From Gemmatimonadales bacterium (lineage in GTDB: Bacteria; Gemmatimonadota; Gemmatimonadetes; Gemmatimonadales; GWC2-71-9): a stretch of DNA of 64,000 bases. The notes beneath the pieces are model-generated. The model saw nothing but the letters and a program-made list of their open reading frames with translations. It was not told where the DNA came from and searched no databases. Both the position numbers and the translations under genes were made by a program. The stretch covers positions 967 to 64,966 of the forward strand of contig DASZPT010000151.1 of assembly GCA_035549935.1 (NCBI GenBank), in the 5' to 3' direction. This document shows positions 1 through 64,000 of this stretch, piece after piece. Position 1 is the first letter of the stretch; each line of letters opens with the position of its first letter.

Positions 1-1
1 C

Positions 2-382
2 CGCAAGGTCCTCGGGCACATCATGCGGATGCGGCTCCAGGAGACCTTGGAGTTCGCGCTGGACGAGATCACCCGCGCGGGCTACCACCAGCGGCTGCCG
101 GCCGGGGTGGTGCTCACCGGCGGCGGGGCGCAGACCCCGGGCATCGTGGAGCTGGCGCGCGAGGTCTTCGCGATGCCGGTGCGGGTGGGAAAGCCGGGGC
201 AGAACCTCGCCGGCCTCACCGACAGCGTGGAATCGCCCCGCTCGGCGGTGGTGGCGGGGCTCGCCCTCTACGGATCACGCCAGCTGGTGCAGGGCGCCAG
301 CTTCGGCTCGGGCAAGCGCAGGTCGCAAGCGATGGAAAAATGGGTGATGCCGGTACGGCAATGGCTGCAGGACTTCTTCTGA
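2..382 (+). CDS. ftsA: cell division protein FtsA, C-terminal part (5' end outside window)
   Basis: Frame open to the window edge. Actin-like ATPase C-terminal region ([28 protein letters not shown]). Sits directly upstream of ftsZ. Confidence 0.9.
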
Positions 383-407
383 TCCCCGACGGGCGAGAGG
401 ATACCCC

Positions 408-1577
408 ATGATCTTCGAGCTGGAAGAGAGCGGCGCGCAGAACGCCCGCATGAAGGTGATCGGCGTCGGCGGCGGCGGCGGCAACGCCGTCAACCGGATG
501 ATCGAGGAGCAGCTCCAGGGGGTCGAGTTCATCTCGGTGAACACCGACTCGCAGGCGCTCACCAACTCGAAGTCCGACGTGAAGATCCAGATCGGCCGCA
601 AGCTTACCCGCGGGCTGGGCGCGGGGGCCCGCCCGGAGATCGGGCGCCAGGCGATCGAGGAGAACCGGGACGACGTCCTGCAGGCGCTCCAGGGCGCCGA
701 CATGGTCTTCGTCACCTGCGGCATGGGCGGCGGCACCGGCACCGGCGCGGCGCCGATCATCGCGCAGATGGCGCGGGACATCGGGGCCCTGACCGTCGGC
801 ATCGTGACCAAGCCCTTCCTCTTCGAGGGGAAGAAGCGGATGCGCCAGGCGGAGATGGGGATCGCCGAGATGCGCAACTCGGTCGACACGATGATCGTGG
901 TGCCGAACGAGCGGCTCCTCGCCGTGGTGGGGAAGGGGATTCCGTTCCAGGACTCGCTCAAGAAGGCGGACGAGGTCCTGCTGCAGGCCACCCAGGGCAT
1001 CGCCAACCTGATCACCAAGACCGGCATCATCAACGTCGACTTCGCCGACGTGCGTACCATCATGCAGAACGGCGGCTCCGCCCTCATGGGGACCGGTGTC
1101 GGCCGGGGGGAGAACCGGGCGATGGAGTCGGCCCAGCAGGCGATCTCGAGCCCGCTGCTCGACAACATCTCGATCGCCGGCGCCAACGGGGTGCTGATCA
1201 ACATCACCGGCGGCAACGACCTGACCCTGGGCGAAGCGACGACGATCAACGACATCATCCACGACGCGGTGGGCGACGAGGCCGAGATCATCTTCGGCGC
1301 CGCCACCGACCCGTCGATGCAGGGCGAGGTGCGGGTCACCGTCATCGCGACCGGCTTCGACCGGGTGGCGGAGCAGCCGGTGGCCCCGGCCCAGCCGGCC
1401 AAGCCGGCGCCGGGCGTCATCAATTTCCCGAGCGGGAAGCGGGTGACAGCGCCCCAGCCGCAGCCGCCCGCCGCCCCGGTCCAGCCGCCGGCCCGCCCCG
1501 ACGCGCGCCGTACGCCGAACCCGGGCGATGTGCCGGAGATGGAGATCCCGACGTTCATCCGCCGGCAGATGGACTGA
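408..1577 (+). CDS. ftsZ: cell division GTPase FtsZ
   Basis: 389 aa with [13 protein letters not shown] and tubulin signature [21 protein letters not shown]-like motif upstream of the ATG. Confidence 0.98.
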
Positions 1578-1611
1578 GCGGCTGGCAAGGACTCGGTCCA
1601 CCATGAACAGC

Positions 1612-1692
1612 TCAACGCAGAGGCGCAGAGAACGCAGAGGGCCGCCGAGGGCCCTCTGTGAACCCTGCGTCCTCCGCGTCTCCGGTTTGAAG
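1612..1692. repeat. CGCAGAG-type hairpin repeat, copy A1 ('empty', 5-nt loop)
   Basis: TCAACGCAGAGGCGCAGAGAACGCAGAGGGCC / loop / GGCCCTCTGTGAACCCTGCGTCCTCCGCGTCTCCGGTTTGAAG. Fills the ftsZ-M23 intergenic gap. Confidence 0.85.
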
Positions 1693-1694
1693 TC

Positions 1695-2999
1695 GTGATG
1701 ACGGCCGACCACAAGACCCTGGTGCGAAGCGCCCTGGGGTTCGCCTGCTCGGTGATGATCCTCGGGGCCGCCGGGTTCTTCGCCATGCGCGGCGCCTGGC
1801 CCTGGCGCACCGAGCCGGTCCGCCCGGTGACGGTGCAGGAACTCTTCAGCGAGACCCGCGACACCCTCCGCCGGGGCGAGACCCTCTCCGCCCTCTTCGT
1901 CCGCCAGGGCTTCGACGGCTTCCAGATGAGCCAGAGCGCCACCGCCGGCATCTTCGAGCCGCGGCGGCTGCGGCCCGGGCTGGTGTTCAGTTTCCTGCGC
2001 AAGTCGAACGACTCGGTCCCCACCAAGGTGGTCGTCCGGATGGGGCGCGATCAGCGGGTGGCGCTCCACCTCCTCAATGACGGCTGGTGGCCCGAGGCGG
2101 AGCCGGTCGAGTGGCGGTCCGAGCCGGTGACCCTCTCGGGACGGATCACCACCTCGCTCTACAACGCGCTCGACGACGAGGTGAGCGATTCGCTGCTCTC
2201 CCTGCCCGAGCGCATCCGCCTCGCCTGGGACCTCGCCGATATCTTCGCCTGGCAGGTGGACTTCAGCCGCGATATCCGCCCGGGTGACCATTTCCGGGTG
2301 CTGGCGGAGCGGCTCACCTCGGAGGAAGGGGAGGTGCGCTACGGCCGGGTGCTGGCCGCCGACCTCGAGATCGGCGGGGCCTCGTTCGACGCCTATCGCT
2401 TCACCACCCCCGACGGGGTCTCGGCCTTCTACGACCGCGAGGGGCGCTCGCTCCGGCGGGCCTTCCTGCTCGCGCCGGTCTCCTTCCGCCGGATCTCCTC
2501 GGGCTTCAACCGCGCGCGGCTTCACCCGATCCTGGGCATCGTGCGGCGGCACGAGGGCATGGACTTCGCCGCCGATCCGGGGACGCCGGTCATGGCGGCG
2601 GGTGAAGGCGTCGTGGTCCGGAGCGGCTGGAGCGGCGGCTACGGGAACCTGATCGAGCTCCGCCACGCGAACGGCATCACCACCCGCTACGGGCACCTCC
2701 GCGCCTTCGCGACGGGGCTCATCCCCGGGCGGCGCGTGACCCAGGGCGAGATCATCGGCTACGTCGGGTCCACCGGCCTCGCCACCGGTCCCCATCTCCA
2801 CTACGAGTTCCGGGTGAACGGCGTCTCGGTCGACCCGCACACCGCGGATCTCGGCACCGGCGACCCGGTCCCCGCCGACCGCCTCCGCGATTTCGAGCGG
2901 GAGCGCGCGCGGCTCGATGCCCTGCTCCTCTGGCCCGAGGGCCCGGTACCGGCGCTCGCCGGTTCGTTCACGACCCCCGTGTCCGGCGCGGCCAACTGA
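1695..2999 (+). CDS. M23/LytM family metallopeptidase, membrane-anchored
   Basis: N-terminal TM segment. M23 zinc motifs HEGMDF and GPHLHYEF. Start is GTG 1695 or ATG 1698. Confidence 0.9.
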   Translation: MMTADHKTLVRSALGFACSVMILGAAGFFAMRGAWPWRTEPVRPVTVQELFSETRDTLRRGETLSALFVRQGFDGFQMSQSATAGIFEPRRLRPGLVFSFLRKSNDSVPTKVVVRMGRDQRVALHLLNDGWWPEAEPVEWRSEPVTLSGRITTSLYNALDDEVSDSLLSLPERIRLAWDLADIFAWQVDFSRDIRPGDHFRVLAERLTSEEGEVRYGRVLAADLEIGGASFDAYRFTTPDGVSAFYDREGRSLRRAFLLAPVSFRRISSGFNRARLHPILGIVRRHEGMDFAADPGTPVMAAGEGVVVRSGWSGGYGNLIELRHANGITTRYGHLRAFATGLIPGRRVTQGEIIGYVGSTGLATGPHLHYEFRVNGVSVDPHTADLGTGDPVPADRLRDFERERARLDALLLWPEGPVPALAGSFTTPVSGAAN

Positions 3000-3021
3000 C
3001 CGGCACTCCCGGTCGCCCTCC

Positions 3022-3738
3022 GTGGATCTCTTCCCCGCAATCGACATCCGTGGCGGCCGGGTCGTGCGCCTGGCGCAGGGCGAGGCCGGGCGCGAAACCC
3101 GGTACCATGATGATCCCGTAGCACAGGCAGAGCAGTTCCTCGCCGCTGGTGCACGCTGGATTCACGTGGTCGACCTCGACCGTGCCTTCGGTTCCGGGAA
3201 CAATCTTGCGGCGATCCAGGCCATCGCGTCTCGCGTCGGAACGCGGGTGCGCATCCAGGTGGGCGGTGGCCTCCGTTCGCTCGACGCACTCGACGCGGTG
3301 CTCGGGCTGGGTGTCGCGCGTGCCGTCCTCGGCACCGCCGCGGTCACCGAGCCGGCGCTGGTGCCGGCCGCGATCCGGGCCGCGGGCGCCGAGCGGGTAG
3401 TGATCGGTCTCGACGCGAAGCGGGGGATGGTCGCGATTCGCGGGTGGGTGGAGACCACCGATCTGCGGGTCGACGAGGTCTGCCGCCGGGTGCTGGGCGA
3501 GGGCGCGAAGACGATCGTCTACACCGATGTCGCGCGGGACGGGATGCTCAGCGGCCCCGATGTCGAGGGCGCGAAGGTATTGAGCGCGATGGGGGCCGCG
3601 GTGATCGCGAGCGGCGGGGTGAGCTCGCTCGACGATCTGCGGGCCGCGAAGGCGGCGGGCCTCGCCGGCGCGATCGTCGGGCGGGCGCTGTACGAAGCGA
3701 AGTTCACTCTCGAACAGGCACTTGAGACGACCCGGTGA
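3022..3738 (+). CDS. hisA: phosphoribosylformimino-5-aminoimidazole carboxamide ribotide isomerase (HisA)
   Basis: The typical HisA N-terminus DLFPAIDIRGGRVVRL begins at in-frame GTG 3022. GGGLRS and ASGGVSSLDDL motifs present. The ORF-track start at 2917 would overlap the upstream gene. Confidence 0.9.
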   Translation: MDLFPAIDIRGGRVVRLAQGEAGRETRYHDDPVAQAEQFLAAGARWIHVVDLDRAFGSGNNLAAIQAIASRVGTRVRIQVGGGLRSLDALDAVLGLGVARAVLGTAAVTEPALVPAAIRAAGAERVVIGLDAKRGMVAIRGWVETTDLRVDEVCRRVLGEGAKTIVYTDVARDGMLSGPDVEGAKVLSAMGAAVIASGGVSSLDDLRAAKAAGLAGAIVGRALYEAKFTLEQALETTR

Positions 3739-3744
3739 GCACTG

Positions 3745-3843
3745 ATTCCCGCAGAGGCGCAAAGGCGCAGAGGGCCGCAGAGAGTTGGTCGGACCGCCGA
3801 ATCCTCTGCGGCCCTCCGCGTCTCGGTGCCACCGCGGTGAACC
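3745..3843. repeat. CGCAGAG-type hairpin repeat, copy A2
   Basis: GCAGAGGCGCAAAGGCGCAGAGGGCCGCAGAGA / 19-nt loop / CCTCTGCGGCCCTCCGCGTCTC...CCGCGGTGAACC. Lies between hisA and the vWA membrane gene. Confidence 0.8.
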
Positions 3844-3856
3844 TGCAGGGCGTGGC

Positions 3857-5650
3857 ATGCGTGTGATCCTGGTGGTTGCCGCTGCCGCGGCGGCCGCGTG
3901 GTTCACCTACTGGCGCCTGGAGCAGCTCGGCCGGCGCGGCTGGATCGCCGCCCTCTGCCGCGCGATCGCCTGGGCCGCCCTCGGCGTGCTCCTCCTCGAC
4001 CTGACCTGCGCGGTGAAGCCCGGCCCCGGGGCCCGGCCCCTGGTCCTCCTCGATGGCAGCCTCTCGATGGCGGCCGCCGGCGGCCGCTGGCAGGAAGCCC
4101 GGGACTCCGCCCGGGCGTGGGGCGAGGTCCGTCTCTTCGGCGAGCGCCGTGCGGGCGCTGATTCTCTCCCGACCCTCGGCCGCTCCGATCTCGGCCCGGC
4201 GATCGCCGCCGCCGCCGCGAGCGACCGGCCGGTCATCGTCGTGACCGACGGCGAGCTCGACGACGCGGCCGACCTCGCGCCGGAGGCGCTGGCGCGGGTC
4301 GGGGTCCGACTCTTACCGCGCGTGGCCGGGCCGGACCTCGCCATCCAGCGGGTGCGCGGCCCCGACCGGGTCACCGCAGGTGACACCATCCGGCTCGAGG
4401 CGGAGGTCCGCGCCTACGCGAGCGAGGCCGACAGCGCCCGGGTCGAGGTGCGCCTCGACCAGAAGCTGCTCGCCCGCCGGGCCCTGCGCCTGGGGCGGGA
4501 CGGCGCCGGCACCGCGGTCCTCACCTTTCCCTCCGCCGGCCTCTCCGGCGATCTCCTCTTCCGCGTGAGCCTGGCGGGCCCCGGCGACCGGGAGCCCCGC
4601 GACGATGCCCGCCTCTGGCGGGTCCGGGTGACGCCGACACCGGGGGTCGTCCTGGTGGCGAGCCCGCCGGACTGGGACGCCCGCTATCTCTTCCGCACCC
4701 TTCGCGAGGTGGGCCAGCTCCCGGTGCGGGGCTACGCCCGGTTCGCCACCGGGTGGCGGGCCATGGAAACCCTGGCGCCGGTCGCGGCGGACGAGGTGAG
4801 CCAGGCGGTGCGCCGCGCCGACGTGCTGGTGGTGAAGGGGAGGCTCCCCGAGGGGGTGCGCGAGGCGCGGGCCCGGGGCCGCTGGCTCTGGCCCTCCGGC
4901 GAGGGGGGCGAGACCGTGATTCCCGGCGAGTGGTACGTGAGCGCCCCGTCAGCCTCACCCGTCGCGGGTGCCTTCGTGGGCCAGCCGGTCGATTCCTTCC
5001 CGCCGCTCCTCGAGATCACCCCGATCGAGGCGGGCTCCGGCGAGTGGGTCGGGCTCAACGCCCAGCTCGGCCGCCGCGGCGCCGACCGCCCCATCCTGAT
5101 CGGCGGGGTGCGCGGCGGAACGCGCCAGATCACCACCGCCGCCGAAGGACTCTGGCGCTGGGCCTTCCGGGGCGGCACCAGTGAGCAGGCCTACCGCGCG
5201 CTGGTGGCGCAGGGGCTCTCCTGGCTCCTGGGGGCGGCGGATTCGGCCGGCGGGAAGGCGCGCCCGGTGCGCCCGGTGGTCGGCAACGGACGGCCGGTGG
5301 TATTCGAATGGAGCGGCGGCGGGAGTCCCGAGCCGCTCGGGATCCAGCTCCAGGGTGAGGGCGAGAGCCGCCGCGATACTCTCCGGTTCGACGGCGCCGG
5401 CCGCGCCGAGCTCTGGCTCCCGGTCGGGGTGCGCCGCTACCAGCTCGACGGGGGCGGGACGGGCGTGATCGCGGTGGACACCTGGTCCGAGGAGTGGCTC
5501 CCGCGCCCCGTGACGATCGCGGAGAAGAGCGCGCCGGCAGTCACGACCGCCGGCTTCACCAGCAGCCGCCGGTGGATCTGGCTGTTCGGCCTCGCGGTGT
5601 TCGGGCTGCTGGGGGAATGGGTGGTTCGGCGGCAACTGGGACTTCGCTAG
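3857..5650 (+). CDS. hypothetical membrane protein with vWA-like (MIDAS) region
   Basis: Two N-terminal TM helices from ATG 3857. DxSxS-like LLDGSLSM and VIVVTDGELDD motifs. C-terminal TM (WIWLFGLAVFGLLGEWVV). No recognisable full-length family. Confidence 0.65.
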   Translation: MRVILVVAAAAAAAWFTYWRLEQLGRRGWIAALCRAIAWAALGVLLLDLTCAVKPGPGARPLVLLDGSLSMAAAGGRWQEARDSARAWGEVRLFGERRAGADSLPTLGRSDLGPAIAAAAASDRPVIVVTDGELDDAADLAPEALARVGVRLLPRVAGPDLAIQRVRGPDRVTAGDTIRLEAEVRAYASEADSARVEVRLDQKLLARRALRLGRDGAGTAVLTFPSAGLSGDLLFRVSLAGPGDREPRDDARLWRVRVTPTPGVVLVASPPDWDARYLFRTLREVGQLPVRGYARFATGWRAMETLAPVAADEVSQAVRRADVLVVKGRLPEGVREARARGRWLWPSGEGGETVIPGEWYVSAPSASPVAGAFVGQPVDSFPPLLEITPIEAGSGEWVGLNAQLGRRGADRPILIGGVRGGTRQITTAAEGLWRWAFRGGTSEQAYRALVAQGLSWLLGAADSAGGKARPVRPVVGNGRPVVFEWSGGGSPEPLGIQLQGEGESRRDTLRFDGAGRAELWLPVGVRRYQLDGGGTGVIAVDTWSEEWLPRPVTIAEKSAPAVTTAGFTSSRRWIWLFGLAVFGLLGEWVVRRQLGLR

Positions 5651-5657
5651 CGCCCAG

Positions 5658-5690
5658 CCCTCCGCGTGCTCTGCGCCTCGGTGCTGAATG
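5658..5690. repeat. CGCAGAG-type repeat, solo (reverse-orientation) arm A3
   Basis: CCCTCCGCGTGCTCTGCGCCTCGGTGCTGAATG resembles the right arms of A1/A4. No partner arm found. Confidence 0.7.
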
Positions 5691-5706
5691 CACTTAGATT
5701 TGCGCC

Positions 5707-6630
5707 ATGACCGGACGCATCGGCGAAGCACCCAAGCTCTCTCTCTGGCAGCGCCTCAAGCGCATCGCCCTGACCGACGTCGGCGCGATGGTGCGGGGGA
5801 TGAACGCCGCCGACCTCGAGGCGCTCGAGCGGACGCTTATCGAGGCGGATTTCGGGGTGCAGGCCACCGTGGACCTGGTCCAGACCGTGGAGGACGAGGT
5901 CCGACGCGGGCGCCTCAAGACCGAGGAGGATCTCAAGCGGGCCGTGATCACCCGCCTGACCGCCCTCCTCGAGGTGAAGGGAAGCGACCCCGGCGCCATC
6001 GCGCGTGCCGCCGACGGCGGGCTCACCGTCATCCTCTTCATCGGCGTCAACGGCGTGGGCAAGACCACCTCGGTCGCCAAGGTCGCCCGCCGGCTGCTCG
6101 ACGAGGGGAGAAAGCCTCTTCTTGCGGCCGCCGACACGTGGCGGGCCGGCGCCGTGGCGCAACTCGCCACCTGGGCCGACCGGCTCAAGGTTCCCTCGGT
6201 GCTCGGCGCCCAGGGGGGCGATCCCGCCGCCGTCGCCTTCGACGCGCTGGAAGCCGCCCCCGGCCGCGGCGCCGACACCGTCCTCATCGACACCGCCGGC
6301 CGGCTCCATACCCAGGAAGGGTTGATGGAGGAGCTCCGCAAGGTGGCGCGCGTCATCGCCCGCAAGAGGCCCGGCGCGCCGCACGAGACCCTGCTCGTCC
6401 TCGACGGCACCGTCGGCCAGAACGCGATCCAGCAGGGCCGGCTCTTCTCACAGGCGGTCCAGCCCACCGGAATCATCGTCACCAAGCTCGATGGCAGCGC
6501 CCGCGGCGGTGCCGTGGTGGCGCTCCGCAAGGAGCTGGGGCTCCCCATCCGGTTCCTCGGCCTCGGCGAGTCGGTGGAAGACCTGGAGCCGTTCGACCCG
6601 CCCGCCTTCGCGGCAAGGCTGCTTGAGTAG
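5707..6630 (+). CDS. ftsY: signal recognition particle receptor FtsY
   Basis: SRP GTPase motifs GVNGVGKTT, DTAGRLH, TKLDG. Confidence 0.97.
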   Translation: MTGRIGEAPKLSLWQRLKRIALTDVGAMVRGMNAADLEALERTLIEADFGVQATVDLVQTVEDEVRRGRLKTEEDLKRAVITRLTALLEVKGSDPGAIARAADGGLTVILFIGVNGVGKTTSVAKVARRLLDEGRKPLLAAADTWRAGAVAQLATWADRLKVPSVLGAQGGDPAAVAFDALEAAPGRGADTVLIDTAGRLHTQEGLMEELRKVARVIARKRPGAPHETLLVLDGTVGQNAIQQGRLFSQAVQPTGIIVTKLDGSARGGAVVALRKELGLPIRFLGLGESVEDLEPFDPPAFAARLLE

Positions 6631-8692
6631 AGCGCTCCGCCCCGACACGGCGGTGAAGTTCCTGAAGGGCATCGGCGAGCGCCGCGCCGAGTCGTTCGCC
6701 CGGCTCGGGATCGCGACGGCGCAGGACCTCCTCTGGCATATCCCCTTCCGCTATCTCGATGCCTCCTCCGTCACCCCGCTCGCGCGGGCGCGGGTGGGTG
6801 ACGAGGTCGCCTGTGTCGGGAAGGTCATCGCCAAGCGGCTGATGCCCACCCGGAGCGGACTCAGGATTTTCACCGCGGTACTCCGCGATGCGAGCGGGAT
6901 GCTCGAATGCGCCTGGCCGGGACAGGGATTCCTCGACCGCACCATCCTCGAGGGGCAGACGCTGCTCGTCGTGGGCCAGGTCAAGTTCTACCACGGCCGC
7001 CAGCTCAATCCCCGGGAGTTCATCATCCTCGCCGACGCCGGCCAGGAGGGGGAGCCGACGAGTGGGCGGGTCCTCCCGGTCTATCGCGCGACCGAGGGTC
7101 TCTCCCACAAGATGATCCGGTCGCTGATCGACCGGCATCTCGAGGGGATGATCGCCTTCTCGCGCGATCCGCTGCCCGAGGTGATCCCCGCCGGGTTGCA
7201 CCTCAGGCCGCTCCCCGAGGCGCTCCGTGTCGTGCATCGCCCCGCGACCGTCGAGGAGGCGGAGGAGGGGCGGCGGCGGCTCGCCTTCGATGAGCTGCTC
7301 GACCTGCAGCTGATGCTGGCCCGGGCCCGGCTCCTCGCCAAGCGGCCGCGGCAGGGGGTGCGGTTCACTCTCCACCACACTTTCACCCGCCAGCTGGCCG
7401 AATCGCTCCCCTGGCCGCTCACCGGGGACCAGAAGCGCGCCATCCGGGAGATCACCACCGACATGACCTCGGCGGAGCGGATGCACCGGCTCCTCATGGG
7501 CGACGTCGGGACCGGCAAGACGGTGGTGGCGCTCTTCGCGATGCTGCTGGCCCTCGAGAACGACCACCAGGCCGCGCTCATGGCGCCGACCGAACTCCTC
7601 GCCGAGCAGCACCTCGCGACGCTCACGACGCTGCTCGAGCCGCTCGAGATCCGCCCCGAGCTCCTGATCGGCCGGCTCACCACCGCGGAGAAGGCGGCCC
7701 GGCGCAAGCAGCTCGCCGCCGGCCGCGCCCGCCTCGTGGTGGGCACCCACGCGCTCCTCGAGGACACCGTCGCCTTCCAGCGGCTTGGCCTGGTCGTGAT
7801 CGACGAGCAGCACCGCTTCGGGGTGGACCAGCGGGCCCGCCTCATCGGGAAGGGCGACGCGACCGACGTGCTCCTCCTCTCCGCCACGCCGATTCCCCGC
7901 TCGCTGGCGCTCACCCGGTTCGGCGATCTCGATGTCTCGACGCTCAAGGCGAAACCGCCCGGCCGCGGCGCGATCCGCACCGGGGTCCGGACCGAGGCCC
8001 AGCGGGCCCGGGCCCTCGAGTTCGTCCGGGCGCAGTGCCGTGCGGGGCGGCAGGCGTACGTCGTGCTGCCGGTGATCGACGAATCGGAGAAGGTGGACCT
8101 GCGCGCCGCCTCCACCATGGCCGAGCGGCTCCAGGCGGAGTGGCCCGACCTCGCGGTGGGCCTGGTGCACGGGCGGCTCAAGAGCGACGAGCGGGACGAG
8201 CGGATGCGGCGCTTCCGCGCCGGCGAGATCCAGGTGCTGGTGGCGACCACCGTGATCGAGGTCGGGATCGACGTGCCCAATGCCACCGTGATGCTGATCG
8301 AGCATCCCGAGCGGTTCGGCCTGGCCCAGCTCCACCAGCTCCGGGGACGGATCGGCCGCGGCGCGGAGGAGAGCTACTGCATCCTGATGGCGGGGGAGCG
8401 GGTGCCGGAGCGGCTCCGGGCCTTCGCGGCGACGACCGACGGGTTCCGCATCGCGGAACTCGACCTCGAGGAGCGGAAGATGGGGGACCTGATCGGCGAA
8501 CGGCAGGCGGGGAGCTTCGAGTTGCGGCTGGCCCGGCTCCCCGATGACCAGGAACTGCTGACTCTGACGCGGCAGGTGGCGAAGGCGATCCTCGAGGAGG
8601 ACCCGATGCTGCTGCGTCCCCGGCACCAGGGACTCAAGGAGCGGGCCCTCGGCCGCTACCCGCGGGCAGTGGAGCTGTTCCGGACGGGATGA
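6623..8692 (+). CDS. recG: ATP-dependent DNA helicase RecG
   Basis: Helicase motifs GDVGTGKT, DEQHRFG, QLHQLRGRIGRG. Start uncertain (TTG 6623 or GTG 6653). The ORF-track start at 6491 would overlap ftsY by 140 nt. Confidence 0.93.
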   Translation: MSRALRPDTAVKFLKGIGERRAESFARLGIATAQDLLWHIPFRYLDASSVTPLARARVGDEVACVGKVIAKRLMPTRSGLRIFTAVLRDASGMLECAWPGQGFLDRTILEGQTLLVVGQVKFYHGRQLNPREFIILADAGQEGEPTSGRVLPVYRATEGLSHKMIRSLIDRHLEGMIAFSRDPLPEVIPAGLHLRPLPEALRVVHRPATVEEAEEGRRRLAFDELLDLQLMLARARLLAKRPRQGVRFTLHHTFTRQLAESLPWPLTGDQKRAIREITTDMTSAERMHRLLMGDVGTGKTVVALFAMLLALENDHQAALMAPTELLAEQHLATLTTLLEPLEIRPELLIGRLTTAEKAARRKQLAAGRARLVVGTHALLEDTVAFQRLGLVVIDEQHRFGVDQRARLIGKGDATDVLLLSATPIPRSLALTRFGDLDVSTLKAKPPGRGAIRTGVRTEAQRARALEFVRAQCRAGRQAYVVLPVIDESEKVDLRAASTMAERLQAEWPDLAVGLVHGRLKSDERDERMRRFRAGEIQVLVATTVIEVGIDVPNATVMLIEHPERFGLAQLHQLRGRIGRGAEESYCILMAGERVPERLRAFAATTDGFRIAELDLEERKMGDLIGERQAGSFELRLARLPDDQELLTLTRQVAKAILEEDPMLLRPRHQGLKERALGRYPRAVELFRTG

Positions 8693-8735
8693 AAAAAAGG
8701 TAGGCCAGTCGACGAACAGATTGATGGCCCCAGAC
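8693..8735 (-). terminator. weak terminator candidate (T7 tract on the minus strand)
   Basis: The minus strand reads GGCCA-N17-TGGCC TACC TTTTTTT downstream of ORF 8786..9304. A 7-nt homopolymer is unusual at ~70% GC, and the stem is only 5 bp. Confidence 0.3.
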
Positions 8736-8785
8736 CGCTCGCGCACGGCCGTCACCAACCCACCCGCCTGCTGGCCCACCGTCTT

Positions 8786-9304
8786 CTAGAACCGAACCGA
8801 GCCCCTCAGCTGCGTTTCCCGCGGCGTCCAGCGGATCTCCGGGTTGAACGGGATGTTCCGCGGCAGCGACCGGGGCCGGGACAACTCCCAGACGAACAGG
8901 CCCGCGGCGCCGAGCAGCGATGCCTCCCCACCGAACAACCAGTTCCGCGCCCGCTTGTCCGCCGAGACCGACTGCTGGTAGTAGCGCTCGGCTGCCGGAT
9001 CGAGGTACCTGCCGTTGCCGCCCTGGGGGCACCCGCCGGGCTTCGCGTCGCAGTAGCTCGTCAGGCGGCTGAATGCCCGATCGGCATCGTCGTGCGCGTT
9101 GGCCGCCTGAATCCCCATCCCGATCGCGGCCGCCACCAGCGCCCACTTCCCGTACTTGACCAGCACCGGCGACGGGGGCCGCACCAGGGAGTCGGCGGCA
9201 CTCTGGGCCCGGAGCGGCGCGGCCGCCAGCAGGAGCCCGAGCAGCCCCGCCAGGCTCGTCCGTCGCCACCCGGAACTCGGAACTCGGAACCCGGAACTCC
9301 TCAT
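8786..9304 (-). CDS. hypothetical secreted/membrane protein
   Basis: 172 aa. Signal-like LAGLLGLLLAAAPLRAQS follows an N-terminus encoded by the heptamer repeat. ATGA overlap with the upstream beta-propeller gene. No family recognised. Confidence 0.55.
   Translation of the reverse strand: MRSSGFRVPSSGWRRTSLAGLLGLLLAAAPLRAQSAADSLVRPPSPVLVKYGKWALVAAAIGMGIQAANAHDDADRAFSRLTSYCDAKPGGCPQGGNGRYLDPAAERYYQQSVSADKRARNWLFGGEASLLGAAGLFVWELSRPRSLPRNIPFNPEIRWTPRETQLRGSVRF
9270..9299. repeat. CGGAACY heptamer array B1 (4 units, solo arm)
   Basis: CCGGAACTCGGAACTCGGAACCCGGAACTCC. Lies inside codons 2-12 of the minus-strand ORF 8786..9304. Confidence 0.9.
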
Positions 9305-10434
9305 CGGCCAATCCGGTGCAGGTCGCCGGCTCCACCCACGGCGAGGAACGTTCCGTCGTAGAGCAGGTACACCGGCAGTTCCGCGGGCCGGCCCAGCGCC
9401 ACCTTCCAGCTCTGCTCTCCGCTCTCGCGGTCGAACCCGTACAGCGTACCGTCCGCACCGCCGACCAGGAGCCAGGGGCCGAACAGCGCCGGCGTTCCGG
9501 TGGCGGGCCAGCCGGCCGAGTGGATCCGGGCCTCGAGGGGATCTCCCCCGGGAACGATCCTGTAGACGGAACCGGCCCGGGTCACACAGAACAGCGTATC
9601 ACCCTGTGCGGCAGGGGAGACGAGCAAGGGGGCATCGAGTCGCACGCGCCACTGCTCGTGAAGGCTGTCGGGGGCGATGGCGATCACCGTCGAGTCGCCG
9701 GTCGCGCCCACGAGGGACGTTCCGAAACGGATCCAGGGCGACGTCACCACGCCCGGCGCGCGCCGGCGCGCGAGGATCTGTCCGTCCCGCACCCGGAGGG
9801 TATACAGGCTGTCGTAGGAGGTCACCATCACCACCCCGGGGTCGAGCACCGCCGGCGGGACCCGGTTGCTCGGCAGCCGCTTCTTCCACTGGATCTTGCC
9901 GTTGGAGGTCCGGAGCCCCAGCACCTCTCCCTTCCGGTTGAGGACGATGAGCCGCCCCTCGGTGAGGGCCATCGGGGCCTGGACGTACCCCGTGCCGGTC
10001 GACCAGTTCTGCCGTCCGCTCTCCTTCCGGAGTGCCACGACCTTGCCGCCCGGCTGGTCGGTGGCGGCGTAGACCACGTCGCCCTCCTCGAGGACGCCGC
10101 CCACGATCGGCCCCGTCATCCGGACCGCCCAGCGGGTCTTGCCGCTCGCGAGGTCCACCGCGACCACCCGCCGGTCACTCCCGCCGAGATACGCGTTCAC
10201 CGTGTCGGTCGCGACCGGGGCGCTCGGTCCGCGGAGCGGGCGGGCCCGCCAGTAGCGCGTGAGCGGCGTGCCGTCGAGGGCGTGCGGCTGCTTGATTTCC
10301 CCCGGATCGAATTCGGGAACGGGGCGGTAGCCGCCACAGCCCGCGTTGACGGTCATCAGGACGACGGCTAGACTCCACGCCCTCCGGCAGACCTTACCAT
10401 GACCACCGTTCGCATCGAATCGCTCTCGGCCCAT
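9301..10434 (-). CDS. PQQ-like beta-propeller lipoprotein (BamB-like)
   Basis: Lipobox VNAGC. Repeated propeller-blade sequence of the BamB/PQQ-repeat type. Start is ATG 10434 (gives a full signal peptide and overlaps asnS by 36 nt) or ATG 10356. The rest of the 642-aa track ORF is antisense to asnS and is discarded. Confidence 0.8.
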   Translation of the reverse strand: MGRERFDANGGHGKVCRRAWSLAVVLMTVNAGCGGYRPVPEFDPGEIKQPHALDGTPLTRYWRARPLRGPSAPVATDTVNAYLGGSDRRVVAVDLASGKTRWAVRMTGPIVGGVLEEGDVVYAATDQPGGKVVALRKESGRQNWSTGTGYVQAPMALTEGRLIVLNRKGEVLGLRTSNGKIQWKKRLPSNRVPPAVLDPGVVMVTSYDSLYTLRVRDGQILARRRAPGVVTSPWIRFGTSLVGATGDSTVIAIAPDSLHEQWRVRLDAPLLVSPAAQGDTLFCVTRAGSVYRIVPGGDPLEARIHSAGWPATGTPALFGPWLLVGGADGTLYGFDRESGEQSWKVALGRPAELPVYLLYDGTFLAVGGAGDLHRIGR

Positions 10435-11694
10435 ACCGGGCAGACCGTCACCGTCCAGGGCTGGGTGAGTCACACCCGCTCGAGCGGCAAGATCGCCTTC
10501 ATCGTGCTGCGGGACGGCACCGGGCTCCTGCAGGGAGTGCTCAGCAAGAAGGAGGTCCCCGCCGAGGTGTGGGACCGCTTCGCGACCCTCACGCAGGAGA
10601 CGTCCGTCGCCCTGACGGGCGCGGTCCGGCAGGAGGTGCGGGCCCCGGGTGGATACGAGATGCACGTCAGCGACCTCGCGGTGATCGGTCCCAGCAACGA
10701 CTTCCCCATTCAGCCCAAGGAACACGGGACCCAGTACCTCTTCGAGCACCGGCACCTCTACCTCCGGAGCCGGAGCCAGGTGGCGATCGCGCGGGTCCGC
10801 AACGAGGTCGTCAAGGCGATCCGTGACTTCTTCTACGACCGGAATTTCGTCCTGGTCGACACCCCGATTCTCACCGGCTCGATCGGCGAGCAGGCGGGGG
10901 AGCTGTTCAGCACCGAGTATTTCGACCTCGGCAAGGCATACCTGGCCCAGACCGGCCAGCTCTACGTCGAGGCCGCCGCCGCGGCGCTCGGCAAGGTGTA
11001 TTGCTTCGGACCGACCTTCCGGGCCGAGAAGTCCAAGACCCGGCGTCATCTGACGGAATTCTGGATGGTGGAACCCGAAGTGGCGTGGAACGACTCGAAC
11101 GACAACATGCGGCTCCAGGAAGAGTTCGTGAGCTACATCGTGGGTCGGGCGCTCGAGCGCTCTCGGGAGCAGCTCAAGGAACTGGAACGGGACGTGACCC
11201 CGCTCGAGCGGGTCCAGCCCCCCTTCCACCGCATCTCGTACACCGACGCGGTCGCGCGGCTCAACCAGCTTGGCAGCGACCTCGCGTGGGGCAGCGACCT
11301 CGGTGGCGACGACGAGACCCTGCTGGCCCAGCAGTACGACCGGCCGGTCTTCGTCTTCAACTACCCCAAGGGGGTCAAGGCGTTCTACATGAAGGAGAAC
11401 CCTGACGACCCCCGGACCGTGCTCAACAACGACTGCCTCGCCCCCGAGGGCTACGGCGAGATCATCGGTGGGTCACAGCGGGAGGACAGCTATGACCGCC
11501 TGCTCGCGCGGATCCAGGAGCAGGGCCTCGATCCCGAGGCGTACCGCTGGTACCTCGACCTGCGGCGCTACGGCACCTTCGTGCATGCCGGCTTCGGGCT
11601 TGGCGTGGAACGCACGGTGGCCTGGATCTGCGGCCTTCCCCACATCAGGGAGACGATTGCCTTCCCGCGGCAGATACACCGGCTCTATCCCTGA
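10399..11694 (+). CDS. asnS: asparagine--tRNA ligase
   Basis: 431 aa class II aaRS with N-terminal OB fold. FRAEKSKTRRHLTEFWMVEPE and GFGLGVER motifs. Confidence 0.96.
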   Translation: MTTVRIESLSAHTGQTVTVQGWVSHTRSSGKIAFIVLRDGTGLLQGVLSKKEVPAEVWDRFATLTQETSVALTGAVRQEVRAPGGYEMHVSDLAVIGPSNDFPIQPKEHGTQYLFEHRHLYLRSRSQVAIARVRNEVVKAIRDFFYDRNFVLVDTPILTGSIGEQAGELFSTEYFDLGKAYLAQTGQLYVEAAAAALGKVYCFGPTFRAEKSKTRRHLTEFWMVEPEVAWNDSNDNMRLQEEFVSYIVGRALERSREQLKELERDVTPLERVQPPFHRISYTDAVARLNQLGSDLAWGSDLGGDDETLLAQQYDRPVFVFNYPKGVKAFYMKENPDDPRTVLNNDCLAPEGYGEIIGGSQREDSYDRLLARIQEQGLDPEAYRWYLDLRRYGTFVHAGFGLGVERTVAWICGLPHIRETIAFPRQIHRLYP

Positions 11695-11696
11695 GA

Positions 11697-11793
11697 CGTT
11701 CCGCGTTCCGCGTTCCCCGTCCCGTGTTCGCCCTGTGCGCCCGCCCGTGTTCGGCCAAGGCGCGTCCCAACGCGGAACGAGGAACGCGGAACA
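11697..11793. repeat. GGAACGC-variant heptamer hairpin B2 (candidate bidirectional terminator)
   Basis: GTTCCGCGTTCCGCGTTCC (11698-11716) pairs with GGAACGAGGAACGCGGAAC (11774-11792) with 1 mismatch. Lies between convergent asnS and mazG. Confidence 0.8.
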
Positions 11794-11803
11794 GAAGACC
11801 CGG

Positions 11804-12619
11804 TCACTCCCCCTGCTTCACCTCCTCCCACAGCACGTCCAGCACCTCGAGCCCCGCGGTCGCCATGTCCACGCCCCGCTCCGCCGCGAGGGTCTCGATC
11901 TGCTCGAACCGCCGCCGGAACTTGGTATTGGCCCGGTCGAGCGCCGTGGAGGGCTGGACCCGCGCCTTCCGCGCGAGGTTCACGACGGCGAAAAGCAGGT
12001 CGCCGATCTCGTCGACCAGTGCCTCCGGCGGGGCGGGGTAGATCGGCTCCGTACTCTGTAGCGCCGGCGGGTTCATGCCGTCCTGCCTCCCTGCCGCCTT
12101 CCCCCCGTCCTCCAGCTCCCGTTCCACCTCGGCCAGTTCCTCACGCACCTTCGCGAGCGGGCCCGTGGTGTCGGGCCAGTCGAAGCCCACGCCGGCGGCC
12201 CGTTCCTGCAGCCGGTAGGCCATCAGCAGACTGGGCAGCGCCGGTGGCAGTCCGTCGAGGATCCCGCGCCGCTTTTCCTTGTGCTTGAGCCGGGCCCACT
12301 GTTCCGCCGGCCCCAGGTCGAAGAGGTGCGGGTGGCGGCGGCGCATCTTCCGCTCGAGGTCGCCGGCCACCTCGTCGGCGGTGAACTCGCGATGCTCCTC
12401 GCCGAGCACCAGCTGCCAGCCGAGGTGGAGGAGCAGGTCTGCCACCTCTTCGCGGATGGCGCGGGGGTCCCCTTCGGCGATGGCGTGATCGAGTTCGAAC
12501 ACTTCCTCGATCAGGTAGGGCCGGATCGTTTCCCGGGTCTGGGCCCGATCCCAGGGGCACCGCTGGCGCAGGTCTCTGACCATCGCGACAGCGCGTCCAA
12601 GCGCTGAATTGTCTTGCAT
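11804..12619 (-). CDS. mazG: nucleoside triphosphate pyrophosphohydrolase MazG
   Basis: Tandem MazG domains (EEVFELDHAI.., EELAEVEREL..). GGAGGA SD lies 4 nt upstream of ATG 12619. Confidence 0.93.
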   Translation of the reverse strand: MQDNSALGRAVAMVRDLRQRCPWDRAQTRETIRPYLIEEVFELDHAIAEGDPRAIREEVADLLLHLGWQLVLGEEHREFTADEVAGDLERKMRRRHPHLFDLGPAEQWARLKHKEKRRGILDGLPPALPSLLMAYRLQERAAGVGFDWPDTTGPLAKVREELAEVERELEDGGKAAGRQDGMNPPALQSTEPIYPAPPEALVDEIGDLLFAVVNLARKARVQPSTALDRANTKFRRRFEQIETLAAERGVDMATAGLEVLDVLWEEVKQGE

Positions 12620-12642
12620 TTATCCTCCGTGGCCGATATCAT
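12614..12642 (+). promoter_or_regulatory. candidate sigma70-type promoter for alr (TTGCAT-N17-TATCAT)
   Basis: -35 TTGCAT at 12614-12619, a 17-nt spacer, and -10 TATCAT at 12637-12642. The predicted TSS lies ~1-9 nt before the alr start candidates (leaderless or near-leaderless). This is the only AT-rich patch in the 32-nt divergent gap. Confidence 0.45.
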
Positions 12643-12651
12643 ACCCGCCGC

Positions 12652-13722
12652 TTGCGCATGACGTCAATTCCGCAGGAAACGGCGCGTGTCTGGGCCCGGA
12701 TCGACCTCCGCGCACTGGTCCACAATGCGCGGACCGTGGCCGACCGTTCCGGGGCTCGGCTCCTTCCGATGGTCAAAGCCAACGGCTACGGTCTTGGGGC
12801 CCTCGAGGTGGCACGCGCGCTCGAAGCGCTCGACCCCTGGGGATTCGGCGTGGCCACCGTCGAGGAGGGCGCCGAGCTCCGCCGCGGAGGCATCACCCGC
12901 CCGGTGGTGGTCTTCACGCCACTCCAACCGTCACACCTCTCCCGCTACCAGGCCCACGCCCTCCGTCCGGTGATCGGTGATATCGAGGGGCTCGAGGCGT
13001 GGCTCGCCGCGGGCGCGGCGCCGTTTCACGTCGAGGTCGATACCGGGATGGCCCGGGTCGGGTTCCGCTGGCAGGGGGAGAACGGGTGGCGTTCGCGGCT
13101 CGAGGCGGCGGAAGGATGGGAGGGGATCTTCACCCATTTCCACTCCGCCGACACCGATCCCGCCTCGGTGCACCGGCAGTGGAAGCGCTTTCAGCAGGTG
13201 CTCGACAGCCTTGGCCGGCGTCCCGCGCTGGTGCACGCCGCGAACAGCGCCGCCGCGCTGGCCGGCCGGACCTACGCCGGCGACCTGGTGCGCCCGGGGA
13301 TCTTCCTCTACGGCGGCAACGCCGGCACCATGGTGGCGAGTCCGGTCGTGCGTCTCGAGGCCCGGGTGGTGGCGCTGCGCACGGTGCGCGCGGGCGACAG
13401 CGTGAGCTACGGCGCGACCTGGACCGCGCCCCGCGACACGACCATCGCGACGGTGGCGGCAGGCTACGCCGACGGGGTGCACCGCTCCCTCAGCAACACG
13501 GGGATGGTCGAGCTCAACGGACGGGTGTACCCCATCGCGGGGCGGGTGACGATGGATTTCCTGATGGTCGCGGTCGACGGGCCGGTGGCGCTGGGCGACG
13601 TGGCGACGATCTACGGCGGCCTCGTCTCCCTCGACGACCAGGCCCGTCACGCCGGCACCATCTCCTACGAACTGCTCACCAGTCTCGGCGCGCGGGTCCT
13701 TCGCCGGTACGATCACTCCTGA
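12652..13722 (+). CDS. alr: alanine racemase
   Basis: PLP-lysine motif MVKANGYGLG with full-length similarity. Start is TTG 12652 or ATG 12658. Confidence 0.95.
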   Translation: MRMTSIPQETARVWARIDLRALVHNARTVADRSGARLLPMVKANGYGLGALEVARALEALDPWGFGVATVEEGAELRRGGITRPVVVFTPLQPSHLSRYQAHALRPVIGDIEGLEAWLAAGAAPFHVEVDTGMARVGFRWQGENGWRSRLEAAEGWEGIFTHFHSADTDPASVHRQWKRFQQVLDSLGRRPALVHAANSAAALAGRTYAGDLVRPGIFLYGGNAGTMVASPVVRLEARVVALRTVRAGDSVSYGATWTAPRDTTIATVAAGYADGVHRSLSNTGMVELNGRVYPIAGRVTMDFLMVAVDGPVALGDVATIYGGLVSLDDQARHAGTISYELLTSLGARVLRRYDHS

Positions 13723-13732
13723 AGGCGTTCGC

Positions 13733-13999
13733 ATGAACCAGCATTTCGCGTCCCTCGTCGTGGGTCTTGCCGCGCAGGCCGACCAGGCCCTGAACGGCCA
13801 GCTCCCCGGTGGGCTCCCCGCCGGGGTTTCGGCCCGCGACGTGGCCCGCAACCTGATCGACACCCTCGCCGTCCTGGAACAGAAGACCCGCGGAAACGTC
13901 GACGCCGACGAGGCGAAGCTCCTCGCCGAGGCGCTCACCCAGCTCCGCTTCCGCTTCGTCACGACCGAGAAGCCGGGGCAGGGCGGGCCGGTGCAGTGA
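13733..13999 (+). CDS. DUF1844-like small protein
   Basis: 88 aa. N-terminal FASLVVGLAAQA pattern resembles the DUF1844 family. GTGA overlap with deoB. Confidence 0.65.
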   Translation: MNQHFASLVVGLAAQADQALNGQLPGGLPAGVSARDVARNLIDTLAVLEQKTRGNVDADEAKLLAEALTQLRFRFVTTEKPGQGGPVQ

Positions 14000-15177
14000 T
14001 CCCTCCCGCGGAACGCCGCGCGGCGCTGATCATCCTCGACGGGGTAGGGATCGGTCCCGCCCCCGACACCGACCAGTACGGGGACTCCGGGAGCGACACC
14101 CTCGGCAACCTGGCCCGGGCGGTCGGTGGCCTCACCCTTCCCAACCTGGAGCGGCTGGGGCTCGGCCTCTGCGGCGATCTCCGGGGCGTGGCGCCGGTGG
14201 CCGCGCCCCTGGCCGCCCACGGCGTGGCGCTGCCGCGAAGCGCGGGGAAGGACAGCACCACGGGCCACTGGGAACTGTGCGGCCTCCATCTCGCCACGCC
14301 GTTCGCCACCTACCCGCACGGCTTCCCGGCCAGCTTCCTCGCCGCGCTGGAGGCCGCGACCGGCCGGGGAACGCTGGGGAACCGGCCGGCGTCCGGCACG
14401 ACGATCCTCGACGAGCTGGGCGCCGAGCACGTCGCCACCGGGAAGTGGATCGTCTACACCTCCGCCGACAGCGTATGCCAGCTGGCCGCGCACGAGGAGG
14501 TGGTTCCGGTCACGGAGCTCTACCGGGCGTGCGAGCAGGCGCGCGGACTGCTCACGGGGCCGGAGGCGGTGGCGCGGGTCATCGCCCGGCCCTTCGTGGG
14601 GAAGCCGGGGGCGTGGAAGCGGACCGAGCGGCGGAAGGACTTCAGCCTCGCCCCGCCGGCGGACACCCTGCTCGACCGGCTGGCGGCGGCCCACATCCCG
14701 CGGCTCGGCGTGGGGAAGGTGGACGATCTCTTCGCGGGGCGGAACATCACGAGCCTCCACCCGGCCGGCAACGGCGAGGCCTACCAGCTGATCGAGACGT
14801 CGCTCCGGCGGATGCCGCGAGGGTTCCTCTTCGCGAACGTGATCGAGTTCGACCAGACCTGGGGGCATCGCAACGACGTGCCCGGGTATCACCGCGGCCT
14901 CCTGGCGCTGGATGCCGCGCTGCCGGGGATGCTGGCCCCGGTCCGGGAGCATGATCTGATTATTATTACCGCCGACCACGGCAACGATCCCACCACCCCC
15001 TCGACCGACCACTCGCGGGAGCGGGTCCCGGTCCTCGCCGTGGGACCCCGGGTGCGTCCCCGCCCCCTCGGTGTCCGCGATACCTTCGCGGATGTCGGCC
15101 AGACGCTGGCGGAGTACTTCGGCCTGGCGCCGCTTCCCGTCGGCCGATCTTTCCTGGCGGAGATCTGGGATGGCTGA
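13996..15177 (+). CDS. deoB: phosphopentomutase
   Basis: ILDGVGIG, GDSGSDTLGN and ITADHGNDPT motifs of DeoB. Confidence 0.95.
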   Translation: MIPPAERRAALIILDGVGIGPAPDTDQYGDSGSDTLGNLARAVGGLTLPNLERLGLGLCGDLRGVAPVAAPLAAHGVALPRSAGKDSTTGHWELCGLHLATPFATYPHGFPASFLAALEAATGRGTLGNRPASGTTILDELGAEHVATGKWIVYTSADSVCQLAAHEEVVPVTELYRACEQARGLLTGPEAVARVIARPFVGKPGAWKRTERRKDFSLAPPADTLLDRLAAAHIPRLGVGKVDDLFAGRNITSLHPAGNGEAYQLIETSLRRMPRGFLFANVIEFDQTWGHRNDVPGYHRGLLALDAALPGMLAPVREHDLIIITADHGNDPTTPSTDHSRERVPVLAVGPRVRPRPLGVRDTFADVGQTLAEYFGLAPLPVGRSFLAEIWDG

Positions 15178-15592
15178 CCAGTTGCGCGCTGCCGCGGAGG
15201 CGGCGCGAGCGCAGGCCTACTGCCCCTATTCCGGGTTCGCGGTCGGCGCGGCGCTGGAAGCCGCCGATGGGCGCGTCTTTGTGGGCTGCAACGTGGAGAA
15301 CGCGTCCTACGGGGTGACCCTCTGCGCCGAGCGCGCCGCCCTCGCGGCGGCGGTCGCGGCGGGAGTCCGCGAGTTCCGGCGGATCGCGATCGTGGCGTCG
15401 TCGGATCCCGCGGTCGCGCCCTGCGGGATCTGCCGCCAGGCCCTGGCCGAGTTCGGCGCGGCCCTGCAGGTGGAGGCGTACGGCCCGGCAGGCGCCCGCC
15501 GCTGGACCCTGGCGGACCTGCTCCCGGATGCCTTCGGCCCGGGGTCGCTCCCCGGCGGGCCGGTGCAGGCGCAGACTTCGAAGGATGGATGA
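15170..15592 (+). CDS. cdd: cytidine deaminase
   Basis: Zinc motifs CAERAAL and PCGICRQ. ATG 15170 overlaps the deoB stop by 8 nt. Confidence 0.93.
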   Translation: MADQLRAAAEAARAQAYCPYSGFAVGAALEAADGRVFVGCNVENASYGVTLCAERAALAAAVAAGVREFRRIAIVASSDPAVAPCGICRQALAEFGAALQVEAYGPAGARRWTLADLLPDAFGPGSLPGGPVQAQTSKDG

Positions 15593-15625
15593 CGGTGGCA
15601 GGCACACTCAGCGAGAGACGGCACT

Positions 15626-16828
15626 TTGATTCGCAATAGATCCCTGGTTTCCGTCGCGGCGCTCCTGGTGATCCTCGGGTGCCAGGAGCGGCTCTCCGCG
15701 CCGGCGGATTGCCCCGATCTCTGCCCGGGCGGATACACCCTCTACGAAGACACGCTGTTCGCGCTGCCCGGCGGCGACAGTTCGGCGGTCGGCTACCTCA
15801 AGGCCGGCCAGGGGAGCTCGCTCCTCGTCTCCTGGCAGTTCCCGCTCGCGGAAAATCGCGCCGCCTACCGCTTCACCCGCCGGGCCGACTCGCTCACGAT
15901 CAACGGGACCACCCGCGCCTACACCGTCGATTCGCTGGCGCTCGAGCTCTCGCTGCTCTACCGCGACACGACGGTGCACGGGCTCAAGGTGTACCTCTAC
16001 CGCCTCCCGGTGACGGTCGATTCGACCGCCACCTTCGCGGACATCGATGGCGCCTTCTCGCCCGCCACGGTGGTGGACAGCTTCCTGGTGGACGATTCGG
16101 TCGTCACCAAGCGCCTGCGGGTGGTCTATACCGGGAGCGATACCACCAAGCTGGGCATCCCCGCCGCGGACAGCGCCGTCCTCGCGCTCGGGGTCCAGAT
16201 CCGGGCGGCGCAGGGCACCGGGATCCGCATCGGCGGTGCCGGCGCCGGCAGCGCCGGCCCGTCGTTCATCACGTACGTCACGGTCGCCAACACCGACACG
16301 AGCACGGTCAACCGGATCGTGACGCCGTCGATCGGGTTCAACACCTACGTCACCCAGTCGCCCCCGGTCCCCGATGTCGACCAGCTCACCGTCGGGGGCG
16401 CGCCCAGCGCCCGCTCGCTGATTCGCTTCCCCTGGAATGCCCGGCTCAAGGATTCGGCGACGATCGTCCGGGCGACGCTCCAGCTCCTCCCCGCGATCCC
16501 GACCGAAGGGCTCAACGGCGACAGCGCCCAGCTGGTGGTGCGCCCCATTCTCGCCGATTTCGGCGCGAAGAGCCCCGCGGTGACGGCCACCTCCTTCACC
16601 ACCGCCAGGACGGTGCTGCCCGGCTTGACCGACACCGTCTCGGTGGAGGTCCGCTCCCAGCTCGGCGCCTGGCAGGGCAGCAAGCCGGTGCCGCCGGCGC
16701 TGTCGATGCAGCTCGCGCCCGAAGTCAGCAGCTACAGCCGCTTCGTGTTCGGCTCCTCCCGGACCGCCGGCAAGGTGCCGCGGATCATCGTCACCTATGC
16801 CCTCAAGTTCCCGTTCGGGGAGCCCTGA
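15626..16828 (+). CDS. hypothetical lipoprotein
   Basis: TTG start. Signal peptide plus lipobox (VAALLVILGC). No family recognised. Confidence 0.65.
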   Translation: MIRNRSLVSVAALLVILGCQERLSAPADCPDLCPGGYTLYEDTLFALPGGDSSAVGYLKAGQGSSLLVSWQFPLAENRAAYRFTRRADSLTINGTTRAYTVDSLALELSLLYRDTTVHGLKVYLYRLPVTVDSTATFADIDGAFSPATVVDSFLVDDSVVTKRLRVVYTGSDTTKLGIPAADSAVLALGVQIRAAQGTGIRIGGAGAGSAGPSFITYVTVANTDTSTVNRIVTPSIGFNTYVTQSPPVPDVDQLTVGGAPSARSLIRFPWNARLKDSATIVRATLQLLPAIPTEGLNGDSAQLVVRPILADFGAKSPAVTATSFTTARTVLPGLTDTVSVEVRSQLGAWQGSKPVPPALSMQLAPEVSSYSRFVFGSSRTAGKVPRIIVTYALKFPFGEP

Positions 16829-16829
16829 C

Positions 16830-18004
16830 GTGCGCCTCCTGAGAACCCTGGCCCTCGTGGGCCTGATCGGCGTCGCCTCCCTCGAACCGGTGTCGCTGGC
16901 GGCCCAGAGTTCGATGTTCGGCATCCGCGGCCTGGGCTTTCCGGGCCGGCCGCTGACGCCCCGCACCCGCGCGACCGGCGGGAGCTTCGGCCTCTTCGAC
17001 CCGGAGAGCGACCTCAATCCCGCCGCCATCGCATCGCAGACGGCGGTCACCGCCGGCTTCGTGCTCGCGCCCACCCGGCGCCACTGGGAGGCGCCCGCCG
17101 GCACCGCCTCGATCCGGGAGACCCGCTTCCCGCTGATCTACGTCGGCGGCCCGGTCCCGGGATCGAAGCTCGGCGTCGGTATCTCGATCGGGAGCTATGC
17201 CGACCGCGACTTCCGCCTCGCCTCGATCGACACCGTCACCATCCGGGGGCAGCCGGTCGAGACCTCCGATACGCTGAGCAGCCTCGGCGGCCTGAGCGAG
17301 ATCAGGATCGCGAGCGGGGTGATGCTGGGCTCGAAGACCGGCATCGGGGGCGGGTTCTACTTCATCACCGGGTCGAGCCGGGTGGATGCCCGCCGCCACT
17401 TCGCCGATACGACCTTCGCGCCCCTCCGGCAGACGGCCGAGCTGAGCTACCACGGGATCGGCTTCTCGCTGGGGATCACCCACCAGCTGACCCCGGCCAT
17501 CCGGCTCGCGGCGACTGTCCGCTCCGACGCCAAGGCCAAGGTCGATCTCGACTCGACCCGGGCCTATACCGTCGATCTGCCGTTCACCTTCGCCGCCGGG
17601 ATCCAGGCGCGGGCCTCCAATCGCCTCACCCTCGCGGCCTCGGGCACCTACCGGACCTGGTCGGGGGCGAACAGCGACTTCCTCGCGCAGGGGGCCCCGG
17701 GCTCGCGGAACACGCTGGAGCTGAATGCCGGCGGCGAGTACGCCCGGAACCTGCGCCGCCCGAGCCGCCTGCCGGTCCGCCTCGGGGTGCGGTACGCCGA
17801 CATTCCCTTCCCGATCAAGGAAGGCGGCAAGCCGAAGGAGTTCAGCATCTCGGCGGGCACCGGCACCCGGTTCGCCCAGGAGCGCGGGGGCGTGGACCTG
17901 ACCCTGGAGCAGGCCTGGCGGAGCGAGGGCTCGGCCTACAAGGAGCGGGCGTTTACCCTGATCCTGGGCCTCTCGATCCGGCCCTACGGCGAGGTCCGCC
18001 GGCG

Positions 18005-18008
<4 letters not shown>
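16830..18008 (+). CDS. putative outer-membrane beta-barrel protein (FadL/PorV-like, uncertain)
   Basis: GTG 16830 lies 1 nt after the upstream stop. Signal peptide LALVGLIGVASLEPVSLAAQ. Alternating beta-strand pattern throughout. Confidence 0.65.
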
Positions 18009-19314
<1,306 letters not shown>

Positions 19315-19318
<4 letters not shown>

Positions 19319-19605
19319 ATGCCACGGGTCTGCGCAATCTGATCGAGGATCACGCCGCCGACGCCTACGCGCGGCTGGTGACCCACTATCCCGACTTCTG
19401 CGGCTGCGAGACCTGCCGCCTGGATGTGCTGGTCTACGCCCTCAACCGGCTCCCGCCCCGGTATGTCGTGGGGCTGGAGGGGACGATCGTCACCGGCATC
19501 AATCTCGACAAGGACCAGAACCGCGCGTCGATCGAGGTCGCGGTCATCGAAGGGATCCGGAAGGTGCACCTGGCGCCGCGCTGTGAGCGGCGGCGGAGCG
19601 GGTGA
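19315..19605 (+). CDS. ComFB-like late competence development protein
   Basis: 96 aa. The NLIEDHA..YARL...FCGCETCRLDVLVYALNRLPPRYV pattern is typical of ComFB (PF10719). ATGA overlap with miaB and GTGA overlap with comEC. Confidence 0.8.
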
Positions 19606-21854
19606 GGGCGCGGCCCGCACCCGTCCTGCTCGTCACCTTCGGGGCCGGTCTCGCGACCGGCCTCTCGCATTTTCAGGACCCGGCTCGCGTCGGACTGGTC
19701 CTGCTCGTCGCTGTCTGGCTCGGGCGCCGGACCCTGCTCGGCTTCGGCGCGATGGCGGGGGTCGTCGGCCTCGCGGCGGGTGGCCTCGTGCGTCAGGCCG
19801 AGGGTACGCGCTGCGCGGCCCGGTTGGCCGCGGGCGCAGTCACCGCCGACGTGCGACTGCTCGAACCGGTGCTCCCCGATGCGCGCCTCGCCCGGGCCGA
19901 GGTGGTGGACGGGAGTTGCACCGGTGCGCTCCTCACCCGCTGGCCCCGCGACGCCCGGGTCGAGCCGGGCGCGCTGGTGCGTCTCGAGGGGCGGTGGCTT
20001 CCGCGCCCGGCGGCACTGGGACCCGCCGACGGGCTCCTGCTCGTCGGCGAATTCCAGCCGACCGGGACCGAGCGGAGCCCCGCGACGGCCCTTCGCGGGT
20101 GGCTCGCGACCACCATCCGCCAGCTCTACGGCACACGCGCTGGCACCGTGGATGCCCTCGTGGTGAATCGCCGGGGGGCGATGGCGCCGGAGCTGCGCGA
20201 CCGTTACGCCCGCGCGGGGCTGGTCCACATCCTCTCGATCTCCGGCTTTCACGTCGGGGTCATCGTCGGGTGGATCGTGCTCCTCGCCCGGGCCCTCGGC
20301 GTCCCGGGGCCGAAGGCGACGCTCCTCGCCGCGCTGGTCGCCGCCGGCTACGTCCTCCTCCTCGCCTGGCCCGCGCCCGCGGCCCGGGCCGCGCTTCTCG
20401 CCCTGGTCGTGGCGCAGGCCCGGCTCCGGCAGCGGAACCTCCACCCGATGTCGCTCCTCGCGGCGACCTGCCTGCTGGTGCTGCTCCTCGATCCCTGGGC
20501 CATCTTCGACGCCGGCGCCTGGCTCTCCGCGTCGGCGCTGACCGGCGCGCTCGCCGCCACGCGCTGGAGCGATCGTGCCCTGGGACCGACCTGGCTCTGG
20601 CGGACACTCGCCGGGAGCGTGGGGGCGACGGTGGCCACCGCGCCGATCACCGCGGCGCTCTTCGGCACCGTGTCGATCGTGGGCGTCGGGCTCAACTTCA
20701 TCGCCATTCCGCTCGCCGCGGTGGCGGTGCCGGGCGTGCTCCTCAGTCTCCTGGCAGCGCCCGTCGTGCCGCCACTGGCCCGGGCGCTCGCCGCGGGCTC
20801 CGGCGCCCTCCTGGGCCTGCTGGACCAGGTCGCGTGGTGGGGCGGGGACTGGAGTTTCTCGGCGATCACGGTGCCGGCGGAACCCTGGTCCGCGCTCCCC
20901 TGGCTGGCGGTGCTGGTCATCGCGGCCTGGGGAATCACCGGGCGGTCGACCCGCTGGATCGCCCTGCAGCGCTGGTCCCTCGGCGGGGCGGCGGCCTCGT
21001 GGGTGGTGCTGCTCGCGGCGAAGCTCCCACGCGCTGACGCCGACTCCGGGCTCACGTTACATTTTCTCGATATCGGACAGGGCGATGCGGCTGCGGTGCA
21101 CACCCCCGCCGGCCACTGGGTCCTGATCGACGGTGGCCCGATCGGGGAGGGCTGGGACGCCGGGCGGCGGGTGGTGGTGCCCTTTCTCGAGCGGCAGCGG
21201 GCGCCGGGGGTGGCGCTGGTCCTGCTCTCGCACGCCCACGCCGATCACCTCGGCGGGCTGCCGTCGGTGATCGAGCGGTATCCGCCGGGCGAGGTGCTCG
21301 AGCCCGCGGAGCTGGTGGCCGATCCGCTCTACACCGGTTTCCTGGGTGAACTCGAGGCGCGCGACGTGCCGTGGCGCGCCGGCCGGTCGGGGCTCACCTT
21401 CCAGCTCGACAGCGTCCGCTTCACCATCCTGCACCCGGACAGCGCGTGGCCGGGGTGGCAGGAGGACCTGAACGAGGACAGCCTGGTGCTGCTCCTCGAG
21501 TACCACGGCTTCCGGGCGCTCTTCGCGGGCGATGCGGGGCTGCCGGTGGAACAGTGGCTCGCGGGCCGGGTCGGCCGGGTCGACGTACTCAAGGTGGGGC
21601 ACCACGGCTCCCGCTCCGCCACAGGGGCCGAGTGGCTCAGGGAACTCGAGCCCCGGGTCGCGGTGATCAGCAGCGGGACCGGGAACCGGTACGGTCATCC
21701 GCACCGGGAGGTGCTGGAGCGCCTTGCCCAGGCGAAGGTCTCCGTCTGGCGCACCGACCAGTCGGGGGCGATCCGGGTGGCGGTCGACAGCGCAGGCTAC
21801 GTGGTGGAGGGGAAGGGGCGGGTAGAGCGGTACGGGGTGGGACGAGAGAAGTGA
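19602..21854 (+). CDS. comEC: DNA internalization-related competence protein ComEC/Rec2
   Basis: 750 aa. Polytopic competence domain plus C-terminal metallo-beta-lactamase ([11 protein letters not shown]). Confidence 0.92.
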
Positions 21855-21879
21855 GAAGGGAGAAGGGACAAGTGGGGGG
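21846..21879. repeat. GAGAAGG heptamer array C1 (solo arm)
   Basis: GAGAAGT GAGAAGG GAGAAGG GACAAGT followed by GGGGGG. The comEC stop codon lies inside the array. Confidence 0.8.
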
Positions 21880-21961
21880 CCGGGCGGCGACCGCGGGCCG
21901 CTCCCGTCTGCCGGCTCCTCCGACGACACGCAACCGAGGATACCACGTGCTCCCAAGCACC

Positions 21962-22963
21962 ATGGTCACCACGATCGAGCGGTTCATCCTCGATCAGGAA
22001 GAGAAGTACCCCGAGGCCACCGGCGAGCTGTCCAATCTCCTCTACGACATCGCGCTCGCCGCCAAGATCATCGCCGCGAGCATCCGCCGCGCCGGCCTCG
22101 TCAACATCCTCGGCAGCGCCGGCGCCACCAACGTCCAGGGCGAGGAGCAGCAGAAGCTCGACATCTTCGCGAACCAGACCCTGACCAACGCGCTGAATCA
22201 TACCGGGCGGGTCTGTGTCATGGCCTCGGAGGAGGACGAGACCCTGATCCCGGTCCCGGACAACTACCCGGTCGGCAAGTACGTCGTGCTCTACGATCCG
22301 CTGGACGGATCGAGCAACATCGACGTGAACGGCGCGGTGGGCACGATCTTCAGCATCTACCGCCGGGTGAGCATGGAGGGGCGGGGCAGTCTCTCCGACG
22401 TGCTGCAGGCCGGGTGCAAGCAGGTCGCCGCGGGGTACGTGATCTACGGCTCCAGCACGATGCTGATCTACACTACCGGGCAGGGCGTCGCGGGGTTCAC
22501 CCTCGATCCGTCGATCGGCGAGTTCCTCCTCTCGCATCCCCGGATCGTGACCCCGCGGGTGGGGAAGTACTACAGCGTGAACGAGAGCAACTTCGCCCGC
22601 TGGAGCAAGGGCATGCAGTGGGCGGTCCGGGGCTTCCACGGCGACCGCCCCGAGGAGATCAAGGGCAAGAACAGCCGCTACATCGGCTCCCTGGTGGCGG
22701 ACTTCCACCGGAACCTGCTCGCGGGCGGCATCTTCCTGTACCCGGCGGACACCAAGAACGTCCGCGGCAAGCTGCGGCTCCTGTACGAGTGCGCGCCCAT
22801 GTCGTTCATCGCGGAGCAGGCGGAAGGGAGCGCCACCGACGGCACCCGGCGCATCCTCGATATCCAGCCCACCGAGCTGCACCAGCGGACCCCGCTGGTC
22901 ATCGGGTCCCGCGAGGACGTGGGCTACGTGGCGGACACGCTGCGGCGGTTGGGGGAGGGATGA
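21962..22963 (+). CDS. fbp: fructose-1,6-bisphosphatase class 1
   Basis: N-terminus [27 protein letters not shown] aligns with Fbp N-termini. [10 protein letters not shown] motif present. Confidence 0.95.
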
Positions 22964-22968
22964 GGACG

Positions 22969-22996
22969 CGGAACCCGGAACCCGGAACTCGGAACT
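22969..22996. repeat. CGGAACY heptamer array B3 (4 units, solo arm)
   Basis: CGGAACC CGGAACC CGGAACT CGGAACT. Ends 1 nt before ATG 22998. Fills the 34-nt fbp-mutase gap. Confidence 0.9.
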
Positions 22997-22997
22997 G

Positions 22998-24548
22998 ATG
23001 TCAGAGAGCAAGAAGACCGTCTACGGCCCCCGGGACTGGGCCGGCACACCGGACACCGACCTGGGCCAGCCCGGCCGGTTCCCCTTCACCCGCGGCGTCT
23101 ACCCCGCGATGTACACCGGCCGGCTCTGGACCATGCGCCAGTACGCCGGCTTCGGGACCGCGGAGGAGACCAACGCCCGGTTCCGCCACCTGCTCGCCGC
23201 GGGCCAGAGCGGGCTCAGTACCGCGTTCGACCTCCCCACCCAGATGGGCTACGATTCCGATCACCCGATGGCCGAGGGCGAAGTCGGGCGGGTCGGGGTG
23301 GCGGTGGACACCGTCGAGGATCTGCACGACCTCTTCCGCCAGATCCCGCTCGGCGAGGTCAGCACCTCGATGACCATCAATGCCACGGCGGCGATCCTCC
23401 TCGCGATGTACGTGGTGGTCGGGGAGGAGCAGGGGGTGGCGCGGAAGGCGCTGCAGGGGACGGTGCAGAACGACGTGCTCAAGGAGTACATCGCGCGGGG
23501 CACCTACATCTTCCCGCCCGCGCCCTCTCTCCGGCTCGCGGTGGAGCTCTTCCGCTTCGTCGCCGACGAGGGGATGAACTTCAACCCCATCAGTATCAGC
23601 GGCTACCATATGCGGGAGGCGGGGGCCACCGCCGCGCAGGAGGTCGGCTTCACGCTCGCCAACGCGATCGAATACGTCCGCCAGGCGGTCGCGGCCGGCC
23701 TCGAGGTGAACCGCTTCGGCCCGAGACTCTCGTTCTTCTTCGCGGCGCACAACGATCTCTTCGAGGAGGCCGCCAAGTTCCGCGCGGCGCGGCGGCTCTG
23801 GGCCCGGCTGGCGCGGGAGCGCTTCGACGCCGACGACCAGACCTGCCGGCTCCGCTTCCATACCCAGACCGGTGGCGTGACGCTTCAGGCCCAGCAGCCG
23901 CTCAACAACGTCGTGCGGGTAACGGTCCAGGCCCTCGCGGCGACCCTCGGCGGCACCCAGTCCCTTCATACCAACGGCTACGACGAGGCGCTGGCGCTCC
24001 CCACCGCCGAGGCCGCCACGCTCGCGCTCCGGACCCAGCAGATCCTCGGGTACGAGAGCGGGCTCGGAAACGTGGTCGACCCGCTCGCCGGGAGCTGGTA
24101 CGTGGAGTCCCTCACCGACCGGATCGAGGCGGAGGCCCGCGCCATCGTGGAAGAGGTCGACGGGCTCGGCGGCGCGGCCAGGGCCATCGACCGGGGGTGG
24201 TTCCAGGAGGCCATCGCCCGGAGCGCGTGGCGCCAGCAGCAGGCGCAGGAGAGCGGCGCCCAGGTGGTGGTCGGCGTGAACCGCTTCACCGACGACTCGG
24301 CGGCGCCTGCGATCGCGCGGCCCGATTTCTCCGCCCTGGCCGACCGGCAGAAGGCCCGCCTCGCCGAGGTGAAGGCCCGCCGGGACGAGACGCTGGTGCA
24401 CCAGGGCCTCACCGCCGTGCGCGCCGCCGCCCAGGGGACGGCGCCTCTCATGCCGCCCATCATCGACGCGGTGCGGGCCCGCGCCACCCTCGGCGAGATC
24501 AGCGACGCGCTGCGGGAGAGCTGGGGAGTGTTCCGGCCCGGGAGCTGA
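22998..24548 (+). CDS. methylmalonyl-CoA mutase family protein, catalytic (TIM-barrel) subunit without B12-binding domain
   Basis: 516 aa with [26 protein letters not shown] and [16 protein letters not shown]. Ends before the usual C-terminal cobalamin-binding domain. Confidence 0.93.
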
Positions 24549-24620
24549 CCCGCCCCTTACACCGGGCGGAACCACCCGGGCGCTCGCGGGTACTTCCCGT
24601 GTCTCTTACCGCGAGTCCCC

Positions 24621-25058
24621 ATGGCACTGCTCGACGAACTCCTCGGTCACCTCCAGCAGCAGGCTCCCCCGGCGCCGAGCGGCGGCGCCTCGCACGCCGA
24701 CCTCCTCGGCTCGATCACCCAGATGCTCGGCGGCCAGGGCGGGGTGGGCGGGCTCAACGGGCTGGTACAGCTGTTCAACCAGGCCGGCCTGGGACATATC
24801 GTCCAGTCGTGGATCGGAACGGGACAGAACCTTCCCATCTCCGCCCAGCAGCTGCAGCAGGTGCTGGGCTCCGGCGTCCTGCAGGGCCTGGCCGGCCGGC
24901 TCAACATCTCGCCCGACGTCCTGGGACAGCAACTCAGCCACGCGCTGCCCACCGTGGTCGACAAGCTGACGCCGCAGGGGCAGGTCCCCGCCCAGGACCC
25001 CCTCGCTCAGCTCGGCGGGCTCGGCGACGCGATGGGCATGCTCAAGAAGCTGCTGTAG
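24621..25058 (+). CDS. YidB family protein (DUF937)
   Basis: GLGHIVQSWIGTGQNLPISAQQLQQVLG is characteristic of YidB. Confidence 0.85.
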   Translation: MALLDELLGHLQQQAPPAPSGGASHADLLGSITQMLGGQGGVGGLNGLVQLFNQAGLGHIVQSWIGTGQNLPISAQQLQQVLGSGVLQGLAGRLNISPDVLGQQLSHALPTVVDKLTPQGQVPAQDPLAQLGGLGDAMGMLKKLL

Positions 25059-25064
25059 TCCGGG

Positions 25065-25544
25065 ATGGCGCGGATCTATCCCGGCCGCTGGACCGCCGAG
25101 ATCGAGGGAGACTTCGTGGTCTTCCTGATCGGGATGCGGGTGAACCGGCCCTGGAAGGTGCACAAGTGGCTGCAGGTGGTCACCGCCATGAGCCGGATGC
25201 TCGCCGAGCTCCGGGCGCATCCGGAGACGGGGTGCCTCGCGACCGAGGCGGGATTCGGTACCATCGTGCAGTACTGGCGGAGCTTCGAGCACCTCGAGGC
25301 CTATGCGCGCGCCCCGGAGCGCGGGCACTGGCCGGCGTGGACCGCGTTCAACCGCCTTGTCCGGGTGACCAGTGGCGACGTCGGCATCTGGCACGAGACC
25401 TTTCTCGTCCGGGCCGGGGAGTACGAGACACTCTACGGGTCGATGCCCCGCCGCGGGCTGGCGCGGGCCGGGCACCACGTCGAGGTCAATGCCGCGCGGG
25501 ACTCCGCCCGCCTCCGCCTTGCCGGGCGGGCGCCGGTCAGCTGA
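25065..25544 (+). CDS. DUF4188 domain protein
   Basis: 159 aa. The [19 protein letters not shown]...[12 protein letters not shown] pattern matches DUF4188. Confidence 0.8.
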
Positions 25545-25929
25545 CCGCGCCCGCCTTCCGTTCGAAGAGCCAGCCGCCGATCCAGCACTGGGGAATCGAG
25601 AGGACCGCGAGGGCGATGGGATACCAGCGCGGTCCCAGCCCCTTGTTCCAGGTCGCGATTACCCCCACCGTCCCGAGCACCAGGCCGAGGATCCCCAGGT
25701 ACATCGCATGTCGGAGCGGCCGGTTCGGCGCGAGCTTCGCGGTGAGATACGCGCCGCCAATGCTGATCGGGATGCGATACGCCGTGGCGAGCATCGAGAG
25801 CCCGTCGGTGAGCGGCTCTCCCATCGGCGGGTAGACCCCGGCGACGTGCAGCAGGATGTCCACCAGGGTCGTCACCACGATGACGACCAGCACGCCCGCG
25901 ATCACCGCCCACACCGATTTCAGGTTCAT
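25537..25929 (-). CDS. hypothetical 4-TM membrane protein
   Basis: 130 aa, strongly hydrophobic. Lies 16 nt downstream of the LytTR regulator on the same strand. Confidence 0.65.
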
Positions 25930-25945
25930 CGCTCCGCTCCCGTGG

Positions 25946-26725
25946 TCATGGGGCCAGCCCCAGCGCTGCTTCGACCCGCGGCCGCAGGCCCCGCGCCAGC
26001 CGGAGCCGGGTGCCGTCGCCCAGGATGACGAGGTAGTCGCCCCGGAGATACGGCTTGAGTTCCCGCACCCGCGCCAGCCGGACGATGGTCGACCGGTGGA
26101 TCCGGAGAAAGTGCGCCGGATTGAGCTGACGGTCCAGCTCCTTCATCGTGCCGCGGAGGAGGTGGATCGTCTTCCCGGCGTGAACCCGCAGGTAGTCGCC
26201 TCGGGCCTCGATCCAGTCCACCTCGGCGAGGGGGACGACGAGCGACCGGCCCTCCTCGCGCACCACGAGGCGCTCGAGCCAGCGTTCCCCTCCGGGGGGC
26301 TCCAGCGCCTTGAGTGTGGCGAGCAACGGTCCGGCCAGCGCGCCGAGCTGGCCCAGCCGGACCCGTTCCTTGGCGCGCGCCAGCGCCCGGTGGAACCGGG
26401 CGTCGTCGAACGGCTTGAGGAGGTAGTCGACCGCGTGGAGCTCGAAGGCCTTCACCGCGTGCTGGTCCCACGCGGTCACGAAGACCACCACGGGGAGCTC
26501 CGCCTCCTCGAGCGCCCCCAGCACGGCGAGGCCATCCATCCCGGGCATCTGCACGTCGAGGAACACCAGTTCGGGGCGGAGCCGGCGGAGCTGGTCCAGC
26601 GCCTCGATCCCGTCGCCGCATTCCCCCGCGATCGCGATCTCGCCATCACCGCCGAGGAGCAGCCGGAGCACGTCGCGCGCGGCGCTCTCGTCGTCCACGA
26701 TGAGCGTCCGGATCGGCCGGGTCAT
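25946..26725 (-). CDS. LytR/AlgR family response regulator (receiver + LytTR DNA-binding domain)
   Basis: Start MTRPIRTLIVDDE at 26725. Phospho-acceptor context LVFLDVQMPGMDG. C-terminal LytTR region. The remainder of the 614-aa track ORF is discarded. Confidence 0.93.
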   Translation of the reverse strand: MTRPIRTLIVDDESAARDVLRLLLGGDGEIAIAGECGDGIEALDQLRRLRPELVFLDVQMPGMDGLAVLGALEEAELPVVVFVTAWDQHAVKAFELHAVDYLLKPFDDARFHRALARAKERVRLGQLGALAGPLLATLKALEPPGGERWLERLVVREEGRSLVVPLAEVDWIEARGDYLRVHAGKTIHLLRGTMKELDRQLNPAHFLRIHRSTIVRLARVRELKPYLRGDYLVILGDGTRLRLARGLRPRVEAALGLAP

Positions 26726-27816
26726 GCGGGACGCGTCTCGCGATAGGGGAGCACGATCCGCACGGCGTGGCCCCGCGGCGGGTTGAGGTCGAAGTGGAGC
26801 TCGCTGCCGTCCCCGTAGAGCCGGGCCAGCCGCGCCCGGGTGTTGGCGAGCCCGATTCCCGCGCCCCGGTCGGTGTCGGGGTGTGCCGGCGCCAGGCCGT
26901 CGTCGAGGACCGTGAGCGAGAGCGTGCCGGTGCTCCGTGCCGCCTCGACCCGGACCGTGCAGGGTCCCGGGGTCGGCGCCACGCCGTGACGGATCGCGTT
27001 CTCGATCAGCGGCTGGAGGACCAGGTGCGGCACTGGCGCGTCCAGCAGGTCGGCGGGCGCGAGGACCTCCACCGTCAGGCGGTCGCGGAAGCGCACCCGC
27101 TCGATCTCGAGGTAGGTCCGCGCGAAGTCCAGCTCCTGCCGCAACGGGACCTCGTGCGAGGCCGATCGGTCGAGCACCCGCCGGAGCAGGTCGGCGAGCC
27201 CGGTGAGCACCTGGATCGCCCCGGCCTGGTTCCCGGTGCGGACCATCGCCCCGATGGTGTGGAGGGAGTTGAAGAGGAAATGGGGCTGGAGCTGCATCTC
27301 CAGCGCCTGCAGCTCCGCCTTCGTGAGCTGGGTTTCGAGCTCGGCGGCGGCGAGGTCGCGGGCCCGGAGGCGGCGCTGCTGGTCGGCCAGCGTGCTCGCC
27401 GTGACGACCGCAGTGTACACGACCGTGTCGGCCAGGAGCCAGCCGGCGAGGAGCTGGAGCGCCCGGGTCGTGGCCGGCGGGGCGTTCGGCGCCGCGGGCA
27501 GGAGCGGGAAGGCGAGCCAGGCGTAGGCGAGGTTGAGGACTATGGCCAGCAGGAGCGCCGCCGCGAGATGGACCGGCAGGCTCGTGGTCCAGCGGCCGCG
27601 CTCCAGCGGGAACCGGCGCCCCAACCAGATGATGCCGGGGGTGGCGAGGGCCCAGCCCGATGCGAGTCCCAGCTGGGTGAGCAGCGAGATCGACCAGGGA
27701 AGGGCGATGCCCCTCGACAGCGCGTAGCTCGCATGCTGCTGCACCGCGCCCACCAGCCCGTACGCGGTCCAGACGAGGAGGATGAGCCACCAGCCGCGGC
27801 GTGAGATCCCGATCAT
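26722..27816 (-). CDS. LytS-type sensor histidine kinase (His_kinase PF06580 + HATPase)
   Basis: Polytopic N-terminus. LQPHFLFNSLHTI H-box and ENAIRHG, GIGLANTRARL motifs. ATGA overlaps on both sides. Confidence 0.92.
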   Translation of the reverse strand: MIGISRRGWWLILLVWTAYGLVGAVQQHASYALSRGIALPWSISLLTQLGLASGWALATPGIIWLGRRFPLERGRWTTSLPVHLAAALLLAIVLNLAYAWLAFPLLPAAPNAPPATTRALQLLAGWLLADTVVYTAVVTASTLADQQRRLRARDLAAAELETQLTKAELQALEMQLQPHFLFNSLHTIGAMVRTGNQAGAIQVLTGLADLLRRVLDRSASHEVPLRQELDFARTYLEIERVRFRDRLTVEVLAPADLLDAPVPHLVLQPLIENAIRHGVAPTPGPCTVRVEAARSTGTLSLTVLDDGLAPAHPDTDRGAGIGLANTRARLARLYGDGSELHFDLNPPRGHAVRIVLPYRETRPA

Positions 27817-28316
27817 GTCTCCGCTGAGTGCGCCGTGAATCGCCGCCCGAGGATCAGTGCCATGGGTATGCCGATCATCAGGCCATGCTGCACCGTGTTC
27901 ACCAGGAAGGTTCCCGAGCCGATCGGTACCGGACGGGCGCGGCTCAGGGGAAGCACGATCAGGTCCATGCACCACCAGATCACCATCCCCCAGGCAAAAC
28001 CGAGGACGACGCGGCCGCGGGGCCGGGCGACAATCGCCCGGAGCCTCGGTAGGTGACGGAGAAGGAGCCAGAAGATGGTACACCAGATGGCGGCGATGAG
28101 CACGTGCAGGACGCCCCCGAGGAAGGCGGTCGGCAGGCCACCCTGGTAGGCCTCCCGGCCCAGGAGCCCGGTCGCGATCGACTGCAGGAGTTGTTCGGTG
28201 GTGATCTTCTGCCGGACCAGGACCCAGAGCACCCAGACATAGCTCAGGTCAAGCGTGGCAACGGTAAGGATCGCGATGACCATCGTGCGCAGGCCGGCGC
28301 GCGGCGGGGTAGGCAT
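27813..28316 (-). CDS. hypothetical polytopic membrane protein
   Basis: Hydrophobic throughout. Start uncertain (28316, 28283 or 28397). Stop overlaps the kinase start (ATGA). Confidence 0.6.
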   Translation of the reverse strand: MPTPPRAGLRTMVIAILTVATLDLSYVWVLWVLVRQKITTEQLLQSIATGLLGREAYQGGLPTAFLGGVLHVLIAAIWCTIFWLLLRHLPRLRAIVARPRGRVVLGFAWGMVIWWCMDLIVLPLSRARPVPIGSGTFLVNTVQHGLMIGIPMALILGRRFTAHSAET

Positions 28317-28479
28317 GCGGCCTCGTGGTGTCGGGGGCGCGGAAGAACTGCCGGTGTCCACCACTCGAGAGTGGAGTGCCACCCCGCGACGAGGCAAGCG
28401 ACCTGCGGCGAACGGCGGCAGGGATGCGACGAACTGCGACGGGAGCGCGGCGGACCACCGGCGGCCGCCGCGCCGGAGG

Positions 28480-29187
28480 CTACAGGCCGACCTGGACGCC
28501 GAGGTGCATCACGAGCAGGTCGGTGCGACTCTCGACCGGGTCGAGGATCACGCCGCCGCCGGGCGCCGGCTCGATGCTGCCCTCGCGCAGATAGCGGGTC
28601 CGCCCATGGCTCTGGTAGCGCAGGCCGCCGTCGATATACACCGGGTTCCGTCCGTGCGAGACCTGGAACATCACGCCGCCGCCGCCATACCAGGCGAAGG
28701 TCCAGTCGTTGAAGTTGGTGGTCGACGCGAACGGGTCGGTGTTGTCGGAGCCCTCGGCGCTCGTGCGGGTCGCGAAGTTCGAGGCCCCGATCGCCCCCTG
28801 CACGTAGGGCCGGAGCGGCCCGCCCGAGAGGTGGAACTCGGGGCCCACGCCGAAGGAATAGATGTTGTTCGACGTCGTGAGGTCGACCGAGATTCCCGGC
28901 AGGCCGGGGAAGGGCACCCGTTGGGTGGTCCGGCCATACTGGATCCACGACCCGAAGAGACGGATACCGGCCCGCCTGCTGCGGTCGAGCAGGAAGGTCA
29001 CGTTCCCGGCCAGGCCATAGCCGGTCTCCACGAAATCGGCGAACTCCCCCTGCGGCAGCGCCAGCTGCAGGTTGATGCCGGCCAGCGCCCTGGGCACGCT
29101 CGCGGGGGTGACTTCCCGGTAGTTCTGCGCGGCGGCCACGGGCGGGAGGAGGAGGCCGGCGGCGAACAGCAGGGACAACGGCTTCAC
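28480..29187 (-). CDS. outer-membrane beta-barrel protein (OmpA-beta/OmpW-like, uncertain)
   Basis: GTG start with GGAG SD. Signal peptide LLFAAGLLLPPVAAAQ. Alternating aromatic strand pattern. Confidence 0.75.
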   Translation of the reverse strand: MKPLSLLFAAGLLLPPVAAAQNYREVTPASVPRALAGINLQLALPQGEFADFVETGYGLAGNVTFLLDRSRRAGIRLFGSWIQYGRTTQRVPFPGLPGISVDLTTSNNIYSFGVGPEFHLSGGPLRPYVQGAIGASNFATRTSAEGSDNTDPFASTTNFNDWTFAWYGGGGVMFQVSHGRNPVYIDGGLRYQSHGRTRYLREGSIEPAPGGGVILDPVESRTDLLVMHLGVQVGL

Positions 29188-29265
29188 AGGGACTCCAGGG
29201 GGTCGGTTCCGGGGGCAAGAATAACGGCGCTCTGGCCGGGTGTCATCCGGGGGCGTATGTTCAGG

Positions 29266-29301
29266 GAGTTCCGAGTTCCGAGTTCCGAGTTCCGGGACTC
29301 C
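29266..29301. repeat. CGGAACY heptamer array B4 (reverse orientation, 4 perfect GAGTTCC units)
   Basis: GAGTTCC x4 (29266-29293) followed by GGGACTCC. Lies upstream of, or within the 5' end of, the HEAT-repeat gene. Confidence 0.9.
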
Positions 29302-29307
29302 CGCTCC

Positions 29308-30507
29308 ATGGACGGAGCCGCACGCCTACGGGTTCCGTTCATGCTGTCCGATCGTGATCACGTCCGCCTGCCAGCGGCGAGGTCCCGACGGTCCCTCCCG
29401 GCCGTTCTCCTCGTCCTCTGCTGTCTCACCGAGCCCCTGCTCGCGCAGGGCGCTCGCGCCCAGCCCTTCACCCGCGGCCGTCCGCTCGCCGAATGGGTGC
29501 TGCAGACCGAACACTACATCCCGGAACTCCGTCGCGAGGCGGTGAAGGCGATCGCGGCGCTCGGCCCCGGTGCCGTGAGCGCGGTGCCGGCGCTGGTGCG
29601 TGCGACGCGTGACGAGAACGCCGAGGTCCGCTTCTGGGCGGTGGAGGGTCTCCGGAAGATCGGACCCGCGGCGGCGAAGGAGGGTGGGGCCGCGCTCGCC
29701 GTGGTGCTGGGCGACGACATCCGGTCCAACCAGCAGGCCGCGCGTCGCGCGCTCGAGGCGATGGGCCCGGCGGTGCTCCCGGTCCTGCTCCCGTCGCTCG
29801 AGTCGCCCGACGCCTGGGTGCGCGGCAACGCCGCGGAGGCGGTGGGCGCCGTCGCAGGCGGGAAGGGCGCGGCGGTGTCGGCGCTGAGCCGGCTCCTCGC
29901 GGACGACTCCCTCTGGGTGCGGGCCTCGGCGGCGTGGGCGATCGGCCGGATCGGGCCGCGGGCGAAATCGGCGGCGAAGCCCATGACCAAGGCGCTGAGC
30001 GAGGAACTCCGGCGTGACCCGACGCTCGCCGAAGTGGGCCAGCGCCTCAGGGTCGAAAATCTCGTCTACGGGCTGGGACGGCTTGGCCCGGCCGCGAACG
30101 ATGCGGTACCGCTTCTCCTCGCGGTGCTCTACGACGGCGCCGATTCGCTCCGCACCACGGCGGCCGAGGCGCTCGCCGGCGTCGGCGGCAAGGCGGCCCA
30201 GCCGCTCGGTCAGGCGGTGCGGGGCCCCGCGCCGATGCCGGTGCGGCTCGAGGCGGCGCGGGCGCTGCGCCTGATGGGCCCCGAGGGGAAGAAGGCGGTG
30301 GGCGACCTGGTGAAGCTGCTGGAAACGACCGATGAACTCGAGGGCGGCCGCGAGCTCGTCATCGCCTCGGCCGACGCGCTCGGGGCCATGGGGAAGTCGG
30401 CGAGGTCGGCGCTCAAGGTCCTCGAGAAGCAGCGGAAGCGGAGTGTCACGCCGGATGTCGTGGCGGCGCTCGACCGGGCGATCCGGAAGATTCGGCTCGG
30501 GGCGTGA
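29308..30507 (+). CDS. HEAT-repeat protein with N-terminal signal-like segment
   Basis: Repeated xxVRxxAxxALGxIGP units (HEAT/PBS-lyase type). Start is 29308, 29341 or 29257. Confidence 0.8.
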   Translation: MDGAARLRVPFMLSDRDHVRLPAARSRRSLPAVLLVLCCLTEPLLAQGARAQPFTRGRPLAEWVLQTEHYIPELRREAVKAIAALGPGAVSAVPALVRATRDENAEVRFWAVEGLRKIGPAAAKEGGAALAVVLGDDIRSNQQAARRALEAMGPAVLPVLLPSLESPDAWVRGNAAEAVGAVAGGKGAAVSALSRLLADDSLWVRASAAWAIGRIGPRAKSAAKPMTKALSEELRRDPTLAEVGQRLRVENLVYGLGRLGPAANDAVPLLLAVLYDGADSLRTTAAEALAGVGGKAAQPLGQAVRGPAPMPVRLEAARALRLMGPEGKKAVGDLVKLLETTDELEGGRELVIASADALGAMGKSARSALKVLEKQRKRSVTPDVVAALDRAIRKIRLGA

Positions 30508-30571
30508 GTTGATGGTGGATTGACGACGGGTGGCGAGGTTGGTCTGGTCTCGTCGTCAGGCAGAGTTCCGA

Positions 30572-30991
30572 GTGGTTCAACGCGGAGACGCAGAGAGCGC
30601 AGAGGGCGCAGAGCGATCGAGCAACGCCCTCTCTGAAATGGTGATCGGGGCCGCGATCGAGGTACATCGTTGCCTCGGACCGGGGCTGCTCGAGTCCGCG
30701 TACGAGCGGTGCATGTGCCGGGAGCTGTCGATCAGGGGTATTTCATTCCAGCGCCAGCAGTCACTGGACTTGGAATACAAGGGCTTGGCGATACGTGGCG
30801 CCTATCGGGTCGACCTCCTGATCGAGCAGCAACTTCTGGTTGAATTGAAAGCCCTCGAAACGATCTCCGAAATCCACCAGGTTCAACTACTCACCTACCT
30901 TCGCCTGTCAGGAAGGCGGCTGGGCCTGATCATCAATTTCAACACCCCTATTCTGTGGCGGGGGGTGAGGAGGGTCGTGAATTCACTGTGA
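30572..30991 (+). CDS. GxxExxY protein (PD-(D/E)XK nuclease superfamily, PDDEXK_3)
   Basis: IGAAIEVHRCLGPGLLESAYERC (GxxExxY motif), RVDLLIEQQLLVELK (D...ExK), QLLTYLRLSGRRLGLIINFN. Start ambiguous: GTG 30572, ATG 30638 or the track start at 30530. Confidence 0.85.
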   Translation: MVQRGDAESAEGAERSSNALSEMVIGAAIEVHRCLGPGLLESAYERCMCRELSIRGISFQRQQSLDLEYKGLAIRGAYRVDLLIEQQLLVELKALETISEIHQVQLLTYLRLSGRRLGLIINFNTPILWRGVRRVVNSL

Positions 30992-31032
30992 CCCCTCCGC
31001 GGCCTCTGCGTCCTCTGCGCCTCTGCGTTGAA
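30576..31032 (+). mobile_element. candidate TIR-bounded element: CGCAGAG-type inverted arms flanking the GxxExxY gene
   Basis: Left arm 30576-30613 and the reverse complement of 30993-31032 match at ~32/38 positions by hand alignment. Both outer ends read TTCAACGC. The interior is ~54% GC, against ~72% in the flank. Confidence 0.5.
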
Positions 31033-31058
31033 GCTCCATCCTTCCCAAACGCCAAGCC

Positions 31059-31087
31059 TTGAATCGCAGCGCCCAGCCAGCTAAGAT
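31059..31087 (+). promoter_or_regulatory. candidate sigma70-type promoter for fmdB-argS (TTGAAT-N17-TAAGAT)
   Basis: -35 TTGAAT at 31059-31064, a 17-nt spacer, and -10 TAAGAT at 31082-31087, ~35 nt upstream of ATG 31122. Confidence 0.45.
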
Positions 31088-31121
31088 ATTGCGCCCGTTT
31101 CTCTTAGGACTTCGCTGACCG

Positions 31122-31445
31122 ATGCCGACGTACGAGTACCGCTGCCCCGAAGGCCACACCTTCGAGCTCTTCCAGAAGATCTCGGAGAAGCCGCGCGCCA
31201 AGTGCCCCACCTGCGGGAAGATGGCGAGCCGGCAGATTTCCGGCGGGGCCGGCCTGGTCTTCAAGGGCTCCGGCTTCTACATCACCGATTACGGCAAGGA
31301 CGGGAAGGGCCCGCGGAAGGACTCGGCGTCCTCGACCTCCGACTCGAGCGCGAGCGCCTCGTCCGCGGAGACCAAGCCCGCGCCGGCCGAGACGCCGGCC
31401 GAGAAACCCAAGGGGAAGAGCCCTTCCAAGAAGGCCAAGGAGTGA
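31122..31445 (+). CDS. FmdB family zinc-ribbon protein
   Basis: MPTYEYRCPEGHTFE...CPTCG (CxxC...CxxC) followed by a low-complexity S/A/K tail. Confidence 0.88.
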   Translation: MPTYEYRCPEGHTFELFQKISEKPRAKCPTCGKMASRQISGGAGLVFKGSGFYITDYGKDGKGPRKDSASSTSDSSASASSAETKPAPAETPAEKPKGKSPSKKAKE

Positions 31446-33115
31446 GCGAGGCCATCATCCGGGCCGAGCTGGCGCGGGTCGCGGCGGTACTGGAGGCGCC
31501 GGACGCGGCCTTCGTCCTCGAGCGGCCCCGTGACACCGGCCACGGCGACCTCTCGACCAACCTGGCCATGGTGCTGGCGAAGCAGCTCAAGACCAACCCG
31601 CGCGCCCTCGCTGCGAAGGTGGTCCAGCTCCTCCAGGTCCCGGCCGACGTGGTGAGCCGGACCGAGATCGCCGGGCCGGGATTCATCAACTTCTGGCTGG
31701 CCCAGGACGCCCTCGCCTCGCTCCTCCAGACGATCATCGCCGCCGGCCCCGCCTTCGGCCGCCAGGCCTTCGGCGCCGGCCAGAAGGTGAACGTCGAGTT
31801 CGTCTCCGCCAACCCGACCGGCCCGCTGCACGTCGGCCACGGGCGCGGTGCGGTGATCGGAGACGGGCTCGCCTCGCTCCTCGAGTGGACCGGTCACGCG
31901 GTCACCCGCGAGTTCTACATCAACGACGCCGGTGTCCAGATCGACCGGGTGCGGCAGAGTACCTGGGAGCGGGTGCGCGAGGCGGTGGGTGTCCCCTTCG
32001 AGATCCCTGAAGGGGGCTATCACGGCGAGTACCTCCAGGAACTCGCTGCCCGCTTCCTGGCGGAGAAGCCGGAGCTCCGCGCCCTGGCCCTCGCCTCCGC
32101 CGGCACGGGGCCCGGGGCCCAGGCGGCATATGCCGAGGGGCTCGCGCTCTGCCGGACGGCGCCGCTGTTCCTCCGCCAGGAGCAGGAAGACCTGCTCCGC
32201 TCGATGCGGGTGACCTTCGATCGCTGGAGCTCGGAGCAGGCGGTCCGGGACGCCGGGAAGGTCGATGCCGCCGTGGCGCTCCTCCGCGAGCGGGGCCTCA
32301 CCGAGGAGAAGGACGGCGCCCTCTTCCTCAAGACCAGCCAGTACGGTGACGACAAGGACCGGGTCCTCCGCAAGAGCGACGGCTCCCTCACCTACTTCGT
32401 CCCCGACATCGCCTACCACATCGACAAGCACGACCGTGGCTTCGTGCGGGTGATCGATGTCTGGGGCGCCGATCATCACGGGTACATCCCGCGGATGCGC
32501 GCCGCCCTAAAGGCACTGGGGTACGGGGACGACTTCTTCGAGGTGGCCCTGGTGCAGCTGGTGAAGGTGCTCAAGGGCGGGGAAGAGGTCCGGATGTCGA
32601 AACGGGCCGGCGACTACGTCACCCTCGCCGACCTGGTCGAGTGGGTCGGGGTCGACGCCACCCGCTACTTCTTTATGATGCGGCCGGGGCAGTCCCCGTT
32701 CACCTTCGATGTCGACCTGGCGCGCAAGCAGACCGACGAGAATCCCATCTTCTACGTGCAGATGGCGCATGCCCGGATGAGCGGGATCTTCCGGGTCGCG
32801 GGCCGGGCCCCGGAATCGGCCGGGGGTGACGTCTCGCTCGACGCGCTGGTGGCGCCGGAGGATCTCGAGCTCCTCAAGAAGCTCGCGGTCTTCCCCGACG
32901 TGCTCGCGAAGGCGGCCCGGGCCCGCGAGCCGCACCGCGTCACCGACTACCTCGAAGATCTCGCGCGCCTGGCGCACGGCTGGTATCACAAGTGCCGGGT
33001 CCTGGGCGAGCCGCCCGCGACCGAGGCGGCACGCCTGGCCCTCGCCCGCGCCACGCGGATCGTACTTGCCAACGGCCTCGGCCTCCTCGGCCTCTCGGCC
33101 CCTGACCGGATGTGA
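31442..33115 (+). CDS. argS: arginine--tRNA ligase
   Basis: GTG 31442 overlaps the fmdB stop (GTGA). ANPTGPLHVGHGRG (HIGH) and MSKRAGD (KMSKS-like) motifs. Confidence 0.95.
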   Translation: MSEAIIRAELARVAAVLEAPDAAFVLERPRDTGHGDLSTNLAMVLAKQLKTNPRALAAKVVQLLQVPADVVSRTEIAGPGFINFWLAQDALASLLQTIIAAGPAFGRQAFGAGQKVNVEFVSANPTGPLHVGHGRGAVIGDGLASLLEWTGHAVTREFYINDAGVQIDRVRQSTWERVREAVGVPFEIPEGGYHGEYLQELAARFLAEKPELRALALASAGTGPGAQAAYAEGLALCRTAPLFLRQEQEDLLRSMRVTFDRWSSEQAVRDAGKVDAAVALLRERGLTEEKDGALFLKTSQYGDDKDRVLRKSDGSLTYFVPDIAYHIDKHDRGFVRVIDVWGADHHGYIPRMRAALKALGYGDDFFEVALVQLVKVLKGGEEVRMSKRAGDYVTLADLVEWVGVDATRYFFMMRPGQSPFTFDVDLARKQTDENPIFYVQMAHARMSGIFRVAGRAPESAGGDVSLDALVAPEDLELLKKLAVFPDVLAKAARAREPHRVTDYLEDLARLAHGWYHKCRVLGEPPATEAARLALARATRIVLANGLGLLGLSAPDRM

Positions 33116-33119
33116 CCGC

Positions 33120-34040
33120 ATGAAGCTCCTCGTGGTGGGCAGCGTCGCCCTCGATTCGATCCACACCCCCTTCGGCGAGATCGACGACGCCCTCGGCGGG
33201 TCGGCGGTCTACTTCAGCACCGCGGCATCGCTCCTGACGCCGGTCCGGGTCGTGGGCGTGGTGGGCGAGGACTACCCGCTGGCCCAGCTCCACCAGCTCA
33301 AGGGCCGGGGCGTCGACCTGAGCGGCGTCGAACAGGCGAAGGGCGAGAGCTTCCGCTGGCGCGGGAAGTACAACTTCGACCTCTCCAGCCGCGAGACCCT
33401 CGAGACCCGGCTCGGCGTTTTCGCCGACTTCCGGCCCAAGATCCCCGCGTCGTTCAGCGACACGCCCTTCGTCTTCCTCGGGAACATCCATCCCGACCTG
33501 CAGCTCAGTGTCCTCGACCAGGTGCGGCGCCCGCAGCTCGTCGCCTGCGACACGATGAACTACTGGATCGAGAGCGCCCGGGACCGCCTCATGGAGGTCC
33601 TCAAGCGGGTGAACATGCTGATCATCAACGACGAGGAGATCCGGCAGCTCTCGGGCGACTGGAACGTGCACCGCGCGGCCCGCTGGGTGCTGGAGCGGGG
33701 GCCCGACCGGGTGGTGGTGAAGCGCGGCGAGCACGGGGCCTTGCTGGTCGAGAAGGGGCGGTCGTTCTTCTGCCCCGCCTATCCGCTGGAGGAGGTGTTC
33801 GACCCCACCGGCGCGGGCGATTCCTTCGCCGGCGGGTTCCTGGGCTACATCGCGCGGACCGGCGACACCTCGAGCGGGAGCCTGCGCCGGGGCATGGTCT
33901 ACGGCGCGGCGATGGGGTCGTTCGCGGTGAGCCAGTTCAGCGTCGGCGGGTTCGATGGCGTCACCCCCGCGGTGCTGCAGGAGCGGGTGAGCCGCTTCAA
34001 GGACCTGACCCACTTCGAAATCGCGGAGGCCCTCGCATGA
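33120..34040 (+). CDS. PfkB family carbohydrate/nucleoside kinase
   Basis: MKLLVVGSVALD N-terminus. DPTGAGDSFAGGF anion-hole motif. Confidence 0.88.
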   Translation: MKLLVVGSVALDSIHTPFGEIDDALGGSAVYFSTAASLLTPVRVVGVVGEDYPLAQLHQLKGRGVDLSGVEQAKGESFRWRGKYNFDLSSRETLETRLGVFADFRPKIPASFSDTPFVFLGNIHPDLQLSVLDQVRRPQLVACDTMNYWIESARDRLMEVLKRVNMLIINDEEIRQLSGDWNVHRAARWVLERGPDRVVVKRGEHGALLVEKGRSFFCPAYPLEEVFDPTGAGDSFAGGFLGYIARTGDTSSGSLRRGMVYGAAMGSFAVSQFSVGGFDGVTPAVLQERVSRFKDLTHFEIAEALA

Positions 34041-35062
34041 GCGAGCGCCAGTACGCCGCCGCGGGTGTGGACCTGACGAGCGCCGAGGCAGCCAAGGAAC
34101 GCATCGGCGAGTTGGTGAAAGGGACCCGCACCCCCTACTCGGTTGGGCACGTCGGCGCGTTCGGCGGGATGGTACGGGTGCCGCCCGGGATGAAGCAGCC
34201 GGTGCTCGTGATGAGCACCGACGGGGTGGGCACCAAGGTGCTCGTGGCGTTGCAGGCGAAGCGCTACGATACGGTCGGCGAGGATCTCGTCAACCACAGC
34301 GTCAACGACATCCTGGTTCATGGCGCCCGGCCGCTCGCGTTCATGGACTACGTGGCGGGCGCGGGGCTCGCCGTGCAGGAAATCGCCGGGATCGTCGAGG
34401 GCGTGGCGCGGGGCTGCCGGAACCACAGCATGGCCCTCGCGGGCGGGGAAACCGCCCAGATGCCCGGACTTTACCAGCCCGGTCATTTCGACCTGGCCGG
34501 CACAATTATCGGGGTGGTGGAGGAAGCAGAGGCCCTGCACGGGGATCGCGTCGCGCCGGGAGACGTGCTCCTTGCCTACGCGTCCAGCGGGCTGCACACC
34601 AACGGGTACACCCTGGCCCGGCGGGTGATCTTCGACGGGATGAAGCTGCAACTCTCGGACAGGCTTGGAGATACCGGCCAGACCGTGGCCGATGCCCTGC
34701 TGGCCGTCCACCAGAGTTACAGCCAGGCCGTGATGCCGGTCATCTCCCGGCTCCATGGAATCGCACATATCACCGGGGGCGGGATCCCGGGCAATCTGGT
34801 CCGCATCTTGCCCGAGCAATGCGAAGCGCTGGTGGAGGTTACGAGCTGGACCTGGCCTCCACTCTTTCGCGTGTTGCAGGAAGCGGGGAAGGTGTCGCTC
34901 GAGGAAATGCGCGATGTCTTCAACCTGGGAGTCGGCCTGATCGCGGTGCTGCCCAAGACCGCGGTCGACGAGGCCCAGGGTGCCGCCCGCAAGGCTGGCG
35001 TATCCACCTGGGTGGCCGGCGAGATCCGCCGGGGTCCGACGGGGGTGCGCTTCACGACCTGA
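34037..35062 (+). CDS. purM: phosphoribosylformylglycinamidine cyclo-ligase (AIR synthetase)
   Basis: 341 aa with YAAAGVD, DGVGTK and VNDILVHGARPL motifs. Confidence 0.96.
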   Translation: MSERQYAAAGVDLTSAEAAKERIGELVKGTRTPYSVGHVGAFGGMVRVPPGMKQPVLVMSTDGVGTKVLVALQAKRYDTVGEDLVNHSVNDILVHGARPLAFMDYVAGAGLAVQEIAGIVEGVARGCRNHSMALAGGETAQMPGLYQPGHFDLAGTIIGVVEEAEALHGDRVAPGDVLLAYASSGLHTNGYTLARRVIFDGMKLQLSDRLGDTGQTVADALLAVHQSYSQAVMPVISRLHGIAHITGGGIPGNLVRILPEQCEALVEVTSWTWPPLFRVLQEAGKVSLEEMRDVFNLGVGLIAVLPKTAVDEAQGAARKAGVSTWVAGEIRRGPTGVRFTT

Positions 35063-35083
35063 TCCCCTAACTCGAGGGTCCCG

Positions 35084-36049
35084 ATGCGCCGTTCGACACT
35101 TGTCCTGGCCGCCCTGGCCACGGCTCCTGCGGTGGTCGCCGCGCAGACGCCGTACGCCGAGTGCAATCAGCCGCTCATCACCATCAGTCAGCAGAACATC
35201 AACATCTGCAATGCCGCGATCGACGGCGCCAACCTGTTCCATCCGGTGGCGGGCCTGCTCGTGAGCGGCGGCAACCCGGTGCTTGGCAGCTTCAAGGGTC
35301 TCGGGGGCTTCGGCCACTTCTCCCTCACCGCCCGGGTCAACGCCACCCGGGTGCGGACACCCGACCTCGGCTTCGACGGCACCAGCACGACCGTCGACCA
35401 GGCCGACAAGACGATCGCTCCGGCCCCGCTGGTCGAGGCCGGGCTCGGCGTCTTCAAGGGTGTCAACGGCTTCCTCTCGATCGACCTCCTCGGCTCCGCG
35501 CAGCTGATTCCGGCCGACAAGATCGACAACTTCTCGGTCGACAAGGACGCCCGGAAGATCGGCAGCGTGGCGCTGGGGCTGGGCTACGGCGCCCGCGTCG
35601 GCGTGCTGCCCGGCCGCGCGATCATTCCCTCGGTGGTCGTGTCGGTGATGCGGCGGGACATTCCCCGGATCGCCTACGGCAACACCAGCGGCGGCGACAA
35701 CTATGCCTTCAGCGTCGACCTCCATGCCACCAACCTCCGCGCGGTGGCCGGCTACGACCTCGGGCTCCTGAGCGTCGGCGCGGGACTCGGCTACGACAAG
35801 TACACCAGCGACGCCCGCATCACCTTCGAGAACCAGAATGTGCCGGGTACGATCAGCGTGAAGACCGACCTCGACAACAGCCGCACCTCGGTCTTCGCCA
35901 ACGTCGGCATCAACCTGAGCATCGTGAAGCTGGCGGCCGAGGCAGGGTACCAGCTGGGCAAGGACGACAAGCTCAAGACCACGTTCACCGGCAACAATCC
36001 CAAGGACAGCCGGCTCTTCGCCGGGGCGGGGCTGACGCTGGCGTTCTAA
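35084..36049 (+). CDS. hypothetical outer-membrane protein, paralogue 1 of a tandem pair
   Basis: Signal peptide ending AAQ. Cys pair (C-x12-C) near the mature N-terminus. Beta-strand pattern and C-terminal LTLAF. Confidence 0.7.
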   Translation: MRRSTLVLAALATAPAVVAAQTPYAECNQPLITISQQNINICNAAIDGANLFHPVAGLLVSGGNPVLGSFKGLGGFGHFSLTARVNATRVRTPDLGFDGTSTTVDQADKTIAPAPLVEAGLGVFKGVNGFLSIDLLGSAQLIPADKIDNFSVDKDARKIGSVALGLGYGARVGVLPGRAIIPSVVVSVMRRDIPRIAYGNTSGGDNYAFSVDLHATNLRAVAGYDLGLLSVGAGLGYDKYTSDARITFENQNVPGTISVKTDLDNSRTSVFANVGINLSIVKLAAEAGYQLGKDDKLKTTFTGNNPKDSRLFAGAGLTLAF

Positions 36050-36054
36050 GTGCA

Positions 36055-36107
36055 GGGAGAAGGGAGAGGGGCACCCCCCTTCTCCCTTCTCCTTTCTCCC
36101 TTCTTCC
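36055..36107. repeat. GGAGAAG/CCTTCTC heptamer hairpin C2 (terminator-like)
   Basis: GGGAGAAGGGAGAGGGG / CAC / CCCCCTTCTCCCTTCTCC, then a pyrimidine tail TTTCTCCCTTCTTCC. Begins 6 nt after the stop of OMP paralogue 1. Confidence 0.8.
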
Positions 36108-36156
36108 TACCCCCGCTTCCTAAGACTCTCGCGTCCGCCGGCCGATACTGAGGGCG

Positions 36157-37119
36157 ATGCGTACACCCATCGCCCTTGTCGTTGCCGTCGCGAGCGGCCT
36201 GGCCCTCGCCCCCATCCGCGCGCGGGCCCAGACGCCGGGGTGCCCGGCCGACACGACCCAGGCCGGCCGGATCTGCCAGGCCGGCGCCGATGCGCTGGTG
36301 CTCCTTCTCCCGATCGAAGGCTCACTGGTGGGCGGTGGCAATCCTGTGCCCGGCACCGCCGCCGCCGTCGGAAAGTTCGGGAAGTTCCGGATCGCGGGCC
36401 GGATCGGGCTCACCCGGGTGACGATCCCCAGCGCCTCCTTCGACGGGACCACCGACACCGTGCCGCTCGACAAGCGACTCCTGGTGCCGATGCCGCGGGT
36501 CGACCTCGACCTCGGTCTCTTCAGCAAGAAGCTCCCGGTGGGGACCGCCTCGATCGACCTCCTCGGCTCGGCCGTGGTCGTGCCGATGTCCGCCTCGGGC
36601 CGCTACCGGCTCGACCCCAATGCCCGGCGGATCAGCGACTTTGCCATCGGGCTCGGCTTCGGACTCCGCGCGGCGATGGCGATGACGGGCAACAAGCCGA
36701 CCGTCTCGCTCAACGTGATGAAGCGCGACATGCCCGGGATCATTTTCGGGAACCTCGCCGAAGGCGACCAGCTCTCCGCGTCGACCACGCTGTCGATGAT
36801 CAGCGCGCGGCTCCTGGTCGGTGGGCGAATGGGCCCGCTCGAGCTTACCGGCGGCGGCGGGATCGACCTGCTCAAGGGGAAGGGGCGGGTCGCGTTCCAT
36901 GACCCCGTCGCCAATGCCGACTCGAGCCTCGCGCTCGACCTCAGCACTTCGCGGATCAACACGCTGCTCAACGCCGCGCTGGATATCGGCCCGCTCAAGC
37001 TCTGGGGGGAGGGGGGCTTCCTGGTGGGGAAGGACGAAGGAGTCGTCACCACCTTCGAACGGATCGATCCGGCGGGGGGCCAGTTCTACGGCGGCGTGGG
37101 GGTGGCACTCAGCTTCTAG
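36157..37119 (+). CDS. hypothetical outer-membrane protein, paralogue 2 of a tandem pair
   Basis: Same architecture and length as 35084..36049 (AQTP, Cys pair C-x10-C, GGNPV.G, FDGT..TV, ends VALSF). Confidence 0.7.
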   Translation: MRTPIALVVAVASGLALAPIRARAQTPGCPADTTQAGRICQAGADALVLLLPIEGSLVGGGNPVPGTAAAVGKFGKFRIAGRIGLTRVTIPSASFDGTTDTVPLDKRLLVPMPRVDLDLGLFSKKLPVGTASIDLLGSAVVVPMSASGRYRLDPNARRISDFAIGLGFGLRAAMAMTGNKPTVSLNVMKRDMPGIIFGNLAEGDQLSASTTLSMISARLLVGGRMGPLELTGGGGIDLLKGKGRVAFHDPVANADSSLALDLSTSRINTLLNAALDIGPLKLWGEGGFLVGKDEGVVTTFERIDPAGGQFYGGVGVALSF

Positions 37120-37145
37120 AAGGCCACGCTGCCCGCACGGGCCCG

Positions 37146-37173
37146 GGAACTCGGAACCCGGAACTCGGAACAC
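37146..37173. repeat. CGGAACY heptamer array B5 (4 units, solo arm)
   Basis: GGAACTC GGAACCC GGAACTC GGAACAC. Lies between the convergent OMP paralogue 2 and the GT39 gene. Confidence 0.9.
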
Positions 37174-37176
37174 CCC

Positions 37177-38763
37177 TCAGGACCGCCGCTCCAGCGTTTC
37201 CAGCCGCTCGTAGACCACGCCGTCGCTCGCCCGGTACACCTGCCGGTAGTTGAGGTGCAGGTAGTCCCGCAGGAAGGCGTATCGTGAGATCGGGTACGCC
37301 GGCGGCTGGAAGATGCCGTCGGTGTCGATGATGTAGCGGGGCGGGTGGCGCCCGAAGTCCACCCGGAGGGAGTCCCACGCCCCGCCCACGATCCGGTTCG
37401 AGGTATTCACCGCCGGGTCCCAGACGCCGAAGATGTGTCCGGTCAGCGGGTAGGTCGCGATGTAGCGGCTGGCGGGGCGGCGGTCGGCATCGAGGTAGAA
37501 CCCGGTGAACCGGTCGCCCTGGCCCCAGACGAAGAGGCGGTCGTTCGCGCCCGAATGGGCCCGCACATACGACGCGGCGGCGCCCGGTGTATCGTGTTTC
37601 GCCACGCCGATGGCATTCACCACCAGGAACACGATCGCGACGAGAGCCAGCCACGGGGTGAGCGTCGCACGCCCGGGGAGCACGCCACCCCGCGGCGCCT
37701 CGGCCTCCCACCACTGCGCGAACACCGGGGCCGCGAGGAGCGCGAGCACCGGGACCAGCTGCAGGAAATAGTGATAGAGGAACTGCCCGCTGGCCGACAC
37801 GCCGATCGCCGAGCCCCCCAGCAGAAAGAGAAGCCCCCAGTATTCCGCCCGGCGGCCCACCCAGATGCCCCTGGCCCGCAACCGCGGATGGACCGACTCG
37901 AGCGCGCCGAGCCAGAGGGGCAACGCCGAGACGAGGAAGAAGCTCCCGCGGATGAGCGCCCCACGCCAGAAGGGCCAGGTGGTCGGGCCGAGGGGGACGC
38001 CATGGTCGAGGACGGTCCAGTAGATCGCCTCGTTGAGGATGCCCTCCGTCCAGAGCCAGGCGCCGGCAATCAGGAACGCGCCCGTGAAGCCGATCGTGAG
38101 CAGCGCGCCATGGAGCAGCGAGTGGCCGGGCGCGAGCTGCCGCTCCCGCCGATAGTCGGGGGTCAGGAGGTACGCGCCGAGGGCCGCAATCACGATGCCC
38201 GAGGGCTGCTTGAGGAGGAAGGCGAGGGTGACGAGGGCGCCAGCCGCCAGCAGTTCGGGTCGCCAGCGTGAGCGGCCGCGGTGAAAGGCGATCGCGACCG
38301 CGGCCATCGCCGGGAGGTTCATGAGGAGCTCGCCATTGAGGGCCAGGCTCCGGTAATCCGCCCACGCCGTGAAGAGCGCGTAGAGGAACGCGGCCCAGTA
38401 CCCCGCGGTCCGGCTGAACAGCCGGCGGGCGATCAGGTAGAGCACCGCCATCGTCGCCAGGGTCCACAGCACCGTGACGACATGAATCGCAAGCGGGTGT
38501 TCCCCGCCGAATCGAAGGATCTGTTCATACAGGACGAAGAGGAGCGGCGGCTTCCGTTCGACCGCGTCGAGGTAAGGCTTCCCGCCGTGCAACATCTCGC
38601 GTGCGACGACGGCGTAGACCTGTTCGTCATCCAGCGCCTTGGGGGACAGAAGGGCGGGCAACCGTGTCACTATGACGAAGACAAACAGTCCCACCACCGT
38701 GAGGAGGTCCCGCCGGTCCCGAGGCGGCTCGGCCGGGTCCCGGTCGGGCCAGTATATCCGCAT
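37177..38763 (-). CDS. ArnT/PMT-like glycosyltransferase family 39 membrane protein
   Basis: 528 aa polytopic protein. First-loop DDEQVY motif and GKPYLD..ERKPPL are typical of GT39/ArnT-like enzymes. Confidence 0.85.
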   Translation of the reverse strand: MRIYWPDRDPAEPPRDRRDLLTVVGLFVFVIVTRLPALLSPKALDDEQVYAVVAREMLHGGKPYLDAVERKPPLLFVLYEQILRFGGEHPLAIHVVTVLWTLATMAVLYLIARRLFSRTAGYWAAFLYALFTAWADYRSLALNGELLMNLPAMAAVAIAFHRGRSRWRPELLAAGALVTLAFLLKQPSGIVIAALGAYLLTPDYRRERQLAPGHSLLHGALLTIGFTGAFLIAGAWLWTEGILNEAIYWTVLDHGVPLGPTTWPFWRGALIRGSFFLVSALPLWLGALESVHPRLRARGIWVGRRAEYWGLLFLLGGSAIGVSASGQFLYHYFLQLVPVLALLAAPVFAQWWEAEAPRGGVLPGRATLTPWLALVAIVFLVVNAIGVAKHDTPGAAASYVRAHSGANDRLFVWGQGDRFTGFYLDADRRPASRYIATYPLTGHIFGVWDPAVNTSNRIVGGAWDSLRVDFGRHPPRYIIDTDGIFQPPAYPISRYAFLRDYLHLNYRQVYRASDGVVYERLETLERRS

Positions 38764-38838
38764 CCGATGCTCCCCTTCGGCTCACTTCTCGGCCACGACC
38801 GACGGTGTAAATTCCAGCCCGTGAATCACTTCACCGCG

Positions 38839-39912
38839 ATGGGCAGGGCCCTCGAACTGGCCTGGCAGGGGTGGGGCCGTGTGGCCCCCAACCCCCTCGT
38901 CGGTGCGGTGGTGTTGCAGGCCGACCGAGTGGTCGGCGAAGGTTTCCACGCCGAGTATGGCGAGCTCCATGCCGAAACCGCGGCACTGCGGCGCGCGGGC
39001 GAGGCGGCGCGCGGCGCGACGGTGGTGGTGACACTCGAACCCTGCAATCACGCCGGGAAGCAGCCTCCCTGTACCGAGGCGCTGATCGCGGCGGGGGTAG
39101 CCGAGGTGGTGGCAGCCCTCCCCGATCCGAATCCGGAAGCGGGGGGCGGGGCGGAGCGGCTTCGCGCGGCGGGGATCGGGGTGAGCCTCGGCCTCCGCGC
39201 CGCGGAGGCGCAGGCGCAGAACGCCGCCTTCCTCCATCGCTGGCGTGAGCCGGACCGGCCGTTCGTGGCCCTCAAGCTCGCGACCACGCTCGACGGGCGG
39301 ATCGCGGACCAGGCGGGCCGCTCCCGCTGGATCTCGGGCGACGAGGCGCGTGACTACGTCCACTGGCTGCGGGCGGGGTTCGACGCGATCGGGGTCGGGG
39401 CCCACACCGCCACCGTCGATGACGCCTCCCTCACGGTGCGCGGCGCGGTGGTGCCGAGGCGCCCGCCGGTTCGGGTACTCTTCAGCCGGGAGGGCGATGT
39501 CTCCCCGGCGCTGGGGATGGTCCGGAGCGCCCGGGAGCTCCCGACCATCCTCGTGACCGAATCGCACCGGCCCACGGCGCGGATTGCCGAGCTCGAGGAC
39601 GCGGGGGTCGAGGTGCTCTGGACGACGTCACTGGGCGAGGGGCTCCGGCTGCTGCGCCGGCGGGGCATCGAGTCGCTCCTGGTCGAGGGAGGCGGCCGGC
39701 TGGCGGGCGGACTGCTCCGGGAGGGGCTGGTGGACCGCTACTACTGGATCCAGTCGCCGGTCTGGCTCGGCGAGTCGGGGATTCCCGCGGTGGCGGGAGT
39801 CCCGGGGACGACGCTGGTGGAGGCGGAACGCTGGGAGGTCGTGGAGCGCAGAGCCCTGGGACAGGACACGCTACTCGTGGTCGATCGGGAACCATGTTCA
39901 CCGGCATCGTAA
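38839..39912 (+). CDS. ribD: bifunctional diaminohydroxyphosphoribosylaminopyrimidine deaminase / 5-amino-6-(5-phosphoribosylamino)uracil reductase
   Basis: HAETAAL and PCNHAGKQPPC deaminase motifs plus a reductase C-domain. Start is ATG 38839 or GTG 38821. Confidence 0.94.
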   Translation: MGRALELAWQGWGRVAPNPLVGAVVLQADRVVGEGFHAEYGELHAETAALRRAGEAARGATVVVTLEPCNHAGKQPPCTEALIAAGVAEVVAALPDPNPEAGGGAERLRAAGIGVSLGLRAAEAQAQNAAFLHRWREPDRPFVALKLATTLDGRIADQAGRSRWISGDEARDYVHWLRAGFDAIGVGAHTATVDDASLTVRGAVVPRRPPVRVLFSREGDVSPALGMVRSARELPTILVTESHRPTARIAELEDAGVEVLWTTSLGEGLRLLRRRGIESLLVEGGGRLAGGLLREGLVDRYYWIQSPVWLGESGIPAVAGVPGTTLVEAERWEVVERRALGQDTLLVVDREPCSPAS

Positions 39913-40496
39913 CCGCCGTCGGCACCGTCCGGGCGGCGCGACTGGGCCCCACGGGGCTCACCCTGCGGATCGGGGCGCCCTACAAGGGGCTCAGGCAGGG
40001 GGAGAGCATCGCCGTCGACGGCGCCTGCCTCACCGTGGAGCGGCGCGGCGCCGGCTGGTTCGAGGTCCACGTGATCCGGACCTCCCTCGAGCGCACCACC
40101 TTCGGCGAATATGCCCGCGGGACCCGGGTGAACCTCGAGCGGGCGCTCCGGATCGGCGACCGCCTCGGCGGCCACCTGGTCCAGGGGCATGTCGACGGGG
40201 TGGGTACGGTGCTCCGGACGGCGCGCCGCGGCGACGCCTGGCTGATCGACATCGGGGTGCCGGAGGAGGTCGCCCGGGTGACGATCCCGCTGGGGTCGAT
40301 CACCGTCGAGGGCGTGAGCCTGACGGTGAACGCGATCCCGGAACCGGGCGTCATCCAGGTCTCCCTCATCCCGTTTACTTTTCAGCACACGACGCTGGGC
40401 CAGCTCGAGCCGGGCGACTCGGTACATCTCGAGGGTGACACGATCGGGAAGTACGTGGAGGCGCTCCTGGAGGCGAGAGGGCCACGGCAGGGCTAG
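39894..40496 (+). CDS. ribE: riboflavin synthase
   Basis: MFTGIV N-terminus and duplicated lumazine-binding repeats. Confidence 0.95.
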   Translation: MFTGIVTAVGTVRAARLGPTGLTLRIGAPYKGLRQGESIAVDGACLTVERRGAGWFEVHVIRTSLERTTFGEYARGTRVNLERALRIGDRLGGHLVQGHVDGVGTVLRTARRGDAWLIDIGVPEEVARVTIPLGSITVEGVSLTVNAIPEPGVIQVSLIPFTFQHTTLGQLEPGDSVHLEGDTIGKYVEALLEARGPRQG

Positions 40497-40570
40497 TTCC
40501 GAGTTCCGGGTGCCGGGTTCCGAGTGGAGCCGGCGACGACCCGGAACTCGGAACTCGGAACTCGGAACTC
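40496..40570. repeat. CGGAACY heptamer hairpin B6
   Basis: Left arm GTTCCGAGTTCCGGGTGCCGGGTTCCGAG, 15-nt loop, right arm CCCGGAACTCGGAACTCGGAACTCGGAACTC. Occupies the whole ribE-ribBA gap. Confidence 0.9.
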
Positions 40571-40571
40571 T

Positions 40572-41783
40572 ATGCCACACGCATTCGGCACCATCACCCA
40601 GGCCATCGAAGATCTCCGCAACGGAAAGCCCATCATCGTTGCGGACGATGAGGACCGCGAGAACGAGGGCGACCTCATCTTCGCGGCGGAGTTGATCACC
40701 CCCGAGGCGGTCAACTTCATGATCACGCATGCCCGGGGCTGGGTCTGCCTGGCGCTCATGCCCGAGCGGTGCGAAGCGCTGGGGCTGCAGCAGATGGAGC
40801 AGCAGAACACCGAGGCGCAGCGGACCGCCTTCACGGTGACGATCGACGCGGCCCCCAGCTTCGGGGTGACGACCGGGATCTCGGCGTCCGACCGGGCCAA
40901 GACCATTCACGTGGCCATCAACCCGCGGACCGTGCCGGGCGATCTCCGCCGGCCGGGGCACATCCAGCCGGTGCGGGCCCGTCCGGGCGGGGTGCTGCAG
41001 CGGGTGGGGCACACCGAGGCGGCGGTGGACCTGGCCCGGCTCGCGGGCCTCTACCCGGCCGGCGTCATCTGCGAGATCCTCAACGAGGACGGCTCGCCGG
41101 CCCGCCGGCCGCAGCTCGAGGAGTTCGCGTCGCGCCACGGGCTCACCTTCGTCACCATCGCCCAGCTGGTGGCCCACCGGCTCTCGACCGAGCGGCTGGT
41201 GCACCGCGTGGCGGAGGCCCGGCTCCCCACCGAGTTCGGGGACTTCCGGATCCTGGCCTACGCCAACGACGTCGACGGGGCGCAGCACGTGGCCCTGGTG
41301 AAGGGCGAGGTCGACGGGTCGCCCAAGGTGCTGGTGCGGATGCATTCGAAGTGTCTCACCGGCGACGTCTTCGGGTCGCAGCGCTGCGACTGCGGGCCCC
41401 AGCTCCACGAGGCGATGCGGCTGATCGCGCAGGAGGGGAAGGGCGTGATCGTCTATCTCGACCAGGAGGGCCGCGGCATCGGCCTCCACAACAAGATCAG
41501 GGCCTACGCGCTCCAGGACGAGGGTGACGATACGGTGCAGGCCAACCAGCGGCTCGGCTTCGCGCCCGATCTCCGCAACTACGGCATCGGGGCCCAGATT
41601 CTCCGGGACCTCGGGCTCTCCTCCATCCGGGTCATGACCAACAATCCCCGCAAGCTGGTGGGTCTCGAAGGGTACGGCCTCGAGATCGTCGAACGGGTCC
41701 CGCTGCAGACCGATCCCAACGACGAGAACCGCGCCTACCTCGATGCCAAGCGCGACAAGCTCGGCCATCTCCTCGCCCACTGA
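40572..41783 (+). CDS. ribBA: bifunctional 3,4-dihydroxy-2-butanone-4-phosphate synthase / GTP cyclohydrolase II
   Basis: DDEDRENEGDLI (RibB) and CLTGDVFGSQRCDCG (RibA). ATG 40572 lies 1 nt after the heptamer repeat. Confidence 0.95.
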   Translation: MPHAFGTITQAIEDLRNGKPIIVADDEDRENEGDLIFAAELITPEAVNFMITHARGWVCLALMPERCEALGLQQMEQQNTEAQRTAFTVTIDAAPSFGVTTGISASDRAKTIHVAINPRTVPGDLRRPGHIQPVRARPGGVLQRVGHTEAAVDLARLAGLYPAGVICEILNEDGSPARRPQLEEFASRHGLTFVTIAQLVAHRLSTERLVHRVAEARLPTEFGDFRILAYANDVDGAQHVALVKGEVDGSPKVLVRMHSKCLTGDVFGSQRCDCGPQLHEAMRLIAQEGKGVIVYLDQEGRGIGLHNKIRAYALQDEGDDTVQANQRLGFAPDLRNYGIGAQILRDLGLSSIRVMTNNPRKLVGLEGYGLEIVERVPLQTDPNDENRAYLDAKRDKLGHLLAH

Positions 41784-41787
41784 CTCC

Positions 41788-42267
41788 ATGCCTGAATTCA
41801 AGGGCCAGCTTCGCCTCGCCGGGCGGGTGGCCATCCTCGTGAGCCAGTACAACGAGCGGGTCACCGGCCGGCTGCTCGAGGGGGCGCTGGCCTGCTGCCA
41901 CGACGCGGGGATTCCGGAGAGCCGGATCGACGTGGTCTGGCTGCCGGGCGCCTTCGAGCTTGGCGCCGCCGCATCCGCCGCCGCCGGTACCGGGCGCTAC
42001 GGCGCCATCGTCGGGCTGGGGGCGGTGGTCCGGGGCGAGACCGCCCATTTCGATTTCGTGGCGGGCGAGGCGGCCCGGGGCCTCTCCGAGGTCGCCGTCC
42101 GGCACGGGCTCCCGGTCGCCTTCGGCGTCCTCACCACCGAGACCATGGAACAGGCACTGGCACGGGCCGGCGGCGCCGCCGGCAACAAGGGATACGAGGC
42201 CACCGAGGCCGCGCTCCGGACCGCCGACGCACTGGCCCAGCTCAAGGCGGCGCATGCTCCGGCCTGA
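41788..42267 (+). CDS. ribH: 6,7-dimethyl-8-ribityllumazine synthase
   Basis: VAILVSQYNERVT and GAVVRGETAHFDFV motifs. Confidence 0.95.
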   Translation: MPEFKGQLRLAGRVAILVSQYNERVTGRLLEGALACCHDAGIPESRIDVVWLPGAFELGAAASAAAGTGRYGAIVGLGAVVRGETAHFDFVAGEAARGLSEVAVRHGLPVAFGVLTTETMEQALARAGGAAGNKGYEATEAALRTADALAQLKAAHAPA

Positions 42268-42664
42268 GACCAAGGCCCGGGCCCGGGCGCTCCAGATCCT
42301 GTACTCGATGGAAGTGGGGCACGGCTCGCTGGACGACGCGGTCACCCGTCTCGCCCGGCTCACCGGGCCCGATCCCAACGTCTACGACGGCGCCGAGGCG
42401 CTGGCCGGCGCGGTGCTCAGGGAGCGGGACGACCTCGACCGCCACGCCACCGAGGCCGCCGACAACTGGCGCCTCGAGCGCATCGCCCCCGTGGAGCGGA
42501 ACATTCTCCGCATCGGGGTGCACGAGCTGCTCAAGGGCGACGTGCCCCCCAAGGTGGCGATCGACGAAGCGGTCCAGCTGGCGCACTGGTTCGGGGGACG
42601 CAAGGCACCCGCGTTCGTCAACGGGGTGCTCGACCGGGTGGCGCACGCGATCGGCCGCCTGTGA
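42254..42664 (+). CDS. nusB: transcription antitermination factor NusB
   Basis: ARALQILYSME, ERIAPVERNILRIGVHEL and DEAVQLAHWFG motifs. Confidence 0.93.
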   Translation: MLRPETKARARALQILYSMEVGHGSLDDAVTRLARLTGPDPNVYDGAEALAGAVLRERDDLDRHATEAADNWRLERIAPVERNILRIGVHELLKGDVPPKVAIDEAVQLAHWFGGRKAPAFVNGVLDRVAHAIGRL

Positions 42665-43770
42665 ACATCCTGCTGGTGAACTGGCAGGACCGGATGAATC
42701 CGCAGGCGGGCGGCGCGGAAATCCACCTGCACGAGATCTTCGGGCGGCTGGCGGCGCGGGGACACCGCGTCCGGCTGGTCTGCTCCGGGTGGCCCGGCGC
42801 CCCGGCCCAGGCCACCGTGGACGGGATGGAGGTGCACCGGGCCGGCAACCGGAACAGCTTCACGCTGGTCGGGCGCGGGGCAGTGCGGCGGGCGCTCCGG
42901 GCGGAGCGGCCGGAGGTGGTGATCGAGGACGTCAACAAGGTGCCGCTCTTCCTCGCGGGGCTGACCGACCGGCCCTTCGGCGTGATCGTGCCGCACCTGT
43001 TCGGGAGTACCATCTTCCAGGAGGCGTCGCTGCCGTCGGCGCTCCTCGTGTGGATGATGGAGCGACCGCTCCCCTGGGCCTACCGCCGCGCCGGATGGCA
43101 CGCCATCAGCGAGAGTACCCGGGAGGACCTGGTTGAGCGGGGGGTGCCACGGGAGCGGATCACCGTGATCTACCCCGGGATCGACGCGACCGCCTTCACC
43201 CCCGACGCGACGGTGCCCCGGACGCAGTATCCTTCCTTTGTCTATGTGGGACGGTTGCGGCGGTACAAGGGCGTGGAGTTCGCCCTGCGGGCGCTGGCGA
43301 TCGCGCGGGAGCGGCGGCCCGATATCCGGCTCGCCATCGCGGGCCGGGGCGACGACCTGGAGCGGCTCCGGGCGCTGACCCGGGAGCTGGGGCAGGAGGA
43401 AGCGGTCCAGTTCCCGGGGTTCGTGACCGAGGCGGAGAAGATGCGCCTCTTCCGCGCCTCGTGGGCGAACATCTTTCCGTCGCCCAAGGAGGGGTGGGGG
43501 ATCACCAACGTCGAGGCGGCGGCCTGTGGGACGCCGTCGCTCGCGTCCAACAGTCCCGGTCTCCGGGACTCGGTGCGGGATGGGCAGACCGGCTTCCTGG
43601 TGCCGCATGGGGACGCCGCCGCGCTGGCCGGGAAAATGCTGGAGCTCGCCGGAGACCCCGGCCTGGTGGCGCGGCTGGGGGGCCAGGCACGAACCTTCGC
43701 CGAGAGTCTCTCGTGGGACCGCGCGGCGGACGAGACGGAGAAGTGGATCGCGGGTCTGCTGAAGCTCTGA
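42661..43770 (+). CDS. glycosyltransferase family 4 (GT-B)
   Basis: GGAEIHLHEI N-domain and EGWGITNVEAAACGTP (E-x7-E) C-domain. Confidence 0.88.
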   Translation: MNILLVNWQDRMNPQAGGAEIHLHEIFGRLAARGHRVRLVCSGWPGAPAQATVDGMEVHRAGNRNSFTLVGRGAVRRALRAERPEVVIEDVNKVPLFLAGLTDRPFGVIVPHLFGSTIFQEASLPSALLVWMMERPLPWAYRRAGWHAISESTREDLVERGVPRERITVIYPGIDATAFTPDATVPRTQYPSFVYVGRLRRYKGVEFALRALAIARERRPDIRLAIAGRGDDLERLRALTRELGQEEAVQFPGFVTEAEKMRLFRASWANIFPSPKEGWGITNVEAAACGTPSLASNSPGLRDSVRDGQTGFLVPHGDAAALAGKMLELAGDPGLVARLGGQARTFAESLSWDRAADETEKWIAGLLKL

Positions 43771-43777
43771 GGGTCCG

Positions 43778-43898
43778 GCGCGGAGGCGCGGAGGGCCACG
43801 GAGGTTCGTTGTTGCCGTAGTGACTTTCATGCTGGTGTTTGGACATCATGACCTCTGCGGCCCTCAGCGCCTGTGCGCCTCTGCGGTCGCAGTTCAGC
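43778..43898. repeat. CGCAGAG-type hairpin repeat, copy A5 with 47-nt AT-rich loop
   Basis: Left arm GGCGCGGAGGCGCGGAGGGCCACGGAGG, loop 43805-43851 (~45% GC by hand count), right arm CCTCTGCGGCCCTCAGCGCCTGTGCGCCTCTGCGGTCGCAGTTCAGC. Confidence 0.75.
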
Positions 43899-43923
43899 TC
43901 TTGAACGCCGAGGAGGCCCTGCA

Positions 43924-44235
43924 ATGCGGACCACCATCTCCGCCCGGCACTGTGAAATCTCCGACGAACTCCGCCAGCGCGCCGAGACCGTGCTCACCCG
44001 GCTGACCGGCCTGGTGAACCGCCCGGTCGACGGGACCATCGTGTTCGATGTCGCGAAGCAGCTGTCGACGGTCGAAATCCGGATCCACTCGAGCAGCGGC
44101 GAGCTGTTCGTCGCCACCGGGGAGGAGAAGGACCATCGCTCCGCGCTCGACCGGGCCGAGGAGAAGGTGAAGAAGCAGCTCGACAAGCACGGCGACACCC
44201 GGCGGAGCCGGGGAGCGAGGGACGCCGCCCTGTGA
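43924..44235 (+). CDS. hpf: ribosome hibernation promoting factor (short HPF/RaiA type)
   Basis: 103 aa S30AE family member (ISARHCEISDELRQRAE..., RSALDRAEEKVKKQL). GAGGAGG SD upstream. Confidence 0.9.
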   Translation: MRTTISARHCEISDELRQRAETVLTRLTGLVNRPVDGTIVFDVAKQLSTVEIRIHSSSGELFVATGEEKDHRSALDRAEEKVKKQLDKHGDTRRSRGARDAAL

Positions 44236-45197
44236 GCCTGACCCTCCGCGAGATCCTCACCCGCAAGGGCGACCCGCTCGAGCTGGAGTCGCTCACCGGC
44301 GAGGTCGGGCTCGACCGGCCGGTGCCGGATCCCGAGGTCGCCTCGCCCGGGCTGGCGCTGGCCGGCTACACCGGCCGCTTCATGCCCCGGCGGCTCCATG
44401 TGCTGGGCGAGACCGAGATCACGTATCTCAATGCGCTCGACGCCGCCGAGCGCCGGTCCCGGCTCGAGAAGTTCTTCGAGTTCGATCTCCCGGTGGTGTT
44501 CGTCACGAAGGGGCAGGAGGTCCCGGCGGAGCTGACGGAGCTCGCCCGCAAGCGCGGGATCCCGCTCCTCAGGAGCCGGCTCAAGACGGCCGAGTTCTAC
44601 CGCCGGCTCAAGCCGATCGTGGAGGAGAGTTTCGCGCCGCGGACCACGCTCCACGGCTCGCTCGCGGACGTCTACGGGGTGGGGCTGCTCTTCATCGGCC
44701 AGTCGGGGATCGGGAAGAGCGAGTGCGTCCTGGACCTGGTCGAGCGGGGGCATCGCCTGGTCGCCGACGACATCGTCCAGGTGGCGCGGCGGGGCCGCGA
44801 CATCCTCATCGGGTCGGGCCACGAGCTGGCGGCCCACCACATGGAAATCCGCGGCATCGGCCTGGTCGACATTCCCGCGATCTTCGGCGTGCGGTCGGTG
44901 CGGCAGCAGAAGCGGATCGAGGTCGTGGTCCAGCTCGAGGCCTGGGAGAACGCGAAGGACGCCGACCGCACCGGCCTGCAGCAGCTCGAGACCACCATCC
45001 TCGACGTCACCATCCCCCGCGTCGTGGTCCCCCTCAATCCCGGCAAGAACATCACCGTGATCTCCGAGGTCGTGGCGATGATGCACCTCCTGCGCTACGC
45101 CGGGGTGGACGTGGCGGCGGCCTTCAACCAGCGCCTGATCAGGAAGATGCGGGAGAAGCAGGGACTCCGCGAATACCTGGCGGAAGACTATGAGTGA
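44232..45197 (+). CDS. hprK: HPr kinase/phosphorylase
   Basis: HGSLADVYGVGLLFIGQSGIGKSE P-loop, HRLVADD and MEIRGIG motifs. Confidence 0.95.
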   Translation: MSLTLREILTRKGDPLELESLTGEVGLDRPVPDPEVASPGLALAGYTGRFMPRRLHVLGETEITYLNALDAAERRSRLEKFFEFDLPVVFVTKGQEVPAELTELARKRGIPLLRSRLKTAEFYRRLKPIVEESFAPRTTLHGSLADVYGVGLLFIGQSGIGKSECVLDLVERGHRLVADDIVQVARRGRDILIGSGHELAAHHMEIRGIGLVDIPAIFGVRSVRQQKRIEVVVQLEAWENAKDADRTGLQQLETTILDVTIPRVVVPLNPGKNITVISEVVAMMHLLRYAGVDVAAAFNQRLIRKMREKQGLREYLAEDYE

Positions 45198-45564
45198 GGA
45201 GCTGCGCGGGATCGTGGTGGCCCACGGCGCCCTGGCCCAGGCCCTGGTCGACGAGGCCGAGCGGATCAGCGGCCAGAGCGGGGTCTTCGTCGCCGTGAGC
45301 AACACCGGCGGGAGCCGGGAGGAGATCGAGGCCCGGATTCAGGCCGCGGTGGCGGGCCATCCCTCGGTGGTCTTCGTCGACATGCCCTGCGGCTCCTGCT
45401 TCTTCGCCGCGATGCACCTCGCCAGGGTGGCGCCGGACGTGAAGGTCGTGACCGGCGTCAACCTCCCGATGCTGCTCGATTTCGTCTACAACCACGCGCT
45501 GCCCCCGGACCAGGGGGCCGAACGCGCGGCGGTGAAGGGTCACGACGCGATCCGGAAGCCCTGA
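45190..45564 (+). CDS. PTS mannose-family EIIA component
   Basis: GIVVAHGALAQAL with the phosphorylatable His. 124 aa. Confidence 0.88.
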   Translation: MSEELRGIVVAHGALAQALVDEAERISGQSGVFVAVSNTGGSREEIEARIQAAVAGHPSVVFVDMPCGSCFFAAMHLARVAPDVKVVTGVNLPMLLDFVYNHALPPDQGAERAAVKGHDAIRKP

Positions 45565-46037
45565 TGCCGATCGTGCTCTACCGGGTGGACGACCGTCTGG
45601 TGCACGGGCAGGTGGTGATCGGCTGGGGGAAGCCGCTCAACCTCCGCTTCATCGTGCTGCTCGATGACACCGTCTACGCCAGCGAGTGGGAGCGGGACCT
45701 CTACCGCATGGGCACCCCACCGGAAATCGAGCTTCGCTTCGCCGACCTCGCGGAGGCGGGCCGGATGCACGCCGCCTGGCGGGCCGAGCCGGGAAACGGC
45801 CTGCTCCTCACCGCCGACATCGCGACCATGGCGGCGCTCTGCCAGAGCGCACCGCCGGTGCCGGCGGTGAACCTGGGCGGGATTCATCACAAGCCGGGGC
45901 GTACCGCGCGGCTGCCCTACGTCTACCTCTCGGATGACGAGTACCGCATCCTGCGGGAGCTGGAGGCGACCGGCGTCGCGGTGACCGCGCAGGACCTGCC
46001 GACCACGCCGCCGGTCGCGCTCGAGGCGCTGGCCTGA
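45564..46037 (+). CDS. PTS mannose/sorbose-family EIIB component
   Basis: RVDDRLVHGQVV active-site His motif. Confidence 0.9.
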   Translation: MPIVLYRVDDRLVHGQVVIGWGKPLNLRFIVLLDDTVYASEWERDLYRMGTPPEIELRFADLAEAGRMHAAWRAEPGNGLLLTADIATMAALCQSAPPVPAVNLGGIHHKPGRTARLPYVYLSDDEYRILRELEATGVAVTAQDLPTTPPVALEALA

Positions 46038-46711
46038 TGACCCTGACCCCCGGCACCTTCGCGCTGCTCGCCGCCTGGGGCGCGCTCGCGGGGATGGACC
46101 TGGTGACCTTTCCCCAGGGGCTCTTCTCGCGGCCGCTCATCGCCTGTGCCGGCGCGGGACTCATCCTGGGCGATCCCGCTTCGGGGCTCCTCGTGGGCGT
46201 GCTGCTCGAGCTGTTCGCCCTCGACGTGCTGCCGGTCGGCGCCTCCCGCTACCCCGACTATGGTCCCGGGGCCGTCGCGTCGGTGGTGCTGGTGCACGGC
46301 GGCGCCTGGGACGAGCGGCTCGGCATGGCGGCCTTCTTCGCGCTGGTGATGGCGGTGGTCGGCGGGTGGAGCCTGATCTGGCTCCGGCAGGTGAACGGCC
46401 GGATCATTCAGCACCGGGCCGCGGGGCTCGCCTCGGGCGACGCCGGGACCATCGCCGCCATCCAGCGTCGCGGGCTCCTGGGCGACCTGGTCCGGAGCCT
46501 CGCGCTCACGGTGATCGCGCTGCTCCTCGCCCAGGCGCTGGCACCGCTCCTCCCCGGCGGCCAGCGCTTCACCTGGGTCACCGCCGCGGCGGTGGGCGCG
46601 GGCGTGGCCGCGGCGGCCGGCGGGGCGGTGCGTTCGGCGGGCCGGACCAGCCGGCTCCGCTGGCTGGTGGTCGGCACCGGGGTCGGACTCCTCGTGGCGG
46701 TGCTCACGTGA
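46037..46711 (+). CDS. PTS mannose-family EIIC component
   Basis: 224 aa polytopic protein with the LGDPASGLLVGVLLELFAL motif. Confidence 0.85.
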   Translation: MTLTPGTFALLAAWGALAGMDLVTFPQGLFSRPLIACAGAGLILGDPASGLLVGVLLELFALDVLPVGASRYPDYGPGAVASVVLVHGGAWDERLGMAAFFALVMAVVGGWSLIWLRQVNGRIIQHRAAGLASGDAGTIAAIQRRGLLGDLVRSLALTVIALLLAQALAPLLPGGQRFTWVTAAAVGAGVAAAAGGAVRSAGRTSRLRWLVVGTGVGLLVAVLT

Positions 46712-47445
46712 GGAGCGGCTTCGTGCGGGCGCTCTGGCGGCTCTGCTCGGTGCAGGGCGCCTGGAACTACGAGCGGATGACCGGGATCGGGATGGGCCAC
46801 GCGGCCGAGCCGCTGCTCGAGGACCTCAAGTCGGCGGACCCCGGGCGGCACGCCGAGGCGGCGGTACGCGCGTCGGAGTACTTCAACTCCCACCCGTATC
46901 TCGCGGGGCTGGCCCTCGGCGCCCTGGTGCGCGCCGAGTACGATCTGGTCCCGGGCGCGCAGATCAGCCGGCTCCGGGCGGCGCTCACCAGCCCGCTCGG
47001 CGCGCTGGGCGACCAGTTCTTCTGGGCCGGTGTGGTCCCCGCGGCGATGGGACTCGCGATCCTCGGCGTGGTCGGCGGCTACGGCCTGCTGGCCACCGTG
47101 CTGGTGCTGGTGCTCTACAACGCCGGGCGGCTGCTCACCGGGATCTGGGCGCTTCGCACCGGGCTCGCGAGCGGGATGAAGGTCGGCGCGGCGCTGGGCG
47201 ACTCCTGGCTGCCCCGCGCGGTGACGCCCGCCGGCCTGCTCGCGGGCCTGGTGATCGGGCTCGCGGTGCCGCTCGGCGCCGACTGGCTTCTCGATCCCCT
47301 CGGTCGCCGCGCGGCGATCGTCACCGTCCTGACCGCGCTCGCGGGGTTGGTGGCCTCGTGGCGGCTCGGCCCCCGGATCACCGCGGTCAAGTTCGGCCTG
47401 GTCGCCATCGGTCTCGCCCTCATCCTCGCGTGGGGACTGCCATGA
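46708..47445 (+). CDS. PTS mannose-family EIID component
   Basis: GTG 46708 (GTGA overlap). The LCSVQGAWNYERMTGIGMGHA pattern is typical of IID. Confidence 0.85.
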   Translation: MRSGFVRALWRLCSVQGAWNYERMTGIGMGHAAEPLLEDLKSADPGRHAEAAVRASEYFNSHPYLAGLALGALVRAEYDLVPGAQISRLRAALTSPLGALGDQFFWAGVVPAAMGLAILGVVGGYGLLATVLVLVLYNAGRLLTGIWALRTGLASGMKVGAALGDSWLPRAVTPAGLLAGLVIGLAVPLGADWLLDPLGRRAAIVTVLTALAGLVASWRLGPRITAVKFGLVAIGLALILAWGLP

Positions 47446-47708
47446 TCGAACGCGAAGCCAAGATCGTGAATCAGCTCGGCATGCACGCGCGGCCCGCGGC
47501 GGCGCTGGTGAAGCTGGCGAGCGGGTTCAAGTCCGACATCGAGGTGGTGAAGGACGGGATGGCGGTGAACGGGAAGAGCATCATGGGCGTGATGATGCTC
47601 GCCGCCGAGTGCGGCAGCAGCGTGCTGGTGCGGGCCAGCGGGCCGGACGAGGACGCGGCGATGACCGCCCTGCTCGCGCTGGTGGCGGGAGGCTTCGGGG
47701 AGTCATGA
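47442..47708 (+). CDS. ptsH: phosphocarrier protein HPr
   Basis: GMHARPA (His15 site) and NGKSIMGVMML (Ser46 site). Confidence 0.95.
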   Translation: MIEREAKIVNQLGMHARPAAALVKLASGFKSDIEVVKDGMAVNGKSIMGVMMLAAECGSSVLVRASGPDEDAAMTALLALVAGGFGES

Positions 47709-49513
47709 CGAGCGAGCGGCAGATCCGGGGCATCGGGGTCTCGCCCGGGCCGGGACTCGGCCGGGCGGTGATCGTGCGCCTGGATGTCCCGGATGTGCCC
47801 AACCGGTTCATTACCGACGCCGAGGTGGACGTCGAGGTCCGGCGGCTGCACGAAGCGGTGGGGGAAGTGACCCAGGTGCTGGAGGCGCTCCGCGACCGGG
47901 TGCGGGAACGGGCCGGCCGCGAGGAATCCCACATCTTCGACGCCCAGATCATGATGGCCCAGGACGTCGAATTCCTGGGCGGCGTGGAGCAGCTCATCCG
48001 GGAGAGCGGGATGAGCGCCGAGACCGCCTACGAGTTCAAGGCGCTCGAGATCCGCAACATCTGGGGTGGGTCCGGCAACGCGCTGCTGCGCGACCGCCTC
48101 GCCGACCTCTCCGCCATCCACAACCGGATGCTGCTCCAGCTCCTGGGGCGGACTCAGGACGAGTTCTGGGCGACGATGACCGACGAGCAGGTCGTCATCG
48201 TGGCGAAGGAACTCTCGCCCGGCCTCACGGTGCAGCTCGACCGCGACCACGTCGTCGGGCTGGTGAGCGAGGAGGGGACCCGCACCTCGCACGCCGCGAT
48301 CCTGGCCCATTCCCTCGGCATCCCGGCGGTGATGGGCGCGGTGGGAGCCCTCGAGCGGATCCGGACCGGCACGCAGCTCCTCGTCGACGGGCAGACCGGG
48401 ATCGTCATCCTGGAGCCGACCCGCGCCGAGATCGACCGGGTGCGGGCCCAGGTCTCCCGGCGCCAGAAGCTCGAGCTCGAGTTCGAGGCCGCGGTCACCC
48501 AGGCGGCGGTGACCCCCGACGGCGTCGCGATCACGCTGATGGGGAACGTCGACCTCCCCGACGAGATCATCCCGGCGGCGAAGCACGATGCCCACGGCGT
48601 CGGGCTCCTCCGCACCGAGTTCCTGGTCACCGGCCGCGCGGCGCTCCCGAGCGAGGACGAACAGACCGAGTACTTCCGCCGCGTGAGCGACGCCTTCCCC
48701 GGGCACCCGGTGATCGTCCGGTCGTTCGACCTCGGCGGCGACAAGTTCCCCGCCGCCTTCCGGGCGCCGCCGGAGGCGAACCCGTTCCTCGGCTGGCGGT
48801 CGATCCGGGTCTGTCTCGATCATCCCGAGATCTTCCGGCCCCAGATCCGCGCGGTGCTCCGGGCCGCGGCCGACCGGCAGATCCAGCTCATGCTCCCGCT
48901 GGTGACCCAGATCGAGGAGGTCACCACCACCAAGGCGATGGTGCTCGAGGAGGCGCTCAATCTCGCGCGCGAAGGGGTCCGCGCGGCAGCCTCGGTCCCG
49001 GTCGGGGTCATGATCGAGACCCCGGCCGCGGCGCTGATCGCGGACGAGCTGGCGGTGCACAGCGCCTTCTTCAGTGTCGGCACCAACGACCTGGTCCAGT
49101 ACACCCTGGCGGTGGACCGGGGGAACGCCCGGCTGGCGGAACGGTTCACTCCGTTCCACCCCGCGGTGGTGCGCCAGCTCAAGCTGGTGCTCGACGCGGG
49201 AACCCGGGCGGGGATCGCGGTGAGCGTCTGCGGCGAGATGGCGTCCGACCCGCTCGCGGTGGTGCTCCTCCTCGGTCTCGGCTACCGCACCCTCAGCGTC
49301 GCGCCGCCGGCGCTGCCGTTCCTCAAGTGGGTGGTGCGGACCATCCCGATCGAAGTGGCGGCCCGGGCCGCCTTCGCGGCCCTCGATGCGACCCAGTCGG
49401 CGGACATCACGAACACTCTCCGCACCGCCATGCAGGAGCATTTCGACCCCCGGATGCTGGACGCGCTCGCGGCGTTGCCGCGTCAGACCGGCGCCGCTAC
49501 CTTGCGCGAGTAA
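47705..49513 (+). CDS. ptsI: phosphoenolpyruvate--protein phosphotransferase (Enzyme I)
   Basis: 602 aa with GTRTSHAAILAHSLGIPAV, GTNDLVQY and SVCGEMASDP motifs. Confidence 0.96.
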   Translation: MTSERQIRGIGVSPGPGLGRAVIVRLDVPDVPNRFITDAEVDVEVRRLHEAVGEVTQVLEALRDRVRERAGREESHIFDAQIMMAQDVEFLGGVEQLIRESGMSAETAYEFKALEIRNIWGGSGNALLRDRLADLSAIHNRMLLQLLGRTQDEFWATMTDEQVVIVAKELSPGLTVQLDRDHVVGLVSEEGTRTSHAAILAHSLGIPAVMGAVGALERIRTGTQLLVDGQTGIVILEPTRAEIDRVRAQVSRRQKLELEFEAAVTQAAVTPDGVAITLMGNVDLPDEIIPAAKHDAHGVGLLRTEFLVTGRAALPSEDEQTEYFRRVSDAFPGHPVIVRSFDLGGDKFPAAFRAPPEANPFLGWRSIRVCLDHPEIFRPQIRAVLRAAADRQIQLMLPLVTQIEEVTTTKAMVLEEALNLAREGVRAAASVPVGVMIETPAAALIADELAVHSAFFSVGTNDLVQYTLAVDRGNARLAERFTPFHPAVVRQLKLVLDAGTRAGIAVSVCGEMASDPLAVVLLLGLGYRTLSVAPPALPFLKWVVRTIPIEVAARAAFAALDATQSADITNTLRTAMQEHFDPRMLDALAALPRQTGAATLRE

Positions 49514-49561
49514 TTTGGCGCGGCCCGGCGGCCGCACACCCTCTCATCTTCGACCCCCACA

Positions 49562-50755
49562 ATGGCCAAGACCCATCGCCACGTGTTCACCTCGGAGTCC
49601 GTGACCGAGGGGCATCCCGACAAGGTTGCCGACCAGATCTCCGACGCCGTCCTCGACGCCATCCTGGCCAGCGACTCGCGCGGGCGGGTGGCCTGCGAGA
49701 CCCTCGTCACGACGGGCATGGCCATCGTCGCCGGCGAGATCACCACGTCGACCTACGTGCATGTCCCGGCCCTGGTCCGCGACACGATCAAGCGGATCGG
49801 GTATGTCGACGCGAATTACGGCATCGACGGGAACACCTGCGCGGTCCTGAGCTCGATCGACAACCAGTCCCCGGACATCGCCCAGGGCGTGGATACCGGC
49901 GGCGCGGGCGACCAGGGGATGATGTTCGGCTACGCCACCGACGAGACCAGGGAGTTGATGCCCCTCCCGATCCAGCTGGCCCACCGGCTGGCGGAACGCC
50001 TGGCCGACGTGCGGCGCGGGGAGGGGGGCGCGAAGCTCGACTGGCTCCGCCCCGACGGGAAGAGCCAGGTCTCGGTCGAGTATGCCGGCGACGAGCCGGT
50101 GGGGGTCAAGACCGTCGTCGTGTCGACCCAGCACGCCGCGACCGTGAAGGGGCGCGAGCTCTCCCAGAAGACGATCCGCGAAGGCGTCATCGAGGAGGTC
50201 ATCAAGCCGGTGCTCGCGAAGGCGGGCCTCGACAGCAGCAAGACCCGGTTCCACATCAACCCCACCGGCCGGTTCGTCATCGGCGGCCCGCACGGCGATG
50301 CCGGCCTCACCGGCCGGAAGATCATCGTCGATACCTACGGCGGCATGGCCCGCCACGGCGGCGGCGCCTTCAGCGGCAAGGATCCCTCGAAGGTGGACCG
50401 CTCCGCGGCGTACGCGATGCGTTGGGTCGCCAAGAACATCGTGGCCGCGAAGCTGGCGAAGCGCTGCGAGGTGCAGGTGGCCTACGCCATCGGCGTCCGG
50501 GACCCGGTCTCGGTGATGGTGCAGACCTTCGGGACCGGCAAGGTGTCGGACATGCGCCTCGAGGACGCGGTGCGGAGGGTCTTCGACCTCACCCCCGGCG
50601 GCATCATCAAGGCGCTCGATCTCCGCAAGCCGATCTACTCGCCCACCGCGGCCTACGGCCACTTCGGCCGCAAGCCGTACAAGAAGGGCTCGCTGCAGTT
50701 CTTCCCCTGGGAGGCCACCGACCGGGTGAAGGCACTGCTCGACGCGGTGGGATGA
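49562..50755 (+). CDS. metK: S-adenosylmethionine synthase
   Basis: [25 protein letters not shown] and [16 protein letters not shown] motifs. Confidence 0.98.
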
Positions 50756-51243
50756 TCGAAGTCACCGTCGCCCACCTGGGCCTCGACCGGACGACCAACT
50801 CCCCGGTCGTGATCCTGAAGGAGAAGGGCGGCACCCGGGTGCTGCCCATCTGGATCGGTCCGGCCGAGGCCAGCGCGATCGCGATGGAAATGCAGGGCAT
50901 CAAGGCGCCGCGCCCGATGACCCACGACCTCCTCAAGTCGGTGATCGTGGGGCTGGGCGCGGTGGTCCAGCGGATCGTCATCAGCGCGCTCAAGGACAAG
51001 ACCTACTTCGCCGAACTCTGGCTCGCCCGGGACGACCACATCTTCCAGGTCGACGCCCGCCCCTCCGACAGCATCGCCCTCGCGCTCCGGGTGAACGCCA
51101 CGATCTTCACCGATCCCGACCTCCTCGAGGAGGGGGCGGAGGAGGACGGCACACCCCCGTCGGACCCCTCGCTCGACGCCCAGAAGCTCAAGGCTCACCT
51201 CGAGAAGATGGACCCCGAGGACTTCGGGAAATTCCAGCCGTGA
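50752..51243 (+). CDS. bifunctional nuclease family protein (BFN/DUF151)
   Basis: [25 protein letters not shown] and RPMTHDL match the DUF151 pattern. ATGA overlap with metK. Confidence 0.85.
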
Positions 51244-52352
51244 ACGCCAGGGGCGTGCTCGCCGGCGCGGCGGCCGTGTGTCTCGCCGCGGCCCCGCTCC
51301 AGGCGCAGCAGCGCGCCAACGTCTCGGGACGGGTCCTGCGCATCACCGCCACCGACACCGTACCCGTGGCGGCGGCGAAGGTCGTGCTCCACCGCGTGGG
51401 CCGGGCGGTGCAGGGGCCGATCGACTCGACCACCACCGGGCCGCGGGGCGAATTTCGCTTCCGGTTCGTCCCCGACACCAGCGCCGTCTACCTGCTGAGT
51501 TCGGGGTGGGCCGGCATCGAGTACTTCTCGAGTCCCGTCCACACCGATCCCGCCGCGCCCGACACCGGGCTCATGGTGGTCGTCTCCGACACCTCGAGCA
51601 CGACCAGGATCGACGTCGTTTCGCGGCACCTGGTGGTGGGCAAGCCATCCTCCGGCGGCAGCCGCGCGGTGCTCGAGATCATCGTCCTCGGCAACCCCGG
51701 TCCGACCACGCGGGTGGCGGCCGACAGCGCCCATCCGACCTGGGTGGCGGGGCTGCCGCACGGGGCGGTCAATGTCGAGGCGGGCAACGGCGACTTCTCG
51801 AGCGAGGCGCTCACCTTCCGGAACGACAGCGTGCTGCTTTTCGCGCCGATCGCGCCGGGAGAGAAGCAGGTGATCCTCACCTACGCCCTCCCCGCGCGGA
51901 GCGGCCCGGTGACGATCGCGATGCCGGACTCGATCGCGATGTTCAACATCCTCCTCGAGGAGTTCAACCTCACCGCGAAGGGCGGCGGGCTCGCGAAGGC
52001 CGACAGCCAGCAGATCGAGGGGCGGAGCTTCCAGCAGTGGGTCGGCTCGGTGCCGGCCGGCGCGACCGTGACGATCGACTTCCCGGGCAAGGGCCTCGCG
52101 GGATGGTTCCTGCCCGCGATCGTGAGTCTGCTGGCGATTTCGCTGGCGGTGATCGCGAGCCGGGTGCTGCAGAAGCGCCCGCCCGTGGCGGCGCAGGCGT
52201 CGGCGCTCGACCGGCTGGCGCAGCTCGACGCGCGCTACGCCGGGAAGGAGGCGAGCGTGACCGCGGAGGAGTGGCAGCAATATCAGGCAGAGCGCGCTCG
52301 CCTCAAGCAGGAGGTCGGCGCCCAGCTTGCGCGGACTCGTCCAACGTCCTAA
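51240..52352 (+). CDS. hypothetical single-pass membrane protein with carboxypeptidase-regulatory-like domain
   Basis: Signal peptide. The SGRV..........V.L.........TTTGPRGEFRFRF pattern is CarboxypepD_reg-like. TM near the C-terminus and a charged tail. Confidence 0.65.
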   Translation: MNARGVLAGAAAVCLAAAPLQAQQRANVSGRVLRITATDTVPVAAAKVVLHRVGRAVQGPIDSTTTGPRGEFRFRFVPDTSAVYLLSSGWAGIEYFSSPVHTDPAAPDTGLMVVVSDTSSTTRIDVVSRHLVVGKPSSGGSRAVLEIIVLGNPGPTTRVAADSAHPTWVAGLPHGAVNVEAGNGDFSSEALTFRNDSVLLFAPIAPGEKQVILTYALPARSGPVTIAMPDSIAMFNILLEEFNLTAKGGGLAKADSQQIEGRSFQQWVGSVPAGATVTIDFPGKGLAGWFLPAIVSLLAISLAVIASRVLQKRPPVAAQASALDRLAQLDARYAGKEASVTAEEWQQYQAERARLKQEVGAQLARTRPTS

Positions 52353-52356
52353 CTTC

Positions 52357-52520
52357 GGCGCCGTCGTAGACAACTCATTGCACGCGAGTCGGGACGCTCG
52401 GAAGCCGGTGTGAAGCCGGCGCGGCCCCGCCACTGTAACGGGCAGCAACACTCTCCGCTCACGACGCCACTGGGAAACCGGGAAGGCGAGCGGAGGCCCG
52501 AAGCCAGGAGACCTCTCGGC
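52357..52520 (+). promoter_or_regulatory. cobalamin (B12) riboswitch
   Basis: Conserved blocks GGGACGCTCGGAAGCCGGTGTGAAGCCGGCGCGGCCCCGCCACTGTAACGGG, GCCACTGGGAAACCGGGAAGGCG and B12-box-like GAAGCCAGGAGACCTC. Ends 3 nt before the GTG of a BtuF-like gene. Confidence 0.9.
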
Positions 52521-52522
52521 TC

Positions 52523-53500
52523 GTGCCACCACCAACACCCTCGGGGGAGGGACGGGTGGCGTCACCAGCCTCGAAGTCCAGGCTCTTGATCGCCCATCTC
52601 CCAGGTGTCGGGGATGGGCGTTCTGTTTGCCGGGCCCTCGCGGCCGCGGCCCTCGCCCTCCTCGCCGCCTGCGGAACCAGGACCGGCACCACCGCCGGCG
52701 GGCTCGTGGTCGTCGATGACGCCGGCGACACCACGCGGCTCGCGCGTCCCGCGGTGCGGGTCGTGTCGCTCAGCCCGGCCACCACCGAGCTGATGTTCGC
52801 CATCGGCGCCGGCCCCGTGCTGGTGGGCCGCACCCGCTGGTGCGACTATCCCGCCGAGGCGAAGGCGGTGCCCGACGTCGGCGACGGCATCCCTCCCAAC
52901 ATCGAGAGCGTGCTGGCGCAGCATCCCGACCTGGTGCTGCTCTATCGCTCGCCCCAGAATGTCGACGCCGCCCGGCGGTTCCGCGAGGCCGGCGCCGCGG
53001 TGCTGCAGCTCGATTTCAACCATCTCGCCGATGTCTCCCGTCTCGCGCGCCTGGTGGCGCCACTGGTCGGTCATGCGGCGGAAGGCGACTCGCTCGCGAC
53101 CTCGCTCGACCGGCAGCTCCACCAGCTCGCGGCGACCCGGGACACCACCCACGCCGCCAACGTGCTGATCATGGCGTGGGACCAGCCGCCGATGGTGATC
53201 GGGGCGGGGAGCTTCCAGAGCGAGATCCTCACCCTGGCCGGCGGGCACAACGTCTTCGATGACGTCACCGCCCCGTCCGCCACCGTGAGCATCGAGGCGA
53301 TCGCGGCGCGGCACCCGGCGGTGATCCTGGTGAGCGACACCGGCGTTCCCGGCTTCGCGAGGCGCCCGGAGTGGCGGGTGGTCCCCGCGGTGCGCGACCG
53401 GCACTTCCTCCACTTCGCGACGCCGGCCTTCGGGCGGCCGAGCCCGCGGGCGCCGGCGCTGGTGCGGGCCCTCCGGGATTCGCTGGCGGCGGCGCGATGA
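52523..53500 (+). CDS. BtuF/FecB-type periplasmic binding lipoprotein (probable cobalamin-binding)
   Basis: Lipobox LLAAC. The VVSLSPATTELMFAIGAG pattern of PF01497. Follows the B12 riboswitch. Start is GTG 52523 or TTG 52586. Confidence 0.88.
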   Translation: MPPPTPSGEGRVASPASKSRLLIAHLPGVGDGRSVCRALAAAALALLAACGTRTGTTAGGLVVVDDAGDTTRLARPAVRVVSLSPATTELMFAIGAGPVLVGRTRWCDYPAEAKAVPDVGDGIPPNIESVLAQHPDLVLLYRSPQNVDAARRFREAGAAVLQLDFNHLADVSRLARLVAPLVGHAAEGDSLATSLDRQLHQLAATRDTTHAANVLIMAWDQPPMVIGAGSFQSEILTLAGGHNVFDDVTAPSATVSIEAIAARHPAVILVSDTGVPGFARRPEWRVVPAVRDRHFLHFATPAFGRPSPRAPALVRALRDSLAAAR

Positions 53501-54468
53501 GAAACCGCTGGCCCTGGCTCCTGGCGCTCACCCTCGTCTCGCTCGTCCTGGGCCTGGCGCTCGGCGCCACCCGGATCCCTCCCTCCGCCATCTGGCTCGG
53601 GCTCCGCGATGCGAGCGCCGACGCCGCGCCGGTCGTGCGCCAGCTCCGGTTGCCGCGGGTCCTGCTCGGCTTCCTGGTCGGCGGGGGGCTCGCCGTGAGC
53701 GGAGCCGTGCTCCAGGCGCTGGTCCGCAATCCCCTCGCCGACCCGTTCGTCCTTGGCATCTCCGGCGGCGCGACGCTGGGCGCCGTCGCGGCGATCTCCG
53801 CCGGGCTCACCAATCCGTGGGGCGTCCCGTTCGCCGCCTTTGCCGGCGCGGTGCTCACCCTGGTCCTGGTGTACCGCCTCAGTCTCGTGGCCGGCCGCCG
53901 GCTCGACTCGGGGGTGCTCCTCCTCGCCGGCGTGGTGGTGAGCTCGTTCGCGATGGCGCTGGTGACGGCGATCCTGATGCTGGTCGACGCCACCCGGGTG
54001 CAGAACTCCTTCCGCTGGATGCTGGGTGGACTCTGGGCGGGATCGTGGACCACCGTCGGGATGGTGGCCGCGTACGGCAGCGTGCCCCTCATCGTGCTCA
54101 TGGTCCGCGCGCGGGACCTCGACCTCCTGGCCCTGGGCGAGGAGCAGGCCCGCCACCTCGGCGCCGATCCCGAGCGGGTGAAGCGACTCGCCTACCTCGC
54201 CACCGGGTTCCTCACCGCGGTCGCCGTCGCCACCAGTGGAGCCATCGGTTTTGTCGGGCTCCTCGTACCGCACGCGGTCCGGCGGCTCTGGGGGCCGCTG
54301 CACCGGGCCCTCCTCCCCTCGGTGTTTCTCGCCGGCGGGGGCTTCCTGGTCCTTGCCGATGCCATCGCCCGCTCGATCGCGCCGCCGGTGGAGCTGCCGG
54401 TGGGCGTCGTGACCGCGCTCGTGGGCGTACCGTTCTTCGCGCTTCTCCTCAAGCGGAGGCTGGCGTGA
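53497..54468 (+). CDS. FecCD-family ABC permease (BtuC-like)
   Basis: 323 aa polytopic FecCD pattern (GISGGATLGAV, GAIGFVGLLVPH). Confidence 0.92.
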   Translation: MRNRWPWLLALTLVSLVLGLALGATRIPPSAIWLGLRDASADAAPVVRQLRLPRVLLGFLVGGGLAVSGAVLQALVRNPLADPFVLGISGGATLGAVAAISAGLTNPWGVPFAAFAGAVLTLVLVYRLSLVAGRRLDSGVLLLAGVVVSSFAMALVTAILMLVDATRVQNSFRWMLGGLWAGSWTTVGMVAAYGSVPLIVLMVRARDLDLLALGEEQARHLGADPERVKRLAYLATGFLTAVAVATSGAIGFVGLLVPHAVRRLWGPLHRALLPSVFLAGGGFLVLADAIARSIAPPVELPVGVVTALVGVPFFALLLKRRLA

Positions 54469-55247
54469 TCCTCCGGGGAGGTGGCCTCACGGTGCGGTAT
54501 CCCGGCGTCGCGCAGGCAGCACTGTGCGGGGTGTCGGTCGGGCTCGGCCGGGGGGAGCTGGTGGCGATCGTGGGACCCAACGGCAGCGGGAAGACCACGC
54601 TGCTCCGCGCCCTGGTGGGGAGTGCCCGGCTCGACGCGGGGCAGGTCGAGGTCGAGGGACGGCCCCTTGCCGACTGGTCCGCGCGGGCCCTGGCACAGGT
54701 CGCCGCGGTGGTCACCCAGCGGGAGGACATTCTCTTCCCGCTCACGGTCCGCGAAACCGTCGAGCTGGGCCGCTACGCGCGGCTCGGGTCGCTGGCGGAG
54801 CCGGGTGCCATCGATGCCCGCGCGGTGGACGACGCGATGGATCGCGCCGACGTCCGGGGCCTCGCCACCCGGCGCACCGATACCCTCTCCGGCGGCGAAT
54901 GGCAGCGGGTGCGGATCGCGCGGGCGCTCGCCCAGGAGCCCAGGGTGCTGCTCCTCGACGAACCGACGGCGGCGCTGGATATCCGCCACGAGATGGAAGT
55001 CTTCGAGCTGGTCCGCCGGCTCGCTGGGGAGGGGATCGGGACCCTCCTCGTGACGCACCACCTCAACCTCGCCGCGCGGTACGCCGACCGGCTGGTGCTG
55101 CTCGACCACGGGGCGGTGGTGGCGGAGGGCCCGCCGGCGCAGGTGCTGACCCCGGACGTCGTCTCCCCGGTATTCGAATGGCGTGTCGCCGTCACCAGCT
55201 GGTGCGACGGCGCGCCGCAGATCGTTCCCCTCAAGCCCGGCGAGTAG
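54465..55247 (+). CDS. ABC transporter ATP-binding protein (BtuD/FecE-like)
   Basis: Walker A GPNGSGKTT, signature LSGGEWQR, Walker B LLLDEP. Confidence 0.93.
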   Translation: MILRGGGLTVRYPGVAQAALCGVSVGLGRGELVAIVGPNGSGKTTLLRALVGSARLDAGQVEVEGRPLADWSARALAQVAAVVTQREDILFPLTVRETVELGRYARLGSLAEPGAIDARAVDDAMDRADVRGLATRRTDTLSGGEWQRVRIARALAQEPRVLLLDEPTAALDIRHEMEVFELVRRLAGEGIGTLLVTHHLNLAARYADRLVLLDHGAVVAEGPPAQVLTPDVVSPVFEWRVAVTSWCDGAPQIVPLKPGE

Positions 55248-55270
55248 CCGGGCAGTCTCGAGGCATCATC

Positions 55271-57217
55271 GTGCTTCATGCTCGTCTCATCGCGGCGCTC
55301 GGCGCCACCGCCACCGTGCTCCTCTCGGCCGGGGCACTCCCGGCCCAGGTCGTCCAGGGCGACACGGTGGCGCTGCCCGAGTTGGTGGTGACCGCGGAGC
55401 GGACCCCGACCCCGCTCGCGAAATCGATCGCGACCACCACCGTGCTCAAGGGCGACGACCTCCGGGCCCAGGGTCTCTTCTTCGTCGAGGATGCGCTCAG
55501 GCAGGTGCCGGGGGCGATGCCGGTGCCGAGCGGCTCCTTCGGCGGGATCGCCTCGCTCTTCCTTCGCGGAGGGGAGAGCGATTACACCAAGGTGCTGATC
55601 GACGGGGTCGCGGTGAACCAGCCCGGTGGCGCCTACAACTTCGGCACCCTGAGCATCGACAATGTCGACCGGATTGAGATCGTGCGTGGTCCCGTCTCGG
55701 TGCTCTACGGGTCGGACGCGGTGAGCGGCGTGATCCAGATCTTCACCCGGCGGGGCACGGCGGGCCTCAACGCGAGCGCCGGGAGCCAGGCCGGGTCGTT
55801 CGGCACCTGGACCGGAACCCTGGCCGCGAGTGGCGGGCAGGGGCCGGTGAGCTTCTCCGGCAGCCTCTCCCGCTACCGGACGGATGGGATCTACGAGTTC
55901 AACAGCGGCTACCGGAGCACCATCGGGGGCGGCGCGGTCACCTGGCGCCCCGACCGGAGAAGCGAGGTCACCCTGACCGCCCGGCGGGACGATAACACGC
56001 TGCACTTCCCGACCGACTTCACCGGCGCGGTGGTGGACAGCAACCAGTTCTCCACCCAGCAGGCCACCACGCTGGGGCTCGACCTCGGGCGCCGGGTGGG
56101 AACGGCGCTCGAGCTCAGGGCGCACCTGGATTCCCGGCGCGAGGTCTACGGGTCCTCCAACCAGCCGGACAGCCCGGGCGATACCCTGGACTTCTACTCG
56201 AGGGACGTGGGGCGCTCGCTGCGCCGCACCGCCGGTGTGACGGCGAACGTCACCCTCGACCCGAGGGTGAAGCTCGTCACCGGCCTGGAGGGCGTGTGGG
56301 AGGCGCTACTCGAGGAAGGGAGCAGCGGGGCCTTCGACCAGACCCGGCACAACTACGGGATCTACGGGCAGGCGCTGCTCGAGCCGGCGGCCCGGTCGGT
56401 GGTGAACCTCGGTGTTCGTCTCGATGACAACGAGAAGTTCGGGAGCCACCTGACGGCCAGAGTCGGTACCGCCTACGCGCTCACCCGGACCCTCCGCGCG
56501 CGCGCATCGGTCGGGACCTCGTTCAAGGAGCCGTCGCTCAGGGAGAACTACGCCCAGGGCCTCTTCGAGCGGGGGAACCCGGGCCTCGACCCCGAACAGG
56601 CCACGAGCTGGGAGGTGGGGCTGGAGCAGTCCATCCTCGCGGGGAACGGATCCATCGCGGCCAATTACTTCGACCAGAGGTTCCGCGACCTGATCCAGTA
56701 CGACGGAAATGCCGCGCCGGACCAGCCGACCTACCAGAACGTCGCGAAGGCCACCGCGCGGGGCGTCGAGATCATCGCGCGGGTGCGGCCGGTCGCCGCG
56801 ATGACGCTCGGCGCCTCGTATACGTACCTGGTCACCCGGGTGGATGACGCCGGCTTCGCCACCGGCGCCGACGACATCTTCGTCGAAGGGGAGCCGCTGG
56901 TGCGCCGCCCGAAGCACAGCGCCCGGTTCGATGCGCGGGGCGCGGTCGGGCGCGTCTCGCTCGGCGCCGGGCTCAACGTTGTCGGCCGCCGGGATGACGT
57001 GGACTTCCGCGTCTTCCCCCAGGTCCGCACCACCCTGGGCGCCTATGTCACGGTCGACGCGGATGCCGCCGTCGACATCGTCCGCCGCGCTCCCGGCCGC
57101 CCCGGCATCGCCGCCACCTTCCGCGCCGAGAACCTCTTCGACCGGGACTACGAGACGGTGGTCGGGTTCGCCGGACGCGGCCGGCTGCTCACGGCGGGCG
57201 CGCGGGTCGGCTGGTAG
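55271..57217 (+). CDS. TonB-dependent receptor (BtuB-like by context)
   Basis: Signal peptide, TonB-box-like TVALPELVVTA, plug domain (IEIVRGPVSVLYGSDAVSGVIQI) and a C-terminal barrel ending W. Confidence 0.9.
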   Translation: MLHARLIAALGATATVLLSAGALPAQVVQGDTVALPELVVTAERTPTPLAKSIATTTVLKGDDLRAQGLFFVEDALRQVPGAMPVPSGSFGGIASLFLRGGESDYTKVLIDGVAVNQPGGAYNFGTLSIDNVDRIEIVRGPVSVLYGSDAVSGVIQIFTRRGTAGLNASAGSQAGSFGTWTGTLAASGGQGPVSFSGSLSRYRTDGIYEFNSGYRSTIGGGAVTWRPDRRSEVTLTARRDDNTLHFPTDFTGAVVDSNQFSTQQATTLGLDLGRRVGTALELRAHLDSRREVYGSSNQPDSPGDTLDFYSRDVGRSLRRTAGVTANVTLDPRVKLVTGLEGVWEALLEEGSSGAFDQTRHNYGIYGQALLEPAARSVVNLGVRLDDNEKFGSHLTARVGTAYALTRTLRARASVGTSFKEPSLRENYAQGLFERGNPGLDPEQATSWEVGLEQSILAGNGSIAANYFDQRFRDLIQYDGNAAPDQPTYQNVAKATARGVEIIARVRPVAAMTLGASYTYLVTRVDDAGFATGADDIFVEGEPLVRRPKHSARFDARGAVGRVSLGAGLNVVGRRDDVDFRVFPQVRTTLGAYVTVDADAAVDIVRRAPGRPGIAATFRAENLFDRDYETVVGFAGRGRLLTAGARVGW

Positions 57218-57226
57218 GTGGAGGAA

Positions 57227-57302
57227 GAGTTCCGGGTTCCGGCTCCAGGCGCGCTCACTCGGAACCCGGAACCCGGAACTCGGAACTCGGAACCCGGAAC
57301 TC
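57227..57302. repeat. CGGAACY heptamer hairpin B7 (right arm 6 units)
   Basis: GAGTTCCGGGTTCCGG / 17-nt loop / (CGGAACY)x6 at 57260-57301. Lies between the TonB-dependent receptor and the signal-less BtuF-like gene. Confidence 0.9.
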
Positions 57303-57332
57303 CATCCCTCCACGGACCTCGACCCGTCCCCC

Positions 57333-58259
57333 ATGCGCATCGTCTCCCTCCTTCCCAGCGCCACCGAGATGCTCTGCGCCCTCGGGCTCGAGGAACAGCT
57401 CGTCGGGGTCACGCACGGCTGTGACTATCCCGGGTCGATCACCCGCCTCCCGCGCGTCACCAGCACCGCGATCCCCAAGGACGCCACGAGTGGCGAGATC
57501 GACCGGCTGGTGCGCGAGCGGTACGCCGCGAGCCTCCCGCTCTACGACCTGGACCGGCATCTCCTCCAGCGGCTCCGGCCCGACCTCCTCGTGACGCAGG
57601 GGCTCTGCGACGTCTGCGCCGTCCCCGACCGGGATGCCCGCGACGTCGCGGCCGATCTCCCCGGCTGTCCCACGGTCGTGAGCCTCGCGCCGCGCACGCT
57701 GGCCGATGTCTTCGCGAACATCGCCGAGCTGGGGCACCTGACCGGCCGCGAGGCGGAGGCCTCCCGGCTCGTCGCATCACTCGAGGCCCGGACCGATCGG
57801 GTCCGGGAGCGGGCCGCGCTCGCGCCCCGGGTGCGCGTGACGCTGCTCGAGTGGCTCGATCCACTCTACGCCTGCGGGCACTGGACCCCGGAGCTGGTCG
57901 CCATCGCCGGGGGCAGGGAAGGGCACGCCGAGCCGGGCGTGGCGAGTCGGGTACTCGGCTGGGAGGAGGTTCTCGCGTGGCAACCGGAGGTGATGGTGAT
58001 CGCCGGGTGTGGCCTCTCCGTCGAGGAGGTGGAGCGGCAGTTCGAGTCGGTGGCCCGGCGCCTGGGATTCGACGCCCTCCCGTGCAGCCGGAGCGGCCGG
58101 ATCGCCGCCGTCGACGGGCAGGCCTATTTCAGTCGGCCGGGTCCCAGGCTGGTCGACAGTCTCGAGCTGCTGGCGCACCTGCTGCACCCCGACCGCTTTC
58201 CCCATGCCCCGGCTCCGTTCCTCGCGCTCGGCCGGCCGCGATCGGCCCGCCCGGCCTAG
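57333..58259 (+). CDS. cobalamin-binding-protein-like PBP (BtuF fold) without signal peptide
   Basis: MRIVSLLPSATEMLCALGL starts directly with the first beta-strand of the PF01497 fold. No signal or lipobox. Confidence 0.85.
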   Translation: MRIVSLLPSATEMLCALGLEEQLVGVTHGCDYPGSITRLPRVTSTAIPKDATSGEIDRLVRERYAASLPLYDLDRHLLQRLRPDLLVTQGLCDVCAVPDRDARDVAADLPGCPTVVSLAPRTLADVFANIAELGHLTGREAEASRLVASLEARTDRVRERAALAPRVRVTLLEWLDPLYACGHWTPELVAIAGGREGHAEPGVASRVLGWEEVLAWQPEVMVIAGCGLSVEEVERQFESVARRLGFDALPCSRSGRIAAVDGQAYFSRPGPRLVDSLELLAHLLHPDRFPHAPAPFLALGRPRSARPA

Positions 58260-58292
58260 TCGCAGGGGGTGGGGCTCAACCATCTTTCATCC

Positions 58293-59345
58293 ATGCGTCT
58301 CTCCCGATGGGTGGTCCTGCTCGGCGCCGCCACCGCGACCCTGGCCTGTGCGGAGGCCTCCGCGCCCCTGCCCGCGGCGGAGGAGGTCCTGCTGCTGGTG
58401 CATCGGACCACTGGGGCGCTGAGTCTCATCCGGATCAACACTCCCACCGTGGTCACGCCGATTCCCCTCGGCTCGGCCACCGCCACGCCGACCACGGTGA
58501 GCGCGCTGGACGGCCGGGCCATCGTTCCACTGGGAGACGACGACGCGGTTGCCGTCGTGAACCTCCGGAGCGCCACTGTCGAGCGGACGATTCCCCTGCC
58601 CGCGAGTTCGGGGGCCACCGGCGCGGCGATTGTGGACGATTCGATCGCCTACGTCGGCAATCCCAACCAGAATACCGTCACCCGTATCAACTACCTCACG
58701 GGGGACACGGCCAGCGTGGCGGTGGGCCAGACGCCGAGGGCCGTGGTCTTCACTCGGGGCAAGGTGTTCGTGGTGAACGCCAACCTGAACGGCTCCGGCG
58801 TCCCGAACGGCCCGAGCTGGGTCTCGGTGGTCGACCCGGTGACCAACCGGCTCGCCACGGGGATCGACTCGATCCTGCTCCCCGGGCCGGGCAACGCCAA
58901 CGCCGCCGATGTGGCCTCCGACGGCGTGATCTACGTGATGAACGCCGGACCGGACGACAGCGCCACCGACTCCCGCCTCTCGCTGGTGGATCCGGTCGGC
59001 CGGAAGGAGCTGGGCAACTTCACCGGCTTCGGCAATGCCGCCGGCAGCGTGACCGACAACGGCGGGAGCCGGCTCTACGTGAGTTCGCTCACCCAGGGCC
59101 TGATGGTGTTCGACCTGCTCAATCGCCAGGTGCTGCGCGGGGCGGGTAACGGGATCGCGATTCCCGACAACAGCGGCGTGGCGGTGGACGCAGCCGGCCG
59201 GCCGTACGTGCTGGAATCCGGGCCTTGCACCACGGGCAGCACCGGGAAGCTCCATATCCTGCGCACCAACCTCACCGAGTCCCGCGCCGTGACGGTCCCC
59301 GAGTGCCCGGTCGCGGCGCTCGTCACGGAAATTCCGCCGGAATAG
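58293..59345 (+). CDS. beta-propeller lipoprotein (YVTN/YncE-like repeats)
   Basis: Lipobox ATLAC. Repeated ...A.V..........I.VG..P..V... blades. No assigned function. Confidence 0.75.
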   Translation: MRLSRWVVLLGAATATLACAEASAPLPAAEEVLLLVHRTTGALSLIRINTPTVVTPIPLGSATATPTTVSALDGRAIVPLGDDDAVAVVNLRSATVERTIPLPASSGATGAAIVDDSIAYVGNPNQNTVTRINYLTGDTASVAVGQTPRAVVFTRGKVFVVNANLNGSGVPNGPSWVSVVDPVTNRLATGIDSILLPGPGNANAADVASDGVIYVMNAGPDDSATDSRLSLVDPVGRKELGNFTGFGNAAGSVTDNGGSRLYVSSLTQGLMVFDLLNRQVLRGAGNGIAIPDNSGVAVDAAGRPYVLESGPCTTGSTGKLHILRTNLTESRAVTVPECPVAALVTEIPPE

Positions 59346-59358
59346 CGGACCGGGTCGT

Positions 59359-59410
59359 GAGTTCCGGGGGGGCATCGAACCCGGAACTCGGAACCCGGAA
59401 CCCGGAACCC
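59359..59410. repeat. CGGAACY heptamer hairpin B8
   Basis: GAGTTCCGGG / loop / CCGGAACT CGGAACC CGGAACC CGGAACC. Ends 1 nt before the recO GTG. Confidence 0.9.
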
Positions 59411-59411
59411 C

Positions 59412-60173
59412 GTGTCCCAGGTCTCCACCCCCGCCATCATCCTCGCCACGCTCCGGTACGGCGAGACCTCGAAGATCGTGCGACTCGCCACCCGGGATCA
59501 CGGGGTGCAGAGCGCGATCGCCAAGGGCGCCCTTCGGCCGAAGAGCCGGTTCGGCGCGGCGTTGCAGGTGCTGAGTGGAGGGCAGGCCCAGCTGATCCTC
59601 CGTGACGGGCGCGACCTCCATCTCCTCACGGCCTTCGATTTCCCGACCGTGCCGGTGGCAATCGCGCGCGATGTCGGCCGCTACGCCACCGCAACCGTGC
59701 TGGCGGAGATCACGCTGCACTTCTCGCCCGCGGAGCCCCATCCCGAGAGCTTCGATATCCTGAGGGAGGGACTGGCCCGGCTGGAGCAGGCCGGCCGGGA
59801 GGAGCTGGCGGCGGCGAGCCTGCGGGAAGTCTGGCGCCTGGTGGGCGCGCTGGGCTTCGCGCCCGCGCTCGATGACTGCGTCCGCTGCGGCCGCCCCGTT
59901 CCGGGCGCCGGGGCACTTCCCTTCGGCGCCCCCGACGGCGGGGCCCTCTGCGGCGCCTGTGCCGGCGGCCCCGAGAGTACGCTGCTGCCGCCCGAGGCGC
60001 GCGCCGCGCTGGTCCGGCTCCTCGGCGGGGACGGGGAACTTCCCGCGCTCGATCCCCGCAACGCCGCGGCGCACCGCCGCCTCCTGGCCCGCTACATCCG
60101 CTATCACATGGGGGAAGGGGCGAAGCTCCCCGCGCTCGAGTTCTGGCTGACCCAGGCCTGGGGAACCGCATGA
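59412..60173 (+). CDS. recO: DNA repair protein RecO
   Basis: GTG start. AIILATLRYGETSKIVRL OB-fold N-terminus and CxxC...CxxC zinc motif (CVRCG...CGAC). Confidence 0.92.
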   Translation: MSQVSTPAIILATLRYGETSKIVRLATRDHGVQSAIAKGALRPKSRFGAALQVLSGGQAQLILRDGRDLHLLTAFDFPTVPVAIARDVGRYATATVLAEITLHFSPAEPHPESFDILREGLARLEQAGREELAAASLREVWRLVGALGFAPALDDCVRCGRPVPGAGALPFGAPDGGALCGACAGGPESTLLPPEARAALVRLLGGDGELPALDPRNAAAHRRLLARYIRYHMGEGAKLPALEFWLTQAWGTA

Positions 60174-62029
60174 TCATCGGGACCGCCGGGCACATCGACC
60201 ATGGGAAGTCGGCGCTGGTGGAGGCGCTCACCGGCCAGCGCATGGATCCCCTCGCCGAGGAGCGGCGGCGCGGGATCACGATCGACCTCCACGTCGCGGC
60301 GCTCCCGCTGGAGGGGGACGCGACCGCGGGGGTGATCGATGTCCCCGGGCACGAGGACCTCATCCGTACCATGGTGGCGGGCGCCGCCGGGCTCGATCTC
60401 GTCCTTCTCATCGTGGCGGCCGACGAGGGGATCATGCCGCAGACCCGCGAGCATCTCGCGATCGTGGAGCAGCTCCGGGTGCCGGCGGGCATTCCGGTGC
60501 TTACCAAGTGCGACCTGGTGGACCCCGAATGGCGCTCGCTGGTGGAGGCGGAGGTCGCCGCCTGGCTCGCCCGGTCCCCGGTGCGCTTCGCGCCGCCGCT
60601 TGCCACCTCGGCGATCCGGGGCATCGGGATCGCCGAGCTCCGCGCGGCGATCGCGGCCCAGGCCTCGGCCATCGGTCACCGTGCGCCCGACGATCTCTTT
60701 CGCCTGCCGGTGGACCGGGCGTTGTCGCTCGCCGGCGTCGGCACCGTCCTCACCGGGACGGCCTGGTCGGGCAGTGTCGCGGTCGGCGATGCCGTCCGAC
60801 TCCTCCCGGCGGGCGGCGAAGGGCGGGTGCGCTCGCTCGAGCATCACGGCGCCTCGGTCACCCGGAGCGGACCCGGCGCGCGGACCGCGGTCGGCGTCGC
60901 CGGGATCGAGCGCAGCACAGTCCATCGCGGGCAGGTGCTGGTACGCCGTGACGACCCCTGGCAGGACACCACCGCGATCGACGTCGTCCTCGAGCTCCTC
61001 CCCCAGGCCGCGCGACCCCTCGGGCACCACACCCGCGTGAGGCTCCACCTCGGGACCGACGAAGTCATGGCGCGCGTCTCGACCGCCGAGGTGATCGCGC
61101 CCGGCGCGGCCCGCCTGGCCCGCCTCTCGCTCGAGCGCCCGGTCCTGGCGCGGGGCGGCGACCGCTTCGTGCTCCGGAGCTACAGCCCGGTCACCACCAT
61201 CGGTGGGGGATGGGTGGCGGACCCGTTGCCCCCGCGCGGGCGGCCCCGCTGGCCCGAGGCGCTCCGCGACACCGCTCCGGGGCCACGGCTCGGGGCCCTG
61301 GTCGAACGCCGCACCAGCGGTGTCGACCTGGGCCTCGTGCCGCTGCTGCTGGGGATCGCCCCGGACCAGCTCCCTGCCGTCGTGGAAGCAAGCGGCCTCC
61401 TGGTCGCGCATGGTACGCTGGTGCCGCCAGCCCGGGTCGCCGCCGCGGAGGAACAGGCATTGGAGGCGCTGCGGGCCTTCCACGACGCGCATGCCACTGA
61501 GCGGGGCATGCCGCTCGAGACGCTCCGGCAGGGCCTCTCCCGCTTCGATGCGGCGGGGACGCTGGCCCTCGATAACCTGGCCACAGCGGGGCGGGTGGTG
61601 ATCGACGGGGGACTGATTCGGAGCGCCCGCTTCGCGCCCCGACCCCGGGAGAATCCCGACCTCGTCGCCCGCCTGGTGGAGCGCCTCGATCAGGCAGGAC
61701 TCGCTCCTCCCTCGGTGGGCGAGCTCGAGGCCGAGTTCCAGCTGACGGGCGTGCGGCTGGCCCTGAAGGCGGCGGCGGAGACGGGGCGGATCATCGCGGT
61801 CGAGGGTGAGCGCTTTTTCAGTCGCGCGGCCCTGGACGGTTTTCGGGACCGGGTACTGGAAACAGGGCGGGCGGGAACCATCACCCTCCAGGCGTTGCGG
61901 GATGCGACGGGGCTTTCACGGAAGTTCCTGATCCCCCTCCTCGAATGGTCCGACCGGAGCGGCCTCACGATTCGTGACGGTGACGTCAGGCGCCTCACGC
62001 CGAAGGCCCGAGGGATCGCTTGCGCATGA
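60170..62029 (+). CDS. selB: selenocysteine-specific translation elongation factor SelB
   Basis: MIIGTAGHIDHGKS, DVPGHE and TKCD GTPase motifs. ~619 aa with a long C-terminal (winged-helix) extension typical of bacterial SelB. Confidence 0.9.
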   Translation: MIIGTAGHIDHGKSALVEALTGQRMDPLAEERRRGITIDLHVAALPLEGDATAGVIDVPGHEDLIRTMVAGAAGLDLVLLIVAADEGIMPQTREHLAIVEQLRVPAGIPVLTKCDLVDPEWRSLVEAEVAAWLARSPVRFAPPLATSAIRGIGIAELRAAIAAQASAIGHRAPDDLFRLPVDRALSLAGVGTVLTGTAWSGSVAVGDAVRLLPAGGEGRVRSLEHHGASVTRSGPGARTAVGVAGIERSTVHRGQVLVRRDDPWQDTTAIDVVLELLPQAARPLGHHTRVRLHLGTDEVMARVSTAEVIAPGAARLARLSLERPVLARGGDRFVLRSYSPVTTIGGGWVADPLPPRGRPRWPEALRDTAPGPRLGALVERRTSGVDLGLVPLLLGIAPDQLPAVVEASGLLVAHGTLVPPARVAAAEEQALEALRAFHDAHATERGMPLETLRQGLSRFDAAGTLALDNLATAGRVVIDGGLIRSARFAPRPRENPDLVARLVERLDQAGLAPPSVGELEAEFQLTGVRLALKAAAETGRIIAVEGERFFSRAALDGFRDRVLETGRAGTITLQALRDATGLSRKFLIPLLEWSDRSGLTIRDGDVRRLTPKARGIACA

Positions 62030-62082
62030 TCCGGCGGGAGACGATTATCACCCGATCGAGACCAGCTCAGGAGAGACCCTGC

Positions 62083-62502
62083 ATGCCCGTTCCCCGCTGG
62101 GTCGGGTGCGCGCTCGTGCTCCTCGCCGGGGTTGCCGGGTCCGCATTCGCCCAGGAACGGCCACCACCGCGTGTCGACCTGCACGACAACTATCCCAACC
62201 CGTTCTTCCCGTCGACGACGATTCCGTTCGTCCTCAGTCCGGAACTCTGCGAGCGAGGTCATCAGCCCCTGGTCAGTCTGAAGATCTACAATGTGCTGGT
62301 GCAGGTCGTCGCCGTACCGATCCTGCTCAATTCCAATGGGGAGCGCCTCGATGGGCTCCGGCTCCGGTGCGGAGCGCACGAAGCCTTCTGGGACGGCAAG
62401 CTGCTGGAGGGCAACAACCGGGAACTGACCCAGGGGGTCTACTACGCGCAGCTGACGGTGGACGGCGAACGCTATACGCTCAAGATGATTGCCCGCCGCT
62501 AG
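62083..62502 (+). CDS. small secreted protein consisting of a FlgD-Ig/T9SS-type C-terminal domain only
   Basis: GGAGAG SD. Signal peptide ...GSAFAQ, then NYPNPFFPSTTIPF ... GVYYAQLTVDG. Confidence 0.75.
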   Translation: MPVPRWVGCALVLLAGVAGSAFAQERPPPRVDLHDNYPNPFFPSTTIPFVLSPELCERGHQPLVSLKIYNVLVQVVAVPILLNSNGERLDGLRLRCGAHEAFWDGKLLEGNNRELTQGVYYAQLTVDGERYTLKMIARR

Positions 62503-62526
62503 GGGGCGGTCGTCGGTTCAGGAGAC

Positions 62527-62563
62527 ACGGGCCGGGGAATCACTCCCCGGCCCGTTCCCCTTT
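62527..62563 (+). terminator. intrinsic terminator-like hairpin after the recO-selB-CTD gene run
   Basis: Perfect 12-bp stem ACGGGCCGGGGA / TCCCCGGCCCGT with loop ATCAC, followed by TCCCCTTTG (weak U-tract). Confidence 0.6.
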
Positions 62564-62679
62564 GCTGCCGGAGTGACGCGTGCACTCGTGCCGGACGGAC
62601 TTCGCCGGCGGCCCCGGGTGGTCCTTCCCCTGCCAGGGAGGCAGATTTCCGGGGCCTGCCCCTTGCCGAGGAGACGGCC

Positions 62680-64000
62680 ATGATTCGACCCGAACGATTG
62701 ACCATCAAGGCCCAGGAGGCCTTTCGCGATGCCGCCGCGGAGGCGACCCGTCGCGGCAACCCGGTCGTGAACGACGCCCACCTCTTCGCCGCGCTGCTGG
62801 CGCAGGACGAGGGGGTGGTCCGCCCGCTGCTCCAGAAGGCGGGCCTCAACGTGACCGCCCTGGCCCAGGAGACCGCCCGCGAACTCGACCGGCTTCCCCG
62901 GCAGGAAGGGGGCGGCGAGCCGACGCTCGCGCGCGAGCTCCACAAGGTCTTCGACCGGGCCGAGGCGGAGGCGAAGACGATGGGCGATGCCTACGTCTCG
63001 ACCGAGCACCTCCTCGTGGGCCTGGCGGAAGAGAAGGGGACCACCGCCCGCCAGCTGCTCACCGCGAGCGAGGTCGACGCCGCGGCCCTTCGTGCGGCGC
63101 TCGCCGACGTGCGCGGTGCCCATCGCGTGACCGACCAGTCGCCCGAGACCCAGTACCAGGCGCTGGAGCGCTTCACCCGCAACCTGACCGACCAGGCCCG
63201 CCAGGGAAAGCTGGACCCGGTGATCGGCCGGGACGAGGAAGTCCGCCGGGTGATGCAGGTGCTCTCCCGCCGGACCAAGAACAACCCGGTGCTCATCGGC
63301 GAGCCCGGGGTCGGCAAGACCGCGATCGTCGAGGGGCTGGCCCAGCGGATCGTCAACGGAGACGTGCCCGAGTCGCTCCGGAACAAGGAGATCGTGGCGC
63401 TCGACATCGGTCTCCTCCTGGCCGGGGCCAAGTACCGCGGGGAGTTCGAGGAGCGGCTCAAGTCGGTGGTGAAGGAGCTGACCCAGGCGGAGGGGCGCTA
63501 CGTCGTCTTCATCGACGAGCTCCACACCCTGGTGGGCGCCGGCGCCGCCGAGGGCGCGGTGGACGCGAGCAACCTCCTCAAGCCCGCCCTCGCGCGCGGG
63601 GAGTTGCACGTCGTCGGCGCGACGACCCTGGACGAGTACCGCAAGCATGTCGAGAAGGACGCCGCCCTCGAGCGCCGGTTCCAGCCGGTGATGGTGGGGG
63701 AGCCGAGCGTCACCGACACGATCGCGATTCTCCGCGGGCTCAAGGAGAAGTACGAGGTGCACCACGGCATCCGGATCACCGACAATGCCCTGGTGGCCGC
63801 CGCGACCCTCTCCGACCGCTACATCGGCGACCGCTTCCTGCCCGACAAGGCCATCGACCTGATGGACGAGGCGGCGAGCCGGCTCCGCATGGAGATCGAC
63901 AGCCTGCCGCAGGAGATCGACGAGGTGGAGCGGCGGATCCTGCAGCTCGAGATCGAGCGCCAGGCGCTGCTCAAGGAGAAGGACAAGGCCGGCCTCGAGC
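62680..64000 (+). CDS. clpB: ATP-dependent chaperone ClpB (N-terminal ~440 aa; 3' end outside window)
   Basis: GAGGAG SD. Clp_N repeats, Walker [22 protein letters not shown] and the start of the coiled-coil M-domain. Not in the ORF track because there is no stop codon inside the window. Confidence 0.95.

Follow-up and report, generated by a model that had tools for sequence, protein, structure and literature searches.

Tandem-Array Hairpins at Gene Junctions of a Gemmatimonadales Genome as Probable Gene-less Forms of IVS-like Palindromic Cassettes

Results

Tandem Arrays Occupy Most Long Intergenic Gaps

The stretch of DNA analyzed here (the window) comprises 64,000 nt, at 71% GC, of a Gemmatimonadales MAG. 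It carries three families of short tandem repeats, of CGCAGAG, CGGAACY and GGAGAAG type, which are arranged as gene-less hairpins, as solo arms and, at one locus, as arms on either side of a small gene (Table 1). All loci of the three families named in a first-pass annotation were recovered by TRF and sequence inspection, and the CGGAACY family is the largest, with eight loci and a fragment. The unit period of 7-8 nt originally given does not hold for the CGCAGAG arrays, whose measured period is 8-9 nt. According to a self-trained codon-usage gene map, 3,370 nt (5.3% of the window) are intergenic, and 17 of the 19 TRF arrays (period 7-9, at least 2.9 copies) fall within this share (binomial P = 2.8e-20). 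Arrays are present in 10 of the 13 gaps of at least 100 nt on our gene map, close to the 9 of 12 counted previously, and they also fill shorter gaps (22964-22997, 37120-37176, 40497-40572 and 59346-59411). Windows simulated with a first-order Markov model contained 0-5 comparable arrays (mean about 1.5), against 19 in the real one. The single word CGCAGAG is not enriched in the window (23 matches versus 20.5 expected). The signal lies in the tandem arrays and their placement, and chance was rejected as their source.

Many of the hairpins begin 0-40 nt past a stop codon, and several arrays stop 1-2 nt short of a start codon. The TAG stop codon of ribE, for instance, belongs to the first unit of the hairpin at 40495-40570, and 2 nt separate the end of that array from the ribBA ATG. 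Solo arms are found ahead of starts as well as beside stops, and they point either way, with no consistent orientation relative to genes. An Rfam scan of the window at gathering thresholds matched none of the hairpins and detected no rRNA, and a tRNA search of the window returned none.

Table 1. Repeat elements of the window and the gene enclosed by one of them
Feature	Position	Strand	Remarks
CGCAGAG-type gene-less hairpin	1614..1680		CAACGCAGAG GCGCAGAG AACGCAGAGG ... CCTCTGTGAACCCTGCGTCCTCCGCG; 37 nt past ftsZ stop; TRF; fold -46.2 kcal/mol, z -4.7
CGCAGAG-type gene-less hairpin	3750..3822		12 nt past stop codon; TRF; fold -47.0 kcal/mol, z -4.7
Degenerate solo arm, CTCTGCG (3′-arm) type	5658..5684	+	Sequence; minus-strand CGCAGAG match 5669-5675
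Solo CGGAACY array, 4 units	9268..9299	+	Abuts stop of minus-strand gene 9301-10356; TRF
GGAACGC-variant hairpin, CGTTCCG x3 ... GGAACG x3	11697..11792		Convergent genes on both sides; TRF; fold -50.7 kcal/mol, z -3.7
Solo GAGAAGG array (GGAGAAG-type)	21846..21874	+	Overlaps comEC-like stop codon; TRF
Solo CGGAACY array, 3′-arm type	22964..22996	+	Fills entire 34-nt fbp-mcm gap
Solo GAGTTCC array, 5′-arm type (CGGAACY family)	29266..29296	+	4 perfect units; TRF
CGGAACY-type fragment GAGTTCCGAG	30563..30572	+	Immediately 5′ of GxxExxY cassette; sequence
Cassette 5′ arm	30576..30615	+	TTCAACGCGGAGA CGCAGAGAG CGCAGAGGG CGCAGAG; TRF; pairs with 30994-31033 in fold
Predicted GxxExxY gene, cassette loop	30638..30991	+	117 aa; TIGR04256 E 1.2e-39, PF13366 E 6.9e-39
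Cassette 3′ arm	30994..31033	+	CCTCCGCGG CCTCTGCGT CCTCTGCG CCTCTGCGTTGAA; TRF, fold
GGAGAAG-type hairpin	36054..36110		GGGAGAAGGGAGAGGGG CACC CCCCTTCTCCCTTCTCC...; directly after stop codon; TRF; fold -33.8 kcal/mol, z -3.8
Solo GGAACTC array (CGGAACY-type)	37146..37173	+	Convergent genes on either side; TRF
CGGAACY-type hairpin	40495..40570		ribE-ribBA gap; TRF; fold -52.1 kcal/mol, z -6.3
CGCAGAG-type hairpin, ~50-nt loop	43771..43886		GT4-hpf gap; TRF; fold -65.8 kcal/mol, z -4.0
Asymmetric CGGAACY-type hairpin, 2 units vs 6	57227..57302		After TonB-dependent receptor gene; TRF; fold -42.4 kcal/mol, z -4.5
CGGAACY array, 5 units, one-unit 5′ arm	59360..59412		Ends at recO start codon; TRF; weak fold, z -0.7

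The Hairpins Form Long Stems and Are Not Followed by U-Tracts

MFE folds of seven window hairpins gave ΔG values of -33.8 to -65.8 kcal/mol and z scores of -3.7 to -6.3, with MFE stems of 17-30 bp; over all the elements folded, stem length spans 17-35 bp. The exception is 59355-59412, with its one-unit 5′ arm (z = -0.7). Folds and sequence together bear out the proposal that all families share one architecture, a hairpin whose arms are arrays. At 17-35 bp the modeled stems would be long enough to act as double-stranded RNA substrates for RNase III.

The main proposal of the first-pass annotation was that such stems are host-selected RNA elements, acting as terminators, insulators or stabilizing 3′ stem-loops, perhaps together with a protein that reads the heptad periodicity. 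We regard this as unlikely, even though the position of many hairpins shortly beyond a stop codon is what it would predict. A terminator scan saw no U-tract after the window hairpins, unlike the cobalamin riboswitch terminator of the same window (52591-52620), which has one; the scan flagged only the fragment 36066-36084, where the T-rich 3′ arm was read as the “tail”. Stems of this kind, lacking U-tracts, are not canonical intrinsic terminators, and that identity was rejected. Furthermore, a bias in stability toward the sense strand was seen in 11 of 16 hairpins and in the cassettes (49 versus 25, Wilcoxon p = 0.11) and is not clear-cut, so selection at the RNA level is not demonstrated by it. 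As to a protein reading the heptad period, the findings speak neither for nor against it. The terminator and insulator functions are considered again below, with the gene junctions of related genomes.

CGCAGAG Arms Flank GxxExxY Genes

The CGCAGAG arms at 30576-31033 are not a short hairpin but enclose a 354-nt gene. Its product is predicted to be a GxxExxY protein with a PD-(D/E)XK fold, and a database protein named GxxExxY is 100% identical to it. Across this gene the two arms are paired with each other in both the MFE and the centroid fold of 30570-31040. The codon-usage gene caller overlooked this gene.

Three genomic contexts of GxxExxY genes were examined, and CGCAGAG-type arms lie on both sides of the gene in each. 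The first is an orthologous HEAT/Zn-ribbon site in the window and in L120, L123 and L210 (L numbers denote fetched loci), the second is an unrelated neighborhood (L127), and the third lies beside Pyr_redox/Fer4 genes (L214-L223), in which the N terminus of the called protein does not derive from an array. By inspection, the called N termini of about 30 of the 120 best GxxExxY homologues (QRRGAENAE, TETQRHRE and others) are translated arrays. The base of the stem, TCAACG...CGTTGA, is conserved without being part of the arrays. At the HEAT/Zn-ribbon site the whole arm-gene-arm unit is gone without trace in L212, and L211 keeps a solo 3′ arm. A tblastn search with GxxExxY and four-helix-bundle queries detected no decayed gene in this L211 remnant or in the hairpin loops. 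A phage origin of GxxExxY was also considered and rejected, no relatives having been found in viral contigs by either a protein scan or a 28-sequence profile scan.

Most Sampled Four-Helix-Bundle Genes Lie between Inverted Flanks

The window has no four-helix-bundle gene, and the link between the CGGAACY family and a gene therefore rests on other genomes. Genes of the four-helix-bundle (“23S rRNA intervening sequence protein”) type lie within GAGTTCC...CGGAACY-type arms at three fetched loci. The 795 kb fetched for CGGAACY arrays held just two such genes, in L058 (Gemmatimonadota) and L033 (Planctomycetota), and each is bracketed exactly by a GTTCC array on one side and a GGAAC array on the other. 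The third, in the metagenomic locus L142, has precisely GAGTTCC...CGGAACT arms. In a sample made up of the 80 relatives nearest to a single query, a part of the family, period-7 arrays were present on both flanks at 32 of 77 metagenome loci compared with 0 of 469 controls, and at 61 of the 77 the complementarity of the flanks exceeded that of all 103 controls.

For the GGAGAAG family, a search for a relative that bears a gene found none. The unit sequences of the three families had been described as unrelated; although the units are indeed different, each family appears to be linked to a gene family of its own. A GAG motif in the 5′ arm and CTC in the 3′ arm, shared across families, is enriched in the scan set (42 versus 6). 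Many units carry neither, and we have for that reason not relied on it as a common motif.

Hairpins Are Gained and Lost as Units at Orthologous Junctions

Comparison of orthologous junctions shows that whole hairpins or cassettes are gained or lost as units. At the fbp-mcm junction the two genes overlap by ATGA in L212 and L213, L210 and L211 have a full hairpin, and the window has the 3′ arm on its own; judged by this alignment of states, the solo array at 22964-22996 seems to have arisen by deletion from the full hairpin seen in L210 and L211. The ribE and ribBA genes overlap by ATGA in L212, whereas four genomes have a hairpin between them, among them L117-L119 with orthologues of other units. 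The unit pairs there are GAGTTCC/GGAACTC, TCGTTCC/GGAACGA and GCGTTCC/GGAACGC, and at this one orthologous site both arms have changed unit together. The hairpin of the GT4-hpf gap has a 110-nt loop in the L118 orthologue, and the site of 36054-36110 is taken in L210 by a hairpin of a different unit and in L212 by an ordinary GC-rich hairpin. Two relatives, L212 and L213, have no such repeats at the same junctions. No clear target-site duplication emerged on comparing filled with empty sites, and no transposase or other mobility mechanism was identified, the GxxExxY and four-helix-bundle proteins not being known transposases.

These junctions bear on the host-selected reading in both directions. 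The compensated arms of the ribE-ribBA hairpin in four genomes, and the apparent interchangeability of stem-loops at the 36054-36110 site in L210 and L212, would suit a conserved RNA function. However, several hairpins stand where the genes of relatives overlap, and strong termination there would be harmful; L212 and L213 do without the repeats; and solo arms in both orientations, near starts as well as stops, are not what a terminator or insulator would require. The location between genes that overlap in relatives also means that the hairpins are presumably co-transcribed with them.

The repeats might instead be plain simple-sequence repeats, grown by slippage and inverted by template switching at quasi-palindromes, with no identity as elements, no mobility and no function. 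Heptanucleotides are reported as the top class among 5-11-nt repeats in many prokaryotes and are ascribed there to slippage (a 2007 survey, as cited in PMC4679880 and PMC4692102), close relatives differ strongly in copy number and in unit sequence, and in many genomes arrays of related units merge into one another, all of which agree with slippage. A random origin, however, predicts equal frequencies of the two arm orders, whereas among pairs with spacers of at most 120 nt, drawn from many phyla, the order 5′-GTTCC..GGAAC-3′ outnumbers the opposite by 29 to 1. Nor does slippage account for specific arms that travel with specific genes across unrelated genomes, for complete hairpins of 60-150 nt inside what are elsewhere 4-nt gene overlaps, or for the conserved non-array stem base. 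We consider this reading quite improbable.

Discussion

The window repeats are probably gene-less miniature forms and solo-arm remnants of IVS-like palindromic cassettes, co-transcribed as double-stranded RNA stems. Several related selfish elements had been named in the first-pass annotation as its second choice, and this is the choice now favored by arms that flank small, mobile-looking genes, by presence and absence at junctions and by the near-fixed arm order. A full element would consist of a small gene set between two arms, the 5′ one built from tandem 7-9-nt units and the 3′ one from their reverse complements, with CGCAGAG(G) arms paired with GxxExxY (PD-(D/E)XK) genes and GAGTTCC/CGGAACY arms, more broadly GAGTnnn/nnnACTC, paired with four-helix-bundle IVS-protein genes. 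Such elements would be, or would once have been, mobile, with insertion at gene boundaries, where the damage is small. Replication slippage may have produced the tandem arms, which could then grow, shrink and re-pair in several registers. Gene-less forms may have come from gene-bearing ones, or genes may have settled into existing hairpins. Transcribed together with their neighbors, the hairpins would fold into double-stranded RNA stems of 17-35 bp, and, by analogy with the rRNA IVSs of Coxiella, RNase III would cut these stems, or the stems would protect mRNA ends, or both.

Action at the level of DNA, either through cruciform or slipped-strand structures that signal recombination or replication or through arrays to which a DNA-binding protein attaches, would fit the roughly equal stability of the hairpins on either strand and the nuclease fold of GxxExxY. 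The rRNA IVS precedent, however, works at the RNA level, and we hold a DNA-level role to be very improbable.

Beyond the window, it is conceivable, though doubtful, that array-armed stem-loops form one mobile family across phyla, comprising rRNA IVSs, cyanobacterial STRR hairpins and the Gemmatimonadales repeats. The gene-bearing forms would supply the activity, the GxxExxY nuclease cutting its cognate CGCAGAG arrays and the four-helix-bundle protein, related to the DGR protein Avd, binding GAGTnnn repeats. Gene-less hairpins would then be non-autonomous copies and landing sites, with their repeated arms providing the homology by which a cassette is copied into a hairpin that lacks one.

Cyanobacterial STRR were recorded earlier than 2007, and knowledge of rRNA IVSs and their pair of small protein families goes back to about 1990; to our knowledge, neither these nor heptamer repeats have an accepted origin or function. 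Over-representation of heptamer repeats in bacteria has been on record since 2007, in a survey as cited in PMC4679880 and PMC4692102. The connection drawn here is that the repeats are cassette arms, that the arms are specific to gene families and that gene-less copies have spread through gene junctions. If this were true genome-wide, it would provide a testable model for two large families (PF13366/TIGR04256 and PF05635/TIGR02436) and explain one class of intergenic sequence found in several phyla. It would also allow annotation to be corrected, since gene callers now translate the arrays into false N termini and false small genes. Our search of the literature outside subscription journals on PF13366/TIGR04256 GxxExxY and PF05635 genes yielded no account of their repeat arms.

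Among known systems, CRISPR has another layout. Its 23-50-nt repeats alternate with unique spacers of similar length, whereas the window elements have 7-9-nt units set head to tail in two inverted blocks. REP/BIME, REPIN and MITE elements resemble those of the window in being short, palindromic, gene-less and numerous, located at gene boundaries in operons and present or absent among relatives; they are regarded as derived from, or reliant on, a partner that bears a gene. The arms described here are tandem arrays of 7-9-nt units and not one conserved palindrome of 20-40 nt as in REP/BIME and REPIN, an apparent departure from the REP/BIME layout that the first-pass annotation had noted along with that from CRISPR, and the candidate partners are GxxExxY and four-helix-bundle genes, not RAYT or an IS transposase. 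As for MITEs, inverted arms and gene-bearing relatives do exist, with no clear target-site duplication at the compared sites.

The cyanobacterial STRR (Calothrix/Nostoc) and other heptanucleotide repeats resemble the window arrays in being tandem heptamers that are intergenic and lie between the same genes yet vary in close relatives. They differ in lineage (not Gemmatimonadota) and units, and reports have treated them as simple repeats or G-quadruplex motifs; the STRR and heptanucleotide literature searched did not connect them with IVS-type genes, with a fixed order of arms or with presence and absence at junctions. Repeats made by slippage alone would have no partner, polarity or gene, whereas ours have cognate genes and the 29:1 arm order. 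The GGGAATC repeats of Xanthomonas include inverted pairs able to form stem-loops (PMC4692102), and STRR arrays lie, by the title of the report, inside a cyanobacterial RNase P RNA gene (Vioque, 1997). TAACTGA repeats of marine Beggiatoaceae and cyanobacteria are intergenic, scattered across phyla and often placed 1 nt before a start codon (PMC4679880), much as several window arrays end 1-2 nt before one. However, they are almost all direct repeats with a constant orientation to the gene downstream, and just one case is inverted, whereas hairpins dominate in the window.

The 23S rRNA IVSs of Coxiella burnetii and Leptospira differ in location, being inserted in helix 25 or 45 of the 23S rRNA gene, whereas the window elements lie between protein-coding genes, with different units and mostly without a gene. 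The two are alike in having terminal inverted repeats, a long stem and, inside it, a single small gene drawn from the two protein families also seen here. A stem of the IVS type enclosing a gene is found once in the window, at 30576-31033, and also in L058, L033, L142, L120, L123, L127, L210 and L214. The likeness extends to the arms, as the Coxiella 23S IVS stem contains two to three tandem GACAGAT heptamers, in a copy number that varies with strain, and is cut by RNase III at the first repeat (PMC4990558).

Tandem Arrays Occupy the Intergenic Gaps

At the GC content of the window (68-75%), raw ORF lists are uninformative, and a codon-usage model trained on high-GC3 ORFs was used instead, yielding 64 genes, almost all on the plus strand. 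After amendment (start of ribBA reset, GxxExxY gene added), intergenic DNA amounts to 3,370 nt (5.3%). The first-pass annotation had described hairpin repeats of three families (CGCAGAG-type, CGGAACY-type, and GGAGAAG-type) in most long gaps. All of its loci are present in the sequence, and the placement is confirmed: 17 of the 19 TRF arrays (period 7-9, at least 2.9 copies) are intergenic (binomial P = 2.8e-20), and simulated windows hold 0-5 such arrays each. Arrays lie in 10 of the 13 gaps that reach 100 nt or more in this gene map, and several shorter ones are wholly filled by them; the gap of a cobalamin riboswitch is among the three array-free gaps of that size. Folding gives seven hairpins of −34 to −66 kcal/mol (z −3.7 to −6.3), and one locus is in essence a solo arm. 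Taken as a lone heptamer, CGCAGAG shows no over-representation in the window; the signal is the tandem arrangement and its placement.

The riboswitch (RF00174, 68.9 bits), with a canonical U-tract terminator, precedes an operon for a periplasmic binding protein, FecCD, an ABC ATPase, and a TonB-dependent receptor. A compact operon (hpf, HPr kinase, mannose-type PTS EIIA/B/C/D, HPr, and enzyme I, with metK next) shows full synteny in three relatives.

Coordinates of the features discussed (W, the window; L numbers, loci fetched from other genomes or metagenomes)
Feature	Sequence	Position
Gap holding the GxxExxY gene	W	30508-31121
Folded region	W	30570-31040
Arm-gene-arm cassette	W	30576-31033
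GxxExxY gene	W	30638-30991
Promoter-like site and small hairpin	W	31058-31110
ribBA start	W	40573
hpf-to-metK stretch	W	43924-49513
Cobalamin riboswitch with its terminator	W	52350-52620
U-tract terminator	W	52591-52620
Locus that is in essence a solo arm	W	59355-59412
MITE-like element, two junctions	L117	17812-17941; 19954-20109
Called 50-aa 'gene'	L210	1797-1949
Array before second PDDEXK_3 gene	L217	~3257-3300

Two Families of Small Genes Lie between the Arms

In a 614-nt gap, two inverted CGCAGAG arrays surround a gene for a 117-aa GxxExxY / PD-(D/E)XK protein (TIGR04256, E 1e-39; PF13366, E 7e-39), with lower GC. The arms are predicted to pair over ~35 bp across the gene in MFE and centroid structures alike, and this modeled fold has the same anatomy as 23S rRNA intervening sequences (IVSs). 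In three genomic contexts, GxxExxY genes are flanked upstream by (T/C)CA(A/C)CGCAGAG(N)CGCAGAG... and downstream by ...CTCTGCG(N)CTCTGCG(T/G)TG: the orthologous position in relatives (L120, L123, L210), a gene neighborhood unrelated to it (L127), and a third one with Pyr_redox/Fer4 neighbors (L214-L223). The last is weighty evidence because the protein called there lacks an array-derived N terminus. In all CGCAGAG hairpins and cassettes, CGCAGAG comes first. By inspection, ~30 of the 120 best homologs have called N termini of QRRGAENAEAAE, TETQRHRE, or HRDTE type; these are CGCAGAG- or CACAGAG-type arrays translated, and thus start-codon miscalls that reveal the arrays. None of the N termini of these 120 is a CGGAACY translation.

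As an annotation artifact, many public GxxExxY proteins (P0122-P0217) carry extensions (QRRGAENAE, TETQRHRE, HRDTE) from the upstream array, and a called 50-aa 'gene' in L210 coincides with the array hairpin of the fbp-mcm gap. In L217 (also L214, L215, L218-L221), a PDDEXK_3 gene is followed ~1.4 kb downstream by a second, and the array ahead of this second gene is a different one (GACACGAA units); GxxExxY cassettes with unlike arm units can therefore share one genome. The window's cassette is immediately upstream of a promoter-like site (TTGAAT-17 nt-TAAGAT, then a small CTAAGA...TCTTAG hairpin) of the Zn-ribbon/argS operon, and hence lies in an inter-operon spacer; the site is strongly conserved upstream of the Zn_ribbon_8 gene, also in L120, L123, and L210-L213.

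For the CGGAACY type, 795 kb were fetched on the single criterion that three units were present. They contain exactly two four-helix-bundle genes (the 23S rRNA IVS protein family, TIGR02436), in L058 (Gemmatimonadota) and L033 (Planctomycetota), each exactly between a GTTCC and a GGAAC array. Among metagenome loci encoding relatives of these proteins (80 fetched, 77 counted), period-7 arrays are present on both flanks in 32/77, versus 0/469 control positions, and flank complementarity exceeds all 103 controls in 61/77. Their 5′ arms are of GAGTnnn type (AGTGCTG, GAGGACT, ATGAGTA) and their 3′ arms of nnnACTC type, and one locus (L142) has the window's own unit, GAGTTCC...CGGAACT; no tabulated 3′-arm unit is of CTCTGCG type. 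The link between CGGAACY arms and four-helix-bundle genes, as suggested by these comparisons, draws on other genomes, which is its weak point. No gene-bearing relative of the GGAGAAG family was found in the data at hand.

CGGAACY arrays of other phyla (L001-L116) often continue into units differing by 1-2 bases (CAGAACC, TTGAACC, CTGAACT, TCAGCAC), which suggests rapid unit turnover inside a single array.

Hairpins Are Gained and Lost at Orthologous Junctions

Syntenic regions were fetched from relatives, with MetK identities of 95% (L117), 94% (L118), and 89% (L119) and ArgRS identities of 89% (L210, contig of L118), 80% (L211, contig of L119), 80% (L212), and 79% (L213). At the HEAT/Zn-ribbon site, the two-armed cassette is present in the window, L210, L120, and L123; in L211 the 3′ arm alone remains and is joined directly to the conserved promoter region that follows it, and L212 has an 87-nt gap with neither gene nor arm trace. 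The fbp and mcm genes overlap (ATGA) in L212 and L213, are separated by GAGTTCC x4, a ~70 nt loop, and CGGAACY x4 in L210 and by a degenerate hairpin in L211, while in the window a 3′ arm alone fills the 34-nt gap. The hairpin therefore resembles an insertion, and the window's solo arm resembles what a deletion would leave behind. Similarly, ribE-ribBA overlap (ATGA) in L212 and enclose hairpins (−24 to −72 kcal/mol) in the window and L117-L119, with unit pairs GAGTTCC/GGAACTC, TCGTTCC/GGAACGA, and GCGTTCC/GGAACGC; the two arms have thus changed in concert, in all of their units.

Where the window carries its GGAGAAG hairpin, L210 carries one built from GGCCGTT/AACGGCC, and L212 an ordinary GC-rich stem-loop. 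Two of the junctions with CGGAACY hairpins in the window are taken up in L117 by a different palindromic, MITE-like element of ~110-130 nt (TCTGTCATTCCGAGC...GCTCGGGATGACAGA). L212 and L213, syntenic with window 17-44 kb, have much shorter gaps and no repeat hairpins at the junctions compared, apart from one CCGCCATA array in a single L212 gap; hairpin invasion is therefore confined to a portion of the clade.

Arm order bears on origin. Across all fetched loci (spacers up to 120 nt), 5′-GTTCC...GGAAC-3′ occurs 29 times and the opposite order once. Since the arms of an inverted pair come in the same order whichever strand is read, that order belongs to the element itself. Independent slippage with template switching would yield both orders; common descent or a common mechanism would yield one. 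We infer that the elements are, or once were, mobile.

The Elements Are Not Canonical Terminators

The first-pass annotation had offered terminators, insulators, or mRNA-stability elements on the one hand and related selfish elements on the other. Canonical terminators are rejected: no hairpin has a U-tract, whereas the riboswitch terminator does, indicating that the organism uses U-tract termination. Terminator-like sites are not enriched, and several hairpins separate gene pairs that overlap in related genomes; read-through must therefore be tolerated. Solo arms occur in either orientation, adjoining starts as well as stops, and sense-strand stems are more stable in 11/16 hairpins (cassettes 49 versus 25; Wilcoxon p = 0.11), with no clear sense bias. 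The absent U-tracts and the overlaps count against host terminators or insulators, and related selfish elements are the favored part of that proposal. Most economically, these are selfish or near-neutral palindromes that would settle at gene boundaries and be co-transcribed with their neighbors. By analogy with rRNA IVSs, their 17-35-bp double-stranded RNA stems are likely RNase III substrates or 3′-end protectors.

Comparison with Known Systems

[quoted passage not shown] In the searchable literature (subscription journals lying outside its scope), we found no paper connecting the two families of IVS genes with repeat arrays, nor any account of gene-less derivatives at gene junctions or of a fixed arm order. 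A close precedent is the Coxiella 23S rRNA IVS, whose stem consists of terminal inverted repeats in which GACAGAT heptamers, two or three in tandem, precede a small gene; copy number varies by strain, and the first repeat is the RNase III cut site (PMC4990558). Like it, the GxxExxY cassette has a stem from inverted repeats with tandem units around a small gene, but the elements here lie outside rRNA and are mostly gene-less. We class these Gemmatimonadota repeats as non-rRNA cassettes of the IVS-like kind, the majority of them without a gene.

Follow-up and report, generated by a model that had tools for sequence, protein, structure and literature searches.

Among the described repeat and mobile systems of bacteria, the closest to the locus reported here are REP/RAYT systems and transposons with terminal inverted repeats. 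As in REP/RAYT, a small gene lies between inverted short repeats, further copies of which are scattered between genes as hairpin doublets; the gene as a rule occupies a single locus and is passed on vertically, while the hairpins expand in particular lineages and far outnumber the genes. As in transposons and their MITEs, the terminal inverted repeats carry sub-terminal motifs, internal-deletion derivatives outnumber the full copy and insertions are polymorphic between relatives. What differs is the enzyme. RAYT is an HUH/Y1 transposase similar to IS200/IS605 TnpA, whereas the gene described here encodes a RecB/Cas4-type PD-(D/E)XK nuclease of the GxxExxY family, the function of which was given as 'Unknown' in a 2012 PD-(D/E)XK survey. 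Literature searches with family names, accessions and arm sequences returned no later functional study of GxxExxY and no description of such an element. The family is large, with 21,880 clusters (50% identity) at E <= 1e-3. We analysed a 64,000-nt stretch of Gemmatimonadales DNA, hereafter the window, and what it contains is a real system, similar to REP/RAYT or MITEs but with another class of enzyme, that has apparently not been described before.

The gene-carrying element and its nuclease

The whole copy spans ~30505-31045 of the window (~0.53 kb) and consists of the following features:

30505..30575, + strand: element leader, (TGA)GTTGATGG..GGTTGG..GAGTGG, beginning at the stop codon of the HEAT gene
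30572..30991, + strand: GxxExxY / PDDEXK_3 nuclease gene, 139 aa from GTG 30572; 117 aa from ATG 30638 in GenBank
30576..30618, + strand: left arm, purine strand, TTCAAC + CGCGGAG A CGCAGAG AG CGCAGAG GG CGCAGAG; found as inverted repeat I1 and also by the heptamer-array detector
30990..31032, + strand: right arm, pyrimidine strand, which begins inside the stop codon and ends ..CTCTGCGTTGAA; found by the inverted-repeat search and the array detector

The inverted-repeat search returned arms of 43 nt (30576-30618 and 30990-31032) that are 81% complementary and lie 371 nt apart. They bracket a single small gene (PF13366/TIGR04256), as the initial annotation had claimed, and its hand count of a low-GC cargo was reproduced by computation (54.2% in 30721-30960 vs 71.7% in 30421-30480). 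Two of its other statements held in part. The gene does lie between inverted arms, but the picture of a hairpin with the gene in its loop says too little about the structure: the arms act as arrays of a conserved heptamer, and their mismatches have no G.U-type bias. In the window they comprise 3-4 heptamers CGC(A/G)GAG at 8-9 nt spacing behind a TTCAAC end, not a plain palindrome. Likewise, 30576 is where the arm starts, but the left edge of the conserved unit is the HEAT stop codon (30505), ~70 nt further left. The leader between these two points can be aligned to the leaders of L011, L093, L091, L195 and L197; the genes upstream of the aligned leaders vary (HEAT, a minus-strand gene, DMT_YdcZ) and similarity sets in at TGAGTTGAT. 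The leader is missing from the empty sites L018 and L050. On the other side, the similarity of L197 to the right-arm region stops ~10 nt past the arm.

The only long ORF between the arms is the nuclease gene, starting at GTG 30572 or ATG 30638 and stopping at 30991. Its product scores 135.6 bits (1.3e-39; cut-off 22 bits) against PF13366 PDDEXK_3 and 136.8 bits (4e-40; cut-off 35 bits) against TIGR04256 GxxExxY, with the GxxExxY motif present as G38-L-L-E41-S-A-Y44. The D...ExK pattern noted earlier is indeed kept: in family alignments of 23 and 38 sequences D81, E91 and K93 (RVDLLIEQQLLVELK) are invariant or nearly so, and E30, D81, E91xK93 and Q105xxxY109 are conserved. The AF2 model (pLDDT 90.3, pTM 0.82) gave Cas4 (4ic1 and 4r5q), lambda exonuclease and RecE as best Foldseek matches, at E-values of ~1e-3, and the core of the protein is predicted to be a Cas4/lambda-exonuclease-like PD-(D/E)XK fold with invariant E, D, ExK and QxxxY. 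With a dN/dS of 0.11-0.20 and its catalytic residues intact, the GxxExxY protein is under purifying selection. Pfam gave no match besides PDDEXK_3, hence no HUH/Y1 (Y1_Tnp) domain, and the single ORF of the element encodes no transposase of a known class. Moreover, PADLOC returned no defence-system match, PHROGs no phage-family match and the PDB no sequence relative of the protein.

The reading frame from GTG 30572 passes through the left arm, the Pfam domain sets in upstream of ATG 30638 with no other start codon within 30572-30638, and homologues of the window clade begin M/V-VQRR at the outer end of the arm. Could the inverted repeat merely reflect translation of a low-complexity N-terminus (QRRGAExAExAE), or have arisen by chance or during assembly? 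Gene callers run many homologues through the left arm, and the only usable start of the window clade upstream of the domain is the arm's outer end. Nevertheless, we find this explanation hardly credible. At many loci (L101, L102, L118, L142, L145, L152, L155, L167 and L173) a stop codon stands between the arm and the canonical ATG, and units repeat every 8 nt as frequently as every 9 nt, which together rule out a translated arm as the general case; in addition, the right arm is untranslated and the gene-less copies are intergenic. The same locus was assembled in 10 of the 10 contigs examined (13 are on record), from separate sequencing runs, and a pattern of two units, GCGCAGAGNNCGCAGAG with <=2 mismatches, occurs seven times in the window vs 0.88 expected, a count reached by 0 of 100 shuffles. 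One of these seven matches, at 57603, falls outside the described elements. For annotation, it follows that many start codons in the family are mis-called through the arm.

Arms and layout across the family

The initial annotation had proposed to check whether other GxxExxY genes are bracketed by arms too, and the outcome speaks for its reading. Among 80 metagenomic GxxExxY loci, both arms were found at 41, one arm in normal polarity at 21, reversed arms at 4 and no detectable arm at 12, so that 62/80 carry arms in normal polarity. Arms are also far from equally common without the gene: around GxxExxY genes there are 56 per 100 kb, whereas 0.81 Mb of unrelated loci contain 0.5 per 100 kb. Family arms are built of 3-4 heptamers C-R-C-N-R-A-G at an 8-9 nt period with the TTCAC end motif outside; conservation of T-T-C-A-C is 69-93% per position, and the detector did not impose the end motif. 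Sphingomonas parapaucimobilis has the same layout between fabD and fabG, Bacteroides finegoldii has it between radA and an FAD gene, with GC-rich arms in an otherwise AT-rich genome, and it recurs in Bernardetia. T-runs were seen after the right arm in some low-GC relatives. The distant subfamilies (Prevotella, Treponema; 33-35% identity) have flanks of a different kind. For most sampled members of the main subfamily, in several phyla, the order is a short leader, TTCAC followed by 3-4 arrayed heptamers, a gene for a ~125-aa RecB/Cas4-type PD-(D/E)XK nuclease and the same array inverted. The cassette comes after a co-oriented host gene, at 0-30 nt from the stop codon.

The spacing of paired arms is bimodal, at 12-230 nt or 378-600 nt. 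No cargo other than GxxExxY was found between paired arms, and the wide pairs that seemed to hold one (785 and 1354 nt) proved to be a GxxExxY gene with an extra leader and two unrelated arms. All 26 gene-less hairpins match the GxxExxY gene of their own contig in polarity (26/26), and the candidates for reversed gene-less hairpins were junctions of tandem elements in 11 of 11 cases. Tandem arrays of units occur at L015, L099 and L127. Position 2 of the heptamer is uniform over all units of both arms in 61/65 elements; it varies among elements, independently of host GC. The agreement of heptamer class with the protein tree is weak, the nearest neighbour being of the same class in 44/65. That the heptamers are host Chi sites was considered and given up, since their variants are mixed within one contig (L127) and differ from one sister lineage to another. 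Cognate arms match better than non-cognate ones, a comparison that fits selection for pairing or common descent alike.

The pairing of gene and hairpins proposed for the window fares less well in Gemmatirosa, of which the megaplasmids were covered; they carry at least 79 hairpins and one GxxExxY gene only, which is frameshifted. Three of the Gemmatirosa elements share identical 26-nt arms. A search for a Gemmatirosa paralogue gave proteins of Planctomycetota and Chloroflexota at 70-74% identity, with no Gemmatirosa protein among the named matches.

One might ask whether the arms are cis-acting expression signals (5'/3' mRNA pairing or operator arrays) that belong to a normal cellular gene for a repair or defence nuclease. 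Pairing in the mRNA would then insulate, process or throttle the gene inside host operons, gene-less hairpins would be remains after gene deletion, kept as terminator or stabiliser hairpins, and spread would come about through host recombination and horizontal transfer, not the nuclease. Since the canonical ATG is found a short way inward of the left arm, this arm would be a 5' leader; it is rich in GGAG/GAGG and has the right arm as its complement. Elements directly follow stop codons and run in the same direction as the genes beside them, the fab operon included, and hairpin polarity is always that of transcription. Indeed, RNA folding of the whole element gives arm-to-arm pairing (z = -5.5), orthologous hairpins of the window and the sister species L187 still pair although ~30% diverged, and descent at the local locus is vertical. 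However, arm-to-arm mismatches comprise 72 of G.U type vs 85 of A.C type; there being no G.U-type excess, the mismatches give no sign of selection for pairing in a sense RNA, and a stem of this kind was rejected. A terminator scan of 1400-5900 and 30300-31300 found 0 terminator-like sites (GC-rich hairpin + T-run), and no Rfam family matched, the covariance models yielding sub-threshold miRNA-hairpin noise only. Expression signals also leave unexplained how hairpins reached four sites at which relatives have none, how the Gemmatirosa copies became so numerous, and why heptamer and TTCAC end are conserved across phyla whatever the host GC. On the whole, we consider this explanation rather unlikely.

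Deletion, insertion and inheritance

Gene-less copies of the arms are present where the initial annotation had placed them:

1612..1692, + strand: gene-less hairpin between ftsZ and an M23 peptidase gene; 4 + 4 heptamer units, 5-6 nt loop
3745..3843, + strand: gene-less hairpin between hisA and a 599-aa gene
5658..5690, + strand: solo right-type arm between the 599-aa gene and ftsY
43778..43898, + strand: gene-less hairpin between a GT4 glycosyltransferase gene and hpf; 49-nt loop

Folded as single-stranded DNA, the gene-less copies of the window give z = -3.3 to -4.6. The first hairpin, which is preceded by a ATGAACAGC relic, has a counterpart at the orthologous site of L187; L189, L190 and L191 lack it and have 9-60 nt between the flanking genes. 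The second is present in L188 (a 98% strain) and L187, and the solo arm is represented by a one-unit relic in L187; both are absent in L189, L190 and L191. The hairpin at 43778-43898 is lacking from the orthologous spacer in 12/13 relatives examined. Judged from these orthologous sites, the window hairpins are lineage-specific insertions: the window species and its sister have them, whereas other relatives do not.

The suggestion that the short hairpins are internally deleted derivatives is supported. Two units at L015 retain the 3' end of GxxExxY (..RKVVNAW*) in their loops, L014 is a decayed version of the intact element in its sister L093, and the loop of 43778-43898 resembles the 5' and 3' ends of a GxxExxY gene, with GGTTCGTTG at its start and TGA+CCTCTGCGG at its end. 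Because of these three cases, we conclude that gene-less hairpins arise from gene-carrying cassettes by internal deletion. A different order of events is conceivable, in which the hairpins are the primary, REP-like family, driven by the host or another enzyme, and the GxxExxY gene is a secondary parasite homing into their loops: the nuclease would cut empty hairpins and the gene would be copied in by repair. In favour of this order, the arms enclose the gene exactly, many gene-less loops measure only 12-50 nt and hold no recognisable gene relics, hairpins far exceed genes in Gemmatirosa, and cargo has apparently been exchanged between conserved arms. Small PD-(D/E)XK homing endonucleases do exist, as exemplified by I-Ssp6803I. 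Yet other loops hold gene relics, as above, and leader relics (ATGAAC..) lie outside the arms, so that the direction fits deletion and not an empty target. Arms are also rare away from GxxExxY genes, L011 and L093 have the gene and no hairpins in ~33 kb each, and the leader travels with the gene. Homing into pre-existing hairpins therefore strikes us as improbable.

Full cassettes and gene-less hairpins are both found at sites that are empty in relatives. At the site upstream of the Zn-ribbon gene, where a presence/absence comparison had been proposed, we found polymorphism: empty, intact, decayed, inverted and gene-less alleles exist among relatives, the HEAT/Zn-ribbon site being empty in L018 and L050, occupied in the window, L034, L011 and L093, and decayed in L014. 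The unit of leader, arms and gene also occurs in an unrelated context at L197. The neighbours of the window gene are a HEAT protein, Zn_ribbon_8 and ArgS. Its closest relatives are mostly at the same Zn-ribbon/ArgS site and descent there is therefore largely vertical; the local gene did not insert recently but has long resided upstream of the Zn-ribbon/ArgS operon. Between the window and L034, as sister species, the flanks show a dS of 0.72 (ArgS) and 0.71 (HEAT), whereas GxxExxY has a third-position identity of 0.29 and saturated dS. This difference suggests replacement of the cargo between the arms; alternatively, local hypermutation could have saturated the synonymous sites.

The REP/RAYT-like mobility envisaged in the initial annotation is thus matched by deletion derivatives and polymorphism; identical proteins at two different loci were not seen. 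Exact-protein look-ups gave one locus each, and recent IS-like activity of the full element was rejected on this ground. Comparison of filled and empty sites, in relatives too diverged for junctions to be defined, revealed no obvious target-site duplication or precise junction rule.

A proposed selfish cassette and its parallels

The explanation we favour, at a little less than an even chance, is that window ~30505-31045 is one copy of a compact selfish cassette driven by its nuclease. Read-through from the host gene would express the cassette. We infer that the nuclease acts on the arms: it would recognise the heptamer arrays at both ends and break DNA there, an occupied copy would template repair or recombination with the arrays serving as homology or fold-back, and repair could copy the cassette, swap cargo between arms and occasionally seed hairpins at new sites in trans. 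Mobility would be slow, most copies passing vertically and then decaying, in parallel to a RAYT maintaining REPINs or a homing endonuclease maintaining its own gene. Arrival at new sites is supported because three window hairpin sites are common to the sister only and empty in three other genomes, because the fourth hairpin is so rare among relatives, and because of the L197 unit and the abundance of hairpins on Gemmatirosa megaplasmids. Counted against a selfish cassette are that no target-site duplication or precise junction rule was found in the sites compared, that a RecB/Cas4-type nuclease is not a known transposase, the single locus of each exact protein, the mostly vertical descent at the Zn-ribbon/ArgS site, the near absence from plasmids (8/72,556 records) and absence from 50,697 phage records, the frameshift in the Gemmatirosa megaplasmid gene, the weak tracking of the protein tree by heptamer class and the different flanks of distant subfamilies.

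More tentatively, and with the balance leaning against it, GxxExxY cassettes could form a new minimal autonomous mobile class of ~0.5 kb, in which inverted arrays of TTCAC-[CRCNRAG]3-4 are recognised by a sole ~125-aa nuclease, and copying, exchange of cargo and the spread of gene-less hairpins proceed by break-and-repair without known transposase chemistry. In that case a family of >20,000 protein clusters from many bacterial phyla would gain a function. Should the nuclease act on the arrays, the cassettes would amount to a REPIN/RAYT-like system based on another enzyme superfamily and perhaps to the smallest mobile unit of bacteria that is self-contained, and a short, programmable-looking DNA motif would be paired with a tiny nuclease. 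Packaging between heptamer arrays, together with hairpins colonising new intergenic sites, provides a concrete, testable role for the family. The hairpins themselves make up a class of repeats that annotation has missed in Gemmatimonadota, Bacteroidota, Alphaproteobacteria and other phyla.

Other known systems share single aspects with these cassettes. Integron cassettes are likewise small, apparently promoterless, co-oriented ORFs with imperfect palindromic sites, and form tandem arrays (as at L015, L099 and L127 here); however, attC is a complete palindrome at one cassette end, whereas here each end carries half a palindrome, and no integrase adjoins any locus inspected. Free-standing homing endonuclease genes are small nuclease ORFs between conserved co-oriented genes, patchy in presence and, as cargo, more diverged than their flanks, but they have neither inverted repeat arrays around them nor dispersed hairpin derivatives. 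Cas4, lambda exonuclease, RecE and RecB have E, D, ExK and QxxxY in common with GxxExxY and provide its best structural matches (4ic1, 4r5q, 3syy and 1avq); the GxxExxY protein is about half their size and lacks the Fe-S cysteine cluster. Cas4 is defined by a four-cysteine Fe-S cluster, while the 117-139 aa GxxExxY protein has one invariant Cys (C47) only, and no cas, CRISPR or recombination genes neighbour the local locus. Unlike transposons with terminal inverted repeats and their MITEs, the cassettes have no DDE, HUH, serine or tyrosine transposase and no target-site duplication that we could find, and the full element is not seen as identical copies at multiple loci. Finally, compared to REP/RAYT, the arms are 3-4 heptamers behind TTCAC instead of a REP palindrome, and the gene-less copies can be shown to derive from the gene-carrying unit by deletion.

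Heptamer arms around the GxxExxY gene

The initial annotation had placed a single GxxExxY gene between inverted arms, with gene-less copies and a solo arm elsewhere in the window, and both descriptions held in the genome of this Gemmatimonadales MAG. The ORF between the arms matches PF13366 PDDEXK_3 (1.3e-39) and TIGR04256 GxxExxY (4e-40) in profile searches. A two-unit arm pattern has seven matches in the window against 0.88 expected by chance (one, at 57603, lies outside the described elements), and the gene-less copies fold as hairpins with z = -3.3 to -4.6. The hand counts of GC (~54% in the cargo, ~72% in the flank) were also correct: the gene has 54.2% GC and its flank 71.7%.

Inverted arms and gene-less copies in the window
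30576-30618 / 30990-31032: inverted arms, 43 nt, 81% complementary (repeat search)
1612-1692: gene-less hairpin after ftsZ (arm pattern and folding)
3745-3843: gene-less hairpin after hisA (arm pattern and folding)
5658-5690: lone right-type arm before ftsY (arm pattern)
43778-43898: gene-less hairpin before hpf (arm pattern and folding)

Of the proposed CGCAGAG-type hairpin repeat, the inverted arms stand, but they are not a simple palindrome: each is an array of 3-4 heptamers CGC(A/G)GAG at 8-9 nt spacing with an outer TTCAAC. The same architecture recurs in most of 80 diverse loci from a metagenome scan with a GxxExxY alignment, scored with a strict detector that needs at least three heptamer units.

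Arm status in the 80 loci
Both arms, with the purine array 5' of the sense gene: 41/80
Single arm, same polarity: 21/80
Polarity reversed: 4/80
Other arm status: 2/80
No arm detected: 12/80

The heptamer consensus is C-R-C-N-R-A-G (commonly CGCAGAG, CACAGAG, CACGGAG or CGCGGAG; logo positions 1, 3, 6 and 7 are partly circular, as the detector fixes parts of the heptamer), with mainly purine spacers of 1-2 nt. The five bases outside the first heptamer, T-T-C-A-C (69-93% per position), are not imposed by the detector. At position 2, 34 elements have G and 31 have A, with a single base throughout the 6-8 units of both arms in 61 of the 65; the choice is unrelated to host GC and tracks the protein tree weakly. 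This uniformity indicates that all units switch in concert. Cultured bacteria share the arrangement. In Sphingomonas parapaucimobilis the element lies between fabD and fabG (CGCGAAG units), and in Bernardetia it separates ade from a guanylyltransferase gene. In Bacteroides finegoldii it separates radA from the gene of an FAD protein, and its CACAGAG units are GC-rich against an AT-rich genome; a gene-less hairpin in this species comes directly after the stop codon of a LuxR-family gene. Flanks differ in distant Prevotella and Treponema subfamilies (33-35% identity), so the arm rule holds for the main subfamily and not for all PF13366. In Prevotella nigrescens (L200 1350-1990) a distant GxxExxY gene lies between ~65-nt direct repeats (TCGGCG.AGCCGACTG..ACAAATAGAA) and has no inverted arms.

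The distance from the stop codon of the preceding, co-oriented gene (HEAT, ftsZ, hisA, GT4, fabD, radA, LuxR) to the element is 0-30 nt. In the main rival explanation, which we consider unlikely, an ordinary nuclease gene sits within operons and the arms serve it as signals for expression or insulation. Arm-to-arm mismatches (85 of A.C type vs 72 of G.U type) do not point to a sense-RNA stem under selection, Rfam has no family matching the arms or elements, and scans of window 1400-5900 and 30300-31300 found neither T-run terminators nor sigma-70 promoters. In most loci an ATG lies ~9 codons ahead of the conserved IIGAAIEVH, directly inside the left arm, and in many a stop codon separates arm and ATG; the arm is therefore normally non-coding. 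The window clade has lost this ATG. Since the Pfam domain reaches upstream past the annotated ATG at 30638, and GTG 30572 is the sole in-frame start from the arm's outer end up to that ATG, the window copy is probably translated through the left arm as VVQRGDAESAEGAE.., like its close relatives. Longer elements (475-600 nt) carry small T-rich terminator-like hairpins between left arm and ATG (L110 ~195-237, L152 314-347, L155 2922-2953). Elsewhere, a cobalamin riboswitch occupies window 52350-52533 (+) (Rfam RF00174, 68.9 bits, full-length), and the GT4/hpf spacer of L014 (~20650-20720) holds a 7-nt periodic repeat unrelated to the arms, GGACAGC GGACAGC GGATAGC.

Decay to hairpins and occupation of new sites

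Gene-less hairpins derive from gene-carrying units, as had been proposed at the outset: several gene-less copies retain remnants of the gene. The spacing of paired arms is bimodal, at 12-230 nt, or 378-600 nt where the gene is enclosed. Locus L015 has two tandem 237-nt units whose loops keep the 3' end of the gene (..RKVVNAW*), with an intact unit after them. In L014 the element that is intact in the sister genome L093 (ArgS 94% identical) is present as a copy with two deletions and a frameshift. In the window, the loop of 43778-43898 starts GGTTCGTTG (compare GGTTCGCTG in the gene of the sister species L034) and ends TGA+CCTCTGCGG, and a ATGAACAGC relic lies 5' of the arms both at 1612 and, in L187, at the orthologous HisA site. 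Each of the 26 gene-less hairpins has the same polarity as the GxxExxY gene of its contig. A second rival, that the gene homes into pre-existing hairpins, seems to us improbable.

Apparent reversed gene-less hairpins proved to be tandem-unit junctions and were rejected. The deleted pair of L015 (8625-9100) is a tandem duplication directly upstream of the intact unit, and similar tandem series of gene-less hairpins occur in L099, L127 and L150. The best matches in the representative library (P0361-P0371) are proteins of 260-295 aa with two GxxExxY stretches, which may have arisen as fusions of tandem genes, with the intervening arm read through.

Orthologous loci were collected by an ArgS scan of species-representative genomes and from HisA homologues. 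The window species, a 98%-identical strain and the sister species L034/L187 all carry the hairpins after ftsZ, after hisA and before ftsY. Three other genomes lack them and have 9-60 nt between the genes; the one before hpf is absent in 12 of 13 relatives examined. Hairpins have thus colonised at least four sites in the window lineage. On the two megaplasmids of Gemmatirosa kalamazoonensis one hairpin reaches at least 79 copies, and the 26-nt arms of three elements within 10 kb are identical. The full unit of leader (the ~70 nt from the HEAT stop codon to the left arm), arms and gene moves as well: an unrelated 63.7%-GC contig carries it between DMT_YdcZ and SnoaL genes (protein 65% identical), with similarity running from (TGA)GTTGAT exactly to ~10 nt beyond the right arm, which sets the window unit at ~30505-31045.

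Plasmid 1 of G. kalamazoonensis also holds 6-7 hairpins of two heptamer classes in a 40-kb stretch, and a frameshifted GxxExxY gene between two complete hairpins, not half-arms (L192 19941-20368). At the P0040 locus (L176-L181) the gene is part of an island rich in toxin-antitoxin genes (PIN, HicB, UPF0175, AF2212-like), with a second GxxExxY gene nearby in some samples and missing in others.

An old resident at the Zn_ribbon_8/ArgS site

Mobility is real but slow, and the window copy is an old resident. Its protein occurs identically on 13 contigs from separate runs, in the order HEAT protein - GxxExxY - Zn_ribbon_8 - ArgS in 10/10 contigs shown. The closest homologues with readable context (62-72% identity) mostly lie directly upstream of Zn_ribbon_8/ArgS, even with a different upstream neighbour, and five elements from this position align end to end. 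Exact-protein look-ups never found the same protein at two different loci, and the 1.39 Mb of fetched loci hold no GxxExxY gene elsewhere. On the ArgS tree, empty alleles are nested among filled ones.

Alleles of the Zn_ribbon_8/ArgS site in ~30 Gemmatimonadales loci
Intact element: window, L034, L011, L093, L091, L195, L015
Inverted and broken: L020
Decayed: L014, L021
Gene-less hairpin: L028
Solo arm: L019
Empty: L018, L050, ~14 others

The Zn_ribbon_8/ArgS operon is preceded by a promoter-like block of strong conservation, CTTGAATC-N17-GCTAAGATATTGCGCC-GTTTCTCTTAGGAC, at window 31045-31121 and in ~25 Gemmatimonadales loci (e.g. L018 9575-9650); GxxExxY elements are always directly upstream of this block.

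For the flanking genes, comparison of the window with L034 gives dS of 0.72 (ArgS) and 0.71 (HEAT) and 0.60-0.63 identity at third positions; the 70-nt leader is 65% identical. In the GxxExxY core third-position identity falls to 0.29, dS is too saturated to compute, and the two proteins, at 56%, resemble each other no more than they do copies from other phyla. This anomaly points to replacement of the cargo between the arms, with hypermutation of the region as the alternative. A Gemmatirosa copy shares 70-74% identity with Planctomycetota and Chloroflexota proteins. Over 45 loci the gene is ~8 GC points under its flanks, yet tracks host GC (r = 0.86). Where dS is measurable, dN/dS of 0.11-0.20 shows that the protein is functional.

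The nuclease and its proposed mode of action

The family is large (21,880 clusters at 50% identity, E <= 1e-3) and absent from 50,697 phage records; of 72,556 plasmid records only 8 contain it, and these plasmids are without exception large and non-mobilizable. PADLOC, PHROGs and PDB sequences gave no match. The annotated catalytic D...ExK is borne out by D81 and E91xK93, which with E30 and Q105xxxY109 are invariant or nearly so and constitute RecB-family motifs. The AlphaFold2 model is confident (pLDDT 90.3), and its nearest Foldseek neighbours, at E-values of only ~1e-3, are Cas4 (4ic1, 4r5q), lambda exonuclease and RecE. The predicted likeness to Cas4 extends to fold and motifs, but the protein has neither the Cas4 Fe-S cysteines nor cas neighbours.

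A 2012 PD-(D/E)XK survey gives the function of the family as unknown, and the searchable literature mentions it in passing only. The system is provisionally undescribed, since that literature is incompletely covered and the TIGR04256 curators' text lies outside it.

The best-supported reading, which we hold tentatively, is a compact selfish cassette whose nuclease would act on the heptamer arrays at its two ends. The cassette decays to hairpins that persist and sometimes spread. Its structure, this decay and the arrival at new sites are demonstrated; action of the nuclease on the arms is predicted. Having no HUH or other known transposase, it falls outside REP/RAYT and the MITE families as these are defined, but it would resemble both in its mode of working.
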